Assembly: GCA_016180575.1 (NCBI GenBank)
Contig: JACPAY010000003.1
Coordinates: 106,154-170,153 of the forward strand
From: Candidatus Omnitrophota bacterium
Lineage (GTDB): Bacteria > Omnitrophota > Gorgyraeia > Aquiviventales > Aquiviventaceae
DNA length: 64,000 nucleotides
Direction of reading: 5' to 3'
Part shown: positions 1 to 64,000 of the stretch, in pieces
How positions within the stretch are numbered: the stretch's first letter is position 1
Layout of the letters: the number at the start of each line of letters is the position of its first letter
Notes under the pieces: model-generated
What the model was told of the DNA's origin: nothing
The model's input: the letters and a program-made list of their open reading frames with translations, nothing else
Databases searched by the model: none
Translations under genes and position numbers: made by a program

Positions 1-75
1 GCCCAGCATCGCCAAGAGCCACTCCACACCTGTCCCCACCCCCACGACCGCCACCCGGTCCCCCGGATGAACCTG
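1..75 (-). other. ORF2 start of a further SAM-methyltransferase-like module (cut by the window edge)
   Basis: HPGDRVAVVGVGTGVEWLLAMLG resembles MTase motif I (xVLDxGxGxG). Confidence 0.3.
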
Positions 76-3000
76 CAGGGCGTTCAGCGCTTCGTGAGCG
101 AGCAACCGGAGCCGCTCTTCGTCTTCACGCCGCAGGAAGACGATCGGCGAGGCAAACACGCTGGCGAGCAAGACGTCCCATGTCTCATGCCGCAGCCGGT
201 CATACTCCTGGCTGGCGACGCGCACCGTGATGGCGGAATGATCGCTGAGGGGCACGCGGACCGTTTCCATCGGCCTGCCCGGAATCACCCGCGTCGCCAG
301 GTCCCCTTCCATCTCCCAGGGCCTCACGCAGATGAAGCGGGTCTTGGTCAATTGCGGATCCCCGACCGCGAGCCTTGCGCGGGGGTCATCCGCCCGGACA
401 TAGCGCGCAGGCGACTGCGGCACGTACAGCCGCTCCTCCCGGTCGACGATGCCGATGACCTCCAGCGGCTCATCGGCCGGCCCCTCCACGCCGTACAGCC
501 TGGGCTCCGCCGTCCTCAGCGCAAGGAGCAGCTTCATCGCCTGGTCTCGAACAGACTGCGAGACTTCGTGCTGCACGCCGTCTTGGGCCAATGCCCGGCG
601 GAGTTCGTCCAGCGACTGGCGCAGCCGCCTCACCTCCCCGCGGGTCAGGGCCCTCGAGGTCCAGGCCTGCCGCAGCGATAGGACGGTCTTCACGTAGCTG
701 AGATACCGCGGCTTCACATCGCGCAGCAGGCCCCAGGGCAGGTCCATGACGGTGACGTCAAACGCTTGCTCAGCCTCCCAGAACGACGCGGGGACGAAGA
801 CCGGCGTCTCCAGGAAGCGGGCAGACGCAAGCCGCGTGAGTTCCGGGGGCACGTCCTTGGCTTCGAGCCGGAATGACGGGGACGCCAGATGCCGCACCGC
901 CTCCTTGACTTCCCGGAGCAGCTCGTCCGCGGACTTGTCCCTGCCCTGCGCATCCGTGGAATCGATGGGCGGGCCAAACGCAATCGTCACGGGGCGCAGC
1001 CCCAGCCGGAGGGAGACATACGCGGGCACAATCGGCACGCCCGCCTGCCGCGCGGCGCGCACCACGCCGGTCTTCCAATGGCGCAGGTCCTCATCAAGCG
1101 ACGGGTAGGGGCGGCCCGCCGGGAAGAACCCGACCACCGCCCCCGGCTGCCGCAGGTGAGCCAACACCGTCTGCATCGCCTCGCGGGGGCTTGAGATCAC
1201 CACGGCCCCGCCCCAGTTGGTCAGCCATTGCGCCAGGCGCCCCAGCCGGTACTGGGAGGGGTTCGCCAGGAAGCGCGGGAACCGCCCATCGCGCAGGACG
1301 ACTTCCGAGGCGATGACCGCGCCCTCGAAGCCGTAGAGGAGGTGATTGCTGGCGATGAGGAAGCGTTGGGACTTCGGAAGGGGCAGATGGCCAAGGCCGC
1401 GCACCCGGACCAGCCACCATCGCACCGCGAGCTGGTAGACCCAGGTCCAGCCCCACAGCAGCCAGCCCAGCTGATCGCGCCCCACCTTGGGCGGATGCTC
1501 AACCCATGCGAGGTGGAGCGAACGGCGGGCGACCTCAAGGTCTCGTCCCCGCGTCAGCCGCGTGTAGAAGGGATATGAGAGCAGGCCCCGGCTCAGCAGG
1601 AGATCAGCGGCCTCCGCCAGCGGAAGGTAACGGTGGAGGCTCGCGGCTAATTGCTGCGCGTCATCCAGGGCGAACCGTTCTTCGACAGCCTCGCCGGAGA
1701 GCCCGGTGGCTTCATGCCGGAGTTCGTGCCGCAGGAGGACGTTGCAGAAGGCATCGCCGAGCGGGTATCGCGCGGCGTTGAGATCGCGGCGGACCTTCGG
1801 GAGCGTCTCATGGAGGACGAGGAGGCCGTTCTGAATGTGGTCGCCGGCGAGGTGGTCCGTCCCATCCTCCCCGATGAGATGGCGCGCGGGAAGGACGAGG
1901 AGCGGCTGTGCCGGGTCAAGCTGCGCCCGCTCCGCCGCCGGCACCCCGTCGAGCGCCTCCTGCAGCAGCGCCCCGAGCGCGTCATCGGACAGCCCTGCCG
2001 CGCCGCCCCAACCGGCCGGCAGCAGCGCGACCAGCTCGCGCTCGCCGGCTGAGAGCCTGCGCACGGTCAGCGAGATGGCGCGGCCACGCAGGGTAAGGCC
2101 TGTGCGTTCCCCCTGGCTCACGGCGAACGCCTGCGCGCGCAGGTCGGCGAGCTCTTCCATGCGGAGCCGGTCCGCCGGTGCCTCGCCGATGTAGAGGCCG
2201 GGTGCCGCCCCGCTCAACGACTCCGGAAGCGCCTTCGGCGCGTGCGCCCATGCCGCCGTCGCCATCGGCGGCTCCGAGGGACCCTGGCCCTCCGACCGCT
2301 TCTTGATATAGAGATGCTGGCCCTTGCCGATGGCTCCCTGGTACTCAAAACCCAGCTGCTGGGCCAGGCTGCTGGCGATGCCCAGCTCGGCATGGGTCAG
2401 CTCCAACGCGATGCGCGTCCCAGGCTCCGCCGCCTCGAAGGCGGCCTTGATTCGTTTATAGGCCCGTGCCGGTGGCGAGTCCTCTTGACGGTACCTGGCC
2501 CAACTCGTCAGCCACGCGCCCACGCCCCAGGCGGCCAGGTCCGCCGCGATGCCCCATAAGATCCACGCGGGATCATCCAGGACGGCCGGGATGAGCGCGG
2601 CGGCGGTGCCGAGCAAGGCGACCCGCTTGCCGCCGCGAGCGCCTTCTTCCACCATCAGGGTCAGCGTTTTCTTCGCGGAAACCAGGCGGTCCGGTTCTGA
2701 GGTGACGTCCATCTCCCCGAGGAAGAGATGAGGCTCTCGGAGCCTGCCTTGTCCGTCAGCCAGGTCGCGAGCTAACGCTTCCCGTTCCTTGTGCCCCGTC
2801 AGCGCTCTCCTCACATCACCCAGGATGTCCCTGACCGCCGCCTTCCCGCCCGGGTGGAGGGGGGGCCGGACGGAAATCTTGCCGCCGATCTCGTCCCGCG
2901 TCGTCCTGCTCAGCGGCCGCAGGCCTGGGAATTTGCCTTTGGGCGGCGTGAGCGACACCGTCACGGTGCCTTCGCCAGCCGGCGCGGCGGCAACCGCCGG

Positions 3001-6000
3001 CGCGGGCGCCGTCGCTCCGAGGAGCTCTCCCAGCATCTCCCGTTTGGCTTCGTCGCTCGCCAGGGAGGGGTCGGAACGAATGAGTTCCGCGTAATCCGCG
3101 ACTCCCTCTGTCTGGTCGCGCAGCCGCTCGAACAGCCCGCCATCCCCAAGGGAAAATCCGAGTTGCTCTTCAATCACCCGGCGTTCCCTCGCCTCGGGCC
3201 CCTCCATCGCCGGCTCGCCAAGCAGCCTGTCCGGCGGCACACGGGGGGGCTGGCCCGCTTCGAGCGCCTCCTGCAGCTGCTCGAGCGTCCCAGCGGTCTG
3301 AAGTTCGAGCGCCCACGCGGGCGGGGGCGGGGCCTGGCTGAGCGATTCGAGGACGGTGAGAGCGGGACGGAGCATCAGCGGCTCGGGCGGCCCTACCGAC
3401 TCAGCGAGCAGCCGCGCCGGCGGCATAGGCGCAGGCCGGATAGCCTCGAACACCTCCCGGAGCTGCTCAGGCGTCTCCTTGATGAGGCGTATCGAGTTGG
3501 GTGGGACGGAGGCTTCGCGAAGCGTCTCGAGGAGGGGGGGCGCGGGCCGGACCATCAGCGGCGCGGGCGCCGGTTCCGGGACTGGCGGTGGCTCGGCTTC
3601 TTCAGCCTGCGCCTCGCGGAGCATCGCCGACAGCCGCTCAGCCTCCGCCAGGCGATCCCGCACCACGTCCAGCAGGCGGTTGCGCTCCTCTACATGGCCG
3701 CGGCGGATGACGTCCCACTGCGCCTTCGGGATGTCGCGCCCAGGCCCTTTCGGCCGCGTCGGTTTGTTTGCGAGGAGGCCCTCGGCCGCTTCCCGGACCA
3801 TCTGGAACCGCTCTTCAGCCGCCTCATCCTCGCCGAGTGCCGCGAAGACCGAGCCCAGCCTGAGCCAGATGTTCAGCCGCGCGTTCACATCGAGAGGGAT
3901 TGCCCTCCCCTGCTGCTCGGCCCGCTTGAGCGCGTCCTTGGCGTCCTCCAACCGGTCCAATCGCATGCAGACAAGCCCGATATTGTAAAGACAGATCACT
4001 GCCGGCAGCTCGACGCGTCCGGGAGCGCCCTCAACCATCTGAAGCGCCTGTTGCGCGAGCGCAAGCGCCTGCTCCAGCTCCTCCGGAGCCGCGTCCTCGC
4101 GATTCAGCACGGCAACGGCTGCGTTCATGAGGGCCACCGGGTCGAGCGGGGCTTCCTCTTCGGTCGCGGGTGTCTCTGGAACAGGGCTTGGGAGCGGAGC
4201 TTCGTATGGCTGGCCCACGCCAGGCGGAGCCGCCTCCTCATCGACGAACACGGTGACCTCGCCCGCCGCGCGCTGGAGGAGGCCGGCGGGGATGCCAAGC
4301 GAAACGGGGCCGCGCACGGCCAGGTCCACCGCGCTGCGCTTGTGCTCACCCTTGGCGATCACGATGACCTCGCGGGCGTCCCGCAGCGTCCCCAGGCCCA
4401 GCGTGACGGCAAAGTCGTGCCGCACATGATTGGCCCGCCGCGAGGCCGGATGGAGCCGGACGATGCGGGTCGGTGAGTCAACCGGCGATCCCGTCTCATT
4501 GAATCCCAGATGAATGCTTCGGAACAGAGTCAAGAGGAACGCGTGCACCACGCGCAATCCCGGCACCGCCACCATCCACCGGCCCGAGCGATAGAGCCAC
4601 CACGCCGGCCCGCGCCCGATGCCCAGCAGGGCGATGTCGATGCCGCCCTGCTCGCGGATGAACGCCTCCATCTCCGCGGCTTCCTTGTGCAGGCCGGACC
4701 GGTCTCCCTTGAAGAGGTGCACGTGCTCCTCCTTCAGGGGGGACCGCTTCAGCCGCTTCAACGGCTCAATCAGCTCCTCCCGCAGCTGCGACGCGGCGCT
4801 GCCGGGGTCCTTCCGCGCCAGCCCCGCATATTCATCGACGTTCACGAGCCACACCTGCGACCACGGAAACTTGGCGTGGCGCTCGCTCGCCGCCGCCTCC
4901 AGCAGCGCCTTGTAGACGGGCTTCGGGGTTTCGCCAAACGGCACCGCGATGAGCACCTTGCCGCGGGCGTTGATGGCCGCCTGCATGCGGCGAAGGAGGT
5001 GCTCGGCGACCGCCGCATCGTCCCCGACGATGAAGACCGCCAGCGGCCGTCGCGGCGGCAGCCCATCCGGAAGCGGCGCCGTGAAGATGCGCACCCGCCG
5101 CCAGGCGCTCCCCAGCAGGCGCAGACCCCGTTGTCCCACCCACACCAGGCCATAGGCGGTCCCCGCATACCCCGCAGTCGCCAAGGCCGCCAACAAGGTG
5201 ACCCGCCAAGGAGGAGCAGTCCCCACCGGAATGCCGGCCCACCAGAAGGCGGCCATGTAGCCGATGTAATAGGTCGGGGAAACATCCAGCGCCATCGCGA
5301 GGAGGTCAAGCACCGGGCGTCCGACGGCATACAGCACCAGCGCGGCGGACACACCGAGCCACGCACTGCTCACGAACGTGGGGGCGGGTTGCCGGGCTCT
5401 CCGCAGCCACAATCCGAGCTTCAGCAGCGCCCACGCGGCGGTGAGCTCCAGCAGCGGCAACCCCACATGGAGCAGGCGGATGTAGGTGGCGACGCGCCAG
5501 CCGGGCCCGTAGTCGCCGAGGAGCGTGGCGAGCCAAAACTGCAGTTTCAAGCCCCCCCATCCCACCAAGAGCCCCGGCACATAGGGGCTGGGAGGCATGC
5601 CGGAAAAGTTCACGTGTTGGTACGCCAGCAGGCCGAGCGTCAGCGCGCCCGCCAGCGCCGCCGCCGGCCACCGCCGGCGCCCGCCAGGGTCCGGCGCCCA
5701 CGCCCGCCGCAGATCCGCCTCCTGGCCCACGCCGAGGGACGGCCCCAGCGGCCAGGCGAGGAGCTCCGCCGCGATGACGGCGGCGTTGAGCAGGAGGTGC
5801 GCGGCGAGCCATGAATCGGGGGCAATCTCGATGAGGCCCAGCGCCCAGAGGAGCACAAACGGCAGGCTGATGAGGAGATTGACCGCAAGGCCCGCCAGCG
5901 CCGGCGGCCCGCGGGTGGTCCACGGCATCCCGGAGAGGAAGTGGGCCCAGCGCACCGGCTCGGTTGGGACGCGGCCGCTGAGCTTCCCTTCCTTCAGCCA

Positions 6001-9000
6001 CGCCCAGCGCCCATGGAAGAGGTGGGCGAGGGCCGAGGGGGTCGTCCCGCGCTGCGGGTGGACCGATTCGGGCGGCTCATTCCACGGTCGGGGCTCCGCG
6101 AAGCCGCGCTGGGCCAGCCGGTTCAGTCTCGGGGTCAGCTCCCCTCCTCGATGCGCGCGACGCAGCTGCTTGACCCAGTCCAGGAACCGTTTGAATTCTG
6201 CCAGGTCCGCAAACCTCAGCGAGGGGTAGCGGGTGGTCATCAGCTGGAGGGACATGGCGATGCTCTCCCAATGCGCCCCCAGATGGGCCGGCGACCACAG
6301 GATGGAGAGCGCTTCCGTCAGCTTGGGGCTCGAAACCGTCGGAATGAGCCGTCCCAGCAGCCGCTTGATGATCCGGCGCATGTCCATTGGGGCCTGGCTG
6401 GATGGCGCATCGGCGCCTGAGGCAAAACGAACCATCGAGGAGCTGCGCCGTGGATTGAAGGGATGGTGCAGGACGTCGTCCGCGCCGCGATGCTCGAAGT
6501 CCCACGGATACCTGGCCGGCGCGCGCGATCTCGCCTGAGGCGGAGCGTCCGTCCCCGCCAGCGGATGGGCGCCCCCCTGCCCCTGGGGTGGAGACCGTTT
6601 CAGGAGGGCGCGGATTTCCTCAAGGCGTTCCTTCTTGAAATAGTAGTGGGTGTGCTTCCGCCGCTTCAGCTGCCGGTCAGGCTTCAGGCCGTCTTTGATG
6701 GCGCTCGACATCGTTGACGGCGATACCCCGACGAGTCGGGCCACCTCGCTCGCCAGGTACAGATCCTCGGCGTCGACGGTCAAGCGCTTGCGGATGGCGG
6801 GAAGCCGGCGACGGCTGAAGTAATAGTACGTGTGACGCCCGCGGGGAACGATACGGTCCGGCCTGAGTTCCTGATGCCTCATCGCGACAAGGATGGTCCC
6901 TTCAGACACCCCAATGGCTCCCGCCAGCTCACTCGCCAGGAAGAACCCAGGCAGACGGAATGGCTTGAGGACGGCCCGCAGCGCCCGTAATCGGCCCCGC
7001 CTGAAATATTGATAGGTGCGCTTGCCATGCGGTTGCACCAGGTCAGGGGGATCGACCTCACCGCGCTTGATGGCATCCCTGAGGACCTCGGCCGGCACCC
7101 CTAACAACTCCGCCATCTTCTCGATGGAGACAAATCCCTTTGGCGCAAGCGGCTTGAACCGCTCGCGCAGGGTCGGCACGCGAGCCGGGTCGAAGAACGA
7201 GCGGGGGTGCCGTCCCTGCGGCACCATCATGTCGGGCTGCAGACGCCCGTGGCGAATGGCGCTGTGCAGTGAGGATCTCGGAGCCGGCAACGCCTCGGCA
7301 AGCTGCCGAACGGACAAGAGGCTCGAGACAAATGCCGCGTTGATGAGGTGTGGGTGTTGCTCCACGTCCTTGAGGGGAACGGGTGAAAGCGCTGCCGAGT
7401 TGACGGTCAGCCGCTGTCGATCCTCCAGGAACTCAACCGGGAGATAGTGCTGGAGGCCGCGCGACTCCGGTGCTCCCACGACCTGCCCCATGCCCAGCGA
7501 CTCGTGCTCGACGTACCGGCCCCTCCACCAACCCGGAAGGCTCGTCAATGGCTCCTTCCCCTGGTTGCGGCGATGCGTGAAGAATCCGGTGATGACGAGC
7601 AGGGCGAGGACCGCCGCCGTCCACTCGAGGGGCAGACGCAGAACGATCGCATCGGCGAACGGGTCCTGCGGCGCCATCCCGGCGAAGCCGTAGGAGAAGA
7701 GAAGGGCCGGGATGAGCAGCAGGGAGAGCAGCCTGCGGTGCGGACCAGTCCTGTTCCCCGGCTCATCATGCGCCGCGGGCCACGCCGACTGGTCCGGCGA
7801 GGTCCCGCCCGGCCAGTCGAGCCCCAGGCTGAGGCGGAGGAGGCGCTGCTCCAAGGCGTTCAGCCGATACCACCGGGACCACTCGCCGGCTTGAAACTCG
7901 CGGTGCTGGACGCTCGCATGGGGATAGTCCATATGGAACCGGACCGCCTGCTCCGCCGCATGCCGGAACCTTCGGCCGGCCACCAGGCGGCGCGCGGCCT
8001 GCTGTGCCACATAGTTCGCGAGCATCTGACGAGCCACCAATGTCGGCTCCCGCCCCCCGCCGATGTGATGAGCCGCTTCGCGCGCCAGGCGCCTCAGGAA
8101 GGTGCGGCGAGGGAACAAGACGTCGTGAAGGTCAAGCAGGAGCAGGAGCGGTTTCAGGAGGAAGGCGGTGGGCGCGGCCAGATCAAGCAACCGATCGTGC
8201 TCCCGCGCCAGAACGAGAGGCAACAGCAGCCTTCGGACCGCCGCGAACCGGCGTGAGTGGCTCCGGGCCACGAGCCAGGGGACAAAGTGCATTTCCCCGG
8301 TCGTCGGCGCCGTCAGGGCCAACTCGCCATGCTGTCGGAGCAGCCGAATCCAGCCGGTCGCCCCCCGCGCACGCTGCCATCGCTGCACGTGCTGCCAGGC
8401 ATCCCGGTCAGCCCAGGCCGGAACCGCCCCCGCCAGCGCCATCGGGTCCTTCGGGAGATCCTGGGGCGCCCAAACGGTGCCCAGGATGCCGAGGAAGCCG
8501 GTCACGAGCGCCAGCAGGCCGGCGAACCCCGCGTAGCCTGTGAGCCAGGTGATCGGCTCCGAGGGATCGATGCCGAAGACCGCGCCGAGCCCCGCCGCCG
8601 CGCCCCCGAAGAGCACGCCCCACTCCAGGTGCTCGCGGATGCTGAAGGGTTTGCGCTCCAGTGCTGACGGCGGAAAATCGGTGTCTGACACCATGTTCTC
8701 GACGGCGGGCGGCGCGGCAGGCAACCTGTCTGACTTCGACACCGACTCTAAATTGGCGAGCTCAGGGACATCCTCCCCGGCGGCGGCTCGGTGTGCAAGC
8801 TGTTCCCATACACTGCCTTGCTCCACGACAAATGAAACGCCACGCGTCGTCCAGCGGCCATCAATGTGAGCTCTGACGCGACGCGGGGTCTCAACGACAA
8901 CGTAATGCTTGGAGCTCTGCCGCGTACCTTCCGGCGGAGTGTGACCGAAGGCCGTGACCAGCGCAGGATCGAGCAGCGGATGCGAAGAAAGATCCAGCAC

Positions 9001-12000
9001 CATGTGCGGCATGTAAAAATAATCGCCGAGCAGAATCAATATGTTCGCTGATTCCTCCGTCAGCTTTCTGGGCCCCTCCAGCAGAAGTTGATGTGGCGCG
9101 ATATGGAACACCGCCACTGTTGTCCCGTTACTGTGCTGAATCCGGCTTGCCGGCGCCCATCCCCAGCGATCGATAAAACCGGGAGCCTCGGCCTCCAGTG
9201 GTTCTTGCCGATAGAACGTTAACATCACACCGGTGGATTGCCTCTCCCCTACAGCGAGGTGCTTCCCAAGGCCATTAGGGTCCGTGATCGGTCTCGTCCT
9301 CCATTCGGCATGCCGGTTCATCACCTCAAGCAAGAACGTGTCGACATACACGTCATGCGCCACTCGAGACAGCGCTCCTACGCGGGCATATGAGGTCAAC
9401 TCGCGTTCTTGGTCGAACAGGATGACGCGGGTTGGGGTCCCAAGGAAAAAGAAATAACGTTGCGGGTCGTTCTTCTCGGCCAACGCCATAAACCGATTGC
9501 CCGTATCGCCTGACTTTTCACGTACTCGCTCAAGGACGGCCGGCAGAAAGCTCCATGTGCGTTGAAACGTTTTCGGCAAACCGAACTCGACAGGAGTGAA
9601 TCGAATCTGGCCTCCTGAAGCCGGATACGCGGTGCGGTGACGTTCGTTCGCGACGACCGCTTGACGGATCTTTGGATCGCCGAAATAGTTCAGAAGCACG
9701 CGATCGATGAACGTTTGCACCGCCGGATAACTGAGCATTCGAGACGACGGAATCACCTGACGCGGCTGATCCTCGGCCAGCTGGTCATACGACGATTGGT
9801 GACTCAACGTGTGGTAGAGAAAGAGCTCACGCCCCCGTATGGCAAGCACGAGTGCGTTCGTCGGCTGTTGTCGATCAATGAGTAATCGTATCCGGATTTG
9901 GCCATTGGCCGAGGCGATTTCCGGAATAGTGGAGACCAGGTCGCCCGCTAACCAATGGCCGAATATGACTCGCCACCCACCCAAACGGCACTCCAGTGCC
10001 CTGCGGGCCTGCAATGCGGGTAAGCTCGACGATCGAGTCGGGATCTGGTGCAGCGCGTTGGTGATGGGAGAGAGACGGGATGGAGAAAGCGTCATCGGTG
10101 GTGTGGCGGCAGCGTCAAGCGCCCCAGCGGCGTCATCGAGCGCCTGTTGCAACGTCTTTATCGCTGAAGCAACGTCACCGGTGGCGGGCGGCGCGGCAGC
10201 TGGATCTCTCCCTGAGGGAGGTAAAGGTTGTTTCCGCTGCAGCACCAGCACTGTTATCTCCCATTCCTCAGGTTGAGGATCAGCAATCGTATACGCATAC
10301 TCACTCCTCGCTGGCTCGTCATACTTGATCACCTTTTCCAACCCTAAGCGGTCGAGTGCTGCCTCAAAGGTCACATGGAGCTCGTCCTCCCATTGAGGAT
10401 GCGCAATGACCAAGAGTCCGCCTGGCTTCAAGGCCCGGACAAGCGGGCGGTATCGTCGTCGCAGTGCCGTCGTCTCATCCACCCCCATGTCATGGGCAAG
10501 ACCAGAGGGCGGGTCGAGGGCAAAGCGAGCCACGATGAAATCCAACGAGGATGCTTCGACGTGCTTCGCATAGTCGGTGTAATCGCGCACCTGGTGAAGA
10601 TACGGTCGATCCTGACTGGACGGAACCTCGTCACCCACGCCCTCAATGTCCACGCCCTGTCCTCGCAAAAATTCCAACAACGCTAACGTGTCTCCTCTTG
10701 GGCCTAGCTCGAGACCCTTCAATCCTTTCATTCGCTCAATGCTACCATAGGCTCTTAGCAGCTCTCGGATGATGGGCCGGAAGTACGCAAGGGGCTTGCG
10801 GGGTGTCCCTTGACGGTCAGCCCCCTCGTCTCTCCGCTCATCAGCCAATACGACTCGATCCACTTGTGCCTCAAGAGTCGCGTCTGCGGCGGGCGGCGCG
10901 GCGGGGCGGGCGTTCGACGCGTCAGCCGTCGGCTTGACACCGTCAGCGTCGGATGCTACAGTCGTGGCAGGAGGAGCCGATGAAGACGAAACGGAAGACG
11001 CCGATTCGCGTAACCCTCTTTCCCCAACCGCTTCAGCGGGACTATGACTGGGCATGGGCCCACTATGGCGAGTTGGGGCGACGGTATCCGAACCAATGGG
11101 TGGCGTTTGCTCACCGACGGGTCCTGGCGGCAGGCCCTCGCCTGAATCGGGTGCTGGAGAAAGCGCATCAGCAGGTGGACTGGCCGCATATCCCCCATCT
11201 GTTTGTGGAGTCAGGAATTCATATCTATTATGCGCATCACCCTTGAGGTCCACCGCACGTTGGACCTCGGGGCCAGCCGCACCCACCACCGGCTCTTCCT
11301 GTACCGCCTGCTCACGCGAGTTCGATTCCGCCAAGCCCGTGGCTGGAGCGACTACCATGTGGCGATCCTGGACACCGGCGCCCCCTATTCCCTGCTCCCC
11401 CTCTCGCTGTGGCCCGCCTTGCGTGTCGAGCGCCTCACGACGCTGCCCCTGCGCGGCATCGTCCCCGGCCACACCGCGGAGCTCCGCGCCGATCTGGCCC
11501 GTGTCTCCGGGCGCCTGCTGGATGCCCGCCGTGTCTCCCCGCGCCTGATCCTCTGGGCCATGCTGGCCAGGACCGATGAGGTCCCGCTGATCCTTGGCTG
11601 GGCCGGCTGCCTCGACCGCGCCAGGCTTGGATTGGACGGGCGACGTCGCTCCGCCTGGCTTGAGTTCTAATCCGTCCCTTCCCTCTGCAAGTCTCGCTGT
11701 GCCCCCTACTCCTGGTCCTTCACCTTTTGCTTCGTTTCCGGCGGGCGGCGCGGCAACATGGGGGGTGGACGGCTGGCCGACCGCATCGAGCAGACCGTCC
11801 AGGAACGCGAGGACCGACTCGTGAGCTCGCACATCTGCGGGAGACGCGAACCGAAGCGGCTCCGCGGCGACTGCCTGATAGTCGTCGCGGATGCGGCGGA
11901 GCGCGCCGGCCAGGGCCTCCCGCTCCGCCTGCCGCCCCGCGCCGGCGAAGTGCCGCCGGATGCGGTCGGTGAGGGGGCCCTTGGCATCCCGCCGGATGGC

Positions 12001-12762
12001 GGAGGGCAACTGCTCCACGACCGCGCGATTCGCCGCGTCAGCGGCCCGCTGGAGGGAGCGGGTGACCTCCTCGGTCATCCGCCGGATCTCCTGCATCGGC
12101 ATGCGGCGCATCGTGGCCAACGCGCCGCCCAATGACCCCATCCGCTCGTACGGATCAAACCGGAATCCCGGCTGCTCATGCCAGGCGCGCTCCACCGGAT
12201 AGCCCATCGGATCAGGCGCCGGCCCATCCGGAAGGAACGGCTCAAGGGCGTCTGGCGCGAGCTCCCAGTCCGTTTTTTGGAGGATCGTGAGGCGGGCGGC
12301 ATCGCCCGGCTTCGGCGCCACGAGGACCTGGATCCCGCCGCCGCCGAGCCCGCCGGGCACGGCCAGGCGATGCGCCTCGCGCAGCGCCGCCCGCTGCTGC
12401 TCGGGGGTCACGAAGCGGCCGGCGCCCAGCGCCGCCACCACGACGTGCTGGCTCTGCGGCGGCAGGCTGCTGGCGCCGGCCTGCCGGCTGACCTCCTCCG
12501 TCAGGCCCTGGGCATGCCGGACCGTGAGGCTGAGCTCCCGCAGGGCGGATGACGGCTCGACCTCCGTCAACCGCAGCCTCGAGCCCGCCTTCAGGACGCC
12601 AGGCTCATCGGCCAGACGGACCCATGCCGTCGCCAGCCAGGAGGGGCCGGCGGCGAGCGACGTGATCTGGAGCACGCCGTTAGACTCCAGCCATCCGCTG
12701 GCCTGGAGGGCCTCGACCAGCCTGACGACGGCCCGCTCGTAGGCATGCGCCGTCAGGCCCAT
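1..12762 (-). CDS. Second giant multidomain ORF2, partial (C-terminus beyond the left window edge; at least 4,254 codons in-window)
   Basis: Hand translation of the minus frame whose codons occupy + positions 3k+1..3k+3 found no in-phase TTA/CTA/TCA from 13272 down to 1. The last stop in this frame is the one that ends track ORF 13273..13458(-). ORF2 is absent from the track presumably because its own stop lies left of position 1. The first ATG after the ORF1 stop is 12760-12762 (MGLTAHAYERAVVRLVEALQ...). Minus-codon third positions are 20/20 G/C in sampled lines 12061-12120 and 8581-8640. Caveat: segment 10904-11739 does not look coding on this strand. Confidence 0.7.
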   Translation of the reverse strand, partial: MGLTAHAYERAVVRLVEALQASGWLESNGVLQITSLAAGPSWLATAWVRLADEPGVLKAGSRLRLTEVEPSSALRELSLTVRHAQGLTEEVSRQAGASSLPPQSQHVVVAALGAGRFVTPEQQRAALREAHRLAVPGGLGGGGIQVLVAPKPGDAARLTILQKTDWELAPDALEPFLPDGPAPDPMGYPVERAWHEQPGFRFDPYERMGSLGGALATMRRMPMQEIRRMTEEVTRSLQRAADAANRAVVEQLPSAIRRDAKGPLTDRIRRHFAGAGRQAEREALAGALRRIRDDYQAVAAEPLRFASPADVRAHESVLAFLDGLLDAVGQPSTPHVAAPPAGNEAKGEGPGVGGTARLAEGRDGLELKPGGATSPVQSKPGAVEAAGPAKDQRDLIGPGQHGPEDQARGDTAGIQQAPGDTGQIGAELRGVAGDDAAQGQRREALDTQGGPQREGEQGIGGAGVQDRHMVVAPATGLAESNSREQAVQEEPVVGAAGPEVQRAVDLKGDAHNRYEFLTPQTDGGYAASPPADALSPAPDSGEGLPPGPVGEQTPPIGSDTVAPTRHSGPMPSHSPAEAVGERGLRESASSVSSSSAPPATTVASDADGVKPTADASNARPAAPPAADATLEAQVDRVVLADERRDEGADRQGTPRKPLAYFRPIIRELLRAYGSIERMKGLKGLELGPRGDTLALLEFLRGQGVDIEGVGDEVPSSQDRPYLHQVRDYTDYAKHVEASSLDFIVARFALDPPSGLAHDMGVDETTALRRRYRPLVRALKPGGLLVIAHPQWEDELHVTFEAALDRLGLEKVIKYDEPARSEYAYTIADPQPEEWEITVLVLQRKQPLPPSGRDPAAAPPATGDVASAIKTLQQALDDAAGALDAAATPPMTLSPSRLSPITNALHQIPTRSSSLPALQARRALECRLGGWRVIFGHWLAGDLVSTIPEIASANGQIRIRLLIDRQQPTNALVLAIRGRELFLYHTLSHQSSYDQLAEDQPRQVIPSSRMLSYPAVQTFIDRVLLNYFGDPKIRQAVVANERHRTAYPASGGQIRFTPVEFGLPKTFQRTWSFLPAVLERVREKSGDTGNRFMALAEKNDPQRYFFFLGTPTRVILFDQERELTSYARVGALSRVAHDVYVDTFLLEVMNRHAEWRTRPITDPNGLGKHLAVGERQSTGVMLTFYRQEPLEAEAPGFIDRWGWAPASRIQHSNGTTVAVFHIAPHQLLLEGPRKLTEESANILILLGDYFYMPHMVLDLSSHPLLDPALVTAFGHTPPEGTRQSSKHYVVVETPRRVRAHIDGRWTTRGVSFVVEQGSVWEQLAHRAAAGEDVPELANLESVSKSDRLPAAPPAVENMVSDTDFPPSALERKPFSIREHLEWGVLFGGAAAGLGAVFGIDPSEPITWLTGYAGFAGLLALVTGFLGILGTVWAPQDLPKDPMALAGAVPAWADRDAWQHVQRWQRARGATGWIRLLRQHGELALTAPTTGEMHFVPWLVARSHSRRFAAVRRLLLPLVLAREHDRLLDLAAPTAFLLKPLLLLLDLHDVLFPRRTFLRRLAREAAHHIGGGREPTLVARQMLANYVAQQAARRLVAGRRFRHAAEQAVRFHMDYPHASVQHREFQAGEWSRWYRLNALEQRLLRLSLGLDWPGGTSPDQSAWPAAHDEPGNRTGPHRRLLSLLLIPALLFSYGFAGMAPQDPFADAIVLRLPLEWTAAVLALLVITGFFTHRRNQGKEPLTSLPGWWRGRYVEHESLGMGQVVGAPESRGLQHYLPVEFLEDRQRLTVNSAALSPVPLKDVEQHPHLINAAFVSSLLSVRQLAEALPAPRSSLHSAIRHGRLQPDMMVPQGRHPRSFFDPARVPTLRERFKPLAPKGFVSIEKMAELLGVPAEVLRDAIKRGEVDPPDLVQPHGKRTYQYFRRGRLRALRAVLKPFRLPGFFLASELAGAIGVSEGTILVAMRHQELRPDRIVPRGRHTYYYFSRRRLPAIRKRLTVDAEDLYLASEVARLVGVSPSTMSSAIKDGLKPDRQLKRRKHTHYYFKKERLEEIRALLKRSPPQGQGGAHPLAGTDAPPQARSRAPARYPWDFEHRGADDVLHHPFNPRRSSSMVRFASGADAPSSQAPMDMRRIIKRLLGRLIPTVSSPKLTEALSILWSPAHLGAHWESIAMSLQLMTTRYPSLRFADLAEFKRFLDWVKQLRRAHRGGELTPRLNRLAQRGFAEPRPWNEPPESVHPQRGTTPSALAHLFHGRWAWLKEGKLSGRVPTEPVRWAHFLSGMPWTTRGPPALAGLAVNLLISLPFVLLWALGLIEIAPDSWLAAHLLLNAAVIAAELLAWPLGPSLGVGQEADLRRAWAPDPGGRRRWPAAALAGALTLGLLAYQHVNFSGMPPSPYVPGLLVGWGGLKLQFWLATLLGDYGPGWRVATYIRLLHVGLPLLELTAAWALLKLGLWLRRARQPAPTFVSSAWLGVSAALVLYAVGRPVLDLLAMALDVSPTYYIGYMAAFWWAGIPVGTAPPWRVTLLAALATAGYAGTAYGLVWVGQRGLRLLGSAWRRVRIFTAPLPDGLPPRRPLAVFIVGDDAAVAEHLLRRMQAAINARGKVLIAVPFGETPKPVYKALLEAAASERHAKFPWSQVWLVNVDEYAGLARKDPGSAASQLREELIEPLKRLKRSPLKEEHVHLFKGDRSGLHKEAAEMEAFIREQGGIDIALLGIGRGPAWWLYRSGRWMVAVPGLRVVHAFLLTLFRSIHLGFNETGSPVDSPTRIVRLHPASRRANHVRHDFAVTLGLGTLRDAREVIVIAKGEHKRSAVDLAVRGPVSLGIPAGLLQRAAGEVTVFVDEEAAPPGVGQPYEAPLPSPVPETPATEEEAPLDPVALMNAAVAVLNREDAAPEELEQALALAQQALQMVEGAPGRVELPAVICLYNIGLVCMRLDRLEDAKDALKRAEQQGRAIPLDVNARLNIWLRLGSVFAALGEDEAAEERFQMVREAAEGLLANKPTRPKGPGRDIPKAQWDVIRRGHVEERNRLLDVVRDRLAEAERLSAMLREAQAEEAEPPPVPEPAPAPLMVRPAPPLLETLREASVPPNSIRLIKETPEQLREVFEAIRPAPMPPARLLAESVGPPEPLMLRPALTVLESLSQAPPPPAWALELQTAGTLEQLQEALEAGQPPRVPPDRLLGEPAMEGPEARERRVIEEQLGFSLGDGGLFERLRDQTEGVADYAELIRSDPSLASDEAKREMLGELLGATAPAPAVAAAPAGEGTVTVSLTPPKGKFPGLRPLSRTTRDEIGGKISVRPPLHPGGKAAVRDILGDVRRALTGHKEREALARDLADGQGRLREPHLFLGEMDVTSEPDRLVSAKKTLTLMVEEGARGGKRVALLGTAAALIPAVLDDPAWILWGIAADLAAWGVGAWLTSWARYRQEDSPPARAYKRIKAAFEAAEPGTRIALELTHAELGIASSLAQQLGFEYQGAIGKGQHLYIKKRSEGQGPSEPPMATAAWAHAPKALPESLSGAAPGLYIGEAPADRLRMEELADLRAQAFAVSQGERTGLTLRGRAISLTVRRLSAGERELVALLPAGWGGAAGLSDDALGALLQEALDGVPAAERAQLDPAQPLLVLPARHLIGEDGTDHLAGDHIQNGLLVLHETLPKVRRDLNAARYPLGDAFCNVLLRHELRHEATGLSGEAVEERFALDDAQQLAASLHRYLPLAEAADLLLSRGLLSYPFYTRLTRGRDLEVARRSLHLAWVEHPPKVGRDQLGWLLWGWTWVYQLAVRWWLVRVRGLGHLPLPKSQRFLIASNHLLYGFEGAVIASEVVLRDGRFPRFLANPSQYRLGRLAQWLTNWGGAVVISSPREAMQTVLAHLRQPGAVVGFFPAGRPYPSLDEDLRHWKTGVVRAARQAGVPIVPAYVSLRLGLRPVTIAFGPPIDSTDAQGRDKSADELLREVKEAVRHLASPSFRLEAKDVPPELTRLASARFLETPVFVPASFWEAEQAFDVTVMDLPWGLLRDVKPRYLSYVKTVLSLRQAWTSRALTRGEVRRLRQSLDELRRALAQDGVQHEVSQSVRDQAMKLLLALRTAEPRLYGVEGPADEPLEVIGIVDREERLYVPQSPARYVRADDPRARLAVGDPQLTKTRFICVRPWEMEGDLATRVIPGRPMETVRVPLSDHSAITVRVASQEYDRLRHETWDVLLASVFASPIVFLRREDEERLRLLAHEALNALQVHPGDRVAVVGVGTGVEWLLAMLG
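940..1400 (-). other. ORF2 PlsC/LPLAT-like acyltransferase module
   Basis: FLIASNHLLYGFEG is an NHxxxx block with the usual Asp not in register. VVGFFPAGRPYPS corresponds to the FPEGTR block. AARQAGVPIVPAYV corresponds to the PIVPV block. Confidence 0.45.
1590..1910 (-). other. ORF2 HExxH module (fourth copy of the ORF1 A/B/C family, shorter)
   Basis: GDHIQNGLLVLHETL...FCNVLLRHELRHEATG...EAVEERFALDDAQQLAASLHRY. The LLRHExxH core (1711-1750) and the preceding DH...LH block parallel ORF1 modules A-C. Confidence 0.45.
3790..4110 (-). other. ORF2 TPR-like repeats
   Basis: AVICLYNIGLVCMRLDRLEDAKDALKRAEQ and NARLNIWLRLGSVFAALGEDEAAEERFQMV fit the 34-aa TPR pattern. Confidence 0.5.
4225..5040 (-). 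other. ORF2 NagB / 6-phosphogluconolactonase-family (sugar-phosphate isomerase/deaminase) module with an insertion
   Basis: VLIAVPFGETPKPVYKALL; WLVNVDEYAGL; GGIDIALLGIG, then a ~33-aa insert, then IHLGFNETGSP; then AVTLGLGTLRDAREVIVIAKGEHKRSAV...GIPAGLLQ...VTVFVDEEAA. The order and spacing follow the NagB/Pgl family. Confidence 0.6.
5100..5930 (-). other. ORF2 polytopic membrane region
   Basis: Hydrophobic helices LAGLAVNLLISLPFVLLWALGLIEIA, WLAAHLLLNAAVIAAELLAW, LAGALTLGLLAY, LLELTAAWALLKLGLWL, AWLGVSAALVLYAV, YYIGYMAAFWWAGIPVG and VTLLAALATAGYAGTAYGLVWVG. Confidence 0.55.
6601..7320 (-). other. ORF2 four tandem 60-aa helix-turn-helix (excisionase/MerR HTH_17-like) repeats, period exactly 180 nt
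   Basis: R1 is LLSVRQLAEALPAPRSSLHSAIRHGRL...SFFDPARV. R2 is FVSIEKMAELLGVPAEVLRDAIKRGEV...TYQYFRRGRL. R3 is FFLASELAGAIGVSEGTILVAMRHQEL...HTYYYFSRRRL. R4 is LYLASEVARLVGVSPSTMSSAIKDGLK...HTHYYFKKERL. Confidence 0.6.
8704..8719. repeat. 16-nt direct repeat, copy A (GGCGGGCGGCGCGGCA)
   Basis: Exact 16-mer, read in the ORF2 frame as A-A-P-P-A (context SDRLPAAPPAVENM). Confidence 0.85.
8720..10182 (-). other. ORF2 cassette 1: ~490-aa module of unknown function, lower GC
   Basis: Protein-like translation (…RYFFFLGTPTRVILFDQERELTSYARVG…ANILILLGDYFYMPHMVLDL…) with no family recognised. It is bounded exactly by repeat copies B and A. Confidence 0.4.
10183..10198. repeat. 16-nt direct repeat, copy B (GGCGGGCGGCGCGGCA)
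   Basis: Exact 16-mer, 1479 nt (493 codons) from copy A. Context in ORF2 is RDPAAAPPATGD. Confidence 0.85.
10199..10887 (-). other. ORF2 cassette 2: class I SAM-methyltransferase-like module, lower GC
   Basis: LKGLELGPRGDTLALLEF is motif-I-like. SSLDFIVARFAL and RALKPGGLLVIAHP follow. The module is bounded exactly by repeat copies C and B. Confidence 0.5.
10888..10903. repeat. 16-nt direct repeat, copy C (GGCGGGCGGCGCGGCG, 15/16)
   Basis: 15/16 identity, with G instead of A at the last base. It lies 705 nt (235 codons) from copy B. Context in ORF2 is ARPAAPPAADA. Confidence 0.8.
10934..10962 (+). promoter_or_regulatory. Sigma70-like promoter for the + strand two-gene cassette
   Basis: TTGACA (10934-10939), a 17-nt spacer, then TACAGT (10957-10962), immediately upstream of the AGGAGG/ATG of the DUF5678-like gene. 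Confidence 0.4.
10969..10974 (+). promoter_or_regulatory. Shine-Dalgarno site (AGGAGG)
   Basis: Perfect AGGAGG located 5 nt upstream of ATG 10980. Confidence 0.5.
10980..11246 (+). CDS. Small DUF5678-like protein (88 aa from the preferred start)
   Basis: Track ORF 10953..11246. The in-frame ATG at 10980 is preceded by AGGAGG (10969-10974) with a 5-nt spacer. The sequence MKTKRKTPIRVTLFPQPLQRDYDWAWAHYGELGRRYPNQWVAFAHRRVLAAGPRLNRVLEKAHQQ... fits the small DUF5678-type pattern. Stop TGA is at 11244-11246. Third-position G/C is clearly higher on this strand than on the antisense ORF2 frame. Confidence 0.55.
   Translation: MKTKRKTPIRVTLFPQPLQRDYDWAWAHYGELGRRYPNQWVAFAHRRVLAAGPRLNRVLEKAHQQVDWPHIPHLFVESGIHIYYAHHP
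11230..11670 (+). CDS. Retropepsin-like (clan AA) aspartic peptidase
   Basis: Track ORF 11203..11670 starts at TTG; the internal ATG at 11230 (MRITLEVHR...) is preferred and overlaps the upstream gene by 17 nt. It carries the D-T-G-A active-site motif in hydrophobic context (HVAILDTGAPYSLLP) and a C-terminal LILGWAGCLDRARL pattern typical of single-domain retropepsins. In lines 11341-11460 the + third positions are 18/20 and 19/20 G/C, against 12/20 and 14/20 for the antisense frame. Stop TAA is at 11668-11670. Confidence 0.55.
   Translation: MRITLEVHRTLDLGASRTHHRLFLYRLLTRVRFRQARGWSDYHVAILDTGAPYSLLPLSLWPALRVERLTTLPLRGIVPGHTAELRADLARVSGRLLDARRVSPRLILWAMLARTDEVPLILGWAGCLDRARLGLDGRRRSAWLEF
11740..11755. 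repeat. 16-nt direct repeat, copy D (GGCGGGCGGCGCGGCA)
   Basis: Exact 16-mer, 852 nt (284 codons) from copy C. Context in ORF2 is TPHVAAPPAGNE. Confidence 0.85.
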
Positions 12763-12805
12763 CCCGAGCCGGACCTGCGCCTCAGTGCGTTCGACGAGCC
12801 CGCTG

Positions 12806-15800
12806 TCAACGCACCTCCTCGTCGTAGAGGGCATGCCGGACGATCGAATCTCGGAAGACGTCAAGCGGCTCTCCCAGCCGCTCCGCCGACGCCCGGACAT
12901 CGCCCTCGGCGGCCCGCAGCGCCTCCACTCGCGCAGCGACCGCCCGCTGAACCTCCGCAAGTTCGGTGGCATAGTCGCGCACCTGCTGGAACCGCCACAG
13001 GCCGGGATGATCCGGATAGGGGGCAAACCGATAGACCCGCTTGACGCTGTCCGGCCGCCACTCGCTTGCCTGGGTCGTCCACACCACGTCTTCCCCAAGC
13101 CCAGGATCGAACCGCTTCACAACCCTCGCGACCCCTGGCTGGAACGCGCCAGTATGCAGCGAGGTTCTGAGGTCGCTCCTGCCGAGATGGAACCACAGCC
13201 TCCCATGACCTGTGGTGGGCACCTGGAAGTCGAGGTCGGGAAACAGCCCCGGCCGCCTGGCATCCGGGCTGGTCAGCTGGGCGCGCAGGGCGCGCATCCC
13301 CAATTCGCTCTCGGTCGGCTGGGGGGCCGCGGGCTCCTCGGCGGCCGGCGGCTCCTCTGCTGCCAACGCAAGAGGTTCGGGCGCGGCGGCGGGTTCCGGC
13401 GCCGCGGGCTCAGGCGCGCGGGCATCCGCCGGCGCGGGCGCCGTCGGGCCTGCCTCATTGAGCAGCTGCCGCAAATACGGTTCCCGCTGGATCGCTTCCT
13501 GCATCAGCCGATCGAACCAGAGGCTCTTCGCGGACCGCCCGTCTTCCTCCGTCATCAACAGCGCCAGGCCCTTGGCCAGCGCGACGCTGTTATAGAGCCC
13601 ATGGACGAAGACGTTGGCGGCCACGGCTCCCAACAGCCGGATGAGACCAGGCGGGAGGCTCGGGAGCTCGATGACATTTGCCAGCGCCTCATAGCCCGCC
13701 ACGCCGAACAACGCGCCCGCAACCGTGGCCGCGGCGATGAGGCCGAACCCGATCCAGCGCTGGCGTCGGGCCATTGCGACGCGCTCTCTGGCCTCCCGCG
13801 CGGCGTCCCAGAGCCGATCGACCGCCGCGTCCCGCAACGATCGGGGGGCGCCGGCCAGGTAGAGGGCGACGTGAAGCTGGACATCCCAGAGATCCAGTCG
13901 AGGATGCAGCAACAGGAAGACTTGCGCGAGCTTCTCCGCCTCCTCGACGCTGAGCCCCGGCAGGGTTTCCTGCAGGGTTCGAGCTAGATCGGTGAGAGGC
14001 TTCCCCAATGGATGCGCATTGAGGTAGCGCCCGCCGGTGAAGGTGGCCATGTGCCAGATGGTCCGCGGGAACTCGATGAGCGCCGCGAACCACACGGCGA
14101 TCAACTGGACCCAGGCAGACCACGCCGCCACCTCCGCCGGCAGCGGCCGGCCGGCCCGCGCGAAGAGCCAGCCTGCCAGGAGCCGGAATGCGGTCACGCT
14201 CCCCGGAAGCATGAGGATCGGTGGAGCGGATTCTGCGGCAGATGGACGGACGTCGATGCGCACGCGGGCGCTGACCCGCTCACCGGGAGCCAGGATGACC
14301 GGCGTGGACTCGCCGAGGCCGGCTGCATGGAGGTTCATCGCATCGGTCGCGGACGTCTGGGGCTCGACCGAAACAAACTCCTCGCCCTCCGGCACCCACA
14401 CGACCGTATGGGTGAAGAGCGGATCCTGCCGGATCTCGACGCGGCGCCCTTGCGGGTCCTCCAGCACCGAGACGATCTCCCCCTGTTCATCCGGCTGCAA
14501 CCGGGTGAAAACATGGTCTAGGCTGCGGCCCTCCAGGAGGGTTAGGGCGCGCAGGTCCCACGACGTGCCTTCGACCGGTACAGGCGCCTGCGGCAGCGGC
14601 ATCCGCTCGGCGTCCGCCTGCCAGACCGAGGCGCCGGGCACCGCGAGCCGCCAGCGTCCCCGGTCGGGCGTCCGAAACCAGGGATGGAACCCGAAGCTCG
14701 CGACGCGCCGCCGCCGCACATCGTCATTGACCACCTCCACCTCGATCGCGAGCCCGCTGCTCGTGACGCGATACGTGAGCGTCGGATGCAGCGGGCCGAA
14801 GAACCGCGCCATCTCCTGGGCGCTCTCCGGCGTCAGGGCCAGGCGAATGAAGCTCCCCTGCGCATCCTGTCCGGATTCGAGCACGGTCCAGCGGGCGCGC
14901 ATGGCCATCCCGTGCAGCGCATGCGGACCCAGCATCCGCACCAGCGGAGAACCCCTGACGTCCACATGCTCGCCGTCGAAGGTGAACTGCCCATTGCCGA
15001 GCCGGTTCGCCCAGGGCCCCAGGAACGGCAGGCCGCCGTCCTCGGCGAGGTCATCAGGCTGATGCAGCAGCTCCACCCCATCGACCACGAAGGAGGTCAC
15101 CTTCCCGCCGAGCTCCGGCGCCACTTCGATAAACGTCCGGCCGGTCGGATCGGCCGCGCGGATGACCGCGCGTCCCCCCAGCCACTGGCGCCAGGCGGCA
15201 CGGTCTTCAGCCGGCACGCCGAGGCTGTCCAACAGCTGCCCGCGCGCCGCCTCGGTCGGCAGCCGGAAGCTCACCGGAATGGGAACGCGCGGCTCTGCCA
15301 CCTCCAGCAGCCAGCCGAGATAGCTGCGCATCGACTCCAGCGCATTCTGGCGAGCCGCGTCCTCCAATGCGGAGAACTTGCGGAGACCCTTGAAGGTCTC
15401 GCTGTAGCCCTCCAGAGGCTGAAGGAGCCTGATGCGGACCTCCTCGATCGGTTGTCCGCGGAACTCCAGCGGCGTCTTCAGCGCAAGCTGGAGGAGCCGG
15501 TCCTCCGGGAATGCCACCTGGCGCACCTCGCTGGACCGCAGCGCCCGCACGTGAGCGGTCAAGAAGTCGCGCAGCGATGCCACCGCCGCCTCCCTGGTCT
15601 CATCCGGCACAAGGCCCCAGGCGCCAAGGCGCTCATCCTGTTCCGCGCTCTCCGAGGTCACGCTCAAGATGATCCGCTCTTCCGGCTGCCGCCGGCTGAA
15701 CGACTCACGCAGGGCGGACGGCAGGTCGTCCCCCGCCGCAATGACGAAGGCCTGAGGTTGGGGTGCGGCGGGCGGAGGCTGAGGCGCCGCGACCGGCTCA

Positions 15801-18800
15801 TGAACGGGACGCACGCGCTTGCGGTCCCACGCCGCAGCTTGAGCGGCCTGGCGTGCGCGCGCCACGCGCCGCCGCCAGGCGCGGAGGCCGACCGCCGCCA
15901 CGGCCAATCCGGCTCCACCCAGCAGCGTCCCCTGCCACTCATCCCACCACGTCGTATCTGACGAGGGCAGCGGCTGGCGGACCGGAGGCCCCGGCTGGCC
16001 TCGCGGGATTACCACCCCAGGCGCTGGCGGCTCCGGCGTCGCCCGTAACCCGCGAGGCGCCTGAGGGGCTGCGGGCGGCGCCTGGCGCTGCTCCCAACTC
16101 CGCAGGTCGGCGGCCAACTGCTCCCGGTGGCGTGTCAGCTCTGCGACGAACTCCGGCGAGCGCGCCAGGACCGCCTCGATCGCCTGGAGCTCGCGTTCCC
16201 TCCTCATGATCTCAATGGTGAATGCCGGCTGGGGATTCTGTGCAGCGGCGATTCGCAGCGCCTCCAATGTCGAGCGGTTGACCTCGCGCTGCTGCACGTG
16301 CCGGATGACGCGGTCCGTCAGGTCCAGGCTGCGGCGATACGCCAGCGGGGTTTCCTTCGCCAATTGCCCCATCTCATTTGCGCGGCTCCGAAGCTCCAAG
16401 AGCACCATGTGAAAGCCCCGGATCACATCCGCGGCCAGATGGGAGTCGCTGTCAAACGCTTCGGGATGGAGGATGAGGACCCGCTGGCGCGGATCGGACA
16501 CGCCAGGGACCAGCACCCCGACATGTCCCTGCCCGCCCTGAAGGGGGTTCGCCGTGCCCGGGAGCATGCCCTCGCGGGCTTGGTGCGCCAGCAGATCGCC
16601 CTTCTCTAACCGGAATGGCACGGGTCCGGAGAGCACTCTGGAGTCGGCAGGGTCGAGCAGCGGCTCAACCAATCGCCAGATCCGGTCAAACCGCCGCAGA
16701 TCGTTGTCGCTGAACCCAGGCCCCAGCGGCAGCTGAAGCTGCGCCTCGCTCCGACCGGCTCCCGCCAGCCCCGCCGCGACCGCTCCACCGACGAAACTCA
16801 GGAACTTCCGGCGCGTCCAGCGACCGGGGAGTGGCTGCGCGGCGGCGGAGCCCCGCCTGGCCACAACCAAGAGGAGTGCCAGGAGCACCCCATCAAGTGC
16901 CAGGCCGAGCCACGGGTGCCCCACCGCGATGCCGGCCGCGAAGAAGAGACCGAGGGCTTTTTTGCCCGGCAGGCGCGGCGGGGGTGAGGCATCGTCGGCG
17001 CTTGGTGGAAGCGTCCATTCCAGGTCCAAGCCGCGTCCCGATAATGAGATCACGGTCAACTGGTACACCCCAGGAACGTCCGTCTTGGAGACGGAGAGCT
17101 CGAAGCGTCCAACGACCGCGAGGGGCTCATTGAACCTGAATGGTTTGCCCGGATCGTCCGGCTGGATCGCCCGAGTTGTCGGATAGAGGCGGAACCAGGG
17201 CACGCCGCCCTGCATCCAGACCCGGTAGCGATGCTCGCCCATTGTCAGCAGCACGTCCTGCTTGCCGTCGAAGAGAATGGTCTGGACCGGCTCGAGGTCT
17301 TCCGTCCCGCCCACCCTGGCCACGCGCGAGCGGCCCATCCAGGCCAGCAGCGGGAAACCCCTGTTCCCTCGCTTATGCCGCTCCACGATTCCGTGGATCA
17401 GCGGGCGCTCGCGCTCCATCGCCTGGCGGGCGAGCGACAGCGGCACCTCCTCGAACGCCCCCTCCTTGCTGTGATGACGGATCACCGTCAGACCATTGAA
17501 CGCCTCCTCCTCGGTCAAGAGCCGCTCGGCGAGCAAGGCCGCCTCGGCGGAGGGCGAGTTCCGCGCCGGATGCGCGGCATGCCACAGCTCCTGGGCAGCG
17601 AGGTACTGCCGATAGTCAGCGTAGGGATGGCCGTCGCGCACGAACACCGGTGCGCCACCGGGATTCGCATCGCCTTGGAGGTGGAAGTGTTCGTGTTCGA
17701 GCACCCCCTCCGTGAGGTTGGCAGTGTGGTCCGGATGGTCCACCACGAACCGCAGGAGATGGCGCGGAAGGAAGATGGTCGGCTGGCCTTCCCCGCGGCT
17801 GCGCTGCTGGCTGCCGGCATGCGCGAGCAGCTCTCCGCGCTGAAACGCCTGATGCGGCCCTATCCCAATCACGTACCGGTACTGCCAGAGGCCGTGGCGG
17901 TTCGAGTAGCGGATGGCGTCTCTTAAGAGCGTCAATTCCTGGTGGAGCGCCGCCCCCGTCAGCTTCAGGAGGTCGGCAAGGTCCCGCTGCGCATTCGGGC
18001 CCAGCTCCAAGCGGCCCTGGAAACCCTCCAGCAGCCTGGCAGCTTGCTCCTCATCGGTTATGGGGTTGAAGTAGTAGTCGAGGTCGTGCGCGGAAAAGTC
18101 AATGGCGACCGCCTCGCCCACCTCAATCTCCTGGCTCCAGATCTCATTGACTTGTTCATGCGGCAGATCGGCCAGGCTCTTTTCGCTGCCGGCGGAGCGC
18201 AGCATCTCCTCGACCTCATGGTCTATCACCGTCGTCTGCAGCACCCGCAGGGCTTCCCATGCCGCCCGCTGGACGGCCGGATCCCGATCCTCCATGGCCT
18301 CCTCCAGGAGCGGCAGCACCTCAGGATGCCGCCGTCCCAAGAGGCCGGCCACCGCCTCCAGACGGACATCCGCATCTTTATCCATCAGCGCCCAGCGCAG
18401 CCGTGCGATCACGCGTGAATCGCGCATCGTCCCCAACAACTGCACCGCGGTCTTCCGCACGCTCGCGTCAGGATCTGTCCGGATGGCCCGTCCCAGCTCG
18501 TTGATCGCGTCCTCCGCCGCCTCTTCGCCGCCCAGCTTCACAAGCGCGCGCGCCGCCTCACGCCGGACGGCAGGATCAGCGGCGTGGTTCCTCAGGGCGC
18601 GCGCATAGCTTTGCTGAAGCCAGCCAATCACCAATGGCTGCAGCCGGTTGCCTGAGTGGAACCTGGCAGCGGCCTCCAGGCGGCTCGACGGATCCCGGAA
18701 CCAGTCCAGCTGGTGGAAGAGCTCCGGCAGATCGGTCATCTTGTAGCTGGTCGGCGCCCGGTCCGCCGCAGCCCGGAGCGCGTCGCGGATGGCGCTGGGG

Positions 18801-21800
18801 GGCAGGCCGGCGATGCCGGCGAACAGCGCGACCACCGCGTCCTCCATGCCCGGGACCGCGCCGTTGGCGTGCCGCACGCGCCCCGTCCCTCCGGTGGTGA
18901 AAAATGGTGAAGATTCGAACCGGCCCAGACCAGCAATCACTCGTCGCTCATCGATCTTCCTGCGCGTCTGTGGGTCGACCGGCACCGTCGGGTCCACCCA
19001 GACGACGAGATTGCCTTGTTCGTCATAGAACGCGCTCCCCTCTTTGTGGTCGAGGAACCTGCGCATGCGGGGGAATCGAAACTCCGCCCCCCGGTACAGC
19101 TCGTCGAACTGCTCTTGCGCATGCAACAGCGCTCCTGGATCTCGCCGCTGCTCAAGCTCCTCATACGACAGGAGGGGACGACCTCCGGCGAACACAGAAG
19201 CTTTCTGTTGCCTCAGCCGGCCCACCCCCCCGGGGAGGACCGAGGTCTCCGGGACGGGGTAGCCGGCCTTCCGCAACCGCTGGTTGTCCTCAACGATCCG
19301 GTCGCGCAGCGCATCGCGTTCGGCGTCGCTGACCGCCATCACGCCCCCTAACAGCGGGCGGACCTCTTTCACCACGTCGTCGCCGGCATCGTACACGGTC
19401 ACAAACCACCCCTCGGCCATGGGAACCGCCGCGATCGCTGAGACAGGCGAGGCCGCCATATCCTCCGGGCCGCCAAGCGGCGTTGATGGCGGTGCCCCTT
19501 GGGCGCGCCTGAACCACCGGGGCAGCCACGCCATCGCGATGACGAGCAGCGCGTCGACCGCCAGCCCGAGCCCGACCGGCCACCAGGCGTCGAGGCCCGC
19601 CGCGTAGAACCCGCCGATGAGCGTGCCGACCGGGGCCAAGACGCGGAGGCCCGCCACGAGCGCCAGCTGCTGGATGAGGCCGCCCAGCCAAGTCCACAGG
19701 TTTCCGAGTGCAGGGCGAGGCGACTGGTTGACATCCGCCAGCTTGACCTTTCCGATGAGAAAGCGCTCCACGAACGCTCCCTCAGCGGAGGCGCGCCGCC
19801 TGGCGAGCTGCTCCGCCATCTCGGCGTATTCTTTGCGCGCCTGCTGGCTCTCATACCGGCGGATGGCTGCCGCCTTCTGCCTCATCTGGGGCTCATCGAA
19901 GAGGTAGTGGAGGTTCGGGGCCAGGTACTGGTCTTCAAACCCTCGGACGCCTTCGTAGAACACGACCGTGGCGTTCGGCGCATAGCGGGCGATGGCTTGG
20001 AGAAAGAGCGTCGTGAACAGCCGATGCTGGGGGTGGAGGTCGAAGGGAGCGTACAGGAAGAACGCCAGAGCGTGGCCGCCGTGAGCTTGCGCCAGGCGCC
20101 GCACGTAGCCGTCGATGCGCTGGCGATCAGCCGCGCTCAGGCTCGTCCACTGGCTGAAATGGAGGTCCAGCCCGCCATCGGAAAACCGCACCAGGCGCTC
20201 CAGGCTCTGGATCAAGCCGAGGTTCTTGTAGTTATCGTCGGGGACGCCCAGCTCATTGGCCCCGTCGTCATTCTCTTTGCGGCGCTGCATCCGCTTCTGT
20301 TCCTCGGTGGGAGACGGGGTCCCGTATTTCTCCCGAAGGAACTGGTCGGTGACGCCGGCTTCATCCCAGAACCCGGTCACCATCAACGCGCCCTCGAATG
20401 CCGGAGGGATGGCGCTCCGCCGGCGCAACCATGACAACGTCCACGAGCCTGGTTGCCGCTCCGATGGCGCCTGTTCATCCGGCTCGACCGGATGTCCCGC
20501 CGCTGTCAGGATGCGGGCCGCCGCCCCGAACCCGATGGCCACGTCATCCCCATGCGGCTCGGTGAACACGAGCTGCTTGCCCCTGAAGAAACGCTCGAGT
20601 TCCTCGGGCGTCTGGATGACCGAAACCCCAGGGTCTGCGCGGAATTCAACGCCATTCACGAGCAGTCGATTCGCAAGGGAGAGCTGTCCTTGCATCCCGC
20701 GGCCCTGGCGGTCTCCGAGGCGCTCGAGCGCCTGGTCGTCCGCCGTCAGCGGCCCCCCAACCTCGCGGGCGCGCTTCCCATAGCCGTAGATGAGCTTGTG
20801 CTCGTTCACCTCATGGCGCACCGGCTCGCCCATCGCCGGATCGCGTCCGGAGATGGCCACCACTACTTGGCCCGCATCGGTGAACCGCCTCGAGTAGGTC
20901 CAGCCGTTCACGCTGAGCGTTGCCGATGTTCGGGTGTCGGAAGCGATGGGTAAGCGCCATGCCAGCCACGCGTGAAACAGCTCATGGTGCAGCCACTTCG
21001 GGCTGTAGAGGAGGACTTCATGCAGATACAGCCGCTCAGCCGTCGCATAGCCGAGGAGGAGCGCCCGGCCATTCGTCCCGCGGGGCGGAGCACCGCGGAG
21101 GATTCGGATGGCAGCTACATTGAAGTTCTTGGCGAACGTGCCAACTTCTTGCAGCAGCGGACGATAGGGGGCCGGGACGGCTTCACCCCTGCCCCCCTCG
21201 TCGAACGCCCAGCGCAGCGACTGGAGATGCTGGGTGAGCTGCCGGAGCTCATGGGCATCCGGCTCAGCCGCCACCAAATCGACGGGGATCTGCTTTCCCG
21301 TGGACACCCCAGCTTCGTCCAGCGGTTCCAGGCGACCGATCAGATGCCCGCGGCTCTCCCGCATCTCCCGAACGTGGACGCGTCCGACGGTTCCCCCATC
21401 CGAAGGTAGCGCTACCTTTTCCTCGTCAGAAACATCGCCGGGCGAGGAGGACTCGCCACCCCCCGGCAGCGCGGCCTGCCGTCCCACGACCTCTGTGTCG
21501 CGCAGCCTCCCCTCGACAGCATCGCCGGCGGGTGGGGGAGGCTCCGGGGAGGCCGGTGGCTGCACGTCACCGTGCTCCTCCAGCACGCGCTTGGTCTCTG
21601 CAGTGCGCTCGACGGCGTCCCGATAGAGGTCGAGGATGCCCTCCTCCTGGCCGCCCGGAATGTCCTCGGCAAAGCTGGGGACCAGGCGGCCGGTGAAGGC
21701 TGCGCGGATGTCGTAGACGAGCGCCGTGTAATAGATCCAGCGCCTGACGGCGCGCGGCCATGCCGGATCCTGCCGCCGATACCGGCCCGCCTCCTCCTTC

Positions 21801-24800
21801 AGGAGCTCATAGAAGTTGATCGCCTCCTGGTCGAGGTACGATTGGCGCAGCGCGGCGTTGTCCCGAAGCTTAGCCGGCCAAGCATCCGGGTGGTCTTGGG
21901 GCACGCCGGCGACCGACCGCTTCCTCCCGTTGAGCCCGTCTCGGACCCCGCTGGAGGACCAGCCATCCCCCCCGGGCGCGGCGTCGATCTGGCCTTTGGC
22001 GGTCTTCATCCCGCTCGTGCCGGACGCTTCCCGGGGGCGCTTGGGGGTATTCAGCCAGGCATCGGCACCTCGGACAAGGTACTGCGACTTCGTCTCGTCG
22101 TAGCCCTCCAGGAAGACCACGCGGTCCTGGATCTCCGGGTGATCCTCGGAGAGCCGGTCGATGACCCGATGCAGCAGCGCGACGTTCGAGCGGCCGTCCT
22201 CCGAGAAGGTCTTGCCCGCCATCACCACCTGGACCCCCTCGTTCACGATGAGCTCGATGAACGGGTCGAAGGCGCCGCGGGCCTTCATCTGCGCGATCAG
22301 CTCGTCCATCTGCTGGGGCGTGAGCGCCCGGTCGCCGCTGAGGCGGGATTCCACCTCGGGCAGATGCCGCCCGAACACGATGAAGAGCATCCGCTTGTAG
22401 TTGACGATGCGGCGGGCCCAGACCGCCAGGAACCGGTCCGGGTCCAGGAGCCGGATCAGCTCGCTTCGCTCAAGCCGCGCCTTGTAGGCCGGATGCTCCT
22501 CCAGCGGTCGCGATTCCCATTCCGTCACCCACCGTTCCGGATCCTCGATGCCGGCCCACCGAGCCCAGCGCACCCTCAGGGCGTGCAGCCGCTGCATGTA
22601 GTCCTGCTGTCGAGGTTGCTCACGCAGGAGCGCCTCCAGCGCTACGCTGTTGCGAAGGTACTGCCGGCGCACCGTCTCGCGCACCATGTCGATCGCCTTC
22701 ACTCTGTATTGCCGGAGGAGTTCCCTGAGCGCCGCATCGCTCAGCGCCGGCGGCTGCGAGCCGTCAAGCGAGGGGGGCAGCGGTTGGCCGGGATGGAGGA
22801 GCTCAAACAGCTCCCTGACCAAGGGGTCCGCCGGGTCGAGGATGGCCTCCGGGGTCCTGGCGGAGGGGTCGGCCTGGCTCCAGCGCATCAGCCGGCTGAT
22901 CTCCGGAATCATCCAGAAGAGATGATCCACACCGTTCGTCACCCCGATGACCGGCCGTCGGGAGATTTCCTCTGGGGTCAGGACTCGCTCCGCCACCAGG
23001 TAGTCGCCCGCCTTGAGCGCGTTCAGCTGGCTCACGGCCGCGATGGCGCCCCCGTAGTCGTACGCCAACCGCGCCATGAACCGAAGCGGCGAGTGGTGGC
23101 CCCAGGGGTCGCGGAAGTGTGGCAGCAGACGCTCCCGGCCCGCCGCCTGCTTGCCCTCAATCAACCACTGGGCGACGTTCCCGGCCTGCGCGCGGACCTC
23201 CTCCTTCGGCGATTGCTCAAGATACCGACGGATGTAGTCGCCCAGCCGCACCGTGGCATCGTTGAAATGGTCGATGCCGGCGTTTTCCAGCGTGTGCATG
23301 AAGAAGACGAGCTGTCCGCCGATGAGCCCAAGCGCTTCCTCGTAGGTGTAGCCCTCCTCCATGTAGCCGCGGAGGAGGCCGATGAGATAGGGGAAAGTTC
23401 CCGTCTCGTTGACATGGACCGGACCGTCCTGAGGCAGCCCAAGCCGCGCGCGGAACTCATAGGCGGCCAGGCCGATGACCCACTCCTGCTCAAACCGATG
23501 CAGCGACGAGTTGTGGCCTTTGTAGAGCTCCTCGAGGATGTAGCGGACCGCCGGGTGGTTTTTGTCAAAGTCCGTCGTGGGCATCGGCACCCGGATGCCG
23601 CCGACCTCGACGAGACGGTAGCGCACGTAGACCGGATCGCCGGATTCATAGAGGCGGATCGCCGCTTCCAGCGGTTCAGAGGGGTTCCGCGGATCGGTGA
23701 AGAAGTCGATGCCGTGGTCCTGCGGCCGGAGGACCTGGCGCGCACCCGCATCCGGATAGCCCAGGTCATTCACCTGCGACACCGGCACGCCTCGCTGGTA
23801 GTCCGGAATAAATGGCAGGAACTCCGGAGTATCCGAGCGCGGATTCAACGTGGTGACTCCGCCCAGGTAGTTGAGGCCGCGCACCCACTCCCCGAAGAGC
23901 ACCCCTAGGCCGCCCACGTAGCTGCTCAGGCGCGGGCCCTCATCCTCCTCGACCCCGCTGACGATCCCCTCCAAGCTGAGCAGGATAGGCGGATGGCCGA
24001 TGAGCTCAGGGGACCGCTGCCGCAGCCACTCGCTCGCCCCGTCATCCGCCGCCTGGGTCTTGTGGGACCGGGAATCGAAGTCGACCGCGACTCCCTCACC
24101 AGTCATCGCCCCTGAACGGCCCTGGCGCAGGAGCGCCTGGGCTTGCTGAAAGAGTTTGGGGTCATCTGGGATGCGGCGCAGCGATGGATCAGCCGCGTCT
24201 TCCTTGAACCAGAGCCCGTATTGAAAGGCCGAAGGGAACTGGATCGTCACCTGCGCGTAGGGGCCGTTCACGACGTACACCTGATGCCAGACATTCGGGC
24301 GCATCACGACCATCTGACCCGGCTCAAGCACCAAAAGGGACGGTCGATACATGAGGGTCCCGTGGGCGCGCTCCGCACGTACGAGGAGGAGCCCGAGCGT
24401 GCCGCGCAAGGCGATGTAGACTTCGGTCTGGGAGGCGGAAGAGCCACGGTGCTGGCGGATGGGGTGGGTGTGCAACCGCTCAATGGGCCGGATGACCTGC
24501 GCAAAGTTCATCCCCTGCTCCGCGTGCGGGGATGACGAGAATAGGGCGCTGATCCGCGGAGGCGCCGGGGCCCCTTGGCCGGGGAATGTCGTGGAGTCAA
24601 TCATGGCCTCCGTCCCTTGAGCCAAGTTCCAGAGGTTGCGGCGCGCCGCCAAAGCGTAGACGACGACCCCATTGCGCTCCCAGACCCTGCCAGTCGTGTT
24701 GAACCCCCTGGAGGCGAACTCCCCGTGGGAGGGCCCGTATGGCTCATACCACGCCGGATCGTGTTGCGTCGTCACCACGACCACGTCCCCTTGCTCGACC

Positions 24801-27800
24801 GTGACTGTCGCAGCGCGTCCTGGATTGACGAGCACCGCGCCAGCTTCCTGCAGGGTGAAGGACTCTTCGCCGGTCTCCACGCGAACGCGGGCGCCGTTCG
24901 GGACAAAGACCTCGGTTTCCTGCTGGAATTCCGTCTGGGACGCCAGGAAACGCTTTGCCGCTTCGCCGTGATATATCACCCCTCCCATCGCCGGCTCGAC
25001 GAGGTAGCCCCCATCGTCCCGAGCCGCCGGCTCTGTCATCTGGGCCGGCCCCTGCTCGCGGTCTTCCACCACGATGACTCGAGGGAGGACGCCCCCAGGT
25101 GGTGTTGGCTGCCGATAGACTTCAATGCTCCGAGGCAGATTGGGAACGTCGACGCGCTCAAGCTCCGCAAAGAGCGGGACGAGCCGCCGCGCCGGTGCGT
25201 TGAAGACGACGACGAGGGCCCCGGGCTTCATCTGCCGGCGCAGCTTCGCCTCCAGCCGGCCCTCCTTGAAGGAGCCGCTGTCGGTGTAGAGAACGACGTC
25301 CGCGTTGTGGAGACGGACCTGCTCGCTGAAGAAATCCACCGTGTGGACCGCGATGCGGCCCGCGATGGCCCGCCAGGCCGGCTCGGTGTCCAGCCGGCGG
25401 ACGGCAGCGCGGTTCTCCTCTGCGCGATCCGCATCGCCTTCCACGCCGACCGCCCTGGCCGCTCCAAAGGCGACCGCCATCGCCAGCTCCGGTCCCTGCC
25501 CGCTCCCAAGGCTGAAGACCGCTTTGCCGTTGACCGGCAGCTGCCTGAAGGTCTGCTCGAGGACGGTCAGGGGGGTCGCTTTGAAGTGGCCAAACCCGTT
25601 GGGGCTGCTGCCGGCCGGCGACGCCGCTGCCGGGTCGGGCTCCTCCGGGGCAGACCGCAGATATCCTGAGGGATGGTAGTGCTTCGCCACCGCCGCGAGC
25701 CGCGCGGCCTCCAGCCGCTCCGGCAGCGTCCGCAGCAGCGCCGCCAACCCCTGATACACATCGCGTTGGAGAAGCGAGTTTGGGTCAGCCAGGCGCTCAA
25801 GCTCCACCGCCCATTGGCCTCCGGTTTCGCGCTGCGCACTGACCGAGGCCTCCTGCGGGTCGACCCCCTCGGCTTCCCATTCCTGGCTCACGACCGCCAC
25901 GCTTTCCGCCGCCGCGAGATCGCCGGTGAGCCCGCGCGCTGCCGCCATCGCATCGGCGCGCGCGACGGCGCCGTCCGCAATGAGGCGCAGGTCCCCCGCG
26001 CGGCCTTTGCCGGGCACGAGGAAGCACACCGAGCAGTCGGTCGCCCGCCTCCGGGCCGCCTCGACCCCCTGGGGCGATGGGGATGGGGCAACGTCCACCC
26101 CTTCGCTCGGCGCAATCTCCTGCCCCGTGAGAATCAGCGCCAGCAATTGCCGCTCGGAGCGGGAGAGCATCTGAAGCTTCTCGAGGAATCTGGACCGCAG
26201 GTACCACGGCACGCGCTCTCTCAGGAGGAACTTTGATGCCGAATCCGCCGGGTCGATGAGCGCCTGACTGACTTTGTACAGCTCTGACTGCGAGATCGCG
26301 AGGCGCTGCATCGGCTCAGGCATCAGGTGATCCGGCAGATGGTACTGCAGCATCCACGTCGCGACTTCGTGCGGCCGCCACAGGTCTTCAAGGTGCATCA
26401 GGATCCCCTGCACCTTGTCCGTATAGTGCGCCTCCAGTGGGTTGGGATCCCACTGCCTCACGAGCGCTCGGATGCGCTGGAGGCGCACCTCCTCCACGCG
26501 GCGGGGCAGTTCGACCTCCTTGAAATGCCGCAGCCGCCGGTTATCCTGCAGGCGGGGGTTGCGGGGACCACCGGCCACGTCCAAAAAGCTCACTTTGTCC
26601 GGGTCCTCCTCCTCAATGGCCACGAGTTGAGCCTCGGCTCCCGGGGCGCGCGGGAATACCTTCAGATCCTCCATCTTGCGGTCGCCGAGGATCCGGCCGG
26701 CCTCTTCCACCTTTTCCTCGCGCTTCACGGCCACGGCAAAGGTCATCGGCTGCTCACGGCTCTCCACGAACGCCTGGGTGTAAATGGCGTTCGGAACGGT
26801 GGTAACCTCCTCCCCCGGCCGCTGTTGGTAGGTGTGCACCAGCGCCCCCGACTGGATGATGGTGCGGCCTCCGTCATGTGACAGATCGGCATCAATCACC
26901 GCCCCGCCGCTTCGCACCCTTGCGTGGGGGCCGAGCACCGCGCGCCCGCTCACCACGCTGCCGGGCTCCACCTCCGCCCAGGGATCGATAGACACCTCCG
27001 GCCCCAACACCGAGCCGCTGAATCGGCCCGTCGTGATGCGGCGCACCCGCAGCAGGGCCCGCAGCGCATGCTCAGACGGCCGGGTCAACCGCGCGAGTAC
27101 CGTTTCGAAATCGGTGTTCTTGCCGGTGTCCACAAAGATGGCCGCGGCGCCGGTGTTGACGTAGCCGATCCGCGATGTCTTGCGGATGGTGTGGGCAGCT
27201 TCCAAGAGCCTCAGGGCATCATCGGGGGCATACCCACGCCGGATGGCGCGCGTCACATAGCCTTCGCCGTGGTCAGCCGCCATCACGATGTCGGCCTCCT
27301 GCTGCAGATCCCACCCCGCCGTTTGGTAGACCGACACGGCGTTCCAGAAGTCATCTGCCAGCGATTGAGGAATGTTGGCGTCACGCACCGGCTCGCTGGC
27401 ACGATAGCTGGCTTGGTTGGTCTCGGCAGCTCGTTGGAAATGTTGCTCAAGATCCGCGCCCCGCTCCCGGTACTCCCAGATGCTGAGCGCCAGGTCAATC
27501 GCCTTGCCCCACGTCAGCTCCAGATCCCCGCGCCGCATCAACGCCCTCGCGACCCGCTCGGCATACCCTGCCTCTTCCGGAAACGTCTGGGCTTTCAGCA
27601 GGTCCTCGGCGATGTCCAGGCCATAGGCCAGGTACATCGGCTCGCCCGACTCAGTCCGCAACGCCTTGGCGAACCCCCGAAGCTGCCGCATCATTCCCGG
27701 CGTCAGCTTGTAATCGGCCCAATTCGTCGGTGCCTCTCTCGCAAATCGCTTGGTGACGACCGCCCGGCCAGCCTTCTCATGGAACTGGACGATGCGGCCG

Positions 27801-30800
27801 TCCAGATCCATCTCCACCAGCCCCAGCCCGGAGAGCGCCTCGTTGTACTCTCCGCGGCCTTTGTGCATGGGATCTGGCGATGGGAGATAGACCGGCAGGG
27901 TGGCGCCGAGCACTTGGAAGCCGGCCTTGCCGAAATCCCTCGTGACGTCCCGGCTGAAGGCCTTGATGCCGTCGTTGCTGGTCACATACAGGCCGCTCCC
28001 CTTGGGGTCATACGCCTGCATCAACTGCTGGAACACCTGGAAGAGGTACGGCTCGCCGTTGACTGAGGCCATCTTCCCCTTGTCCAGGTATCCTGAGAAG
28101 GTCAGCGGCATCTGCCGGCTCGCCTTTCCGCCGCTGAGGACGACCGCCGTCTGCCGCGCCTGGCCCAGCTCGCCCTCGAGCTCGATCAGGACGTTCAGGA
28201 GCGCCGAGAGGTTGCCGTTGATGACTCCCGCGGGCTGGGGCAGCACGATGACCTTCGCCTCGCGGGGGATGTACCGGCCGCGGGCTGATTCGACGAGCGC
28301 CTCCGACTCCTCCTTGGAGCTCTCATCGACCACCAGGACGACGAGATCGAAATACTTGCTCTTCAGCTCCTCTGGGCTGCGAGCCTTGAGCGCTTTCCGC
28401 AGCAGGATCTCCTGGCGGTTGATGCCATGGTAGGGCGTGCCGTCGGGCCCGAAGGGCCGCCAGCGCGGGTTGAGGGTCTCGCGGCCGTCCCGAGCATACG
28501 ACAGCGTGAAGAGCCCCACCCCGGTCCCGAACTCGAGCGCATAGTACCGGAGGCCCCGCACCGCTTTCATGGCCCACCAGGGCGGCCGCAGGATGACCTC
28601 CAGCGCCCCGAATCCGATGAAGGCGCCCGCCAGCACAGGGCTCTCGAGCAGCCAGAGCTGCACCAGGCCCAGCGCGATCATCGTGATCCCGATGCGGCTG
28701 TGCAGCGTCACCGAAGAGGGACCGGCATGCGGCGGACGCCGCGGGGGATGCCGCCACCTGACTTGGGTCCTGATGGTCATCCACTCCTCTGGCGCAAGCG
28801 CGGCCTCATCCAGCGCCGCGCGCCAGAGCGACTGGACCCGCCCCGGCGGCTCGCTCGTCAGGCGCCGGTAGGCCTCGGCGCTCGAGACGGTCGTTTTGCC
28901 GGCGAATTCCGGCGGGCCGACCGGCTCGTCGATGGCGAGCTCTGGAATGGCGATTCGCTCCGCGTTCCGGCCCCAGTTGAAAAAGCGCAGCCGCCCGTCG
29001 GCTTCCCGGCGGGCCATCAGGTTGACGGGCAGACCGAGCGCATGCTGGCCCTGGACGACCGCCGTGACTTCCCTGGTCACGTCCCGCGGCAGCCTGCCCT
29101 CCACGAGGAGCGGGGCACCGTGCCAGCCGGGGAGGAGCCGGACGGCGAAGTCCTCCCGCTCCACCCATGTCTCCATCTGGTCGGCCGGCACGTCCTCCAT
29201 CGGGAACCGGTCGCCCCACAAGTGGAGGTGCAGGTGCTCTGGGACCGTCGCCCCAGCGCCGGGGTCGGCAATCGCGATCGCAAAGTCAGGGGCTTCAGCA
29301 GCGAGCTGCGCCATCAGGCCCACGCGCTCCGCCGTGATGCCCTGCGGCTGATGCCGCTTGTCGATGAGCACCAGGGACGGCGCGGAGCCGATCACCGGAG
29401 CGGGGTTGGGGGCGAGGTAATAGCCGCGCCAGGCGAAGACCGGCTCGGTGATGGGCCTTGCCCCGGGGCAGAGCCGGCAGGCGGCTGGCGAGGGCGTCAG
29501 CCATTCGAGGAACCGGCGAGCCCAGAGGGCGATGACCAGCGGCAGTCCGTGGATGCCGTAGCGGCGGATGAGCGCGCTGGCGGTGGCTGGCGTGGCGGGC
29601 GCTCGGCGCCGCTCGGGGCTGCGGCCGGGGTTGTAGAAGAAGGTCACAGGCCCGACCTGAGTGGACGGCACCTGGCTCACGGCGTCAGGCGCGACAAATC
29701 CCGTCAGCTTGCCCTGTTCCCAGAGGATGAGCGCGACATCCTTGAGCGAGAGGACCCTGAGCCGGTAGCCGGCCTGCGCGAGCCACCCGCCTGTCCAGAG
29801 GTTGAGGCGGGCAAGGCGGCGCAGGGGGCGAAGCTGCCGCGCCTTCCAGCTTCGGATGGCCGACCCCAGCGTGTTCTGAGGATGGCGCTCCAGCGCTTCC
29901 AGCGGCAGCGACCGCGCCTCCTCGGCTGTCAGCCCCCAGAAGAGGAGCGCGGCGCGGCGCAGGGCGCGCTCATGGGTCACGGCGTCGGCTTCAAGCGTCC
30001 GGGGCGTCTGCGCGTCCCAGAAGGTCGCGTGGTAGAGCTCGTGGAAGAGCGCTTCCAGGGTGAAGAACTGGCGGGCGAGCCCGACCCGATTGGGCAGGCC
30101 AAAGCCGAGATAGTAGCGATGGGAGGACTCGAAGCGCGGACTGATGCGGCCGATCTGGTGCGCGCGGCGCAGCGCGGCCAGCTTGTCGAGCATCCGGGCC
30201 AGCTCATTCCGGAGGAAGGCGGGGTCGGCGTCTCGGTCAACGGGCGGGCTGTTGATGCGCTCGCGCAGCCACGCCTCCAGCTCATCGAGCGCCGCCGCCA
30301 CCTCCGGCGTCTCCTTGACCTGGACATCCGCCAGCTCGGCATGGGTGAACCCATGCCCGATGAGCGGCTCGTCTGCATCGGCTGAAGCGGACTCCGATGG
30401 TCGCTGCCGGATCGTGTCGCGGTACACCTTGAGATAGCTGTCGGCGCGATGGCCCCAGTCCGGATTGAATTGGGCGAGGCTCGTCAGCGCCTCCTGGACC
30501 GCCTCCGGATCGTCCCGGGACTGCCGCAGGAGCCCGCGAACGATCTCCAGAATCTGGGTCGCGCTGCGCACCCGGCCCTCATGCGCTTCCTTGGTGTCGT
30601 CAATCTCGAACCCATCGACGAGCGGCAGCGCGGTGCCGCCATTCCTGCGGAAGTCAACCAGGCCGCCGCGGTCGGTGACGATGAGCTGCGTGAGCAGCAG
30701 CGCCAGCTCCTGGTTGGCAATTCCCCCCGGCTCGTCAATCGACGGCATCAGCGCCGCGTCGGCGCCGGCGCCGATCTGCTTCGCCAGGATGGAATCGAAG

Positions 30801-33800
30801 CGGTCCACAAAGGCGAACCGGCTGCGGTGCTCTGGATGCGCCTTCAGAAAGCGCCGGAAGAAGGCGACCTGCTGCTCTCCTCGCCAGTCGCCCTCCGTGC
30901 CAAGGATCACCAGTTGAACGCGTGAGCCCTGGTGCTCAAGGGTGAGCAGATGCTCAAGCAGCGTCCGGCCATCCGGCATCGAGGTCATCAGGATGTTGAG
31001 CCCCTTCTGCTTCACGATTCTGGTCACGACCCCGATGACGAGATGGTCCGCGTTCACCTCCAAGCCCAATTTCCGCTGCAACGCGACCTTGTTGTGGCGC
31101 TTCCAGTCCATGCGCTCCTCCGGCGCCATCTCGGCAAGCGGCGTCGCGGGGCGCACGAACCCGTTCTCCTCGAGCGCCGGCAGGTTCTGGGCCTGATGGC
31201 GCTCGGCCCGGATGCCGTTGTAGACCGCCTGGACGGTGCCCGCCGGCAGCGCGCGCAGCACGCCGTCGAGCCCGTAGCCGCGGGCGAGCGTCCGCGCCTC
31301 CTCGGCATGGCCCTCGCTCACGAACATCACCTGGCCGTGCCGGCCCGCAAAGACCATGCCGCCCTTCATGAGGTTGTGCTGACCGGGCATGTGGTTCGAC
31401 CAGAACTCCAGCCCGTCATTCCCCGAGCGGTCCCTGAGCGTCCGGTCCAGCTTCGTCAGGCTGAAGAGGTCGATGGCCTCGGGGGCGTCAGCGCGGATGA
31501 CGCCGCGCCGCACGAGGTAGGCCCGCAGCCTGGGGTCCGCCGCCAGCTCGCCGGGGAAGATGCCCTGGTACTCCAGGTTGTGCACCATCTGCACGGCTGC
31601 CGGCCGATGCCCCAACGGCCAGTCCGCATCACGGGAGAGCGTCTCGAGGAAGACCGGCCCCAGCGCGGCCTGCCAGTCGTTGAAGTGGTACGCCTCGAAC
31701 TGGACCCCGAGCGCCCGGCTGAGCTCGATGGCGGCGCGGGGCAGGAGGATGGCCTCGATGTACGAGCCGAATGAATCGGGAGCTGGGTCGGCGTAGAGGG
31801 TCCTGAAGAAATGCCCGGAGGGATCGTAGAGCTGGAGCACCGGCACGCCGTCCTGCTCGATGAGGACAATCTCAAGCGGGACGGTGCCGCCGCCGACCGG
31901 AATTCCCAGCTCCATGACGCGGTAGCCGCGATAGGCCCGCAGGTACGCTTCCAGGGTCCCATAATTGGCTTTGACGTCCGCGCTGAAGAGCGGCGAAACG
32001 ACCACGGAGGCCACCCCTTCCTGCCCAATCGCCCAGGGCTGCTCGGACATGTACATCCCCTGCCCGCCGCCGCCCGGCCCCATCCGGCGCAGCCGCTTGC
32101 CGTGGGTATCGATCGTCGGCATTTCCATCGCGACCGAGAGGACGCCAAAGAAACCTTGGACCCTGGCGGCCGCCAGCCGCGCCTGCAGCCGCTCCTGAGC
32201 ACGCTGGAAGAAGTACTGTTTCTCGACCCGGATGATGCCGTTGCCGGCGGGCAGGTTCGCCCACGTCCACGGCTGGGTCGGCCCGGTCCGGTAGCGGAAG
32301 GTGTACTCAAACCGCCCCGGATGGTCAGGCGTGACCGTCGCCGCAAAGACGCGGCTGGTGCCCTGGCGCTCCGCCGGGGTTTCGGCCCATGTCCCGGTCA
32401 CGTTGGACCACAGCTCCACTCCAAGCCCGTTGGGGATCGGGCCGTGATAGACAGTGTGCAGGGTGACCGGTTGATTCTCCTCCGCTGGGACGGTGACCCC
32501 AGAGCCTTCGATGAGCGAACCGCTCACCGGCTGCAGCTCTCGGAGCTGCGCCAGGTACTCGTCTCCCACAATGGGCGCCCACCGCGGGTCTTGGTCGTCG
32601 TCCAGCACGACGAGGAGCCGGTCGAGCGCCTGCGGGTGCTGGCGGAAGTGGTGTTCGGAGCGGCTGCGGAGGAGCCGCTCTTCCAGCTCGCGGTCGGCGG
32701 GCTCAGGAACAGCGCCGAGGAAGTCGCGCAGCCAGCCAAAGGAGTCGTCCGTGCGGGCGAGGTGATAGAGGAGGTGGCTCAGTTCATGGCGCAGGAGATC
32801 ATTGACGAGCTCGCGGAAGAAGGGGGCATCTGAATCCTCGAGCGGCGGCGCCCGCCCCTCAGCCGCCAGGCCCCGGTGGAGGTCGATGTGCCCGTCCTGG
32901 TGGTCGCCGAGCAAGCGCCGCTCGCCGGTCAGCCGGAAGCGGTCCGGCGCTGCGAGCGCCGCAGCCAGCTGCTCGAGTTGCGCCTGGGAGAGCCGGCCTT
33001 CCTCCTTCAGCTCCTCCAGCACCACAGCCAGCCCCTCTTCGACATACCCCAAGAACATCTGCTCCCAGCTCGCGCAGGTCTGGCACCGCACGCGCATCCG
33101 GCCCTCCGCAGCGGGCTGCACCTCCAGCGGCACCGTCGCGCGCAGGTACGTCCCCCGCTCCCTCGTCTCATCGAACTCCCCCGGGTAGGGCTGTGCTCCT
33201 TGCAACCGCGCCAGATATGTCTGGAACGCCTCCCGGGCCGCCTCGTTCTCGGCGCCGAGCGCGAGAGGCACGCTGAAGTCGGCCTCCTCATGCATCCAGA
33301 GGGTCTCATGGTTGAAGAAGACGCGCCGCATCTCGATCGCCTCCGGCAGACCGCGCCGCGCGGCTTCATCCGATGCGTCTTCGTACTTGGCCCCGAACGC
33401 CCGCAACTTTCTCGCCAATGCTTCATCCGGCACGACGTTCTCCAGCGCCCGCGCCAGCGTCACATTGACCAGGAGCTTGCCGCGTCCCGAATGCTTGGCC
33501 CGGCCTGACAGCTCGCTGGTCCGCTGCGCGGCGCGCTGCACCAGCCCGCGCCGCAGGCCGGCCAGCGCAGGATCATACTCGAAGGCGAAGAGGAGGGCGC
33601 CATCCCAGCCGGCTCTCACGCCCTTCGGCACCAGCCGCACCGGCCGGCTCTCCCCGGCCAGGGCCAGACAGTCCTCGAACACCGCCCGGAGCTCCTCGGA
33701 TGTCAGCCGATTCGCATGATCCCCCAGGACTCCCCGGCCCTGGTCGGGATGCCGCGACAGATCCTGCGGTACCGTCACGCTGACATGGTAGGTGTCCGGT

Positions 33801-36800
33801 CTGATCCGATACTGCCGCATGCCAGGCGGGAAGAGACGCAGCCACTCCTCGGTGACCTCCTCCAGGAACCGCCGGAAGGCGTCAGGCACGTCGTCAACGG
33901 TCGTCCCGTAGATATCCGTCTCAATCGGCCGGCCATCCTGGAACATGGCGCTCACCGCTTGGAGCGGCTCGTCTTTGAACAACGGCTCGCCGGCCTTCGC
34001 CTCCCGAAGAATCCCGGCCAGCTCCGCATAGATCCCCTCAACCGCCTCGGCTTCCATCCGCTCTGCCTCAGACAGCTGCGGCTTCGCGCTTGGCATCACC
34101 TCAATTGCGCCGTTCCCATAGGGCAGGTCCGCCCAGCGCCAGTCGCCGCCCGGTTCGCGGTAGCGGAAGGTGTGCTCGATGCGGCCCTCACGGGCCGGCG
34201 TCACGGTCGCCGCCCAGATGCCGGTGCCCTTCTTGGCAGCCGGGACCGCCGCCCAGCGGTCCGGCGCGTCGAGGTTGGCCCAGAGCTGCACCTCGGTCTG
34301 CTCAGTCACCGGACCGAAGTACGTAGTGTGCAGCGTCGTCGGCGCGCCCACCTGGCCGGACACGGTGGCGCCGGAGCCTTCATCTAACTTGCCCCAGACC
34401 GGCTCGCCCAGGCGGTGGGCGGCCTCGGTGAGGACCTGCGCCTCCCATGTCCGCTGCTCGGCTTCGCTGCGGCCCAGAAGCGCCAGCGCCTGGGTTCTGG
34501 AGGCGGCCCGGGCCGTCGTCAGACGCTCGAACTCCTGCTTGTCCTTGACCAGGAGGGCATCCTCGTAGCGGATGGGGTCGGTGGTGTTGAACTCTTTGTC
34601 TTTCAGGTGCTCAAACCCTGCCTCGGCGATACCGTCACGGACGGTCGGGTTGAACCGCAGTCCCTCCCGCGGGAACACCGCGAAGACGTGGTGGCCATAG
34701 GGCTCGGTGGCCTTGCTGTCCGGGAAGTTCGCGCTCGCCGACCAGTCGTAGTCGAGCGTGACCGAGGTCACCGGGTAGCCGTCCGGCCTTGAGTTGAGCG
34801 TTTCCCCGGACGGATGGCGCAGGAGGGTGACCAGGCCGCGGTAGCCGATGTTCCGCGCGACCGGTCCCCGCTCCCCGCGGTTGACCGCCTCCGCCGCCTG
34901 CTCGTCTTCGAAGCCGGCGTGCGCGTACACCGCAATCCGCTCCGTCGGGTCGGCGTACTCCAGGCGCAGGACGAGGCCGGAGCCGAAGAACACGTCGCTC
35001 TCGGCGCTGCGGTACGTCAGCCGGCTCGGGGGCGTCTCGCCGACCACCATCGGCACGAGGTAGCGGCCGGCCGGGTCCTGCCGTCCCTCGATGAGCTCAT
35101 GTGCCGTCACGAATGGCGCGTTGGAGAACCCTGAGAGGCGATAGCGGTGAGGCGTCCCATCCGGCCGGGTGAGCACCAGGGCCTCCTCCCGCGCTGACCC
35201 GGCTCCTCCCTGCAGCTTGGCCTCGAGCGAGTCGTGCGCCTCGTGCCGCTCCTTCCACATCGCCCTGCGCTGCATCAGCTGCCGCTCCAGGGCCTGGTGG
35301 GCGCTGAGCCACTCACCGGCGGCCAGCCGGGACGCCAGGCGGGCCGTTCGGTCGGCCAGCGCCTGCAACCGGAGCAGGTAGCGCTCACCCACGATGGGTT
35401 TCCAGACGCCCTCATCGGCCAGGACACGGATGACCCCCCGCAGCGCGTCGGGGTGTCGCGCGAAATAGAACTCCTGGTAGGTGAGGATCCGTTCTTCTTC
35501 GGCTTCGCGGCTGGCACCGCTGTGGATGTCTTTGGACGGCACGCCGAAGGTTTCCGGCAGGATGCCGTGAATCGCGCGGGTGCGGAAAAGGTGGTAGAGG
35601 AGGTGGCGGACTTCGTGTCGGAGAAGGTCATTCACAAATGCCTGGAAATCGGCAGCATCGGGCGACAGCCTGGGGGGTGCCCGGCCATCCGCCGTCAGCG
35701 CTCGGTGCAGGTCAATCCGCCCGTCGAAGTGGTCTGCAACGGCTTTGACCTGACTGTCCAGATGGAGCACGGCGTGGCTGCTGGCCAGGATGGCGGTCAA
35801 CTGGTCCAGCGCCTGCGAGGTGAAGCCCTCCTGCCTGAGTTCCTCGATGACCGTGTTGAGCCCATCCTCGACATAGTCCAGGAAGTTCTGCTCGCCGGGG
35901 GTGAAGCCGTCGCGCATGGCTCGCAGCCAGCCGCTGGCCGCTTCGCGCTCCAGCCGCACCCCGATCCGCCCCCGCCGCGCGCTCGTCTCCCCGCGCCACG
36001 TGGCGGGATAGGGTTGGGGTTCACTCAGCCGGAGACGCTCCAGCGTATCCAGCAGCCCCTGCGCCATGCCCAGGACCCGCAGGCTCAGTTGGACCCGCTC
36101 TTCCGCGCTTGACGCGTGTTGGGTCGCGACGTCAAGGCGCAGGAGCTCCGCTTTGAAGCGCTCCAGGTGGGGCACATCCCGCAACAGGGCGAGCAGGTAG
36201 GCGATGAAGTCCATCTGTTTACCGGCCTGCCCGGCATGGAACATCAGGCTCCATTTCCCGATGGCGCCCTGCTTCTGGACTGCATAGAACCCCTCGAGGA
36301 ACCCGCGAAGCCCCGGCCGGCTCTCGAAGAGGACTCGTTCTGACTGGAGCTCCGGCCGATACTTCCAGACGAACCCCCCGATGTCGGGCCGGCCGGACTC
36401 CTCCAGGGCGCCGGTCGCCGCGGCCGACCACTGCACGTCCCGCTGCAACCCCTCCGCGTGCCTGGCCTCGCGGAACCGCAGTCCGTCGTAATCGATGTGC
36501 TGGGTGATGAAGCGGAAGGACACCTTGCGAGCCTGCCGGTAGGCGGGCGGCGCAGGGGCGCCGGTGGCCATCCAGGCGACCAGCTCCATGTCCGCTTCGG
36601 GGCTGTCGGTCACGGGCCAGATTTCCAAGTCGGCCAAGGCGGTCTGGGCGTCATAGTGCTGCAGCAGCCCTGCATCCCACCGGGGATCGTCCACCGAGGT
36701 CAGGATCGGCTGACCCTGCTCCGTGCGCCAGCGAGCGAAGACCTGCCCGGCGGGCTGATGGAAGAGCCTGGCGGCCCCGACGGCGGCGTGGAGCAGATCG

Positions 36801-39800
36801 TCCCGGCCGGTGTAGAGCATCGCCCACCGGGTGCCTTGCTCGGTTTCAACCGGCACCTGGACGAGCAGCGTGTTGGGCTTGGCGGCGACGCGGCCGTGCA
36901 CGTGGTAGACCAGCGCGCCGGCGCCCACCGTTGAGGCGCGCGCCAGGCGCGAGCCGTAGGCGAGCGCACGCTCATCCATCGTCACCGCAGGTCCGACAAT
37001 GCTGTCATAGACCTCAGCCGTCTCATCGACCTGCGCCTGCGGATCAATCGCCGCCCGCAGCGCTCGCTGAAAGCCCAAGACTCGGCCCAGCACGGTGGGG
37101 GCGGCGAAGGCCGCATACCACGTCCGGTTGTCTCCGTAGTCGGCGTAGAACGTCCGCCGGGGATCCTGCGCCGGGGCGTAGAGGTCCAGGAAGTGGTCCG
37201 TCACCCGGCGGTAGACCTCGCGGTAGAACCGCGCGCGATCTCCGTACCGGCTGGCTTCGAGCAGGAGCGGCTGGGACGACAGTCCAGCGCGGACGTCCCG
37301 AACCGTGACGTCCTGCCCCCGCCCCAACTGGTCGATTTCCTCCCTCGTGAGCGACACGCCGCTCTTCCCAAAGAGCCGCAGGTTCAAGTAGTCCGCCTCC
37401 GAGGTCGTCAGGGGAATGAAGTAATCCATCGAGGTGTCGATCTCGTAGACCGGCAGTTTCGCCAGGATGCGCTCGCGCACCAGCTGATTGATCAGCAGGA
37501 AGGTCATGAGGAAGCTCCGGTAGACGTCCGGATCTTTGTGGGTCGCCAGGTAGCTGGCGGTGTTGGTGTCCAGTTGGCGGGCCTCCCAGTTGCCGAAGTC
37601 GACGTACTGCAGGCTGGGATCTGCGGCCATGGCCTCGCGGCTCGGCTTCTCGAGGAAGGCCGTGACCTTCCGGCTCTCCGGATCGATGACGATGACCCCC
37701 AGCTTCCCGGCCGCCTCCCGGACCGACTCCGGGTTGCTGATCAACCCGATCCCGTCCACCGCGTGGACCTCAGTCAGCAGCAGGCCGTCCCCGTTGAGCA
37801 CCACCAAGCCGGGCTGGCGGCGCGCTTGCAGCAGCTGGCTGAACTTGTAGACCCCCTGCAGGACGAAGTCCATCGTGGTCATGAGTTCCCCCGTCGGCAA
37901 CGCCACGGGAATCGGCATGAGGGTCTTGGACCCGTCGGAGGAGCCCGGGGTGAAGCGGGTGCCGTACCCTCCCGCCTGGATGATCACGATGCGCAAGTCC
38001 GCCAACTCCCGATGCTGGAGGTGCGGATAGCGGCCTTGCAATTCCGAGAGGTGGTCCCGCAGCCAGAGCAGGGTGTTCCCCACCGCCCCCCCGTTGCCGA
38101 CCCGGACATCCGCCGGATCCGCGATACTGATGACCGGCACATCGTTCCGGTACAGCACGTTCCGCAGGGAGGCGAAGCGCTCGTCGTAGTAGTCCGCCAT
38201 GGCCTGGTTGCCGGCGGAGATCAGGATGACATCGGCCGATGGGGTGCTGGCGGCCAGCTCCTGCCGGAAGGCGGCTTGACTGGCCGCGTGCACTCCGCGC
38301 AGCCCATCGAGGAGCGCGGACCCAGAACCTCTGGCCTCGACCTCTCGCAGCCTGCCGAGATACCCTTCCCCCACGATGTCGGCCCAGAGACCCTCGGTGG
38401 CCGCCAGGAGGCTGATGAGCTGGCGGAGCTCGTCGGGATGCGCCTGGAAGTAGGCCTCGGCGTGCCGGAGGATGCGCTCCTCTTCGGCTTGGCGGTCGGC
38501 GTCGTTGTGGACCGGATCGGCGACCGGGATGCCGAAGCTGGCGGGCAGCTGACCCGGCAGCTGCTGAGTGCGGGCGAGGCGGTAGAGGAGGTGGCGGCCC
38601 TCATGGCGGAGGATGTCCGTCAGGAGGACCTGGAAGGCGGAGGCGGCGGGGTCCTCCGCCGGGGGCGCGCGGCTGCCCGAGCCCAGGGCCCAGTGGAGGT
38701 CCATGTGGCCATCCACATGGTCCCCCAGCTCCGCCCGCAGGCTGGAGAGGCGCAGCGCCTCACGCTCCGGAGCGGCCAGGTACCCCACCAGCCAAGCCAT
38801 CTGCTGGGGGGTGAGCCCCTTCTGCTCCAGCTCCGCCAGCCAGGTGTTGAGGCCCACGGTCGCGTAGCCGAGGAACGCCGAGTCGCAGGCGGCGCAGGCC
38901 ACCTGGCCGACGCGATTCTTCCCTTCGGCCTGCACCGTCAGCGGGGTCGTCGGGCGCACCGGCTGCGTGCCGGTGACGCGGCCGGGGTAGGGTTGCCGGC
39001 GAGCAACGTCACCGCGCGCTACGGCGTCCAGGAGAGCGGGAATGCCCAGCCGCTGCAGGTCATCCCTGGCGTAGTCGCGGTCCTGCGCCGAGTCCACCAC
39101 CTTCGCCGCCATCGCTCGCAGCTGCGGCACCGCTTCAGGCTTGATGGTGCGCCGCCCAGCCCGGTAGGCGGCAAGGGCCTGCTGAAGCCGCTCATCATCC
39201 TCGCGGGTGATGGACAGCCGGTAGGCGTGCTTCAAGAAGAGATGGCGCAGCACCCCCTCGAGGATGAGGTTCGTCTCATCTCCGCCCAGGCGGGTGAGGT
39301 ACCGCTTCAGGTCCGCCAGGCTGGCGAGCCGCCCGAACACCTGTCCGTGCCCGTCAACGGCAAGCTGAAGGAGGGCCGGTCCCGTCATGGAGGTGAGCAC
39401 CGTCCCGCTCCGCTCGCTGACCACGGTCCCCTTCGCGATGAGGGATCGTTCGCCCGCCTTGGTGAGAAGCGGCCCGCCCCAGTGCAGCTTGAGCCCCTGG
39501 AACGTCCCCTCTCCCTGGAGCAGCCGCTCGCGCGTCATGCCGCCGCCCAGCGCATCGGCCAGCCGGTCCAGGGCCGCCATCGCCCGGGCGAGCATCTCCT
39601 CCGTGGCCTGGCTGGACGTCGGCGAGAGCTTGTGCTCCTCGTCCGGGGTCAGCGCGAACTTGACCGTGATGTCAAGATCGGCCGTCTCGGGGCTCTTCAG
39701 GAAGATGTCCCGGACCGCCCCGCCGAACACCACGATCTCTTCCAGCTCGTGATCCCGAAGGAACTGGAGGAACACCCCCAGCCGCGCATCGGGGAGCTCC

Positions 39801-42800
39801 GATGGATCCAGCCGATGCGGCTCTGCCAGTGCCTGGTCGATCAGCGGCTGGTGGAAGCGGTCGCTGACCCGGAGGCGCTCCTTCAGGCGGACCGCCAGCC
39901 CCACGTACTCCTTGAACTCCCCCGCTTCGTACTCATCGGTGTGGAGCACCGCCCCGGTATAGCTATCCTCGTACTCCACCCGCGCGATTTCGGGCGTGCG
40001 CTCGGTGAGCACCGCCTCGACGACCCGCAGGGCCGCTCCGGCATCGTCGGCCCGTTGCAGCGCCTCCAGCACGAACGGGTGCAGAGAGGACGTCACGCCG
40101 GGCTCCGCCAGCTGGCGCAGCCCCGAGATGACCGCATCGCCGTAGGAGAAGAGCGTCTGGAACTGGTCCGGGCCTCCGCCGTAGTAGCTGTACAGCGCCC
40201 ATTCGTGCGGCGTCGGATTCGGCAGTGCGCCGAGCGCCTTCGCGATGAGCCGCGACGCTTCCGGGTGGCGGTTGCGGGAATCCAGCAGGAACTTGCTGAA
40301 AGCGGAGCGGACCTGCGGCGTCCCGGCATGGGGCGCCAGCGCGCGGCTGGCGGCCAGTTGCATGTAGAGCGCGTCGCTCTCCAGCCGCTTCACGGCCCAG
40401 CCGGTCCCCAGCACGAATCGCAGCAGCCGCATGACGGGGGAGGTCCCGACGAACCGGTGCATGAGGAACGCGATCAACCCGACCGCCGCGAACAGGATGA
40501 ACCCGGTCACGGCCAGGATGATCGCAATCAGGACGACGGTGGCGGCCAGATCCCGGCGCTCCTCCGCGGTCTGCGCCAGCAGCGGACCGGCCGAGGCCAG
40601 CACGCTCCCCGCCGCCATTGCGGCGACGAGGAGGGGCGGTCCGCCCAAGCGGCGGCGCGGCGCCGCCGGCTCGCCGCGGCCAGGCGCCTCAGCCGGCGCT
40701 CCGGGGCCACCCCGCAGGAGGTCAAACGCCTGCGCGGCGCGCTCGGCCTCCGCCAGGCGTCGGCGGGCCGTCAGGTAGTTCGCCTCATTGACCTCCATCT
40801 GCAGGCGGGTCACGGCATCGCTGAACTCGCGTGAGGCGTGGCGCAGCGCGCGCAGCTGGGCGCCGGAGAGGGCCTGCTCCGCCGCCCGTTGCGTGTCCTG
40901 CGCCGCGCGCTCCGCCTGATGATAGAGCTGCCGCATCCGCGTGACGGTGTCCCGGAATTCGGGATGCACTTGGCCCGCATACCGGGTGAGCGCAAACGCG
41001 ATGAGCCCCGCCACGACCGGGTCCAGGGCCACCGTCAAGAGACCCTGCACCACCGGCAAGGCGCCTTCCGACAGCCACGCGGTCCCGATGGCCCACGCCG
41101 CGGCGGCCGCCAACCCGCCGGCGGCGAGCGGCATGAGGCGGCGCGCCCGCAGCTCCCCGGCGTGCCCGTAGACGTGCGAAGACACGCGCGGAAGCGCCGG
41201 CAGGTCTCGCAGCGACCGCGCTTGGGTCAAGAGGGCAAGGCCCGTCACCAGCAGCTTGGCGGCGAGGACGGCGCCGGCCCAATAGGGGCTGGCATCAAGC
41301 GGCGGCGTGAACAGCTCCGGCACGGGGGCGAACTTCGTGGTCAAGAGCAGGATGAACCCGAGCCAGAACCCTCGGCTGGCATTGGACCAGTACCGCAGCG
41401 CCCCGGGACCCGTCCACACCCGGTGCACCAGGCTCGCCCGCAGGTTCGTGAAGGGCACGCGGACCGATCCCTTCATGCCGACCACCCAGGTCAACAGCGC
41501 GCTGAGCGTCAGCGCGTAGAGGGCCGGAACACCGGCGACCCACCAGGAGATGAGCATCTGCGCCAGCACCCCTGCGGCAAGCCCGCCGGCGCCAGCCGCC
41601 CGCGCGCGGGTGGGGCTGGCCGCCTTGCCGAGCGGGGCGTTGAAGAGGAACGAGAAGAAGAGCAGCGACATCGCCACGCCTGTCGCGAAGAACGCGCCGA
41701 GGTAGGTGTGGAGGTTCAGGTACTGGAACAGGAAGGCGAAGGTGATGGCGGCAATGAACACCCACGAGCGGAACATCCCCCTCCCCCAGTAGGTCCGGAG
41801 TTCCTTGGCGGTACGCGTATCCCACCGGGCCTCCCCCGGACTCCTCAGGAACACGCTGCTCGTGCCTTCCCGCATGCCCTTGCGGCTCTCGCGGGCCCAC
41901 AGCGGAAGCTGCGCCCCCGTGAAGTAGAGGATGTTCGCCGGCATGCGCTTCAGGAGATGCCCGAGCCCTTCCCAGAGCCCCTTTTCACGGACGAAGAGCC
42001 GCGCGCCGATGATCTGGATCGCCTGGTTGAGCAGCAATCCGACGAGAATGAAGATGACCGGTGGGGCCAAGAAGGCCAGCGGATCAAGACTCAGCGCTGC
42101 CAGCGCCGGCAGCAAGAGCGTGACCGCCAGCGCCATCCTCGGCATCAGCGACATGAAGGTCAATCGGGTCAGCCGCGCATCTTTCTCCATGGGCGAGATG
42201 TTGCCGGAGAAGACATACCGCTGGACGAACAGCGTCATGAGCAGCTGGATGCTGCCCTTGGCCCACCGGCCCCAGGCGTTCGGCACCTGCTCGTTGGCCA
42301 CCTCCCGCTGCTTGCGCATGCGCAGGAACGGGCTGAACACCGAGCGGCCGGCGCCCCCGGCTCGGCGGATGAGGTACATCATCAGCGCCGTGATGAGGTC
42401 TTCGCTGATGACGATGCGCCGAAACGCCGACGCCTGCCGGGTGGCGTCTGAGCGCGCCGCCATCGCCCAGCCATAGTGGCCCAGCCCGTGGAGCCGCGCC
42501 TCATCGCGCAGGAACGTCCGTCCGAACCCCTGCTCCGCCAGCGAGGCGGTGCGCGCCATGCGGGAGTTCCGGACGTTGGCCTGGTCGCGCTCCGGCGAAG
42601 CGATGTCCACCGCCGGGTCCGCGAAGACGGAGAGGAAGTTGAGGAAGCGGTGGGCGCTTGAGCGGTCAATCCGGATGCCCTTCTCGGTGTTGATCCACGC
42701 GTCGCTTGAGAGCCCGCGGCCGCCCGCGGACGCTTGAGCGCTCGGCTTGTTCGCCTTCGTGCTCTCGCTGCCCACGACGTCAACGTGATACTCATCCGCC

Positions 42801-45800
42801 CAGCGCTGGATCTCGGCCCGCGGGATGGGGCTCACCAACAGGTAGATTTTGTGGCGCGCCCACTCATCCATCCAATCCCGTCGGCCAGCCTGTCGCTCAA
42901 TGCCATAGTAGTCGCCCATCCACTCGGCGAAGGCGTCACGGATCTCCAGCATCCCCTGTAGGGTCGGGAAGATGGAGGGGTTGTGCTCATTGAACCACTC
43001 CACCAGCCGCTGCTGGGACGCCGGGCTCGCCTGGCGCCAGGCGCCAAGGTCCGTCTTGGCGTCCATGATCCGCTTGAGCACCCCGTCCGATGCCTGGTCG
43101 GCTCGCCGCACCAGCTCCAGTTCTTCCCGGGTCACGATGCCCGCGGCGAGCAGCCGGGTGATGAACTCCGAGCCTTCGCGCGCAAGCTCTTCCCGAATCA
43201 CCTGGCCGAGCGCAGAGCGGTACTCCGGCTCATACGATCCATCCCTCAACAGCTCGAGATTGGTGACTGAGAGGCCCCGCTGTGCCGCAAGCTCCAGCAA
43301 TCGCTGCCGTTCCTCCGCCGACAATGCGGCGATCCACTCATTGATGAAGAGGAGCGGCCTGCCTTCCTGCTGCATGACCCGATCCATTCGTTCCAGGATG
43401 TCCCGCTCGGTCTTCGGATCCACCACGCCGGGGTCCTGGGCCAGGAGGCGGGTCAGGGTCGTTTCCAGATTGACCGAGAGGATCCCCTCGAAATCCGTGG
43501 CGATGGGCTCCATGCCGATCGGCAGCCAGAGCGTGACGCTGGGCATGTCAAGCAGGGGCGGCAGCAGCCCCGGGACGTCGTCCTGCTCGTCCCGCTGTCG
43601 CCGCTCCTCCACCATCGCCGCGCGCCGCGCCCGCAGGTCCTGCCGCTCGTACCAGCCGCTGACCAGCCCCTCGCTGAGGTACATCGAGGCCCACTGGCTG
43701 AGGAGCACCATCATCTCAAGGAGGAGCAGGCCGACGGTGAAGCCCAGGACCTGGAGAAACGGCGACAGGGTCCAGAGGTGATCGATGTACTGGTTCCCCC
43801 AGTACATGAGGAAGGCGTTCCACGGCAACCACAACAGGCCGATGCGGACGAGCCCCGCCACGGTCGTCCTCGCGCTCCCGGGGGCGCCCCACCCGGACCA
43901 GAACTGCAGGGCGGCCCTGACCACCCCGAGGCCGCCGTACACCAGCATCAGCGCCGGGACGAGCACGAGCCCCACGCCCATCAGGCCAAGCCCGACATTG
44001 GACACCTGCCCGTAGAGAATCGCTGAGAACGCAAGCTGCAAGAGCCCCGCAGCGACGTGCACGGCGATCAGCTTCGGCCCCAGCCAGGAGGTCAGGATGG
44101 TGGCAAAATCCGATTTGCGCGCCACCACCTCCTCGCTGAAGCGGAGGAAATGGCGGATCTGCTCCTCCCGGCTGCGGGTTCTCGGCAGCGCCTCGCGGAC
44201 CACCTCCCACGCTTCGCGCGCGACCGCGCCGCCGATGGCCTCCGCCTCGGCGCCTCCCTGCTGGTGCTGGAAGTAGAGGTTGAAGGCCTCATCCGGCTGG
44301 AACTTCCACAGGTTCATGATGCGCAACCGGCGCGCGAGCCCGTAGCGCCGCGCCACCCCGCTGAACAGACGGACCAGCGCCTCCTGGCTCTGCCTTGCCT
44401 CGGTGCCTGGGGTGGACGGGCCGAAGAGCGCCTGGAGCCGCGCCAGGTTGGCGGGGGAGAGCTTCGCCTTGCTGGCCCACCGCGCGAGGTCGTTGGCCGT
44501 GAAGCCGCTCCAGCGGCCCTCTGCTGGGTTCCAGACCTCGAACTGGAGCCCCTTATCCGCGATCGGGGTGGAGGCAAACCGCAAGGTACCCAGGTGGCCG
44601 AAGCCCAGCGCGAACTTGAATCGTTCCCAGAGCCGCTTCCAGACGCTCCCAATGGCGCTGACCGGAACCGGGGTGATGAACTGGTTCATCATCTCCACCA
44701 GCAGGTCGGTGAAGTCCTGCCAGAACGCGATGTCGTCCTCGATGGCGGTGCCAAAGATCCGGGCCGCGCCGGCCAGGTCGCGCGAGCCGTGCGGGTCGTA
44801 GGCGTCCCAGAGCCGCTCCGTGAGCGTCTCGATGAAGGGCGTCTCCACGGCGATGTCCCGCTTCGGATGCCCCCAGGCCCCGGCCTGCTCCTCCACGAGC
44901 TGGCGCAAGGTCAGGTGCACCACCTCGTCCCGGCTGGGGAGCCGGCCCTGATGGATGATCTTGAAGATGTTGCGGAGGATCGAGTCGCGCGTGCCCGGCC
45001 GCCGGTCCGGATGCTGGACCAGCGTGTCGACCAGCGCGCCGACCTCGGCGCCGTAGACGCGGTCCATGACGTCCAGGAAGATCGCATCGTGCAGGAGCGC
45101 GACCAGCCCGTCCTCATCGTAGAGCCGCGCTTGGTGTCCCGCCGGGATGACTTCGCGGCCGCCCACCGAGAGGCCCTGCGGGACGCTCAGGGTCCAGCCA
45201 TCGCCGTCACGCGTCACCTGGTAGCGCTGGGCCAGGTCATCCAGCGTGATGCCGCCCATCTCGGCGAGCCTGGCGGCGGTCACCCCGTACGACAGCACCT
45301 CGACCAGCTCGTCCCGGCCATCCTGGCCTTCCTGCACCTCATTCACGTACCGCAGGACCGGCCGATCCGCGACCTGCGTCCGGGGCGGGCGGCGCGTCAG
45401 CAGCCCCTCACGCAGGGCGGCGCGATGCGCGGCGCTGCTGAGCGGCAGCCCGGCAACGAAGGCATCGACCGCCTGCGCCAGGCCTTCGCCCGGCAGCACA
45501 TCCGCCGCGGCCGGGCCGGCCTGGCGGGCCGGCCGCCCGGCGGCCCCGGGACCTGCACCCGTCCCGGCCGGCTCGGCCCCCGCCCGCGTCCGGCGCCGGC
45601 GGCGCCACAAGGCGAGCGCGCCCCACCCGGCCGCCGCGCCGGCGCCGAGGACGCTCAGGATGGCGATCGCCCGCACCAGCCGCCCATCCTCACGCCCCAG
45701 CCATGCGGTGGGCGCGGCGGACCGGTCGGCGATCGCCACCTCTCGCACTGCGGCCTCGTATGCCGCTCCCCCGCCGAACTGCGTCGGCATGACGCCCAGG

Positions 45801-48800
45801 TCGGCCAGCTGCACCGCCAGGAACGTGACAAGCGACCAGCGGTAACCGGACCCGCCGGGCGACACCGCATCCGAGCCATGGCCGGATGCCAGGCCGTTGA
45901 CGTGCCAGGTCCCGGGCTCATTGCCCTGGGCCGCCGCGTACACCGGAAGCCGCTGGTCGAAGCGGCGCGCGTCCTGCGCCGCGAGCTGGCGCATCATCGC
46001 CGTGACGCCGTCGCGGTACATGGCGGCCACGTTCGCGTAATAGTGGTAGCGGAAGCGATGGGTCCGCGCGCGCAGCCGCGCCGCAGCCTCCCCCAGCTGC
46101 TGGCGCTCGCCCGCCCCAAGCGCCGCAGCCCGCAGCCGGGCCTCCGTCCGAATCAGCGCTTCCTCATCCGAGCGCATCGCATCCCAGAGCTGCTGGGGGT
46201 CGGCCGCCGCCTGCCCGTCCGGCAGGGTGAGCGGGGCATCCAGCTCGGGATCCCTGGACCGCCGGGCGTCCGTGTAGGCCTGCGCGTGCCGCCGCATCTG
46301 GTTCTTCGCCGCGGCGACCAGGTACGCGGACTGCTCCCCGAAGATGGCGCCGCCCTCCACGCGGCCGAACGGCACGTTGAAGTCGCTCCCCGGGACCCCG
46401 TTGACCGAGACGCCGAAGAGGGCCAGGGCCCGCTCGAAGAGCCGGTCCGGGTCGATCGGGGCGCGGCCCAGGGCCGCCAGATGCCGATTGACGTTCTGGT
46501 AGAACTCGGGGCTGGCCGCCAGGAACCAGGACACCGGGTCCGGCGCGAAGTTCCCGTCATGGGTCACGCGCCGGCGAACCGCGCCCCCTGCGTCCCGCCA
46601 CTCCAGCTCCATGACGCCCCGGTTCATCATGTGCCGGACCGGGTCGAACCCATAGAGGGCAACCCACCGCTCGAGGGCCGCCTGGTCGTCCGCGTACTCG
46701 GTGACCCCCACACGCTCCCAGGCGTCGAAGAGGTACCACATGTCCTGGTTCTCCTCGACCGAGTGACCCCGGAAGGCAACCTTCTGGACCGTGACGTCGG
46801 GCCGGGTCTCCGCCGGCTGGACGTAATAGCCCCGCACGTCCCACCGCGCCCCGCCCACGGTCACTTGCTGCTCGGACCGGTACTCGCGCACGAGGGTCTC
46901 CGTGATCTCCCGCGCCCGCGCGCGCGCCCGCGCGCCCAGCGGATCCCCCTCGCCGACGGCCCGGCTGAACTCCAGGAGCGCCATGGCCACAAAGGCGTTG
47001 TCCCCGACCCGGACCGTCCGGCTCACCGGATCCCACAGCGGCCGATGGTTGCGGAAATCATAGCCGCGCTGGTAGAGCCGGTGCCGGTTGGTGAACAGCT
47101 CCTCCTGCAGCAGGACGTCCACGATCGCCCGCGCCGCTCCCCATTGCTTGAGCGCAAGCTGCAGCTTGAGGTCCATGGCGGTGACGAAGACGTCGAACTG
47201 GTTCGGGACGTCGCTGCCGGCATGCGCGGGCCGCACGACGGGATCGGCGAGCAGCCGGTAGCTGCGGCGGATGTCGTCCCTGGCGTACCGGTCGTCCGCC
47301 ACTGCCGCCGGCGCCGCGCCGGCCACGCGCGCCCGATCGATGGCCGCGCGCTGGGCCGCATCGGCGGCCCAGGGGACCTTCACGACGCGCTCGAAGAGCG
47401 CCCACGGGGCGGTCGAGAACGCCTCGATGGCCTTGACCGTGTCCTCCGGGCTGATGGACGCATGGACCTGGCTGGCGGGCCTCACATCGTTGAACCAGTC
47501 GGCCAGCCGCCGCCCGCCGAAGTAGGTGTTGTCCATGTTGTTCTTCAGGACGTTCCGGATCGTCGCCAGGGAGATGCTGACGAGATCGTTGGCGTCCGGG
47601 TGCATGTGCGGCAGCCGGATGTGCGACCCGATGAGCCGCTCGCGGATCACCTCCGGATCCAGCTCGGTGGCCTTGAACAGGTCTGTCTGCGGCACGGTGG
47701 TCTGGGGATCGATGAACGTCATCGCCGTGTAGGTCTCGCGCCGGTTCGTCGCCGGGTCGACCCGCTCCTCCTGCCGCAGCAGGATGACCGTGTAGTCGAT
47801 CCCGGAGTAGTAGTTGACCATGATGTAGGGCCGTTCCCCGTCGTGCCCGTAGTACATGCGCACGAGATCCCGCCGCTCCGTGCCGCCTTGGAGGCGGTAG
47901 CGGTACTCGAACACGTCGGCCACCCGCTGCCCGTTCGCCAGGGTGCCGCGGTAGGTAATGGCGCCGTTGCGGTCCTCGCGGTGCCAGAAGAGGCCGTTCC
48001 CCTGGCGCCACACCCCTTCGGTCCCGGCGGCGCGCGGCGCAGGCATCTGCCAGATCGAGACGCGGTCCCGGTCCGGGGCGACCGGGCGGCCGTTGATGGC
48101 GCCGGGAGCCAGGGGGCCGACCGCAGGGGGCGCCGCCGGCAGCTGGCTGCCCACCGCGCGATCGCGCCGCCGGTCGCCGATGACCCCGACGGGGCTGGCG
48201 AACACCTCGCCCTGGCCGCCGCCCTCCACCCGGTACGTGATGATGAGCTGGCTGGCCTGTGAGAGGTCGACGGGGGCGCCGCCGAACGGCGCGTAGCGGC
48301 TGAACGTGCGGCCGATCTTCTCCAGGAACGACAGCTCCCGCCCGGGAGGCGCCAGATCGCCCTGCCGGACCCGGTCCAGCGAGAGGATCCGGACGAACTG
48401 GTTGCGCAGGTCCTCGTAGGGGAGGATCGGCGTCGCGACGTGGGTGGGGGCGTTCGGGTCGTCGCGCATCGGGTTTTGCGAGGTGACGAAGTCAACGTCG
48501 CGCGTCGTCCCATCCCTGAACCGGAGCTGGGCGGTGTACGTGACGCGGGCGCGCGCCGCCGTGTAGGTGTCAGCCAGATGAACGGTCAGGAAGCTGAACG
48601 GGGACAGATTCCCCTGGTTGAGCCGGGTGAGGTCGTAGGTGATGGTGCCCTGCGGCTGGCCGGCGGCCCGATAGAAGGCAAGCGGCGTATCCTCGGAGCG
48701 CAGATAGAAGGTATGGGCCTGCCCGGCGGGCTTGTCCAGCGTGGCCTCGAGCAGATGTCCGTGCTCATCGTAGAGCCGCCGCGCATCCCAGAGCTCGCGG

Positions 48801-51800
48801 CCAAACACGCTGTGGTAGGGGCCTTCCTGCGCGGAGAGGAAGAACCGTCCGCGGGACGGCCACTGCTCCGCCGGTTCCACCCCATGCTGCGCGACGTCGA
48901 GGACTTGCTCGGTGAGCAGCGTCGTGAGGGCGACGGCCCGACCCCGGAGCGCCTGGTCGGCGTCCTGCGCGAGCGAATGGAGCGCCTGGGACAGGGCGGC
49001 CAGGGCCTGCAGCTGCTCGTTCACCAGCAGCCCGTTGAGCTGGAACTGCCATTGATCCCTGAGGCGCTGCACGGCGCGCTCGGCCGCCTCGATCCGGGCC
49101 AGGTCCGCCGCACGGCCCCTCAGCGCCTGGCGAAGCCCGCGGAGCTGCTCGAACACGAGGGCCAGGTGTTGCGGCTGCGCATCGAGACGGAGCACCCGCA
49201 CGCGGCTGCGCACCCCCGAGGCGTCATACTCCAGCTCCGACCTCATGCCCTTCACGAGATCCTCCTGCACGACCAGGCGCCCGTCGTGGCGCGTGTCCCG
49301 CAGCCACTCGAACGGCACGCGCTGGGACGGATCGTCCAGCCAGAGCTTCGCCTCGCTCACCGCCTGGAAGACGAGGCCGGTCTCTGTCTGCACGGGTCCG
49401 TATGACATCGTGGCGCGCGACTCCACGACCCGCGTCCGGAGCCACGGGTCAAACTCCACCTGCCGCCAGTTCGGGTCGGTCTTCCCGTACGGGTCGTACG
49501 TCGGCACGGTCTGGCTGAGGTAGATGCCGCTCTGGATCCACTGGCTCACCGAGCCCTCCCAGGGAAAGCGCGCGTCATAGACCCACAGCTCGGGCGCGCG
49601 CCCGGCATTGCGCCCCTGCCGCGTGTACAGGTAGAGGTGCTGGCCCGGCTCGAGCCCGAGGAGCGCCTCCGTGACCCGGATGCCCGCCGCCCTGGCCTGT
49701 TCCACCGTGGCGCGCTGCAGTGTCATCTCCGGCTCCAGCCGGCCGTCGGGATGGATGAGGAAGTCGCGCTGGGTGAGCTTGATCTGCGTGCCCGGCTCGT
49801 ACTGGTTCAGGGTCAGCCGCCAGCGCCCGCCGCCTCCGACCGACGCGTCGAACTGGAGCGCCGCCACCGGCTTGCCGTGGGACTGCGCGAGGGAATCGTA
49901 CAGCTCGTAGCTCACCATGCCCAGCGCGGACGGCCCGCCGCTGGCGGCGCGGTTCTCCCGCCTCACCACCGTGTAGGGCACATTGGGCAGCCGCCCGGCG
50001 GCCAGGATCGCGGCCAACCGTCCCGGATCCTGGCCGGCGGTGATCGACGCGGGATCGACGTAGGCGGCCAGGTCGGGTGAATGGCCTGTGAGCCGGAGGA
50101 TGACCTGGGCGAGCGTGCCCTGCCCGTCCTGCGTGGAGACCGCGAACGGTTCGGCGTCTCCGAGGCGGCGGGCGCTGCTGCGGCGGATGGAACCGTAGGC
50201 GTCGCGCTCGGACACCACGACGTGGCGAACCTCGATGCGCTGGCCGTTCTCCATCACCGGAAAGGCCCGAACTTCCACAGGGGGACCCCAGCGCGCGTTG
50301 TAGGCGGCTCCCCGCGGCACGTAGGTCAGCCACTCGGCATTGAGGCGGTTGTCGTGGACGCGGAAGGCTGAGAGCGGCGTCGACGCGCTGATCCCCAGCC
50401 GGCGCATTTCCTCCGCCGTCAGCCCAAGCTCGCCGGCCGTCGCTTGGCCGATTGCGGTCACCAATTGATTCTCGAATGGAGCGCGCGGGGACGAGCCCGG
50501 CGGCGCCTGGTCCGCCCCTGCGCCCGGCGGGGCGGGTGCCCCTTGGGATTCCGCCAGCGGCGCGGCGTCCAGCAGCGCGCTGAAGAGCTGCTCGGCACCC
50601 GCGGCGGAGGCCATCACGCCCAGGGGCGCCGGCTCTCGGTCGGCCTGCGGCCTTCCCGTCGCCGCGGGCGCGCGGCCCGGCGCAGGCGGCAGGATGAGCG
50701 ATGGCCTGGGGGAGAGGGTGACGGGCGGCACCGATGACGGGTCATTCGAGAAGGTCCGGATGGTCGTCGGCTGCTCCCCGTCCGGGTCGCGGCGGAAATC
50801 GTAGGTGTAGTAGGCGGCGGTGCTCATCGGGCCGAGGCCGGAGATCCGCAGGACGGGCACGCCGCGGCTCTTGCCGCCGCGGATATCCAGCACGTCCCAC
50901 TGCACCTCGCGCACGCTCCCATCGGCGCTCAGCACCTCGGTGTAGAGGAACTGGACGTCGGCGTCGCGCGCAGGCAGCCGCGACGCGGGAAAGCCGGTTT
51001 GCCGCGCGTACTGCTGGCGGGTGAGCTCGCGCACGCGAAGCACCGTGGCGAACTGGCCCGGAGCGATTTCCCGCCGGACGGCGTAGGGCGTGCGGCGGCC
51101 CGTGTCCGGATCGACCCGCAGGTCCACGATGTCGCCGGAGACCACCTCGTCCACGTCGCCCGTCTCCACGTTCACCCGCTGCGGGATCCGCGCGCCGGTG
51201 GCGAGGTCGGTCATCGTGAGCCGCATCATCCGGCCGTCCTGCTCGAAGGCGGCGGGCCCGAAGACGCGGACGACCCGGCCTCGGCGCTCGATCACGGGAC
51301 GGCCGTCAGGCGCGAAGCCAGTCACCACTGAGGCGGTCCGGCCGCGGGGGACGCTTCCCGGCGGCGCCACCGCCGGATCGAGGTCGGTGAATAGCGGGAC
51401 CGGCACATCGGAGCGGGTGTCATAGAACGTGCGCTCGCCGCTCGCGACGACCGTCCGGCTGAAGAGCCGCGGCAGGCCGGCGACCTCCTCGATCTCGTCG
51501 ATGAGCTCCGTGCCGTCCAGGAGCACTTTCGGGATGCGGTCGCGGCCTTCCGGCGTCACCCGGATCTGCTCGCGGCTCGGGATGGCATGCGTCCCGGCAT
51601 AGAGGTACGGCGGCGGTTCCGACAGCCGCTCGACGGCGGTGCCGAGCAGCTGCCGGCTCTTGCGGGCGGCCACGCGCTGCGCGAAGTGCAGCCGCTCCAG
51701 CTGCCCCATCGGATCCTCGCCGAAGAAGACGGCCTCCGCCGTGCCGGCGGCCGCGAGGCGCCACTCAAAGGGCCGGCGGGCGAGGGCCTCGAGGTCCGCG

Positions 51801-54800
51801 GCCAGCGCGCTGGTCTGCGGGGCGCGGGCCCAGCGGTCGAGCACCGACGCCAGCGTCCCCGGCTCGCGGGCCGCCTGCTCCAGCTCCTGCACGAGCCGCG
51901 GGCGCTGCGGCGGACTCAGGTCCTGCCGCTCGGCGATGAGCCGCCGCGCCGCCCCCAGGTCCAGGGCGCCGCGGATGAACTCCTCTTCGAAGCGGACCGG
52001 CCGGCCGGCGATCGCCTGCAAGGCCGTGTCCCGGGCCTTGGCTCCGGCGGTCACGGCCCGCTCGAGCACCTGCCCCGTTGCCGAATCGAACCGGAGCCGC
52101 ACGACCCCGCCCTCCCGCACGAGCGCCGTCCAGGCCTGGAGGCGCTCGCGCAGCCGCCGCGCCGCATCGGCCGCTTCCGGCGAGCGGCCGGGCAGCTCCA
52201 GCATCCGCTCGAGCGCGCGCAGGGCATCAAGGAGCGCCGCCTCGCGTCCGGCGGATTCCCGGGCGGTCAGGCGGAACGCGTCGCGCTGGGCCGCCCGCAG
52301 CTCCTGGCGCGGGAGGCTGGTCGCCGTTTCGAGTTCCACCTCGGCCCACGTCCGCTCAGCCGCCGTCAGCGCGACCCGGGCGTCGCGGGCCTCCTGGGCG
52401 CTCGCCGCCGCGTCTGCCGCGAGCCGCAGCCACGGCTCGCCCAGCACGCCCGCTTCGGGAACGGCGCGCAGGTCCTCGAATGCCATCGCCCAAATCGGCT
52501 GTTGGGCCGGCGCGGCGTCCGCGCGGAACGCCTCGCGCAACCGACGTTCCTCCGCCGCCACCTCGGCCTCCCGGGCCCGGAATCCCGCGTCCAGCACCTC
52601 GCGTCGGGCCGCCGCCGGCGCCTCGCGCAGCGCGCGCTCGACCGCCGCCCGGGCCTCGGCCTCGGGGCGGCTCATCTGCGCCAGCTCCAGCTCAAGCGAT
52701 TCCAGCTCGCTCCCCCGCCGCTCGGCCTCGACGGCGTCGCCGCGGTTCTCCGCCGACGGCAAGAGATCGCGTTTGGCCGCCTGCCGCGCCCGCCGGACGG
52801 CCTCCCGCTGAGCCTGGAGATCCATCAGGCGCCCGAGCCGCTCCCGCAGCTCGGCGAGCGCCGGCCGCTCCTCAACCGAAGCGGCCTGCAGGCGCTGGTC
52901 GACCGCGAGCCATGTCTGAGCCGCCAGCAACTCAGGACCTATCTGAGGTGGCGTGGACTCGACTGCGGCGCGCAGCGGCTGCGCCTGCTGGTCGAACGCC
53001 TGCACCAGCCGGTCGCCGAGGAGCCGCTCGGCGAGGCGCGCGGCTTCCGGCGCCAAGCCGGCCAGCCAAGCGCCCAGCCGCTGATGGAACCGGCCCAGGC
53101 GCTCCTGCACCGCCAGGGCGGCGATGGCGCGGCTGCGCTCGACGGCCGGGACCGCCTCCTCGTCCAGGATCGCCCGCGCATCCATGGCGGCCAGAATCTC
53201 GCCCTGTTCCTGCTCCAGCGCCGCCAGCTCCGCGCCGTCGGCGCCCGGGATGGCGCGCAGCTCCTCGAACGGAAACGGCAGAGCCGGCGACTCCACGCTC
53301 GTCCCTCTGCCCTGCTCCTCGCGCCGCTGCCTGGCCCCGGATTCGGCGGCCCACCGCCTCGCCTGCTCGGCGGCCTCGCGCGCCTCATCCACGCGGGCGG
53401 CCAGCTCCTGCCGCTCGGCCTCCGTGGAGCCGCCGCGCGCCTTGGCCTGGTCCAGCCGCCAGCTCCAGAGCCAGACGCGCCCTCTCGCGCGGCCCAGCCG
53501 GTCCTCGGCGCTCGACGGTTCGGGACGCCGGAACCACGCCGCTTCGATCTCGGGCCGCACGCGGTCGATGAAGGCGGCCGGCGGTTCCGAGGCGCCGCTC
53601 GGCCGGCCCGCCGCCACGGGGGCTCTCGACTCAAACCAGCTCTCCGCCACCCGATCCGCCGCCTGGGCGTTCGCCTGGAGCTGGCCGCCGGCCAGCACCT
53701 GGCGGAGATACTCCTTCAGCTCCGCCACCCCGTCCTGGTAGATGCTCAGGAACCGCACCTGGCTGTTCAGCAGCTCCGTCAGATGCCGCAGGGTCTGGTC
53801 GAGGCCGTGGTCGGCGATCCCGGCCTCGAATCGCAGCGCCGCCCGGTCAACCGCGTGCCGCTGCTCGGCGATGCGGGGCGCGAGCGCCGCGAGCTCGCGG
53901 GCGGCGTCGTTGATGCGTCGGCCCACCTGCGTGAGGTGGTGGCGGGTCTGCTCCTGGTAGCGGGCGAGATCGCTCTCCGCGATCTGCAGCTGCTGCCGAG
54001 ACGCCGCGCGATACTCGCTTTGGGCCGCCGAGGAGACGGGAATCAGGACGTGCCCGCCGCCCAGCACCCGCCGGACCAGCTCCCCGTTGTCAACCAGATG
54101 GGTGGCGGCCAGACCCGCCTCGACCTGGAGCTGCTGGAAGGGCGCCGCGGCTCTCGTCGCGTCAGCCGACGCCTCGCGGAGGAGGCTGTGCCGGTGCTGA
54201 TAGCCGGAGAGCAGGGTCATGCCCTGGAGGAGCGCATCGGAGAGGCCCGCGGGGACGTCTTTCGGGGCCTCAAGCGCCCAGCCCGCCACGAGCCGGTCGA
54301 CGCTGAACGACCCGGAGGATGCCTGCGGCGACTCCGCCAGCACGGACGCCAGGAGGATGCGCAGCTGCTCCTCGGCGGCGCGGCGCTCGAGGTCCGCCAA
54401 CGCGGCCGCCTCCTCCGCGTTGGCGAGCGCCTCCTGGCGCGGGCGCTCATCCGACGCCCCCCGGCGCAGGACCGCCTCCTGGGTCTGATAGCTCGCCATG
54501 GCGTCCCGCGCCAGCCGCAGGCGCTCCTCGGCCCGCTGCAGCGTGTGCCGGGCCACGTAATACCGGGCCACCGCGGAGGACAGCTCCGCGCTCGCGATGG
54601 AGCGCTCCTGCTCGACCGCCGCCCGCGCGGTCTCCTCGCGCGCCAGGGCCACGGCGACATCCGACCCGCGGGTGGCATCGACCCACCAGCCGGCCCTGAG
54701 CGACACGCCGCGATCCAGGACGGCAAAGGGCCCCTCGGGGCTCTCGATGTTCGCCGACCGATGGCTGCCGACGGTCACGCCCTCCCCGCCGAAGGCCGCC

Positions 54801-57800
54801 CCTCGCTTGCGCTGCTCGGCCTGCCGCGCGGCCGTCGCGCCCGCCAGGCGCCGCCGCGCCTCCTCGACACGCGGGTGCCGATCCGCCGCCCGGCGGAGCA
54901 GGTCGACGGTCAGCTCCACCGGGGCGGCCTCCGCGGCCGGCTGAGCCGCCACCGCCTCGGCCCGCTCCGCTTCTCCCAACTCGATGCCGTACTTGATGGC
55001 GCGGACCCGCGCGGCGGCATAGGCCGCGCTGGCCTGGTGCCCCTGCGCCCTCGCCTCATCCAGTTCAGCCCTGGCGCGCGCCAGATCCTGCAGCGGCGCC
55101 GTGCCCAGATCAACCGCCCGCTGCTGCCGCTCCACCATCCGCTGGCGGAGCTCCGTCAGGCGCTCGCTCGTCCGCATCCGCGCCACGGCGGCCCGCAGCT
55201 GGTGGAGCGCCCCGGCGCGCTCCTGCTGCACCTGCATCTGCAGCGTCTCCAGGCGCTGCTGGGCCGCCTGCCAGTTTCCCTGCTGCTGCTCGATGGCGGC
55301 CTGGTCCCGGCTGCGCCATCGGAGGAACTGCCGGAAGACGTCGATGGAGATGGTGGCGAATCCCACCAGCGGGTTGGCCGCGGAGAGCCCCAGCCGAATC
55401 CGGGGATCGTTGTCGCCGCCCTGCCGGAGGAACGCGAGCAGCTCCTGCTGGACGGTGACGTCGCGCTCCAGCAGGGTCTGCAGGCGCGCGATCTCGAGGC
55501 TCTCGGCCCAGTCGCGCCGGCGCCCGGACGCGTCGGTGACGGCGATGTCCGCCTCGATCGCTTCGCGGGTCCACGTGCCGGGCAGCACGACCTCGTAGGC
55601 CGGATCGTGGCCCATCAGGAGGTTGTAGCGGACTTGGACGCTGGCGCGGTCATCCGTCGCCTGCCGATGATCCTGCTCGGCCTGGGCCAGCGCGCGCTGG
55701 GCGACAAGCCACGGCTCCTCGTCCAGGCGGCCTTCCCGGTACAGCCGCTCGGCCCCGTTAGCGGATTCCTTGGCCACGGCCAGGGCTTCGGCGCGGAGCG
55801 TCAGCTGCTCCTCCGCCGTCTGGAGCTCGTTGTACGCATAGATGGCCTGCTCGGTCACCACGCCGTCCACGACCTGCTCGTTGGCCCGGGCGTACTCGTG
55901 CAGCGCGCGGAAGTACCGGTTCGTGGCCTTGCCGAACCCGAGCCACTCGGAGGGAATGCGCAGCACGACGCCTCTCTGGTAGCCCGACTCGAAGAGGCTG
56001 GCCCCGAAGCGCGTGCCGGCGTTAAGGCGCTCCCGCTCGGCCTGTGCGCTCGCCGCGGCGCGCTCCGGCGCCCCGCGGCGGAAGCGCGCGACCGCCTCAT
56101 CCAAGGTGGTCGGTGGGGCCGCAGGCGGCGACCCGGCGGGCGTCGTGGAGGGTGCCGCGCGACCCCAGCGAACCGTGTCCAGCAGCGCCCCGAGATATCG
56201 GCCCACGCGCTCCGACTGCACCGAGAGGCGCGAGTCCTCGAACTCCTGGTAGAGCGCCACGAGCGCTTCAAACCGCCCGGCTCCATCGCCCTCTCGATAG
56301 CCGGCCCGGACGCGCGCCAGCAGCTGCTCCTCGAGGGCCTGCTGCCGCGGAAGGTCGGTCTGTAGATACTGCCTCCCCCGCTCGACGTCGTGCGACGCAA
56401 TCGCGCGCCGGATGTCCTGGTTGCGCACTGCCTGCTCGAAGAGGGCGCGCTGCCGCTTGGCATCGGCGCCCGCCGCCCGCGCTTGGCGCCAGGCGTCGAG
56501 GTCCGCCAGGGAGAGCCGCGCGGTGAACCCGAAGATGCGTCCCCCGGACAGCGCATAGCCGCCGGTGACCTCTCCTTGCGGGGAGAGCACTTCGGCCTTT
56601 AGCCAGTTCCGGATGGCCTCCGCCTCGTTGAGCTCGGTCCTGGCCAGGAGCGCATCCACACTCAGGCCATCCGGCCCGCCCGACTCGGCGATGAGGGCCC
56701 GCAGCGCCGACTCAAGCTCCTCGACGCTGGTGACCCCGACGCGCAGCTGCCGCTGCTCCGACGGATTCTCAAGGTCCAGGAGCCAGCCGAGCGCCGCCTG
56801 CGCTTCGGGCAAGTCGTAGCCTTGGAGGATGTCGCGCCGATGCGCCAGCGAGCGGCGCACGTCCGCCAGCTGCTCCAGCGCGTGCGGCGTGGCCCGGCCG
56901 CTCGCTGCCTTGTCCCGCGCGATGGCCTCGTCCTCGCCCAGCGAGCCGAGCAGCCGGTCTGTCTCCTGGAGCTGCAGCTCGATCTGCGCCAGCCGGCTGT
57001 AGGCGGCCAGGGTGCTCTCCACGCGGCCGGTGAGCGCCCAGACCAGCCGCTGGTCCGCCGTCGCCTGCTGGGCGGACTTGGCCTTGTAGGCGAAGACCTC
57101 ATCCGGGGTGAAGACGTGCGGGCTGAAGCCTCCGCTCACCACGATCCGGCCGCCCGCCACGTTGCGGATGGATTGCGCGCCGCCCGTGACCTTGAATTCA
57201 CGCAGCAGCCCGCGCCAACCGGCCAGTCCCTTCAGGACCTCGGCCCGCTCGCGTAGCGCGAGCGCCTGGTAGACCGCCTCGCCCGCCTCCGGCCTCATGG
57301 ACCGCGTCAGGCTCTGGCGCATCACCGAGCCGAGCGACAGGCGCCCCTGGGCGTCGCGGAGCTCGCCGGCCCCCGCGCTCACCCGCTCAATGAACGCCGT
57401 CGCGCGCTCGCGGGCGGCCCGTCCTGCGCCCGTCATCCCCTTCGGCCCCGCCTCATCCTGGAGGAGCCGCTCGATGGGAATCGTCACCGTCACGGTCGGC
57501 TGGTGGAAGGCCTGCCCCTCCCGCTGCCGGACGTATCGGTCGGCCACCTCGACGTTCAGGCCCCGCAGGCCGAGGAACCGCTCGATGCCGAGCCCCGCGT
57601 CCACGATGTCGGTCGTGCTGAAATCCGAATGGGCCTCGACCCGTGCCGTCACGCGCCCGTCGGCGAGGCTGACGTCGAACCGCACGTCCCCCGCTTGGCT
57701 CTTGGGACCCTTGGCAAAGCCGGCCTTGCTGTCGACCCGGACCGCCCCGAACGTCATCCGTTTGCCGAGCGCCGCCCCGACGGCAGTCTGGGGGGGCGCC

Positions 57801-60800
57801 TGCGCGAGATTCCCGGCATCGCCGCGCAGGTCGTTGACGAAGAGCTCGATGGTGAAGTCCTCTTTGATGCGCGTGGTGGCCTCGCGCAGGTTGAGCTCGA
57901 GACCCGCCTGCTGGAAGGTCCGCCAGAACCTGGCGCCCTCGGTGGACAGCCGCAGCGTCTGCGGGCCGTCCTGGAAGGGCCCGCGCGCGTCCCCGGCGAT
58001 GGCCGCCTCCCGCGTCACGTCGTTGAAGAAGTCGCGCGCCTCCACGCCGCCGAAGTCCAGGTTCAGCCGGCCCGCCTTGAACAGCCGGAGGTTGGTCCTG
58101 ATGCGCCCCCCGGTCGTGAGCGCGTCGCGGGTGAGATCGGTCAGGGCGAAATCCGCGAAGCCGACGGCCGAGACATACCACCGTTCCTCGCCCGCCTCGT
58201 CGAGCTTGACGAACGCATAGTGGTCGAAGAGCAGCATGCGCACGGGGGTGCCGTACACCTGCTCGAACATGGGCTGGCCGTCGGCGTCCCTGCGGCCCGA
58301 GTCCCGGAACTGCCGGTCGCCGATGATGCGCTCAAGGCCCGTCTGGTCGCGGACGCTGACCGACAGCATGTTGAGGCCGGGCGTCCCCATCCAGGTGAAG
58401 TCCGCGCCCCCGTAGCTCGTCCGGGCGCCGCCCGTCTCATCGGGGGCCTGGAGGTGGCCGACCCGGACGTCCACGTCGGCGCCGAGCAGCCGCAGCGCAT
58501 TCGCCACCGTGACCTCGGCGGCAGTGCGATCTCCCGCGGTGATGGCGGTGATGACATAGACGCCTTCGCGGACGCGGCCGTCGGCATCAACGTAGGGGCT
58601 GACCGCGCTGCCGTCGAGATCCAGGCGCTGCAGCAGCGCCGCGACCTGCTCGGAGGTCAGCGCCTCATCGATGGACCGGCGGAGCGATTCACGTTCTTGG
58701 GCGTCGAAGGAGCCCGCGGCCACGCTCTCGTGGAGGAAGCGCTTGAGACCGTCCAGGGACGCCACGACGCCCTGAGCATCGGCGCCCCCCTGCCCCTCGC
58801 GGGCCGCGAGCGACACCGGGCCCCGCGCGGGCACCTGGGCCAGGATCTCCTGGTCCTGGAGGCCGAGCCGGTCGCGCTCCTCGACCGCTCCCGGCCGCAG
58901 GGAGGCGGTGAGGTCCCGGGCGCGCGCATGCCGCGCCCGCGCCCGGTTGTAAAGCGCGAGCGTCCGCGCGACGTTGCGGCCCTCCAGGTCGGTGAAGCGG
59001 GCCAGCGATCGCTGGAGCTCATCCAGCACCCCGCGATCGCTTCCGTTCAACCGCTGCCTGAAGCCCGCGAGCTCGTTCAGGTCCTGCTGGATGCCGGTCT
59101 GCTGCGCCGCCAGCTCCGCCTGGTCGCTGCGGCCAGGGCGGGCCAACGCCTCGAGGACGGCGATGGCCCGGGTTGCGAAGCGCATCTGCGCGTCGGCCTC
59201 TTGCCGCAGGGCCTCAACGAACGCCTGGAGCTGTGCGTGCGTGGCCGCGCCACCTGCTTCAATCACCTGGCGGCGCAACGCGATGTTGCCTGACAGGGTC
59301 CCCGGCTGGTCGCCGGCTCCGATGAGCGCGAGCTCCTGTTCGAGCAATCCGAGCTGGTCCTCGATGACGCGGCGGCGCTCCGCCCCCAGCGCCGGGTCGT
59401 CCCGCTGCGCCTCCAGCGTCAGCCGGTCAGCCGGAATGCCCGTGTCGCGCCGGGCGATTAGGTCCCGCTCCTGCCGGTCGAGAATGCGCAACGCCTCCTC
59501 AGCCGTCTTGGCCGGCTCGCCCGTGTCCGGGTCCAACGGGAAGAGGACCTCGTCCAGCTTCTCGAAATTCGGGGCCTCCAGCGTGAACAGCTCCGCCGCG
59601 AGCTGGACGCGCTGCTCCAGGAAGCCATCGGTTTCCGATCCGCCTCGGGGGCCGACTTCCAGCGCAAGCAATGCGGCGAGCTCATCCACGAACCGCTGCC
59701 CATCATCCGCCGTCAGCACCCCGGTGTCGCGCAGGCGCTCGAGCAGCCGCAGCTGGACGCCCAGGACCGCCCCGCGCTGCCGCAGGATGTCCCGCTCCTC
59801 GACAGCGAGGAGGCCGAGCTGGCGCTGGCGGATCTGCCGCTCCTGCTGCTCTGCCGGCGCGCCGGAATCGGCCGCATCGTGCCGCCGCTGGGCGTAGGCG
59901 CGCTCGTCCGGGATGTTGTCGAGCTTGCCGGTTGCGGGATTCCGGTGCCCCGCCGTCTGCCGCTCGATGAGACCCTGCTGTTGGCGCTTGACGATCTCAA
60001 TCGCCTTGTGGACGTCCTCGCCGGCGCCCTCGGGGAATAACGGGACCTTGGCCCTCGCCAATTCCTCCTGCGCCCGCCTGGCCCTGACCACCGTGGCCTC
60101 GGCGGCCCGGAGGTCTTCCTCGGTGAGGCCGTCAGGGTTCCGGACGAGCCTCCCCACGCCCTCGAGGAGCGCGAGCGTCTCCTGCGCGCCGTCGAGCTTC
60201 TTCGAGGCATCGGCAATACCCTCCGTCCAGTCGCGCAGCGCGCCCTCGATCTCGTCCAGGCGGGCCTGGACGAACCGCCGGGCGGTGTCCGCGAGCCGCA
60301 GGTTCCGCTCGATGAGCAGGAGCGCGTGGGCGTCATGGATCCTGGCAGTGAACCCGCTCAGCAACCCGCCGCTGTGGAACTCCCGTCGGGCGCGGAGGAG
60401 CTCCGCCGCGGCCTGCTGCAGGAGCTGCTCCATGTTGTTCAGCTCCTGTAGGGCCTTCCGGTACGCGTCGATGCCGGGCGTGGCGGGTCGTTCCGCCTGG
60501 ATCGGTTCGGTTGGCGCCGCCTGGGCCGTGGGTTCAGCCGCGCCTTCAGCGGGGGCGCCGGTGCTCGGAGCGGTTTCCAGCGCGGCCCGAATCTTGGCGA
60601 TCCGGGCCTCGATTCCTTCGAGCCTCGCGCGGGCGGCCTGAACGTCCGTGAGGTCCTCGCCATGCCACGGGGCCGACTCAACAAGCCGGCCGAACAGGGC
60701 CAGATGCTCGTCAGTCACCTCGCCCTGTTGGACTTGCTGGAGCGCCTCGGCGAGCTGCGCGCGCGTGACGCCGAGCCGCTGCAGCCGCGCCTCCAGCAGT

Positions 60801-63800
60801 TCCCGAGGCCCGACCCGTTCCAGCTCCCGGCGCATCGCTTCCGTGAACGTGCTGACCGATGACCGGAGCTCGGGCCGCTCCAGCGAGAGACGCGGTGCGT
60901 CAGCCGTCCCGGCCTCTCGCGGGAGGATGGGCGCCACGCCGGCGAGCTCGGCGCGGAGCGCGGCCCCCATCGCCTGCCAGTGCCGCCGGGAGAGCGCGAG
61001 TTCCTCGTCGGTTTCGGCCCGGAAGAGCTCCGCGAGCTGCCGGCGCGCATCCCGGTCGGCGAAGAGCTCCTCGGCCTCGGCGAGCGGTCCCAGCGCGATC
61101 AACAGCACGGCGGGCAGCTCCTCCGCAAGTTCCGGTGACACGCGCAATCCCAGCGCCTCGTTCCCCTGGAGGACCGAGCCCCGGACGGCCCGGACGATCG
61201 AGAGCCCGGCCACCACCTCCTGCTCCCCTTGAGGGCTCCGCAGCGTCACGCGATGGTCCGTCTCTTTCGGATCCCACGCGACGTCGACTACGGTCCAGCC
61301 GCGCCGCGCGGCGGTCGCCGGAACCTCCTCGTAGAACGCCTGCAGGCCCGTGAGCTGATGGACGGCCGCGTTCAGCCGCGCTCGCGCGCGCTCCAGCCCG
61401 GCCTCGGCATCGATGCGCATCCTGGAGAGCTCGTCCTTCGCATCCTCCGTCAGCCGGGCATCCCGCTTGCCGAGCGCGGCGGCGCGGACGGCGGCTTGGG
61501 CGCGCGTCACCTCGGCCTGCCGCTGGGCGACCGCCCCCTGGGTCGCCTCGAACACCGCGCGGAGCGCCGAGCCGGCCGGAGGCGGCGTCAGGCCGAGGCG
61601 CTGGAGCGACGCCAGCTCAACGACCCGGCGGCGCTCGGCATCGTCCAGGAACTGCCGCGCCGCGCGCCAGCGGGCGTGGGCGTCGGCGAGCGACATCCCC
61701 AGGAACGCCTCCTGTTCGCGCTCCCAAGATTCCCGGAGCGGCCGCTGGCGATCCATGAACGCAAGGATGGCGTTGATGGCGTCGGCCTTCTGCCGCTCCG
61801 CCGCGGACGCGGCGGCTGGCTGGTTGGATTGGGCGGGCTGCCGCTCCGTCTGCGCCGGCACCCGCTCGGCGACCGGTGCCAGGTCGCGCGTCTCGATTCC
61901 GACCGGCGGCTTCGGTGACGGAACCGCGAACGCCCGCCGAGCCCGGGCGCCGAACCGCGCCGCATCCTCAGGCCGTGCCGCCCGTACCCGGTCCGGGTGA
62001 TCCTGCGGCACGCTCCGGTTGAAATACGTCGGCTGGCTGCCGAGCGCCCCGATGAACAGTCCCTCCTGCTTGCCGTCAGCATGGGTGATGGTGAAGAGCT
62101 GCCCCGCCGGCCGGCCCCGATAGAAGAGCGGCGTGGGTGCGACCTCCCTCACCGGCTGCTCCGCAGCAGGCGCAAGGTCGCGGCTCTGGATCGCGGACTC
62201 AACCGGCCGCGCGACTGGAGGCTGCGCCGGAGCTGCTGGACGATCCTCCTGCGGCCCCATCCCGCGAGGTGGCGCAGGGGCAGCCGGCGCCGGCTGTGTC
62301 TGTCGTGGCCCCGCCTGTGCCCGGGGGGCCCCCTCGGCGGACGGCGCTGGCGGCGGCGCGGCGGTCGCATCGGTGACGCCGGCAGGCGCCGCCGGCATCC
62401 CCGGCATGGGAACAGCTCGGTTATCGGTCACCACCGCGTCCAGCTGAATCCATGGGCGGCCGGGTACAGGCGGCGGCTCGGCAAGGCGCACCTCGGTGAT
62501 CTCGGTCGTGACGGCCGGCACCGGCTCGCGGGCCGGCCCGCGTCGATCGTCCTGGTCGGGGCCAGCGCCCGCGATTGGCGGAGCGACGAGCGGCGTCACC
62601 CTGCCCGCATACGTCGCCACCCCCTCCGGCCCGGGCCCTGGACCCGGCCCGGGGCCGCCGCCCGCACCGTCCGCGGCCGGCTGCCCCACGCCAGCTGCCG
62701 TCGCTGCCCTCTGCGCCCCAAGGTCTCTCTCGAGCCGTCCAGGCTCCGGGAGTTCTCCCAGAGGTCCGCTCGAGCGCTCCCATCTCGCCAGCGTCGCCAC
62801 AGCTTCCTCATCCCCCAGCGCCGCCCTCGTTTCGAGCAGCGCCCGCTCCGCCTGCCCCCTCGCCTCAGGCGCCGCATGGGGGTCGGTCAGCGTCCGCTCC
62901 CAGGAAGCGTGCTGCATGAATTGGGCGGTGGAGAGCGCGGCCAGCGACCCCGGCGCAAGCCACTGGAAGATGGCATCGGACGGGTTGATCCCGAAGGGCG
63001 CCAGCACCGCCCCGAGGATGTTCGAGAAGGCCATCACGCCCTGCTCGGTGCTCTCGATGCTCAGCGCGGGCGCCCCCACCCACCCAAGCGCGAGCGCCGC
63101 CTTGCTGATCACGAGGATCTCCAGCCCGAGGAGCGCCATGCCGGAGGCGGCGTGCGCGAAGTCATGGCGGAGCTCCCGGCGGTCCTCCCCGGATGCGCGC
63201 AGGTAGCGCAGCAGCATCTTTGGCTGGAAGAGGAACTGCAGGACGGTCACGGTCGCAAAGGCGGTCAGCCAGTTGCCCGGGGTGAAGGCCTGCACCACTT
63301 CGTGCTCGCGGGTCAGCACCTCCACCGGGCTCATGGACAGGATCGCGCTCACGACGCGCACCGCGTCCTCCCCTGAGAAGAACAGGCTCGTGACCCACAC
63401 CAGCGGAACCAGCACAAACAGCGCCTGAGCGATCCCGCCGGCAAGGAAGAGCCGGCCGCGCGTCCAGAAAATCTCGCCCATGGCCTTGACGGGCGCCGTC
63501 AGCAGCTGCCCGGCGGTGGCCTCCGGCGTGAGATGCTTCGTGTACTGCCCGATCGCGAAGTTGTGCATGATCCGGTACAGCCCGTGGGCCAGGCTGAACG
63601 GCGCGAGAGCCAGGAGCCGCCCCGCCGAGGCCTCGGGGTGCCGCGCCGGCAGGTTAACGGCCATCTCGTAAAGCTCATCGAGGAAGCCGAACCACCGCAT
63701 GACCACCAGGAGCAGGAGCGTCCCCACGGCCATGCCCACCGTCGCCGCGCTCACGCCCGCCGCGGCCACCGCCCAGCCAAGGAGCAGCGTCCCTGCAGCG

Positions 63801-63946: not shown

Positions 63947-64000
63947 GTCGTGCGGACGCAGCGGCTGGACCCCTGGCGCCAGGGGGACGCTGCGGATGGC

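Follow-up and report, generated by a model that had tools for sequence, protein, structure and literature searches.

Giant multi-enzyme proteins of Candidatus Omnitrophota were described by West-Roberts et al. (2023, bioRxiv 10.1101/2023.11.21.568195), and appear as "class 1 multi-enzyme metabolic clusters" in bioRxiv 10.64898/2026.06.07.730766. It has been proposed that these giants are cleaved, at points yet to be located (10.1101/2023.11.21.568195). No mention of linkers, polyproteins, fusion, horizontal or lateral transfer, shuffling or mosaicism was found in 10.1101/2023.11.21.568195 or 10.64898/2026.06.07.730766.

The window analysed here, a stretch of DNA of 64 kb with 69% GC, contains just two giant genes.

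1..12834, minus strand: ORF2, the host gene, at least 4,278 aa, running off the left end of the window
12806..63946, minus strand: ORF1, the upstream giant gene, 17,046 aa

The start of ORF2 at the ATG at 12834 is tentative: the stop-free frame spans 1..13116, and the codon-position GC pattern becomes coding-like around 12850-12750. Like ORF1 and ORF2, the Omnitrophota giants tile unrelated enzyme and regulatory domains (starch synthase and GT1, HEAT, TPR, methyltransferase-like domains and TM segments). Pfam matches in ORF1 are OEP, Fucose_pyrophosphorylase, Glyco_transf_5 with Glycos_transf_1, DUF4922, HEAT and Aldose_epim, and those in ORF2 are Glucosamine_iso, Acyltransferase, HTH_17/MerR and TPR. 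With its 17,046 aa and no internal paralogy, ORF1 is a giant of the Omnitrophota type, that is, longer than 10,000 aa, with many enzyme Pfam domains and no dominating repeat. Pfam scans of ORF2 and the whole of ORF1 gave no integrase or recombinase domain, and the window has neither a tRNA nor an att-like structure.

Four identical linkers in ORF2

The first-pass annotation had placed an exact 16-mer at 8704, 10183 and 11740 and a 15/16 copy at 10888, and these positions were reproduced in the 64-kb window. The 15-mer core GGCGGGCGGCGCGGC is identical in all four copies, all of which lie inside the one minus-strand open frame 1..13116 (ORF2). The segment from the first to the last copy is called the island below.

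11740..11755, minus strand: linker copy 1, exact 16-mer, AAPPA codons at 11740-11754; upstream island edge, ..HV-AAPPA-GNEAK..
10888..10903, minus strand: linker copy 2, 15/16, with the AAPPA-coding 15 nt at 10888-10902 exact
10183..10198, minus strand: linker copy 3, exact 16-mer, ..DPA-AAPPA-TGDVA..
8704..8719, minus strand: linker copy 4, exact 16-mer; downstream island edge, ..RLP-AAPPA-VENMV..

Each copy is read A-A-P-P-A, as had been claimed, with the same codons GCC GCG CCG CCC GCC; this means that no synonymous site differs among the four linkers. The repeat spacings are indeed multiples of 3, but this follows from the shared reading frame and is not independent evidence. GGCGGGCGGCGCGGC is the sole word of k>=15 found three or more times in the 64 kb. 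When the codons of both ORFs were shuffled 300 times, a 16-mer with three copies arose once and a 15-mer with four copies never. Elsewhere in the 21,325 aa of ORF1 and ORF2, AAPPA is found at one site, in ORF1, with other codons; two further near-matches to the 16-mer in the window (45384 and 61653) do not read AAPPA. Ala/Pro-rich linkers are scattered through both ORFs, all coded otherwise than the island linkers, and the host parts have no further AAPPA-type linker and no other enriched linker motif.

The sequence common to the four boundaries is 15-17 nt. The 15-16-nt site has no dyad symmetry, and no consistent inverted repeat is found at the four boundaries.

Composition of the island

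GC3 falls from about 0.84 outside to about 0.61 between the outer repeat copies (0.88 upstream of the island and 0.83 downstream). By maximum likelihood, the change points were placed at 11760, which falls at linker copy 1, and at 8749 (delta lnL 106). Their support intervals, 11892-11730 and 8794-8638, each include an outer repeat, so that the compositional step proposed earlier for the outer copies is upheld. A sliding-window scan bore it out as well: the island is the lone such dip across about 21,300 codons, and no other 100-codon window of ORF1 and ORF2 has a GC3 below 0.72. The codon usage of the island is strongly non-host; TTA, AGA, ATA and GTA reach 0.11-0.19, versus 0.01 in the host. 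The 1,017 codons of the island stay open at 57-60% GC and include only one Cys codon. The linkers divide the island into three cassettes.

10903..11739, minus strand: cassette A, 279 codons, GC3 0.59, a conserved G/P/Q/E/R-rich module
10198..10887, minus strand: cassette B, 230 codons, GC3 0.58, predicted divergent class I methyltransferase-like fold
8719..10182, minus strand: cassette C, 488 codons, GC3 0.64

The three GC3 values are statistically alike. All three modules are compositionally foreign to the host gene, as the first-pass annotation had held.

A GC-rich word coding for Ala and Pro might recur by chance in DNA of 69% GC, with the GC3 dip arising from local constraints. Dinucleotide shuffles with up to two mismatches allowed gave 1.5 matches on average, 1 of 100 reaching 6, and Ala/Pro-rich linkers are dispersed over both ORFs. 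However, the remaining Ala/Pro stretches are all differently coded, GC3 is independent of amino-acid content, and the rare host codons are up more than 10-fold. Moreover, the copies coincide with the GC3 change points and with the homology boundaries given below. These two coincidences, together with the codon shuffles, effectively refute the chance reading, whose probability is negligible.

Modules and their relatives

Cassettes A and B have no match in Pfam or NCBIfam, and the island taken as one continuous in-frame coding stretch has no Pfam match. The cassettes have no paralogues in ORF1 or ORF2. A full phmmer scan of 1.84 billion (1.84e9) proteins gave 28 matches, each to exactly one of the three cassettes; none of the 28 carries two. 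Most matches stop only a few residues from a linker, some cassette B matches run 15-20 aa past linker 3, and the flanks were matched by none. Large multi-module proteins make up most of the homologues; three carry a source name, and these are Candidatus Omnitrophota MAG proteins. Beyond the cassettes, ORF1 and ORF2 share nothing with the homologue proteins or their loci. The three segments are thus supported as genuine, separable modules, each assorting alone among relatives. No orthologous or allelic locus was found in the searched collections, and gain, loss or reordering of cassettes was not observed.

Cassette A has homologues of 30-45% identity in P0002, P0003, P0004, P0005, P0022 and P0026; the query matches run from 91/107 to 354/374 and stop at the linkers. 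It is a unit of about 280-300 aa, bracketed by AAPPA in the window, AAAGE in P0002, GARLA in P0004 and RSEAR/RSEVR in P0022. Module A has a GC3 of 0.58-0.61 in four high-GC hosts and the host value in two mid-GC hosts.

Cassette B has about 20 homologues, which are parts of proteins of up to 5,831 aa or stand-alone proteins of about 250 aa. A single-sequence AF2 model was of moderate confidence (pLDDT 64.8, pTM 0.65). In Foldseek against the PDB, all 50 of the matches listed have the methyltransferase fold, nearly all being SAM-dependent methyltransferases; among these listed matches the best E value is about 1e-7, with probability 1.0 and TM 0.3-0.5. Cassette B is therefore predicted to have a Rossmann-like methyltransferase fold. 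The class I motif I, (E/D)xGxGxG, is absent from it; motif I is degenerate, and G-[LI]-E-L-G-P is conserved instead.

Cassette C has one homologue, P0001 (30% identity, E 3e-47), aligned over its full length, and the alignment includes AAPPA at the C-terminal end of the P0001 module. The AF2 model of cassette C was unusable (pLDDT 33). Modules B and C elsewhere have a GC3 equal to that of their hosts; together with the values for module A, this bears on the direction of transfer.

Linkers of the relatives

Several homologues separate their modules by a short repeated linker peptide of their own. Such a recurrent motif at module boundaries is present in P0004, P0006, P0011, P0015 and P0022, and cassette B in P0006, P0011 and P0015 sits between each host protein's own linkers. 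The peptides R[SA]E[VAM]R, SSSP[ILMV] and GAR[ML]A recur 10-22 times in L004, L005, L009 and L010 with free synonymous variation, and the linker motif counts in the relatives are far above expectation. This retention of the peptide with drifting synonymous sites appears to show that the linker also has a protein-level role. It should be mentioned that the earlier reading left such a role unconsidered.

AAPPA and its counterparts could be processing or recognition sites (for example protease cleavage sites in a bacterial polyprotein, or RNA or DNA signals) whose recurrence is due to selection for that function and not to past insertions. This reading, which is compatible with either recombination at the linkers or import of the island as one block, seems rather doubtful. 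The free synonymous sites among those 10-22 copies point to peptide selection, as do the motif counts well above expectation; module B also stands alone at about 250 aa, so that the modules resemble autonomous proteins, and cleavage of the Omnitrophota giants has already been proposed (10.1101/2023.11.21.568195). Against this, Pfam detected no protease domain in ORF1 or ORF2, and the linker sites have no Rfam family and no consistent local structure. Peptide selection cannot account for the synonymous-site identity in the window and in L003, or for the foreign composition. Furthermore, a pentapeptide rich in Ala and Pro is what an ordinary extended linker between domains looks like.

L003, an Omnitrophota MAG gene unrelated to the host, independently shows nucleotide-identical in-frame linkers delimiting cassettes of lower GC3. 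In this gene cgGCCGCGGCGGGG.. occurs in frame at nt 5404, 6565, 7459 and 8353, and the copies read AAAGN, AAAGE, AAAGE and AAAEE. They lie in the low-GC3 part of the gene (0.60-0.68 versus 0.81), and copies 3 and 4 exactly bracket the cassette A homologue. In 1,000 codon shuffles, three copies were never attained.

The contig might also be an assembly chimera, to which a lower-GC organism contributed DNA through a short common word. The abrupt change of composition at the repeat fits this, as does the probable origin of the sequence from a metagenome assembly. This explanation is very improbable. A word of 15-17 nt is shorter than assembler k-mers, the frame is kept at both junctions, and the 1,017 codons are open throughout. 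In addition, the repeat is found twice within the insert as well, at module boundaries defined by homology, and the same anatomy is seen in an independent assembly (L003).

The linker arrays were arranged in an age series by the codon identity among linker copies, given with the value expected from the gene's codon usage.

Window: identity 1.0, expected 0.36
L003: identity 1.0, expected 0.35
L001: identity 0.79, expected 0.33
L010: identity 0.52, expected 0.27
L009: identity 0.40, expected 0.23
L004: identity 0.385, expected 0.277
L005: identity 0.27, expected 0.24

Only the window and L003 have fully identical linkers, and in these same two arrays the cassettes still differ from their hosts in composition. 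L001 has near-identical linkers and no compositional heterogeneity, which means that nucleotide identity need not indicate a recent foreign insertion.

Origin of the array

The island (8704-11755) is best explained as a recently acquired in-frame array of three modules in a giant multi-enzyme gene, built by recombination at the linkers; the probability of this reading is put at about 0.5. The modules would be drawn from a pool common to giant multi-module proteins, and the separator would be a short linker peptide specific to each gene, AAPPA in the window. The array might have been set into one linker position of ORF2, being assembled in one or several steps via recombination inside the 15-16-nt linker-coding sequence. 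A segment bringing one copy of the site may have integrated, or an insertion may have duplicated its target; by both routes, n cassettes would end up between n+1 identical in-frame copies. Cassettes could also be lost seamlessly and in frame through these repeats. After insertion, selection on the peptide would keep the linker while its nucleotides drift, as the relatives suggest. At the protein level the linker might be a spacer or, more speculatively, a polyprotein processing site. We infer that recombination at the linker is the best-fitting mechanism, and the first-pass reading, module gain or exchange at a linker-encoding site, is partly supported. RecA-type homologous recombination normally relies on more identity than the 15-17 nt shared here, which counts against this mechanism.

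A serious rival, possible though on balance unlikely, is import of about 3 kb as one block from a donor giant gene with pre-existing AAPPA linkers, by in-frame illegitimate recombination, with the repeats as passengers. The similar GC3 of the three cassettes (0.58-0.64) fits a single donor or a single event, and since the host genes have no other such linker, the array may have arrived complete with its linkers. The contig of P0001, the only cassette C homologue, matches the island in composition (GC 0.57, GC3 0.63-0.66); besides the AAPPA at the end of its homologous module, a second AAPPA is found in the adjoining gene. In three genomes the linker ahead of module A seems to be homologous (AAPPAG, AAAPAG and AAAGE), a likeness suggesting that it travels together with the module and is not a host target that was duplicated. 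However, none of the 28 relatives has two cassettes, and no A-B-C donor arrangement is known among them. Both island ends lie at linker copies, which would not be expected of an insertion that was in frame but otherwise random. The linker has G/C at each of its five third positions, with a chance of about 0.08 at the island GC3 versus about 0.5 at that of the host, which tells weakly against the block. The nucleotide identity of the four copies is also left unexplained by one-block import, which only shifts the question to the donor.

Comparison with known systems

An intein, which has a Hint domain, an N-terminal Cys/Ser/Thr and a C-terminal His-Asn with Cys/Ser/Thr after it, was rejected: no Hint-type Pfam match was found in the island even at E<=1, the cassettes begin with G, A and T and are each followed by AAPPA, and the island has a single Cys codon.

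The first-pass annotation had likened the locus to a cassette array, and the likeness holds for the layout only; the window has no attC-like structure or integrase. As in an integron, n units of independent origin lie between n+1 repeated sites, and elsewhere the units are found in other combinations. Integron cassettes are whole genes with attC hairpins of 57-141 bp, adjoining intI and attI, whereas the window has a site of 15-16 nt lacking dyad symmetry, and its units are in-frame parts of one ORF. An integron was rejected, as Pfam gave no intI-type recombinase domain in ORF1 and ORF2 and no attC-like imperfect inverted repeats of 57-141 bp are present at the cassette ends.

In tandem integrative islands, direct repeats of about 16 bp likewise enclose the foreign DNA and recur between the inserts, and both foreign composition and flanking direct repeats are found here. 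In contrast to such islands, the inserts in the window carry no mobility functions and form a translated segment of the host ORF. With no integrase in the element and no tRNA in the window, this assignment was rejected.

Viral polyproteins resemble the relatives described here in having a lineage-specific short motif at every module boundary and modules that also occur as free-standing proteins. They differ from the window, which has no protease domain and in which the motif is restricted to the island; a recurrent boundary motif is present in the island and absent from the host parts of ORF1 and ORF2.

The composition of AAPPA is that of a classical extended interdomain spacer, as in the E2 chains of 2-oxo-acid dehydrogenases. 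Such Ala/Pro-rich linkers vary in length and coding, whereas the four copies in the window are nucleotide-identical and lie at compositional boundaries.

Polymorphic toxins such as Rhs and CdiA are a well-documented case of module exchange by recombination: their C-terminal tips are swapped at a conserved coding motif (PxxxxDPxGL, VENN). The island resembles them in that in-frame modules of lower GC meet a GC-rich core at a short peptide-coding motif. A toxin of this type was rejected, because Pfam scans of ORF2 and the island gave no RHS, YD or haemagglutinin repeats, and because over 2,900 codons separate the cassettes, which are internal, from the window end of ORF2. The "VENM" after copy 4 most likely resembles VENN by coincidence. 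In these toxins a single C-terminal tip is replaced and immunity genes follow, whereas the window has three internal tandem modules with the same nucleotide repeat. Linker-bracketed foreign modules of this kind point to a testable way for giant genes to gain modules.

Host genes and layout of the island

The window (64 kb, approximately 69% GC) is filled by two giant genes on the minus strand, which are of the "multi-enzyme metabolic cluster" giant-protein type of Candidatus Omnitrophota (10.64898/2026.06.07.730766; 10.1101/2023.11.21.568195). The island lies within the second of them.

12806..63946, minus strand: ORF1, 17,046 aa, with OEP, fucose pyrophosphorylase/NTP-transferase, starch synthase plus GT1, DUF4922, HEAT and aldose 1-epimerase domains
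13116 down to 1, minus strand: stop-free frame of ORF2, at least 4,278 aa, running off the left end, with glucosamine-6-P isomerase-like, PlsC-type acyltransferase, TPR and MerR/HTH_17 domains
8704..11755, minus strand: island in ORF2
11740, 10888, 10183 and 8704, minus-strand reading: linker copies 1 to 4 (copies 1 and 4 are the outer ones)
10903..11739, minus strand: cassette A, 279 codons
10198..10887, minus strand: cassette B, 230 codons
8719..10182, minus strand: cassette C, 488 codons

No internal paralogy was detected by blastp (E ≤ 1e-5) across the approximately 21,000 aa of ORF1 and ORF2. Cysteine is strongly depleted, with nine residues in ORF1 and six in ORF2 (about 0.07% of approximately 21,300). 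The open frame of ORF2 overlaps the 3' end of ORF1 by approximately 310 nt (12806-13116). A candidate ORF2 start, the ATG at 12834, is 26 nt upstream of the ORF1 TGA (12806-12808); this position just before the stop codon suggests translational coupling, the ATG being a candidate start only. Residues ~1880-2110 of ORF2 (window ~6500-7200) form about four tandem MerR/HTH_17-like DNA-binding repeats of the form ..GVS..PDR..GRHTYYYF..RL..IR.., and a comparable run is found in P0006, a homologous protein described below. The plus strand carries long ORFs antisense to ORF1, up to 1,592 aa (for example 51587-56365, 44057-48262 and 37193-40834), which are most likely artefacts of high GC and not genes.

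The linker repeat and the compositional borders

The 16-mer TGCCGCGCCGCCCGCC reported by the first-pass annotation was confirmed: it is exact at 8704, 10183 and 11740 and matches at 15 of 16 positions at 10888. All four copies share the 15-mer GGCGGGCGGCGCGGC (coding strand GCC GCG CCG CCC GCC), and translation of the coding strand bears out the A-A-P-P-A reading claimed for every copy in ORF2. The spacings are multiples of three, as had also been pointed out; this follows from the shared frame, so that it has no independent value as evidence. AAPPA occurs once more in the 21,325 aa of ORF1 and ORF2, in ORF1 and with other codons, and the remaining A/P-rich stretches of both ORFs are heterogeneously coded throughout. 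This repeat is the only word of at least 15 nt with three or more copies in the window. None of 300 codon shuffles gave four copies of a 15-mer, and chance recurrence is very unlikely. Outside the island, ORF1 and ORF2 show no enriched linker motif.

The 361 codons upstream of the island have a fraction of G/C at third codon positions (GC3) of 0.88; the value is 0.59, 0.58 and 0.64 in cassettes A, B and C, and 0.83 downstream. A fit with two change points placed the borders at 11760 and 8749 (delta lnL 106), with support intervals of 11892-11730 and 8794-8638, both of which include the outer repeats. The compositional step proposed at the outer copies is thus upheld, and a sliding-window check found no other 100-codon window of ORF1 or ORF2 below 0.72. 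The compositional borders of the island lie at its outer linker copies. Within their codon families, the host-rare codons TTA, AGA, ATA and GTA rise from a fraction of 0.01 outside to 0.11-0.19 in the island. The island is coding in the ORF2 frame: its 1,017 codons are open at 57-60% GC, GC1 exceeds GC2, and protein homologues exist. An error of assembly joining unrelated DNA, i.e., a chimera, is very unlikely.

Homologues of the cassettes

A query spanning the island and its flanks, with the linkers at positions 91-95, 375-379, 610-614 and 1103-1107, was run in a full phmmer scan against 1.84 billion representative proteins. Each of the 28 matches was to a single cassette, and none was to the flanks. 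Cassette A (query 91/107 to 354/374) was matched by P0002, P0003, P0004, P0005, P0022 and P0026, cassette B (query ~365-612) by about 20 proteins, and cassette C (query 624-1104) by P0001 only. Comparison of these ends with the linker positions means that most matches stop near linkers; several cassette B matches overrun linker 3 by 15-20 aa in BLAST. No other segment was common to the whole of ORF1 or ORF2 and the homologous proteins or their loci. Most homologues are proteins of 1,000-6,000 aa, and P0002, P0011 and P0012 are labelled as Candidatus Omnitrophota MAG proteins; cassette B also occurs by itself, as proteins some 250 aa long. The host genes contain no paralogue of any of the three cassettes at E ≤ 1, and an origin by duplication of paralogues inside the window was rejected on this ground. 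An intein reading of the island was likewise rejected, since no Hint-type Pfam match was found at E ≤ 1. Taken together, the island consists of three discrete modules of foreign composition, which assort separately among relatives and are held in frame between four nucleotide-identical linkers.

Cassette B is predicted to have a class I methyltransferase-like fold (AF2 pLDDT 64.8, pTM 0.65). The PDB matches listed for this model all have the methyltransferase fold, and almost all are SAM-dependent methyltransferases; the cassette is without the GxGxG motif and reached no Pfam family. For cassette C, single-sequence AF2 gave no usable model. Neither cassettes A and C nor the island as a whole gave a Pfam match or an NCBIfam match of note, and P0001 and P0002 gave no Pfam match. 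Rfam gave no match on either strand of window 8000-12500, so that cassette A does not represent a known RNA that is being translated. A word-indexed protein search found no relative with a 1,779-aa region as query, two short proteins only with the cassette B alignment and none with that of cassette C. No relatives were found in the genome-contig and metagenome-contig collections, none in the viral-contig collection scanned with cassette B, and cassettes B and C had no tblastn match in plasmids or phages.

A second array and the linkers of relatives

The locus of P0002 (L003; Omnitrophota MAG GCA_030695655.1) has a GC3 of 0.81 over codons 1-1176 and of 0.60-0.68 thereafter. In the low-GC3 part, the repeat cgGCCGCGGCGGGG(G/A)A(G/T) occurs at nt 5404, 6565, 7459 and 8353 (spacings 1161, 894 and 894). 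Its copies are near-identical over 14-17 nt, are in frame and read AAAGN, AAAGE, AAAGE and AAAEE, and copies 3 and 4 bracket the cassette A homologue exactly. Three copies of a 14-mer were not reached in any of 1,000 codon shuffles. This is a second, independent in-frame array in a giant gene, with its cassettes delimited by linkers.

In several other large homologues, modules are separated by a short repeated peptide of the protein's own. Those of P0004, P0006, P0011, P0015 and P0022 occur far above expectation, with 9-22 copies at module boundaries, and are candidate processing or junction sites; two of the giant proteins with such recurrent linkers are labelled Omnitrophota. The exact 16-mer of the window is absent from loci L001-L008. 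The same ~280-300-aa unit, cassette A, stands between AAPPA in the window, AAAGE in P0002, GARLA in P0004 and RSEAR/RSEVR in P0022, and cassette B stands between the local linkers of the host protein in P0006, P0011 and P0015. In P0001, the cassette C homologue ends with an AAPPA that aligns with linker copy 4, and a second AAPPA is in the adjoining gene; both are coded unlike the window copies.

The contig of P0001 (L002; ENA ERZ26871208 contig_123339) has an island-like composition (GC 0.57, GC3 0.63-0.66). AAPPA is in two of its three large genes (7365-9875, 10001-14170 and 14170-18336), and the gene of the cassette C homologue (1,389 aa) has a 1,388-aa gene abutting its end and, after that, a small HTH_17 gene. 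In cassette A itself, GTARLAE is found ~20 aa past AAPPA, directly ahead of the conserved LELKPGG (window ~11640-11670; ORF2 aa ~385-391). The local linker GARLAE of P0004 is at the equivalent position, directly ahead of LEFQPG. GTARLAE may be a relic of an older linker type carried with the module, and chance is also possible.

The idea that linkers conceal internal start codons was rejected, since the hydrophobic position of RSEVR, SSSPI and GARMA is also coded by GTA, GTC, GTT and GCG.

Codon identity among the linker copies was compared with the expectation from the codon usage of each gene.

Linker arrays and codon identity among their copies
Array (protein); linker peptide; copies; observed; expected
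Window (ORF2); AAPPA; four; 1.0; 0.36
L003 (P0002); AAAGN, AAAGE, AAAGE, AAAEE; four; 1.0; 0.35
L001 (P0006); ETTEPSSIG; nine; 0.79; 0.33
L010 (P0022); R[SA]E[VAM]R; ~20; 0.52; 0.27
L009 (P0004); GAR[ML]A; 19; 0.40; 0.23
L004 (P0015); R[SA]E[VAM]R; ~20; 0.385; 0.277
L005 (P0011); SSSP[ILMV]; at least 10; 0.27; 0.24

The window and L003 have fully identical linkers, and they are the only two arrays with cassettes still unlike the host composition. L001 is an exception, with near-identical linkers and homogeneous composition. The arrays may be read as a series, in which linkers start as DNA copies and the peptide is later kept while synonymous sites drift.

Origin of the modules and formation of the array

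In four high-GC hosts (the window, L003, L006 and L007), the GC3 of module A is 0.58-0.61 and that of the rest of the gene 0.73-0.84 (z -4 to -11). It equals that of the host in mid-GC genes (0.53/0.53 in L009, 0.51/0.51 in L010), as does module B in L001, L004, L005 and L008 and module C in L002. By this pattern, the modules are at home in lower-GC lineages, and those in high-GC hosts look imported. The giant genes of L006 (P0005) and L007 (P0003) are also mosaic in composition, with module A as the low-GC3 part of both; GC3 per 100 codons in L006 ranges from 0.44 to 0.89.

How the array arose was judged from its anatomy and from the seven linker arrays (the window and six in relatives). Formation by recombination within the linker-coding sequence, the kind of mechanism proposed by the first-pass annotation, has about an even chance of being correct (roughly 0.5). 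The incoming DNA could have integrated with a single copy of the site on it, or its insertion could have duplicated the target; both routes would give n+1 copies, keep the frame and allow seamless loss of a cassette.

The main rival is that A, B and C came in a single import, as one block, from a donor in which AAPPA linkers were already in use. The similar GC3 of the three cassettes would fit such an event, as would the lack of any other such linker in the host, the P0001 lineage with its AAPPA and island-like composition, and the similar linkers ahead of module A in three genomes. However, two cassettes occur together in none of the relatives and both island borders fall at linker copies, and a block import seems rather unlikely. 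Under either history, the linker may also have a function, as a spacer or as a processing site of a polyprotein. The peptide-level conservation in relatives speaks for such a role; the window encodes no protease domain.

Recombination at the linker might be part of something more general. Giant genes of the Omnitrophota type might grow and become diverse by a dedicated in-frame cassette system, in which the linker is the recombination site, modules move among genes and among genomes as a mobile pool, insertion and excision at linkers preserve the frame, and linkers later become polyprotein processing sites. This extension is quite improbable; if true, it would be a coding-sequence counterpart of the integron.

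Significance and comparison with known systems

It is only lately that bacterial genes with 10,000 to over 100,000 codons have been catalogued. Neither 10.1101/2023.11.21.568195 nor 10.64898/2026.06.07.730766 proposes how they grow or mentions linkers, polyproteins, gene fusion, horizontal or lateral transfer, shuffling or mosaic genes, and the former states that the cleavage points of giant proteins are unknown. In the window and in L003, module gain has a concrete footprint at the molecular level, with undrifted foreign modules joined in frame at nucleotide-identical linkers. The relatives supply, gene by gene, candidate boundary motifs that can serve as hypotheses for recombination junctions or cleavage sites. 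As a result, both questions, growth and cleavage, become open to computed surveys and feasible experiments. The footprint can also guide, from sequence only, the division of giant proteins into modules whose structures are to be predicted.

The island is rated as a case of domain shuffling, in which modules are joined at a conserved linker and the footprint in the nucleotide sequence is unusually explicit. Its layout is similar to that of an integron array or of tandem att-flanked islands. Unlike these, the window has no integrase, no attC-like or other dyad structure was found at the cassette boundaries, and there is no tRNA target in the window. In the exchange of Rhs/CdiA tips, lower-GC modules are likewise joined in frame at a conserved coding motif. 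However, the repeat cores of Rhs/CdiA are absent from ORF2, and the modules here are several, internal and each flanked by the same repeat.

Follow-up and report, generated by a model that had tools for sequence, protein, structure and literature searches.

Long antisense coding overlaps are rare and disputed in bacteria, and the case for most candidates is based on a single genome each. Type II toxin-antitoxin modules accumulate as self-promoted cassettes in chromosomal arrays, e.g. in sedentary integrons, while inteins and self-splicing introns are selfish insertions in coding sequence that spare the host. Among the described overlaps, olg1 and olg2 of Pseudomonas aeruginosa are long antisense overlapping genes of 957 and 1536 nt, and antisense overlapping genes are also described in E. 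coli O157:H7 (PMC8850804, PMC9927249); in these systems a young taxon-restricted ORF lies in an old annotated gene. Giant multi-enzyme proteins have been described in Omnitrophota (10.1101/2023.11.21.568195; 10.64898/2026.06.07.730766), and in neither report is there any mention of genes in antisense or on the opposite strand, of stop codons or of a depletion of cysteine.

We analysed a 64-kb stretch of DNA (the window), essentially all of which is covered by two giant frames, ORF1 and ORF2. A two-gene unit with its genes on the + strand (10903-11739, the cassette) lies antisense within the unbroken - strand ORF2. We consider it probable that this is a mobile toxin-antitoxin-like cassette adapted to giant genes, with its other strand read as a Cys-free linker, expression being untested. 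It resembles olg1/olg2 and the O157:H7 cases in that a long ORF lies wholly within an opposite-strand gene, with sequence evidence for both frames. Unlike olg1/olg2, the embedded unit is an old and widespread operon with its own promoter, and it is the host frame that is adapted. The overlap is also found again in host genes that are unrelated to one another, and in MAGs that carry the labels of three phyla (Omnitrophica, 'Planctomycetales' and 'Elusimicrobia'; the labels are unchecked). The host-frame signal is avoidance of stops and Cys, not amino-acid conservation, and there are no expression data.

The cassette is like a type II toxin-antitoxin module in that its two small genes overlap, are co-transcribed and have a promoter to themselves, but neither of its proteins belongs to a known toxin or antitoxin family. 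It is like sedentary-integron arrays in being co-oriented, repeat-separated and found beside PIN/CopG, BrnT/CopG and DUF433/DUF5615 pairs. No integrase was found among the Pfam matches and no attC-like site was seen, although only parts of ORF1 and ORF2 were scanned and attC structure was not modelled. The cassette arrays lie within a giant ORF, inferred to be translated, that continues in frame across each cassette, and to our knowledge no such arrangement has been described for integrons. The host ORFs match the Omnitrophota giant proteins in size (17046 aa and >4372 aa here, up to 6812 or more codons elsewhere) and in the tiling of starch synthase, sugar-metabolism, methyltransferase and TPR domains. 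The nested cassettes are a layer added to what has been published. Inteins and introns offer an analogy only, as mobile elements within important coding sequence whose host product is kept; here nothing is spliced, and the host is spared by the open, in-frame and benign complement of the element.

The cassette and its host frame

ORF2 (1..13116, - strand) is a multi-domain frame of more than 4372 codons that is open from 13116 and runs off the window start, and it likely begins at ATG 12762 or at an in-frame start upstream. The preliminary description had noticed that ORF2 has no stop through the cassette, and the 4372 open codons counted from 13116 agree with this. Its Pfam domains are Glucosamine_iso, Acyltransferase, HTH_17/MerR and TPR, while ORF1 (17046 aa) contains starch synthase and fucose pyrophosphorylase. 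An exact 15-mer, GGCGGGCGGCGCGGC, occurs in four copies at 8704, 10183, 10888 and 11740 with spacings of 1479, 705 and 852, each a multiple of 3. Copies A (8704..8718, +) and B (10183..10197, +) enclose a 488-codon orphan module coded in the ORF2 frame (8719..10182, -), which has lower GC (0.55-0.58) than its flanks (0.68-0.75) and for which the ORF2 frame scores best. A second lower-GC module of 230 codons in the same frame (10198..10887, -) lies between copies B and C, and SAM-methyltransferase-like motifs (LELGPRG..., LKPGGLLVI) were recognized in it by eye only, without a profile match. The A-C translation (723 aa) has no homologue among 5.8 billion proteins and no Pfam or NCBIfam match.

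The last two copies flank the cassette and extend to a 16-mer, CGGCGGGCGGCGCGGC, with C on the left (10887..10902, +; AAPPA in the ORF2 frame) and the identical D on the right (11739..11754, +), 852 nt or 284 codons from C. This exact direct repeat lies 93 nt 5' of the gene 1 ATG and 69 nt past the gene 2 stop, and the longest direct repeat in shuffled flanks is 9 nt.

Between the repeats the preliminary description had reported a promoter TTGACA-17-TACAGT, an AGGAGG and an ATG at 10980, all of which are present. The sigma-70-type promoter (10934..10962, +) has a TG ahead of its -10 box (extended -10). No second sigma-70-like site lies in 10500-12300, and 0.1 are expected there from shuffles; TTGACA-17/18-TATAGT-like boxes are found at the equivalent position in 7/10 homologous loci. 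The ribosome-binding site AGGAGG (10969..10974, +), read directly, lies 5 nt upstream of the ATG. Gene 1 (10980..11246, +, 88 aa) meets the criterion for the DUF5678 family (Pfam PF18929) with 24.2 bits against a cut-off of 23.2, as had been proposed from the sequence. It has 49 homologues of 80-90 aa at 52-81% identity, nearly all with PF18929. Its AF2 model has no meaningful structural match in the PDB. The position of gene 1 suggests an antitoxin-like partner, the function of DUF5678 being unknown.

Gene 2 (11230..11670, +, 146 aa) shares its first 17 nt with the end of gene 1, an overlap that is conserved among homologous loci. It was described as retropepsin-like, which its D48-T-G-A and LILGWAGCLD motifs and the fold matches support, but the Pfam scores stay below the cut-offs (RVP 17.3 vs 20.7 bits; Asp_protease_2 13.1 vs 24.3). 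Its homologues number 39 and are mostly of 146 aa; D48, G50 and A51 are invariant in the family alignment (32 sequences) and T49 is at least 90% conserved. In a Foldseek search of the PDB, the top 12 hits of the AF2 model (pLDDT 79.4, pTM 0.71) are all either proteases of FIV, EIAV and HIV or APRc of Rickettsia; their probability is 1.00, their E values are 1e-3 to 1e-2 and the target TM is 0.47-0.65. The predicted model thus gives moderate, not strong, support for a retropepsin fold, and neither proteolytic activity nor homodimerisation has been shown. The likeness to APRc (PDB 5c9f) and the retroviral proteases lies in D-T-G-A, the length of ~100-150 aa and the predicted fold. The differences from them are the scores below the RVP and Asp_protease_2 thresholds and the DUF5678 gene that always precedes gene 2; in addition, the gene 2 product is soluble and stands alone, and inspection of its sequence by eye shows no membrane anchor. 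PADLOC and NCBIfam gave no match to a known toxin-antitoxin or defence family for either small protein.

The noncoding 3' flank (11671..11738, +), where the ORF2 frame reads GNEAKGEGPGVGG..., was called CT-rich, and C+T is indeed 80%; G/C at ORF2 third positions is 7/23 and not the 3/13 given earlier, a small discrepancy. No intrinsic terminator was found downstream of gene 2. The third-position G/C preference for the + strand noticed earlier is borne out by GC content by codon phase and by codon-usage scoring, both of which point to the + frames within 10800-11550 and to the frame of ORF2 in all other parts. Codon-usage scoring replaced the GC1-vs-GC3 phase because phase cannot separate a gene from a codon-aligned antisense frame; many ORF1 windows are ambiguous by the GC-phase test in this genome. 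The ORF2 stretch through the cassette (10903..11739, -, 279 codons) reads as a Gly/Ala/Pro/acidic linker without stop or Cys, and the G/P/Q/A/E/D-rich string of the preliminary description is found here too (62% of residues, with 14% hydrophobic).

Related loci and selection on the two strands

The pair recurs antisense to open frames elsewhere. The preliminary description had proposed a search for further DUF5678 and retropepsin pairs, and 18 more close loci could be retrieved (L001-L009, L013-L021; 52-82% identity), plus one deleted copy. In all 19/19 loci, the window included, a long frame stays open antisense to the pair, and the phase never varies: codons of the giant frame and of the protease gene are reverse complements of each other. 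The aligned antisense frame is open across the pair and extends to the contig ends or over 757-6812 codons, and giant frames of 3394-6812 codons are found wherever the contigs are long. Many contigs are ~1 kb, so 'giant' is established for only ~9/19 loci. L014 is a complete ORF (3363-3394 aa) with the cassette in its middle and enzyme domains upstream, and L007 has real enzyme domains on both cassette sides. The embedding also holds at GC 0.45-0.51. Seven database proteins (531-6420 aa) include the antisense segment, which lies well inside those of 2936-6420 aa. The other two antisense frames have 4-11 stops per locus.

Except within the cassette, ORF2 has no detectable similarity to the other giant frames, and the cassette adjoins different modules at each locus. 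The homology to L005 spans only the -35 box through the gene 2 stop. The comparison of loci thus demonstrates, as far as alignments can, that the cassette resides in unrelated giant-ORF contexts.

Both + strand genes are maintained as proteins. Pairwise differences at codon positions 1/2/3 are 0.28/0.20/0.55 for gene 1 and 0.33/0.26/0.55 for gene 2, i.e. third positions are ~2x as variable as first and second ones, and amino acids differ by 0.43 on the + strand vs 0.67 in the giant frame. Both + ORFs are intact with conserved lengths at 16 loci. Judged from this substitution pattern, it is established that both genes are real and under protein-level purifying selection.

The giant frame carries a signal of its own across the cassette. 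Pooled over 18 loci, it has 0 stops vs 78 +/- 8 expected and 0 Cys codons vs 74 +/- 8 expected. The + strand codons that would give giant-frame stops are missing (CTA 0 with 28 expected, TCA 0 with 8 expected, TTA 0 vs 68 TTG), and so are those that would give Cys (GCA 0/254, ACA 0/122), while CGA, GGA and CCA, an internal control, are used at 10-20%. Such stops and Cys can be avoided synonymously owing to the codon-to-codon reverse-complement phase. In the equivalent antisense frame of eleven distant homologues from ordinary contexts, which serve as an out-group, there are 61 stops and 55 Cys codons, of which L022 (GC 0.65) contributes 4 and 4. Codon resampling had been suggested as a check of chance openness; with synonymous codons, P(open) at single loci is 0.0003-0.05, and these values multiply to ~3e-21. 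The product overstates independence because the loci are related by descent. Third positions are near saturation (0.55 difference), which tempers this caveat. The counts and codon usage demonstrate, on comparative evidence alone, that the giant frame has been selected against stops and Cys across the cassette.

The window alone is less decisive, with P(no antisense stop) of 0.05-0.10 and P(no antisense Cys) of ~0.01 for its two genes and 0.0005-0.0014 for both together; the noncoding flanks (0.65, 0.52) and the in-frame length cut the window-only probability further. The absence of Cys is not confined to the cassette. The host giant frames are near Cys-free (9/17046 aa in ORF1, 0/4075 in L006, 0.14% pooled) vs ~0.8-1% in ordinary genes on those contigs, and the read-through peptide is enriched in G/S/D/E. 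Avoidance of near-stop codons was considered as the cause of the Cys depletion and rejected, since the levels of Trp, Tyr, Gln and Glu are normal. A deviant genetic code was likewise rejected, as TAA/TGA terminate the + genes and none of the three stops occurs in the giant frames.

With both reading frames intact and selection detectable on both, the locus meets the two sequence-based criteria for a long antisense overlap, expression data being absent. Among the readings offered in the preliminary description, a genuine overlap with both strands in use is strongly supported by the comparison, though not by expression data, and a translated antisense-derived disordered linker follows from it. 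Actual expression of both strands is inferred; there is no transcript, ribosome or peptide evidence.

Insertion and toxin-antitoxin company

The segment is an insertion that belongs to an old clade, and the insertion mechanism is unknown. A recent inverted insertion that happens to stay open had been offered as one of the possibilities. The insertion part stands, given the unrelated flanks and the 16-nt repeat, whereas the divergence between copies points to an old clade and the openness has been selected. Locus-specific direct repeats flank the cassette at 6/16 loci (12, 14, 15 and 16 nt, 74 nt and 261 nt), and at 9/16 loci no flanking repeat beyond chance was found. That pairs elsewhere could be flanked by the same 16-mer had been raised as a point to check; it holds for L005 only, the other loci having direct repeats of different sequence. 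The exact 15-mer is likewise found in that one other locus only and is not a general cassette border. The cassette has no bracketing inverted repeat and no transposase, and holds only the two small genes. Nor was a recombinase seen, and an empty-site allele was neither found nor excluded. We infer that the insertion mechanism duplicates its target and must preserve the reading frame.

The criterion for toxin-antitoxin architecture, two small overlapping co-oriented genes with their own promoter, is met. PIN+CopG, BrnT+CopG, DUF433+DUF5615 and PIN genes occur in the same antisense islands of L002, L006, L007 and L020. In the L006 array the giant frame has 0 stops, the remaining antisense frames having 28 and 33, and the repeat between cassettes is a 261-nt protein-coding module, where the window has the 15-mer. 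As there is no match to a known family and gene 1 has no structural match, the toxin-antitoxin role is inferred from context only. We infer a toxin-antitoxin-like or addiction module from the architecture and the island neighbours; toxicity has not been shown, and no paper links retropepsin-like proteins with toxin-antitoxin systems.

We propose the following scenario. A self-contained cassette, consisting of a promoter, a ribosome-binding site, a DUF5678 gene and a translationally coupled retropepsin-fold gene, would have inserted antisense into an inter-domain stretch of an Omnitrophota-type giant multi-enzyme ORF, with a 16-nt direct repeat of host sequence on either side of the insert. The cassette clade would reside only inside giant ORFs, with constant phase. 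The + strand would produce two conserved small proteins, and ribosomes on the giant mRNA may read the complement as a ~280-aa Gly/Ala/Pro/Ser/acidic, Cys-free linker before reaching the downstream enzyme modules.

Competing explanations and implications

An inverted GC-rich pair could by chance leave an antisense frame open without any selection on the giant frame there, antisense frames in high-GC DNA being often open. In its favour, the + strand of ORF1, in a window of 69% GC, has chance-open antisense stretches up to 1657 codons, and the two genes alone with ORF1 codon usage stay open in ~10% of resamplings. We find this explanation scarcely credible given that each of the 18 further loci keeps the frame open in an identical phase, among them GC 0.45-0.59 loci with P of 0.0003-0.016, that stops and, independently, Cys are absent from the pooled frame, that the out-group, L022 included, has both in that frame, and that the other two antisense frames are interrupted at every locus. 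It could also be that only the giant ORF is functional and the + pair is a decaying, unexpressed relic of captured genes. Damaged copies do exist, with ~57-59 aa deleted in frame from the interior of L009 gene 2 and loss of the normal gene 2 stop or C-terminus in L001 and L013, and the giant frame is still open in each. A relic nevertheless seems very unlikely, as it would not keep both + ORFs intact at 16 loci, an invariant D-T-G-A, a conserved promoter and 17-nt overlap, substitutions concentrated at + third positions (0.55 vs 0.20-0.33) and amino-acid differences that are smaller for the + strand than for the giant frame.

Two further readings accept both strands as functional in some way. 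The gene 2 protein may be a dedicated protease that processes the giant polyprotein under the control of DUF5678, the pair being kept inside the gene that it serves. The clade is found only inside giant ORFs (19/19 loci), many HExxH motifs were seen by eye in giant frames, and it has been proposed that the giant proteins of Omnitrophota are processed by proteolysis (West-Roberts et al. 2023, 10.1101/2023.11.21.568195). However, the niche is not protease-specific, since unrelated classical toxin-antitoxin pairs sit in the same antisense islands; distant members of the two-gene module on cyanobacterial, Chloroflexota and Bryobacter contigs have no long antisense frame, and the cassette's neighbouring modules differ at every locus, so we regard this partnership as unlikely. 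We give slightly less credence to ORF2 yielding separate products on either side of the cassette, the frame being kept open only for ribosome passage and avoidance of Rho-type polarity along a very long transcript. In L001-L004 the giant frames are broken up by gene callers where the cassette lies, and stop avoidance requires translation through the cassette but not one final polypeptide; Cys avoidance and G/S/D/E enrichment, on the other hand, point to selection on the peptide itself, and in L014 the cassette sits mid-way along one complete ORF. This reading is largely a sub-case of the adapted mobile cassette that we favour, because both strands are translated in either.

The comparative result, i.e. 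recurrent same-phase antisense embedding with depletion of stops and Cys, is new. The overlap recurs in 19 giant-gene contexts with two orthogonal host-frame signatures, selection on the nested genes and an out-group without the signatures, and the near-total absence of Cys is an unreported property of these giant proteins. The giant 'multi-enzyme' ORFs are mosaics that accept foreign cassettes in frame, and toxin-antitoxin-type modules possibly stabilise or regulate the giant genes. We speculate, with rather more doubt than confidence, that giant ORFs are in-frame landing pads both for sense modules such as A-B and B-C and for antisense toxin-antitoxin-type operons, filled by a dedicated frame-preserving, target-duplicating insertion process and occupied by a guild of cassettes whose complement has co-evolved into a linker free of stops and Cys. 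If true, this would be a new mode of residence for selfish or stabilising elements in an essential gene, by dual coding rather than splicing, and whole operons would be routinely nested antisense in translated sequence.

The nested cassettes explain the fragmentation of giant ORFs by gene callers at such positions, and for L001-L003 the callers propose an internal restart after the cassette. A protein identical (100%) to that of gene 2 (P0001) carries the NCBI name 'Candidatus Omnitrophica bacterium'.

The gene pair on the + strand

The cassette at 10903-11739 carries two small genes on the + strand, opposite the giant - strand frame ORF2, and all features read there in the preliminary description were recovered. 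The promoter TTGACA-17-TACAGT lies at 10934-10962 with TG in front and is the sole sigma-70-like site within 1.8 kb, where 0.1 would be expected; AGGAGG at 10969-10974 and the ATG at 10980 follow. Gene 1 (10980-11246, 88 aa) is indeed DUF5678-like, scoring 24.2 bits versus the Pfam threshold of 23.2. Gene 2 (11230-11670, 146 aa) shares 17 nt with the end of gene 1 and carries the expected D-T-G-A motif, but its assignment as retropepsin-like is not backed by Pfam, where RVP reaches 17.3 bits, below the 20.7 cut-off. The best PDB matches of its AlphaFold model (32-sequence alignment; pLDDT 79, pTM 0.71) are FIV/HIV/EIAV proteases and Rickettsia APRc. The identification of gene 2 as a putative protease rests on the motif and this moderate structural match. 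A protein in NCBI that is 100% identical to gene 2, HYT90_01675 of 'Candidatus Omnitrophica bacterium', is encoded on a 175-kb contig.

The strand preference also holds. Codon-phase GC and codon-usage log-odds (trained on ORF1, the neighbouring giant frame) favour the + frames at ~10800-11550, the only segment of the window to switch to them, and the ORF2 frame elsewhere. The ORF2-frame translation of 10903-11739 is G/P/Q/A/E/D-rich as described (62%) and lacks Cys, and its hydrophobic share is 14% against 33% elsewhere in ORF2; its predicted tryptic peptides include GDTAGIQQAPGDTGQIGAELR and EALDTQGGPQR.

We collected 49 database homologues of gene 1 (80-90 aa, nearly all PF18929) and 39 of gene 2, most of exactly 146 aa. 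Both genes co-occur with the same short overlap in every recovered locus, and 7 of 10 loci have a TTGACA-17/18-TATAGT-like promoter 40-55 nt 5' of gene 1. In pairwise comparison, gene 1 copies differ at 0.28/0.20/0.55 of + codon positions 1/2/3 and gene 2 copies at 0.33/0.26/0.55, and the amino-acid difference is 0.43 on the + strand versus 0.67 in the complementary frame. The position-3 excess and the lower + strand difference show that protein-level purifying selection acts on the + frames. The pair being a dead relic is contradicted by this substitution pattern and by the conserved promoter. An overlapping upstream gene with a DUF5678-like C-terminus is likewise present next to distant homologues (27-40% identity) on contigs of cyanobacteria, Chloroflexota, Bryobacter and others, so the two-gene module is old and widespread.

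Embedding in giant frames and company of the pair

Close homologues of the pair were retrieved in 18 further loci, drawn from exact-protein look-up (L001-L005), species-representative genomes (L006-L009) and JGI metagenomes (L013-L021). L014 and L015 are duplicates of one another, and many of the loci are short contigs. In all 18 the pair is antisense within a long open frame and in one constant phase: the codons of the antisense frame are the reverse complement of gene 2 codons, and it is stop-free across the pair in 18/18. Beyond the pair it reaches contig ends or thousands of codons, i.e. 1398 in L001, 1614 in L002 (the whole contig), 4075 in L006, 6812 in L007 (the whole 20.4 kb), 2745 in L009 (GC 0.45), 3394 in L014 (a complete ORF) and 4888 in L020 (GC 0.51). 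In L007 this one frame encodes domains on both sides of the cassette, transaldolase and TPR upstream and methyltransferase, glycosyltransferase and hydrolase downstream, and signal peptidase II and metallo-beta-lactamase domains lie upstream of it in L014. The 279-aa read-through peptide, i.e. the ORF2-frame translation across the cassette, has 7 matches of 531-6420 aa among 1.84 billion representative proteins, and for the five long ones (2936-6420 aa) the match is well inside the protein. In 11 distant homologues the aligned antisense frame is closed after 5-163 codons.

The giant frame is open in all damaged copies, namely L009 with an in-frame deletion and L001 and L013 with lost gene 2 termini, so the host frame is constrained no less strongly than the + genes. 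In L009 the pair lies at 3451-3958 of a contig labelled Elusimicrobia (label unverified; GC 0.45); the deletion removes ~57-59 aa from inside gene 2, and both the + ORF and the 2745-codon antisense frame are still open. By eye, hydrophobic helix-like segments stand beside the read-through linker in the giant frames of L002, L004 and L007 but not in the window.

Classical pairs of the type II toxin-antitoxin type share the same antisense islands on the + strand: L002 has PIN+CopG, L006 BrnT+CopG plus two DUF433+DUF5615 pairs, L007 DUF433+DUF5615, and L020 PIN as well as DUF433+DUF5615. Along the 3.4 kb of the L006 array, stops number 0 in the giant frame versus 28 and 33 in the two remaining antisense frames. 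These neighbours, the two small overlapping genes and the autonomous promoter lead us to infer, from context and architecture, a toxin-antitoxin-like function for the pair. No toxin-antitoxin or defence profile matched either protein, and no structural analogue of gene 1 was found.

At 8685-12228 of L006 there are four or five + strand toxin-antitoxin-type pairs with copies of a 261-nt repeat in between (76-100% identical over aligning parts), read in the giant frame as a ~87-aa Trp-rich module (...GRQWLTPDGSTDWRAIW...). A third recurrent + strand ORF of ~105-120 aa (...VTEVGALIESLRHEIRLVAEG...), with only weak, coiled-coil-type Pfam hits, adjoins the pair in L007 (9183-9545), L014 (9200-9544) and L004 (1818-2135).

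Avoidance of stops and cysteines opposite gene 2

For both + genes we redrew synonymous codons according to the giant-frame usage of the host in question. In this codon-shuffling estimate, foreseen in the preliminary description, P(open) is 0.026 in the window and 0.0003-0.049 in the other loci. The product of the per-locus values, ~3e-21, is overstated because the loci share ancestry. Over the 18 pooled loci the giant frame has 0 stops versus 78 +/- 8 expected (minimum 52 in 1000 resamplings). An internal control that needs no host codon table uses gene 2 of 16 loci: CTA and TCA are used 0 times (28 and 8 expected), TTA 0 times versus TTG 68, and GCA and ACA, the reverse complements of both cysteine codons, in 0/254 and 0/122 cases; the other four-fold families are A-ending in 8.9%. 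Over the length of the cassettes, Cys is missing from the giant frame (0 versus 74 +/- 8 expected), which is enriched in G, S, D and E.

Cys is almost absent throughout the host giant proteins, ORF1 and the giant frames of L001-L021 (9/17046 aa in ORF1, 0/4075 in L006, 3/6812 in L007; 0.14% pooled), versus about 0.8-1% in ordinary genes of the same contigs. The same frame of the out-group protease genes contains 61 stops and 55 Cys codons, 4 of each in one gene at GC 0.65. Taken by itself, the window has a P(no stop and no Cys) of 0.0005-0.0014, without the noncoding flanks (0.65, 0.52) and the in-frame length.

The avoidance of stops in triplet phase, together with that of the shunned Cys, suggests that the - strand is translated within the giant protein, and both would be hard to explain otherwise. 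Judged from sequence comparison, and with loci that are not fully independent, the open giant frame is due to selection and not to composition. Chance openness is excluded by these comparative statistics, and with it goes the earlier reading of an inverted insertion that merely happens to stay open. The genuine antisense overlap considered in the preliminary description stands in so far as both frames are under selection; there are no expression data for it.

Under such an overlap, the antisense placement would keep the start and stop codons of the cassette from harming the host frame, and in the codon-aligned phase each host-frame stop or Cys would be a gene 2 Leu, Ser, Ala or Thr codon with synonymous alternatives, so that the demands of both proteins could be met almost without cost. 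Ribosomes translating the giant mRNA would read ~280 additional codons as a flexible Gly/Ala/Pro/acidic linker, and RNA polymerase from the cassette promoter would make a small bicistronic mRNA in the opposite direction. Polarity avoidance, in which translation passes through and the products separate, is a sub-case of this explanation, and the Cys signal speaks somewhat against it. Gene 2 could instead be a dedicated polyprotein-processing protease. We consider this improbable, as it leaves unexplained the co-resident toxin-antitoxin pairs and the out-group members in genomes without giant frames.

Among described phenomena, the nested pair comes closest to a few long antisense overlapping genes known from P. 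aeruginosa and E. coli O157:H7, each a young ORF inside an old gene (PMC8850804, PMC9927249). Here, in contrast, an old operon lies inside a host ORF adapted to it, repeatedly and in unrelated hosts.

Probable mobility of the cassette, and the giant ORFs

The similarity of ORF2 to other giant frames is detectable across the cassette alone. DNA homology with L005, the closest relative of the window (82% aa identity in gene 2), begins at the -35 box and ends at the stop codon of gene 2. Direct repeats flank the pair in 6 of 16 loci, ~60-100 nt 5' of gene 1 and 19-99 nt 3' of gene 2, and are locus-specific: 16 nt in the window, 12 in L004, 14 in L005, 15 in L019, 74 in L007 and 261 in L006. No flanking direct repeat above chance was found in the remaining loci. 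The analysis revealed neither a transposase nor a terminal inverted repeat nor an empty-site allele, and no integrase was among the Pfam hits to the scanned parts of ORF1 and ORF2. The idea that the window's repeat flanks pairs elsewhere holds only for L005, with the exact 15-mer just 3' of gene 2; the others' repeats differ. The cassette thus appears to be mobile, or at least modular, with the insertion mechanism inferred. The 74-nt repeat of L007 is translated in the giant frame as GGLEGHLLAGLGFVLSLVGFGGLL, an example of the hydrophobic helix-like segments beside the linker.

The exact 15-mer GGCGGGCGGCGCGGC occurs four times in the window, at 8704, 10183, 10888 and 11740 (copies A to D), with spacings of 1479, 705 and 852 nt, each divisible by three. 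It encodes AAPPA in ORF2, and the one further AAPPA in ORF1 and ORF2 uses other codons, which marks the 15-mer as a DNA-level repeat. The GC content dips at 8700-11250 (0.55-0.64 versus 0.68-0.75). At 8704-10902 (-) two modules of 488 and 230 codons (GC 0.55-0.60), each bounded by the same 15-mer and a multiple of 3 in length, are coded in the ORF2 frame; no homologue was found in any database searched, and their appearance is that of foreign DNA inserted in frame into the giant gene. Since these low-GC orphan sense cassettes (A-B and B-C) share the bounding 15-mer, it is plausible, as a more radical reading, that giant ORFs are in-frame integration platforms.

ORF1 (12806-63946, -, 17046 aa) has starch-synthase and fucose-pyrophosphorylase domains; ORF2 (-, from 13116 to the window start and off the end, open, 4372 codons) has Glucosamine_iso, Acyltransferase, HTH_17/MerR and TPR domains (Pfam). 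They match the 'multi-enzyme metabolic cluster' giant Omnitrophota proteins of two preprints (10.1101/2023.11.21.568195; 10.64898/2026.06.07.730766), where opposite-strand genes and cysteine depletion both go unmentioned. ORF1 stops at 12806-12808, and in-frame ATGs of ORF2 are at 12834 (overlapping the ORF1 end) and 12762 (44 nt downstream), so the two are adjacent or overlapping in different frames. Opposite ORF1 there are + strand stop-free runs of 1300-1657 codons, e.g. 51395-56365, 44027-48262 and 36935-40834. None scored as + coding by codon usage; they are 'shadow' frames of the codon-aligned kind usual for a gene of 69% GC. By eye, we also observed ~60-aa repeated modules with HExxH, after 'DGHxDLHxAL...GRAPP', in the translations of ORF1 (...LLRHEGRHLLYRL..., ...LLRHEVRHLLYHL..., ...LLRHELSHLLYHL...) and ORF2 (...LLRHELRHEATGL...), possibly metalloprotease-like repeat units with a potential role in processing the giant protein.

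Follow-up and report, generated by a model that had tools for sequence, protein, structure and literature searches.

An uninterrupted 51-kb open reading frame from an Omnitrophota bacterium and the membrane-anchored multi-enzyme giant protein that it may encode

Results

A stop-free minus-strand frame dominates the window

The 64,000-nucleotide stretch of Candidatus Omnitrophota DNA analysed here (the window) contains two ORFs only, the larger of which reads without a single stop from position 64,000 to 12,809 of the minus strand (51,192 nt; 17,064 codons) and is still open at the window's end, as had been claimed. We interpret it, with a probability of roughly 0.55, as a genuine single gene for a membrane-anchored, non-repetitive multi-enzyme giant of the Omnitrophota type, at least 17,064 aa long, with a cytoplasmic alpha-glucan chain and an extracytoplasmic N-terminal half. 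Profile and motif matches show residues ~8,600–16,600 to be a chain of predicted alpha-glucan and sugar-nucleotide enzyme modules with intact catalytic signatures.

At the base composition of the window about 0.02 stops per codon are expected, or ~330 by arithmetic in a frame of this length, and the longest other open stretch, the neighbouring 13-kb ORF excepted, is 4,968 nt on the antisense strand. GC at the three codon positions is 0.74/0.49/0.87, and GC3 stays at 0.80–0.92 in each 1,000-codon block with no frame switch; together with the absence of stops, this indicates that the frame is coding along its whole length. The first Met is the ATG at 63946–63944, and counting from it gives the 17,046 aa originally put forward as a minimum. 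Because the 18 codons 5' of this ATG are GC3-rich as well and a search upstream of it found no Shine-Dalgarno sequence, the true start probably lies beyond the window.

GC along the ORF drifts from 0.71–0.76 (44–64 kb) to 0.65–0.70 (16–44 kb), and that of the window is 0.69, compared with 0.49–0.58 in three Omnitrophota-annotated contigs (L003, L008, L009). No sequence features pointing to chimerism or internal genes were found in the ORF, no Rfam family or tRNA matched in the window, and a search of public contig collections found no independent copy of the window DNA. The protein is mostly non-repetitive, as proposed: its repeats are a ~260-aa module present three times and a ~130-aa module present twice (identity ~42%), low-complexity sequence makes up 9%, and at the DNA level no repeat exceeds 69 nt and a single trivial tandem repeat occurs.

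The second ORF also has a 6-phosphogluconolactonase/GlcN6P-isomerase-like module. No terminator or promoter consensus was found at the junction of the two ORFs, and the second is probably co-transcribed with the giant gene.

Table 1. Positions of the ORFs, modules and hydrophobic segments in the window
Feature	Positions	Strand	Residues and remarks
Second large ORF	1..12834	minus, co-directional	at least 4,250 codons, exits left end; HTH_17/MerR-like repeats, PlsC acyltransferase, TPR, TM segments
ORF junction	12750..12850	minus	GAGGAGG, then giant-ORF TGA; first ATGs of next frame ~12834 and ~12761
Giant ORF	12806..64000	minus	17,064 codons + TGA stop at 12806-12808; 5' end cut by window
Two C-terminal hydrophobic segments	13691..14131	minus	16624-16642 and 16749-16770
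Aldose 1-epimerase	14255..15121	minus	full-length match, 113 bits; motifs present
HEAT repeats	18236..18574	minus	HEAT_2, 91 bits
TM hairpin	19520..19666	minus	14779-14827, then RWFRR
Alpha-glucan phosphorylase-like, TIGR02094	21938..23659	minus	~13448-14021; PLP-lysine motif EASGTSGMK
Class-I methyltransferase-like, weak candidate	25064..25522	minus	sub-cutoff scores
Second nucleotidyltransferase N-motif + hexapeptide repeats, weak candidate	26885..28147	minus	E 0.02-0.1, sub-cutoff
DUF4922 (HIT-like)	29201..29482	minus	CRLC + HLHLHLW motifs
GlgA-like GT5+GT1 glycosyltransferase	30404..32197	minus	10602-11199; E-x7-E motif EPGGIANQE + TRIVKQKG
Beta-sandwich copy 2	32135..32533	minus	10490-10622; immediately N-terminal to GT5
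Internal repeat module copy 3	32531..33208	minus	10265-10490; CxxC at 10306/10309
Pfam-free module 'b'	33185..34078	minus	~9975-10272; 2H phosphoesterase fold, two H-x-[ST]-x motifs
Beta-sandwich copy 1	34016..34405	minus	9866-9995; weakly like CBM20/48 + Ig-like folds, E 0.01-0.03
Pfam-free module 'a', alpha/beta part	34406..35038	minus	~9655-9865; common to Omnitrophota P0015 + 949-aa P0002
Internal repeat module copy 2	35348..36130	minus	9291-9551
Sugar-1-phosphate nucleotidyltransferase-like	37601..38008	minus	Fucose_pyrophosphorylase/NTP_transferase, weak GlgC-like; GGYGTRF motif
Internal repeat module copy 1	38330..39112	minus	8297-8557; CxxC at 8369/8372
TM cluster 3	40442..42148	minus	7285-7853, 7-9 segments; no homologue detected
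TM cluster 2	43694..44074	minus	6643-6769, 3 segments
Single hydrophobic segment	45608..45670	minus	6111-6131, then WRRRRRTR, stop-transfer-like
Four tandem TolC-like OEP repeats	53705..55990	minus	~2671-2797, 2897-3000, 3058-3217, 3332-3432
N-terminal TM cluster	63062..63808	minus	65-313, 3-4 segments; last: Arg-rich upstream, none downstream

A chain of putative alpha-glucan enzymes occupies the second half

Pfam, NCBIfam and PDB searches of the giant ORF gave seven robust families (TolC-like OEP in four copies, sugar-1-phosphate nucleotidyltransferase, GlgA-like GT5/GT1, HIT-like DUF4922, alpha-glucan phosphorylase, HEAT and aldose 1-epimerase), four weak ones and about five Pfam-free modules, so that the more than 25 family-level modules of the original prediction were not recovered. 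Its description of the protein as enzyme-rich applies to residues ~8,600–16,600 and fails for the rest; of the first ~8,600 residues, all but the OEP repeats are orphan.

The chain comprises, in order, a sugar-1-phosphate nucleotidyltransferase, a beta-sandwich followed by the GT5 glucan synthase, a HIT-like module, a PLP-dependent alpha-glucan phosphorylase and an aldose 1-epimerase. Interspersed with these are HEAT repeats, the 2H phosphoesterase and three copies of an adaptor-like module. The catalytic motifs are intact (GGYGTRF; EPGGIANQE and KQKG; HLHLHLW; EASGTSGMK; FHPWF/VEPQ). Three modules match the families of GlgC, GlgA and GlgP and keep key motifs (G-G-x-G-T-R; E-x7-E with R..K.KG; EASGTSGMK), but the Glg enzymes are separate soluble proteins, whereas the modules here form part of a single membrane-anchored chain; neither GlgB nor GlgX was detected. 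The GT5 module is 45–49% identical to Omnitrophota-type relatives compared with 25–29% to canonical GlgA, and has GGGGQG in place of the canonical KxGGL. Both the GT5 and the GT35 module score under the NCBIfam cutoffs, and their substrates may therefore differ from those of the glycogen enzymes. A structure model of module 'b' (pLDDT 85) matches LigT, Usb1, AKAP18 and CPDase in Foldseek with probability 1.0 and TM scores up to 0.74, and on this modelled fold the module is shown to be a 2H phosphoesterase.

Membrane segments, cysteines and the N-terminal half

Transmembrane segments were called with a hydropathy scale, their clustering was tested against shuffles, and topology was read from positive-inside counts in what is an Arg-rich protein. 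There are 12 close neighbour pairs versus ~1 in shuffles, and four clusters are clearly non-random, while the five isolated segments are individually within chance; with a more permissive threshold, chance could account for about half of the segments. The 'at least eight' clusters proposed earlier thus come down to four robust ones. Arg-rich flanks follow the segments at 6111–6131 and 14805–14827. On this topology, the stretch of 6,900 aa that separates TM cluster 3 from the hairpin at 14779 would be cytoplasmic, with access to NTP, NDP-sugar and phosphate.

The N-terminal block at residues 314–6110 is Cys-free and would lie outside the inner membrane. Within these 5,800 residues, which lack TM segments and are predicted to be extracytoplasmic, sit the four OEP repeats (PF02321; 79 bits versus a cutoff of 22). 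Their summed score places them far above threshold for the TolC/outer-membrane factor family, but the canonical protomer has two repeats in ~450–500 aa and a signal peptide, whereas here four follow one another ~2,700 residues into the chain; no PDB TolC structure matched the region by sequence, and a beta-barrel is not confirmed.

Extreme avoidance of cysteine is typical of exported bacterial proteins. The giant protein has nine cysteines in 17,064 residues, eight of them within CxxC pairs, a frequency of 0.05% versus ~1.2% expected. Residues 1–8368 have none, all four CxxC pairs fall in the predicted cytoplasmic block, and the enzyme block has one non-CxxC cysteine in ~8,700 residues.

Relatives among large proteins of Omnitrophota, Elusimicrobiota and Endomicrobiales

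Homologues are very rare: a 1,200-aa segment of the ORF had only 42 matches among 1.84 billion representatives. Those with a name are large proteins from Omnitrophota, Elusimicrobiota and Endomicrobiales, and they tie the ORF to the published class of giant multi-enzyme proteins. In one Omnitrophota relative (P0015; 7,679 aa, partial) GT5 comes after module 'a', as it does here, and the ORF fills an entire 23-kb contig; two others of ~4,690 aa (P0044, P0045) combine module 'b' with ROK and GDPGP1_N. Identities to the Omnitrophota proteins are 49% for GT5, ~30% for module 'a' and ~38% for module 'b', and no similarity to any relative was detected outside the shared modules. Modules 'a'+GT5 and 'b' also occur in proteins of ordinary size (P0002, 949 aa; P0003, 939 aa; P0004, 1,194 aa), and in two relative contigs (L001, L002) the homologous region is divided among separate genes, all in one direction, that encode at least 4,399, 422, 1,838 and at least 1,149 aa.

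Discussion

That the published prokaryotic giants are mostly repetitive adhesins, as the original prediction held, is outdated: TM-anchored, non-repetitive 'multi-enzyme metabolic' giants are known in Omnitrophota (West-Roberts et al. 2023, bioRxiv 10.1101/2023.11.21.568195; Nielsen & Lui 2026, bioRxiv 10.64898/2026.06.07.730766). In their 18 samples Nielsen & Lui (2026) counted 3,650 proteins that reach or exceed 10,000 aa, and they catalogue the domain architecture of 916 Omnitrophota giants. The commonest domains of the published giants include starch-synthase PF08323, GT1 and HEAT, ~2% of residues are in TM segments, and the enzyme domains are predicted to be extracellular. The giant ORF resembles the 'Archaeovorin-type' (West-Roberts et al. 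2023) and 'multi-enzyme metabolic cluster' (Nielsen & Lui 2026) proteins in being a single non-repetitive ORF that exceeds 10,000 aa, in which Pfam matches are sparse islands and most of the sequence is unannotated, in its TM content (~2.5% of residues), in its GT5, GT1, HEAT, HIT-like and sugar-metabolism modules and in TPR, here in the neighbouring ORF. It differs in its higher GC than the three Omnitrophota-annotated contigs, which counts against the preferred reading, in its four TolC-like repeats and near-complete alpha-glucan enzyme set, and in lacking, in the in-window part of the gene, SecA_DEAD, C39/S8 peptidase, NUDIX, glycoside hydrolase and dockerin domains. Size is all that it shares with repetitive adhesins (the 36,805-aa protein of Chlorobium chlorochromatii, RTX/Bap-type) and NRPS/PKS megasynthases; searches found neither tandem Ig, cadherin or RTX repeats nor condensation, adenylation, KS, AT or carrier-protein domains.

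One interpretation, which we consider unlikely, is that the ORF is genuine and works as smaller units produced by post-translational cleavage or internal initiation, and so amounts to an operon whose genes are joined in frame. The separate genes of L001 and L002, which also count against the single-chain reading, and the ordinary-sized proteins sharing its modules favour it, and cleavage by C39/S8 peptidase domains was raised as a possibility by West-Roberts et al. (2023). However, profile searches detected no peptidase, intein or self-cleaving domain in the window, ATG/GTG codons preceded by a Shine-Dalgarno core are not enriched in frame (3.9% versus 3.1% out of frame), the part scanned has no promoter or terminator consensus, and the retention of 17,064 codons without one stop implies selection on read-through translation. 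It is more doubtful still that the protein, by analogy with a proposal made for the Omnitrophota Archaeovorins, is mostly extracellular and serves as a surface 'coat' or in predation, binding to and remodelling polysaccharides of host or prey envelopes. Module-level homology to the Omnitrophota giants, the TolC-like repeats, the scarcity of cysteine and the published extracellular predictions are in its favour, the last of these, with the Cys avoidance of the enzyme block, also counting against our cytoplasmic placement; yet the conserved enzymes depend on NTP, NDP-sugar, PLP and phosphate, none of them available outside the cell, the CxxC pairs are confined to the predicted cytoplasmic block, and domain searches of the window found no glycoside hydrolase, lytic transglycosylase, peptidase, dockerin, lectin or adhesin repeat.

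An artefact, whether a chimeric in-frame join or errors erasing stops between neighbouring genes, is very improbable. The GC drift and the want of an independent copy would fit it, but errors disrupt long ORFs much more often than they make them, no repeat is long enough (>69 nt) to seed a misjoin, GC3 remains high in one frame over 51 kb, and the ORFs of relatives such as P0015 also span entire contigs. High-GC DNA does yield long spurious ORFs, as the antisense stretches here illustrate, but a chance open frame is refuted by the stop-free 17,064 codons, the strong codon-position GC asymmetry and matches to several enzyme families with intact catalytic motifs.

The giant ORF is thus a very divergent example of the recently described Omnitrophota giant multi-enzyme proteins and is not unprecedented. 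On the single-gene reading that we prefer, its cytoplasmic block would act as an assembly line tethered to the membrane, producing and recycling an alpha-1,4-glucan.

The giant reading frame

On the minus strand, 17,064 codons (51,192 nt, from 64000 to 12809) run without a stop to a TGA at 12806–12808, and the frame is still open at the window edge at 64000, such that the giant ORF is 5'-truncated. The original prediction of a single 51-kb ORF open at 64000 is borne out by this absence of stops and by GC usage of a coding type, with GC at the three codon positions of 0.74/0.49/0.87 and GC3 between 0.80 and 0.92 in each 1,000-codon block. Its figure of at least 17,046 aa is correct as a count from the first methionine (ATG 63946), although the open frame is 18 codons longer. 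These 18 codons are likewise GC3-rich and no Shine-Dalgarno sequence was found before the ATG, so the true start of the gene most likely lies to the right of the window.

Base composition predicts a chance stop rate of about 0.02 per codon, or about 330 over the giant ORF, and the longest open stretch in the window besides the giant ORF and the second ORF downstream of it is 4,968 nt. The giant frame is coding, and a GC-rich accident is ruled out; a chance ORF is therefore excluded as an explanation. An assembly artefact is unlikely, as GC3 is uniform across the ORF and the largest repeat in the window DNA is no longer than 69 nt, with one tandem repeat, which is trivial. No Rfam families, tRNAs, ribozymes or riboswitches were found inside the ORF.

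Composition drifts along the window, with GC of 0.71–0.76 at 44–64 kb, 0.65–0.70 at 16–44 kb and 0.62–0.64 at 8–12 kb, and GC3 drops from about 0.91 in the N-terminal part of the giant ORF to about 0.81 in the C-terminal part. Within the coding sequence this drift may reflect modules gained at different times. Three stop-free stretches of 3.9–5.0 kb lie opposite the giant gene on the plus strand (51395–56362, 44027–48259 and 36935–40831); these are not genes but the shadow frames that a GC3-rich gene is expected to cast on the other strand, and a gene caller could mis-annotate them.

Module content

The protein had been described as mostly non-repetitive, and this is confirmed by self-BLAST, which detects only two repeats, a module of about 260 aa present three times and one of about 130 aa present twice; low-complexity sequence makes up 9% of the ORF. 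More than 25 family-level modules had also been proposed, but searches of Pfam, NCBIfam and PDB sequences support seven families robustly and four weakly. The gene itself is genuine and very long, and was correctly spotted but over-described. Across the first ~8,600 residues these searches find nothing but the OEP repeats, with no match in PDB sequence searches for residues 1–9,500 or in NCBIfam for residues 1–8,800. Tandem adhesin repeats and A, C, KS, AT and carrier domains were sought in the giant ORF and none was found.

Features of the giant ORF (residues numbered from the window edge at 64000)
Feature	Residues	Remarks
Supported TM clusters (four)	65–313, 6643–6769, 7285–7853, 14779–14827	hydropathy scan and shuffling
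TolC-like OEP repeats	~2671–3432	four in tandem; robust
Repeat module of ~260 aa (three copies)	8297–8557, 9291–9551, 10265–10490	~42% identity
CxxC pairs (four)	8369/72, 10306/09, 11508/11, 12656/59	
Sugar-1-P nucleotidyltransferase-like module	~8665–8800	robust
Module a	~9655–9991	Pfam-free
Beta-sandwich	9866–9995	two-copy module
Module b	~9975–10272	Pfam-free
GlgA-like GT5+GT1	10602–11199	robust
DUF4922 (HIT-like)	~11507–11600	robust
Alpha-glucan phosphorylase	~13448–14021	robust
HEAT repeats	~15143–15255	robust; HEAT_2, 91 bits
Aldose 1-epimerase	16294–16582	robust
Second nucleotidyltransferase with hexapeptide repeats		weak, below cutoffs
Methyltransferase-like stretch		weak, below cutoffs
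Cupin		weak, below cutoffs
PIG-L		weak, below cutoffs

Catalytic signatures and divergence of the enzymes

Catalytic signatures were defined from general knowledge of each family. The nucleotidyltransferase module carries the signature GGYGTRF, the HIT-like module has HLHLHLW with CRLC ahead of it, and the epimerase module has FHPWF and VEPQ. Alpha-glucan phosphorylases bind PLP through a lysine in the motif E-A-S-G-T-x-x-M-K, and residues 13991–13999 of the phosphorylase module read EASGTSGMK. Signatures of GlgA are a catalytic E-x7-E, a nucleotide-sugar-binding R/K motif and an N-terminal KxGGL. The GT5 module has EPGGIANQE (E-x7-E) at residue 11090 together with TRIVKQKG, both invariant in comparison with P0001, a related protein, and at the KxGGL position both proteins have GPGGGGQGM. 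That the family signatures are intact indicates, at the level of sequence, purifying selection on catalysis.

Both GT5 (PF08323, 81 bits) and GT1 (PF00534, 29 bits) score above the Pfam gathering thresholds. The GT5 region reaches 156 bits against NCBIfam TIGR02095, short of the cutoff of 328, and equivalogs fall far under their cutoffs. Identity to canonical GlgA is 25–29% in a plasmid collection that yielded canonical GlgA only, and by these comparisons the GT5 module is divergent. The phosphorylase module scores 57.6 and 88.2 bits against TIGR02094 (cutoff 191.7), the match being split across two query chunks, and it matches a PDB alpha-glucan phosphorylase at E 5e-15.

Two modules beyond Pfam

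An exhaustive HMMER search with residues 9291–10490 against 1.84 billion representatives gave 42 proteins only, and these matches delimit modules a and b, the former consisting of an alpha/beta part and the beta-sandwich. AlphaFold, given the alignment of the matches, produced a confident model (pLDDT 85). In Foldseek, module b is paired with LigT, Usb1, AKAP18 and CPDase at probability 1.0 (entries 1vdx, 5ldm, 6pfq and 2vfk), with TM-scores of up to 0.74. The 2H phosphoesterases carry two H-x-[ST]-x motifs on a LigT/CPDase fold, and the alignment consensus of module b has two such motifs, in YH... and ...TLxR. By its modelled fold and its motifs, module b belongs to the 2H phosphoesterase superfamily. 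A profile of modules a and b had no match among PDB sequences; the structure-based search alone succeeded.

Module b, for which no Pfam model exists, is also found fused to a radical-SAM domain in a protein of ordinary size (939 aa) in a housekeeping gene neighbourhood (contig L006, 10001–12820, JGI 3300009373), and so makes up a free-standing domain family not yet described. The beta-sandwich of module a is the two-copy module of the giant ORF, and its second copy directly precedes GT5. It bears a weak likeness to CBM20/48 and Ig-like domains (E 0.01–0.03), and a role in binding glucan is suggested for the modelled fold.

Membrane segments and topology

Transmembrane (TM) segments were called by a Kyte-Doolittle hydropathy scan and shuffling. 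The scan gives 11 segments at a threshold of 2.0, where shuffles give 2.9 ± 1.6, and 12 close neighbour pairs at 1.7, where about 1 is expected; by hydropathy only, TM segments account for about 2.5% of the residues. Where at least eight TM clusters had been claimed, the scan and shuffles support four, and five isolated hydrophobic segments are individually within chance.

The last supported cluster is a hairpin followed by RWFRR. We infer that the TM-poor block 7854–14778 (6,900 aa) preceding it is cytoplasmic, because the substrates of its enzymes (NTP, NDP-sugar, PLP and phosphate) are cytoplasmic, because RWFRR follows the hairpin, and because all of the CxxC pairs lie within the block. 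Residues 314–6110 lie between a TM segment that has Arg on its upstream side only and another that is followed by WRRRRRTR. These Arg flanks, the lack of Cys and the four TolC-like repeats would place this stretch outside the inner membrane. The repeats match OEP (PF02321) with 79 bits against a Pfam threshold of 22. Members of the TolC/OMF family are trimeric and combine a beta-barrel with an alpha-helical tunnel; a single-sequence AlphaFold model of the TolC-like region is all-helical at low confidence (pLDDT 51), and no PDB sequence match to it was found.

Avoidance of cysteine

Cysteine makes up 9 of the 17,064 residues (0.053%), versus about 1.2% expected from positional base composition. 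Residues 1–8368 contain none, and eight of the nine occur in the CxxC pairs. Tryptophan, which has the T-G of the first two codon positions in common with cysteine, is not depleted. Large relatives are likewise Cys-depleted, and on an Omnitrophota contig (L008, 10001–24079) a 4,692-aa protein has 0.06% Cys versus 1.07% pooled over 20 neighbour genes. The extreme depletion is specific to the large protein rather than its neighbours. There is no mention of cysteine depletion in either West-Roberts et al. 2023 or Nielsen & Lui 2026, and it could act as a simple signature of such giants.

Relatives of the giant protein

The GT5 region has one match among 5.8 billion proteins, the 1,838-aa P0001 (45% identity). 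Its locus (contigs L001, 1–19147, and L002; JGI 3300056673 and 3300063180) has a GC of 0.52 and carries co-directional genes of at least 4,399, 422, 1,838 and at least 1,149 aa separated by gaps of 19–184 nt, the first of which has no Cys in its visible 2,887 aa. The module-a region and the GT5 region are here on separate genes, which suggests, from gene order, that such loci may undergo fusion and fission between lineages. The 422-aa gene was considered as a counterpart of module b and rejected on comparison with it.

The same modules recur in other large proteins. P0015 (MFA5088109.1, annotated as 'Candidatus Omnitrophota, glycogen/starch synthase, partial') is a 7,679-aa ORF occupying the whole of a 23-kb contig, in which module a (~30%) precedes GT5 (49% identity), as it does in the window; this step from module a to GT5 is the only collinearity of the giant ORF with its relatives. 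P0044 (MCA9393669.1) and P0045, both from Ca. Omnitrophota and about 4,690 aa, combine module b with ROK and GDPGP1_N, and further matches are to Elusimicrobiota and Endomicrobiales proteins of 2,769 and 3,040 aa. Modules of the giant ORF are carried by ordinary-sized proteins as well. The relatives show the window's pattern of sparse Pfam islands amid unannotated sequence, and outside the common modules none aligns to the giant ORF. The N-terminal 1,200 aa and the TM region 6600–7900 have no match among 5.8 billion proteins in a search that needs shared 5-residue words, which distant relatives may escape. The window itself had no match in GTDB representative genomes, by protein pattern or by an exact 46-mer, or in JGI metagenome contigs, by an exact 46-mer or by alignment.

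P0006, of at least 4,961 aa (contig L004, 472–15357, Logan ERR3697024), has only the 2H phosphoesterase module in common with the window, at 37% identity. An inositol-monophosphatase domain and several TM segments are also present, Cys stands at 0.08%, and the contig has a GC of 70.5%; the source of P0006 may be a lineage of similar GC richness in which such proteins are made too.

Place among known giant proteins

The Omnitrophota 'Archaeovorins' have many TM regions, and HEAT is the commonest of their domains, next GT5 glycogen-synthase-like domains and then GT1, TPR, methyltransferases and sugar-phosphate enzymes (West-Roberts et al. 2023, bioRxiv 10.1101/2023.11.21.568195). A later survey reports 3,650 proteins with a length of 10,000 aa or more in 18 samples, catalogues 916 Omnitrophota giants by domain architecture and defines a 'multi-enzyme metabolic cluster' class, with PF08323 in 153 proteins, TM segments or a signal peptide in 94%, about 2% of residues in TM segments, and 80% sequence singletons (Nielsen & Lui 2026, bioRxiv 10.64898/2026.06.07.730766).

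The window ORF resembles these giants in its length of at least 10,000 aa, in its many enzyme families and lack of a dominant repeat, in its multiple predicted TM helices (~2.5% of residues versus ~2%), and in having GT5 (PF08323), GT1 and HEAT among its domains; sequence homology is at the module level only (GT5, modules a and b). Searches of the 17,064 residues at E ≤ 0.5 detected none of the SecA_DEAD, N-terminal C39/S8 peptidase, NUDIX and glycoside-hydrolase domains that are frequent in Archaeovorins, the N terminus of the gene being off the window. Giants of this type are expected in Omnitrophota genomes beside T2SS/T4P and GH genes; the window contains the two large ORFs only. By predicted architecture and direct module homology, the giant ORF fits the 'multi-enzyme metabolic cluster' class; it is very divergent, but of a recently described kind and not a new one. 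The Omnitrophota-annotated contigs of relatives that were fetched have a GC of 0.49–0.58 as against 0.69 for the window, which hints that the class reaches beyond, or varies more within, known lineages.

The second ORF

The rest of the window is a second, co-directional frame, open over 1–13116 on the minus strand. Its start is probably an ATG at ~12834 or ~12761, which gives it at least 4,250 codons, and it continues past the left edge of the window. GAGGAGG lies just ahead of the giant ORF stop and no terminator or promoter consensus was found at the junction; the arrangement looks like that of a single transcription unit. The second ORF abuts the stop of the giant ORF, and a 1-nt indel there would give a fused protein of more than 21,300 aa. 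It encodes tandem HTH_17/MerR-like repeats, a 6-phosphogluconolactonase/GlcN6P-isomerase-like domain, TPR, a PlsC-type acyltransferase and TM segments. DNA-binding repeats of the HTH_17/MerR-like kind are unusual for a TM-bearing giant protein.

Possible roles of the giant protein

In the likeliest reading, the enzymes form a membrane-tethered cytoplasmic line of nucleotidyltransferase, beta-sandwich with GT5, HIT-like module and phosphorylase, in which sugar-1-P would be converted to NDP-sugar, then to alpha-1,4-glucan, and back to sugar-1-P, with the HIT-like module and the epimerase as side branches. In a more far-reaching reading, to which we give a probability of only about one in eight, a single polypeptide would cross the whole diderm envelope, with alpha-glucan synthesis and recycling (nucleotidyltransferase, beta-sandwich with GT5, and phosphorylase) in the cytoplasm, a multi-TM cluster in the inner membrane, and a 5,800-aa Cys-free periplasmic arm whose four TolC-like repeats would dock to the outer membrane or be inserted in it. 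Were this so, the protein would be a self-contained machine that makes glucan and delivers either the glucan or its own distal part to the cell surface, and such giants would in general be designed to avoid cysteine almost totally.

It is plausible that the product is instead processed, or initiated internally, into smaller products, as the homologous region is split into separate genes in relatives; however, no peptidase or intein was detected and in-frame starts preceded by a Shine-Dalgarno sequence are not enriched. The literature, which leans to an extracellular reading, and the avoidance of cysteine speak for a role as an extracellular predation 'coat'; the absence of hydrolase and adhesin domains and the substrate needs of the enzymes speak against it.

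Omnitrophota are now known to encode many giant non-repetitive proteins, yet we know of none with a demonstrated function. The enzyme half of this one is unusually readable, and its coherent alpha-glucan and sugar-nucleotide set with intact motifs offers testable biochemistry. The layout of TM segments, Arg flanks and CxxC pairs leads to a topology hypothesis, with the enzymes inside and the TolC-like arm outside, that bears on whether such giants act inside or outside the cell.

Follow-up and report, generated by a model that had tools for sequence, protein, structure and literature searches.

The 17,046-residue open reading frame ORF1 carries, deep in its interior, a Tat-type leader (TRRKFLSFVGGAVAAGLAGAGRSEA) that, to judge from the sequence, looks maintained and topogenic. 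We consider it an even chance that this leader has been retained as the still functional start of a portable cassette of three parts and serves as an internal start-transfer signal in ORF1. In this cassette, the twin-arginine leader, whose core is weakly hydrophobic, precedes a domain of 200-270 aa marked by HPEAF...HL.AD, and a membrane helix with a basic cluster behind it comes last. The three parts are arranged as in an exported protein that is Tat-dependent and tail-anchored. The window, by which we mean the whole 64,000-nucleotide stretch of DNA that was analysed, contains the following features (residue numbers are those of ORF1).

12806-63946, minus strand: ORF1, 17,046 aa without an internal stop, a membrane-threaded multi-enzyme megaprotein that contains the leader
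1-12762, minus strand: ORF2, a second giant reading frame of at least 4,254 aa, which runs off the window
16859-16957, minus strand: putative hydrophobic hairpin, residues 15664-15696, preceded by KK and followed by RR
16817-16858, minus strand: Arg-rich loop RRGSAAAQPLPGRW, 14 aa, residues 15697-15710
16742-16816, minus strand: Tat-type leader TRRKFLSFVGGAVAAGLAGAGRSEA, residues 15711-15735
16082-16741, minus strand: conserved domain without a fold match, residues 15736-15955, from phmmer and alignments
15932-16081, minus strand: Pro-rich linker, residues 15956-16005, ending in the acidic/aromatic SSDTTWWDEWQ
15875-15931, minus strand: second membrane helix GTLLGGAGLAVAAVGLRAW, residues 16006-16024
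15851-15874, minus strand: basic cluster RRRVARAR, residues 16025-16032
14255-15118, minus strand: aldose 1-epimerase domain, residues 16277-16564 (Pfam PF01263, E 2.2e-31), downstream of the cassette

ORF1 and its twin-arginine leader

ORF1 (coding GC1/2/3 of 0.74/0.49/0.87, in a window of 69% G+C) contains the Pfam domains OEP, Fucose_pyrophosphorylase/NTP_transferase, Glyco_transf_5 with GT1, DUF4922, HEAT_2 and Aldose_epim, and hydropathy scans revealed about 30 hydrophobic segments, which are clustered. ORF2 lies directly downstream, its start about 44 nt past the ORF1 stop, and both reading frames are mosaics of enzymes that are usually free-standing, and even of HTH/MerR regulators. Plus-strand reading frames at 10953-11670 were rejected as real flanking genes, since they are antisense to ORF2, and were taken as high-GC artefacts. 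Neither ORF1 nor ORF2 contained TatA/TatC Pfam domains, a SecA_DEAD domain at E ≤ 0.01, or detectable C39/S8 peptidase domains, and no Rfam families were found across the whole window.

The leader is present exactly as written in the initial annotation, which had also been right that over 15,000 residues precede it, as it starts at residue 15711 of the uninterrupted 17,046-residue ORF1. It comprises an n-region TRRKFL, a Gly/Ala-rich, uncharged h-region of 17 residues, and a c-region R-S-E-A. The segment T-R-R-K-F-L-S fits the consensus S/T-R-R-x-F-L-K at every specified position but the final K, and [ST]RRxFL occurs a single time within ORF1. The h-region and c-region also fit the criteria for Tat signals, i.e., 13-20 uncharged, moderately hydrophobic residues, a basic residue, and small residues at -3/-1. 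When the native 60-aa segment was scored with the NCBIfam model TIGR01409 (TAT_signal_seq), it obtained 21.1 bits (E 2.9e-4) against a curated cut-off of 16.7, while eight other ORF1 segments combining RR with a hydrophobic stretch, used as controls, gave no match (0/8). Placing an artificial Met start on the leader lowered the score to 14.3 bits.

A reading frame of this length that is rich in Arg, Ala, Gly, and Leu could resemble a Tat signal by chance, and with 17,046 residues available 6.8% of residue shuffles of ORF1 (136 of 2,000) produced the bare hexapeptide motif. However, [ST]RRxFL combined with an uncharged hydrophobic run of at least 13 residues was found in only 7 of the 2,000 shuffles (0.35%), the HMM score exceeds the curated cut-off, and the motif recurs at equal spacing in both homologues described below. 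Chance resemblance is thus effectively refuted.

The leader could also be a true N-terminus, either by internal translation initiation or by an upstream cut that frees a Tat substrate of about 1,330 aa, or it could be cleaved at R-S-E-A by signal peptidase. In-frame GTG and TTG codons are located 16-36 codons upstream (e.g., a GTG at window position 16864, 16 codons away), and S-E-A suits the small-residue -3/-1 rule of signal peptidase I. The six HExxH motifs in ORF1, against 0.57 expected and with one located 293 residues upstream of the leader, may reflect zincin-like protease modules. Other authors have proposed that giant proteins are processed (10.1101/2023.11.21.568195). However, neither a promoter-like (sigma-70-like) site in window 16500-17800 nor a Shine-Dalgarno-like sequence before any of the candidate GTG/TTG starts was found, the HExxH modules gave no above-threshold match to a peptidase family (SprT-like came closest, at E 0.26 in one repeat), and nothing is conserved around the putative cleavage site in the three homologous proteins. 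Processing that would re-expose the leader, which the initial annotation had offered as an option, therefore gained no support, and we regard a true N-terminus as very improbable.

Two homologues and the origin of the cassette

An exhaustive search of 1.84e9 representative proteins yielded only two homologues of the cassette, P0006 (755 aa, phmmer E 7e-7) and P0007 (phmmer E 1.5e-4), the latter being a 5,180-aa giant unrelated to ORF1. Both are singleton clusters. According to hmmsearch, each protein contains one copy of the conserved domain, and the possibility that the giants ORF1 and P0007 are alike beyond the cassette was rejected, since blastp found no further region in common. Both homologues open the homologous region with an M-S-R-R leader of their own and a hydrophobic run. 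The P0006 leader starts at residue 84 of the gene as called, and that of P0007 contains a Lys in its core. The alignments showed that RR is invariant and at fixed spacing in both homologues, the distance from [ST]RR to the domain motif RFxxxW being 41, 39, and 40 residues in the three proteins, and the consensus [ST]RRx[FL][LW] is conserved in all of them. RR, spacing, and hydrophobic run thus persist at 26-40% identity. By chance, [ST]RR would be encountered at the matched place with a probability of 8.5e-4 in one homologue and 2.1e-3 in the other (joint ~2e-6), with the conservation argument resting on n=3 sequences, of which P0006 and P0007 are not independent because they are 40% identical. 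With TIGR01409, the P0006 leader obtained 13.2 bits, under the cut-off, and the P0007 leader did not match. P0006 contains a corresponding helix as well, YVITASVALSAAVAGWIIF, with RRK behind it, and shares the domain-helix-RRK order of ORF1. No nearby downstream membrane helix was found in P0007, and in this protein the leader element may not be membrane-spanning.

Word-indexed searches of 5.8e9 proteins gave no match with the 421-aa region as query, HEAT-repeat matches only with the C-terminal 2,246 aa of ORF1, and nothing with a three-sequence profile, in an index that is evidently blind to this family since it missed P0006 and P0007 as well. Back-translated pattern scans of genome, metagenome, and viral contigs provided no confirmed relatives, and tblastn against plasmids gave no match for the cassette. 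A recurrent ORF1 linker resembling the SSSP[VI] motif of P0007 was looked for, and none was found.

The conserved domain behind the leader carries the invariant motifs RFxxxW, I/L-HPEAFxxDxHLxAD, LxxxDR, and SW, and a lineage-specific helical insert of about 40 aa. Searches of Pfam and NCBIfam (E ≤ 10) identified no family, and a PDB profile search gave no match. Two AlphaFold2 models (pLDDT 70 and 64) compared with the PDB using Foldseek resulted in no hit below E 0.1 and in generic helical bundles only, and neither the PDB profile search nor Foldseek allowed a cofactor or metal-binding fold to be assigned. The invariant His, Asp, and Glu residues of the domain may nevertheless make up a metal site, and such a site would account for a requirement for export in the folded state. 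A derivation of the HPEAF domain by degeneration of the possibly SprT-like HExxH modules of ORF1 was rejected (hhalign probability 0.1%).

The initial annotation had explained the leader by the fusion of a once stand-alone exported protein into ORF1, with homologues that would exist as separate Tat substrates. The presence of the cassette in P0006 and P0007 agrees with the first part, and the Met directly before S-R-R in both homologues is expected for a former N-terminus. As to the second part, neither of the two homologues is a verified stand-alone Tat substrate, P0006 coming nearest. Both the mosaic make-up of ORF1 and ORF2 and the recurrence of the cassette in these homologues fit a gene-fusion origin. 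We infer that the cassette most likely joined ORF1 in this way, and the evidence supports a Tat-type, tail-anchored exported protein as the fused ancestor. The GC3 of the cassette (0.80-0.81) matches that of the surrounding C-terminal third of ORF1 (0.81-0.84), indicating that it is not a recent insertion, and recent insertion was rejected on these grounds and because flanking direct repeats were absent.

Proposed membrane topology and role of the leader

All topology assignments given here derive from hydropathy scans and charge counts only. The leader does follow a hydrophobic stretch, residues 15664-15696, as in the initial annotation, where this stretch was called a TM pair. It is a single run of 33 hydrophobic residues, ALGLFFAAGIAVG-HP-WLGLALDGVLLALLLVVA, broken by Gly-His-Pro and an Asp, with crude Hessa 19-mer sums of +4.2 and +2.5, and from hydropathy it plausibly forms a helical hairpin. 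The net charge of the loop RRGSAAAQPLPGRW, counted through the TRRK of the leader, is +6, which under the positive-inside rule would make this loop cytoplasmic. A second membrane helix, GTLLGGAGLAVAAVGLRAW, comes about 270 residues after the leader, with a net charge of -3 in the 15 residues before it and of +5 in the 15 residues after it, so that the charge series along the cassette reads +6 loop, leader, 0, then -3, helix, +5.

From this pattern we infer that the Arg-rich loop past the hairpin would remain cytoplasmic and that the leader would span the membrane N-in/C-out, setting the domain of about 270 aa on the outer face. The Pro-rich linker would be the outer-face end of the loop, GTLLGGAGLAVAAVGLRAW (16006-16024) the stop-transfer helix that closes it, and RRRVARAR the cytoplasmic flank, bringing the chain back to the cytoplasm, where the aldose 1-epimerase domain would then follow. 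By its hydropathy and charges, the arrangement of leader and second helix is the layout of a start-transfer/stop-transfer pair around an outward-facing loop domain. The leader is followed by 1,311 residues with hydrophobic segments at 16006-24, 16577-95, 16606-24, and 16732-50, and with at least three more hydrophobic segments behind it, it is not the final TM segment of ORF1.

An ordinary helix inserted by Sec/YidC would offer another account, in which the arginines are positive-inside residues and the likeness to Tat signals has no mechanistic or historical meaning. ORF1 contains 10.1% Arg, several of its other helices are flanked by RR or RRR, and a looser pattern (RR, any residue, a hydrophobic pair, and an uncharged run) appeared in 1,202 of the 2,000 shuffles; moreover, the giant-protein literature regards internal signal-peptide calls as artefacts (10.64898/2026.06.07.730766). 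However, it is the full [ST]RRx[FL][LW] that is conserved, beyond charge, even in homologues that contain just 3.4% and 6.5% Arg and in which Lys is as frequent as Arg, and TIGR01409 accepts the leader and none of the eight RR-flanked control helices. In addition, the leader core is among the least hydrophobic of the candidate segments, with Hessa sums of +2.7 for the 17 uncharged residues and +6.15 for the 19-mer, compared to -4 to +2.5 for clear TM helices, these sums being crude and position-independent and not the published delta-G server values. A single positive charge, R15732, directly follows this core, and both low hydrophobicity and such a charge disfavour Sec (PMC5449189). An ordinary Sec/YidC helix without further meaning is for these reasons unlikely.

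The specific question of how the leader is handled is more evenly balanced, since from the sequence Tat handling is plausible at roughly the same odds as simple Sec/YidC insertion. In its strongest form, Sec would insert the hairpin, TatBC would take over the RR helix, and Tat would move the folded loop of about 270 aa, whereupon transfer would stop at the downstream helix, while the rest of the chain, about 15,700 residues on the N-terminal side of the loop and about 1,000 on the C-terminal side, would stay in the cytoplasm and membrane. We hold this complete scheme to be rather doubtful. If true, it would mean Tat-mediated translocation of an internal loop and giant proteins threaded by two translocases. 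To our knowledge, the Tat-handled helix comes first or last in all described Tat-dependent membrane proteins, and we know of no characterised Tat substrate in which 1,311 residues, with three or more hydrophobic segments among them, come after the RR helix.

The initial annotation had called the leader a fossil, that is, the decaying, non-functional N-terminus of a once free-standing Tat substrate, which would span nothing and leave the domain in the cytoplasm. Its position 15,710 residues from the N-terminus, with no upstream start codon with a ribosome-binding site, is consistent with this, as are the h-region, whose hydrophobicity is too low for Sec insertion to be assumed with confidence, the Lys in the core of the P0007 element and the absence of a second helix close by, and the M-S-R-R of both homologues, which resembles a frozen N-terminus. 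However, a relic is expected to be degraded, whereas of the three copies that in ORF1 matches the Tat model best and alone exceeds the cut-off, and RR, spacing, and hydrophobic run have been retained despite the low identity. A stop-transfer helix with basic cluster and charge asymmetry is difficult to account for unless part of the chain crosses the membrane. Furthermore, the cassette has taken on the composition of the host gene completely, which suggests an old fusion, after which an unselected leader should have decayed. The RR motif, weak h-region, flanking charges, and downstream stop-transfer helix have all been kept, and together they point to a working topogenic signal, so that the fossil is not the best reading and appears improbable.

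If the leader is indeed a conserved Tat-type signal that opens an internal loop, this would extend what Tat, or a hand-over between Sec and Tat, can do, and it would bear on how bacterial giant proteins are threaded through the membrane. It would likewise inform the question of how giant proteins originated, for which the evidence points to the capture of whole exported-protein cassettes, signals included. With about 330 residues, the cassette is small and fits established E. coli reporter assays.

Comparison with known systems

In Flaviviridae polyproteins, deep internal signal sequences set an alternating topology and can be signal-peptidase cleavage sites. The ORF1 site between R-S-E-A and Q likewise fits the -3/-1 rule, but the viral system is that of the eukaryotic ER and Sec61, unlike the Tat-type leader, and cleavage of ORF1 is hypothetical.

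Membrane-threaded giants, the 'Archaeovorins' and others, have been described in Omnitrophota (West-Roberts 2023, 10.1101/2023.11.21.568195; 10.64898/2026.06.07.730766). Like these, ORF1 is one gene coding for over 10,000 aa, with clustered TM segments, an adjoining second giant gene, and sugar-metabolism domains (epimerase, isomerase, nucleotidyl- and glycosyl-transferases). 'Most' full-length giants contain a divergent SecA DEAD helicase domain (West-Roberts 2023, 10.1101/2023.11.21.568195), whereas ORF1 and ORF2 lack detected SecA_DEAD or C39/S8 peptidase domains and are encoded by DNA of 69% G+C. The term 'twin-arginine' is not mentioned in these two reports (10.1101/2023.11.21.568195, 10.64898/2026.06.07.730766).

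Tat tail-anchored proteins of the E. coli HybO/HyaA/FdnH type are known, and members without cofactors exist (Gallego-Parrilla 2024, PMC10924467). The cassettes of ORF1 and P0006 resemble them in the succession of leader, globular domain, and single helix with basic residues, and no sequence similarity to the described members was found. In contrast to the free-standing proteins, with their N-terminal leader and short cytoplasmic tail, the ORF1 unit lies within a longer chain, preceded by 15,710 residues and followed by about 1,000.

It is established that polytopic proteins can contain internal Tat signals, and also which features free such signals from Sec (PMC5449189, PMC3471235, PMC13186574). 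Dual Sec/Tat proteins of this kind include the actinobacterial Rieske protein Sco2149/QcrA, the heme-MoCo protein Sco3746, the MLMS-1 polyferredoxin, and long YkuE-like phosphoesterases (PMC3471235, PMC5449189). As in these, the RR of the ORF1 leader precedes a predicted membrane helix that comes after Sec-type helices, the hairpin being comparable to TMD1-2 of Sco2149, and the loop of 14 aa exceeds the minimum of 8 aa reported for Tat recognition in Sco2149 (PMC5449189). The ORF1 RR helix is also weakly hydrophobic with a positive charge at its C-terminal end, and the RR motif is conserved among the cassette homologues. In every described dual Sec/Tat family, the RR helix is last and is followed by a C-terminal cofactor-binding domain (PMC3471235, PMC5449189), whereas in ORF1 it is followed by a domain of about 270 aa without a cofactor fold match, a helix, the epimerase, and further helices, in a host protein of 17,046 aa. 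Internal Tat signals are known from few families and always before the last helix, and the closest known case to ORF1 is that of the dual Sec/Tat-inserted proteins such as the actinobacterial Rieske protein, from which ORF1 differs in that its RR helix is not the last.

The twin-arginine leader and its quality

The initial annotation had placed a textbook twin-arginine leader more than 15,000 residues from the N-terminus of ORF1, the 17,046-aa megaprotein, and right after a pair of transmembrane (TM) helices. The peptide is indeed present, with the sequence, place and context described, and starts at residue 15711 of 17,046 (residue numbers are those of ORF1 unless stated):

12806-63946, minus: ORF1, a single, uninterrupted ORF of 17,046 codons
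ORF1 residues 15664-15696: hydrophobic stretch of 33 residues, upstream of the leader
ORF1 residues 15711-15735, window 16742-16816, minus: the leader, TRRKFLSFVGGAVAAGLAGAGRSEA

Gly-His-Pro and an Asp interrupt the hydrophobic stretch, which has KK on one side and RR on the other; based on our hydropathy scans, it is reasonable to read this 'TM pair' as a short helical hairpin. The motif [ST]RRxFL occurs once in ORF1. The bare motif was found in 136 of 2,000 residue shuffles of ORF1, and the motif followed by an uncharged hydrophobic run of at least 13 residues in 7 of 2,000. As signal-peptide check on the excised segment we used the curated NCBIfam model TIGR01409 in place of TatP/SignalP; the native 60-aa segment scored 21.1 bits, above the curated cut-off of 16.7 (E 2.9e-4), and all eight other ORF1 segments that pair RR with a hydrophobic run were negative. 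The leader core, FLSFVGGAVAAGLAGAG, consists of 17 uncharged residues, is rich in Gly and Ala, and is directly followed by Arg and then S-E-A. It is among the least hydrophobic candidate segments of ORF1, with a crude Hessa sum of +6.15 for the leader 19-mer, compared to -4 to +2.5 for clear TM helices. Judged by its sequence, this is a predicted Tat-type leader of very good quality, and more than an arginine-fronted helix.

A cassette conserved in two other proteins

Searching 1.84 billion representative proteins exhaustively with phmmer yielded exactly two homologues:

P0006: 755 aa, on a 23-kb metagenome contig with 54% GC; phmmer E 7e-7
P0007: 5,180 aa, filling its own 15.7-kb contig; phmmer E 1.5e-4

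A word-indexed protein search, contig scans and a plasmid search gave no homologue of the cassette region. P0007 is another multi-enzyme giant (Bac_transf, HATPase_c, HEAT_2, DUF218, LpxC) and has only the cassette domain in common with ORF1. In both homologues, the similarity to ORF1 begins at their own leader (..SR-MSRRQFWGLAALGALAMAAAEPALGA.. in P0006 and ..NG-MSRRSLLKLFAASVLAWMMPSDISRAA.. in P0007). RR is invariant in all three proteins, with the leader consensus [ST]RRx[FL][LW], and the spacing from this consensus to RFxxxW, the first invariant motif of the domain, is 41, 39 and 40 residues. The Arg content of the homologues is only 3.4% and 6.5%, with Lys as abundant as Arg, and from their composition the probability that [ST]RR falls at the matching position by chance is 8.5e-4 and 2.1e-3; on these sequence comparisons, a chance origin of the resemblance is excluded. 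The domain behind the leader, present in one copy per protein, has ~28 invariant positions across the three, including I/L-HPEAFxxDxHLxAD, and no recognisable cofactor domain was found in it with Pfam, PDB and Foldseek. It constitutes a previously undescribed family of three members. In this wholly computational comparison (n=3 sequences), the invariant RR, the fixed spacing and the shared domain indicate that the leader is an integral conserved element of a small portable cassette.

P0006 (L001 10001-12268) resembles three exported units joined in frame, each with a Met and a signal-like segment: unit 1 starts with MPRNLIRAFAFLLIPCLVADPALASC and has a lipobox-like LASC, unit 2 starts with MSRRQFWGLAALG..., the RR leader, and unit 3 with MLIAVLQMAMLFANLSLSVLMAGC, a textbook lipobox at residues ~374-399 of P0006. 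Ahead of the internal ATGs, no ribosome-binding site could be seen. P0007 (L002 9-15551) contains an S-S-P motif 19 times, mostly as [QS]SSSP[VIL] and spaced ~250 residues, at apparent module boundaries and once 8 residues before the RR leader. This motif could be a linker, modification site or cleavage site, and no equivalent was found in ORF1.

Predicted topology and probable origin by fusion

Topology was assigned by applying the positive-inside rule to charge counts:

Loop ahead of the leader, counted through TRRK: net charge +6
15 residues behind the leader: net charge 0
15 residues ahead of the next helix (GTLLGGAGLAVAAVGLRAW, 16006-16024): net charge -3, Trp-rich belt
15 residues behind helix 16006-16024 (RRRVARAR...): net charge +5
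ORF1 16277-16564, minus: aldose 1-epimerase domain, E 2e-31

The loop before the leader would be cytoplasmic, the leader would cross the membrane N-in/C-out, and the ~270 residues after it would lie outside, until helix 16006-16024, as a stop-transfer sequence, would bring the chain back to the cytoplasm, where the epimerase domain would then reside. Free-standing epimerases are usually cytoplasmic. P0006 matches this layout, its domain being followed by a strongly hydrophobic helix, RRK and a Lys-rich tail. In P0007, the hydropathy scan revealed no second helix nearby, and a Lys lies within the leader core. Thus, the topological argument applies to ORF1 and P0006, two proteins out of three, and the entire cassette topology is what we infer from these charges and helices.

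The leader had been called a fossil. However, an old unselected leader should decay, yet that of ORF1 is the best TIGR01409 match of the three and appears to sit in a coherent start-transfer/stop-transfer layout, which is why we prefer to regard it as a retained topogenic signal. The proposal that internal initiation or proteolytic release re-exposes the leader as a true N-terminus found no support, since there was no promoter-like site, no Shine-Dalgarno-like sequence ahead of the in-frame GTG/TTG located 16-36 codons upstream of the leader, and no detectable peptidase family. Signal peptidase cleavage after R-S-E-A would be compatible with the sequence.

The codon-position GC pattern clearly reveals the coding character of ORF1 (GC1/2/3 = 0.74/0.49/0.87). 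With TolC-like OEP, nucleotidyl-transferase, glycogen-synthase-like GT5/GT1, DUF4922, HEAT repeat and aldose epimerase domains, it is a mosaic built of normally independent proteins. GC3 declines from 0.89-0.92 (residues 1000-8000) to 0.79-0.84 (residues 12000-17046), which may reflect fused parts that differ in age or source. Other features of ORF1 and of ORF2, the second giant ORF directly downstream, are:

ORF1 ~2655-2779, window ~55610-55984: TolC-like OEP domain, 3 matched stretches, E 1.6e-14
ORF1 8279-8539, 9273-9533, 10247-10472; window ~38330-39110, ~35348-36128, ~32531-33206: ~230-aa module, three copies
ORF1 9848-9977, 10472-10604: ~135-aa module, two copies, 44% identity
ORF1 residues 8448, 9444, 10387, 11302, 14321, 15418; ORF2 residue 3679: HExxH motifs
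Window 1-13116, minus: ORF2, likely start ATG 12762, running off the window's left end

The OEP domain lies inside a helix-rich region (~1900-3400), with a TM cluster ahead of it at the N-terminus (47-295) and the next hydrophobic segment behind it at 6093; ORF1 combines this outer-membrane efflux protein domain with inner-membrane-type helices. The copies of the ~230-aa module share 40-53% identity and contain LLRHExxHLLYHL. Six HExxH motifs were observed in ORF1 versus 0.57 expected, in similar contexts (hydrophobic-hydrophobic-x-HExxH-hydrophobic), three of them within this module and one 293 residues upstream of the leader. The motifs of ORF1 and ORF2 may mark zincin-like, perhaps self-processing, modules, a sub-threshold SprT-like match (E 0.26) being the only family hint; no relationship between those of ORF1 and the cassette domain was detectable. 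ORF2 (at least 4,254 aa) shares its coding GC signature with ORF1 and carries Glucosamine_iso/6PGL, Acyltransferase, HTH_17, MerR_1 and TPR domains, and about 10 clustered hydrophobic segments. HTH DNA-binding domains (HTH_17/MerR) are odd within a membrane megaprotein. Long plus-strand ORFs in window 1-12800 (e.g., 2791-4476, 4510-5814, 10953-11670) were rejected as genes, being antisense to ORF2 with implausible, Arg-rich translations, and we take them to be high-GC artefacts.

Viewed by itself, the cassette (leader, globular domain, one helix with basic tail) is built like a Tat-dependent tail-anchored protein, a class that includes cofactor-less members (PMC10924467). In P0006 and P0007 a Met immediately precedes S-R-R, which fits a former translation start, but counts as one observation, not two, because these proteins are 40% identical. 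Together with the mosaic nature of ORF1 and ORF2, this supports an origin by gene fusion, as had been suggested. As to the stand-alone exported ancestor, however, neither of the homologues found is a verified free-standing Tat substrate carrying the cassette domain. The leader of P0006 begins only at residue 84 of the gene as called, with no recognisable ribosome-binding site at either ATG. With a GC3 of 0.80-0.81, the cassette is equal to the C-terminal third of ORF1 in which it lies, and no flanking repeats were found around it, arguing that the fusion is old.

Comparison with dual Sec/Tat-inserted and giant proteins

In dual Sec/Tat-inserted proteins, a consensus RR directly precedes a weakly hydrophobic helix (positive predicted delta-G) with positive charge at its C-terminal end and a loop of at least 8 residues before it, and these features jointly abort Sec insertion, so that the helix is passed to Tat (Tooke et al. 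2017; PMC5449189). The founding example is the Streptomyces Rieske protein, with two Sec helices followed by the RR helix (PMC3471235; PMC13186574). The ORF1 segment shows every one of these local features, but differs globally: its RR helix is not the last one, at least three additional hydrophobic segments lie in the 1,311 residues behind it, and a recognisable cofactor domain is lacking. By analogy, the ORF1 leader may thus work like this class, but cannot be assigned to it as a member, and its use of Tat would be unprecedented in form.

ORF1 belongs to the kind of membrane-threaded multi-enzyme giant recently described (10.1101/2023.11.21.568195; 10.64898/2026.06.07.730766), although it has no SecA-like domain and its DNA is 69% G+C. 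The term 'twin-arginine' is absent from both papers, and internal signal-peptide calls in giant proteins were suppressed as artefacts in the latter (10.64898/2026.06.07.730766). None of the top full-text literature matches listed paired 'twin-arginine' with 'giant protein'. We regard the ORF1 leader as a new form of a known kind of element, Tat-type signals inside polytopic proteins, and its carrier as a new three-member domain family.
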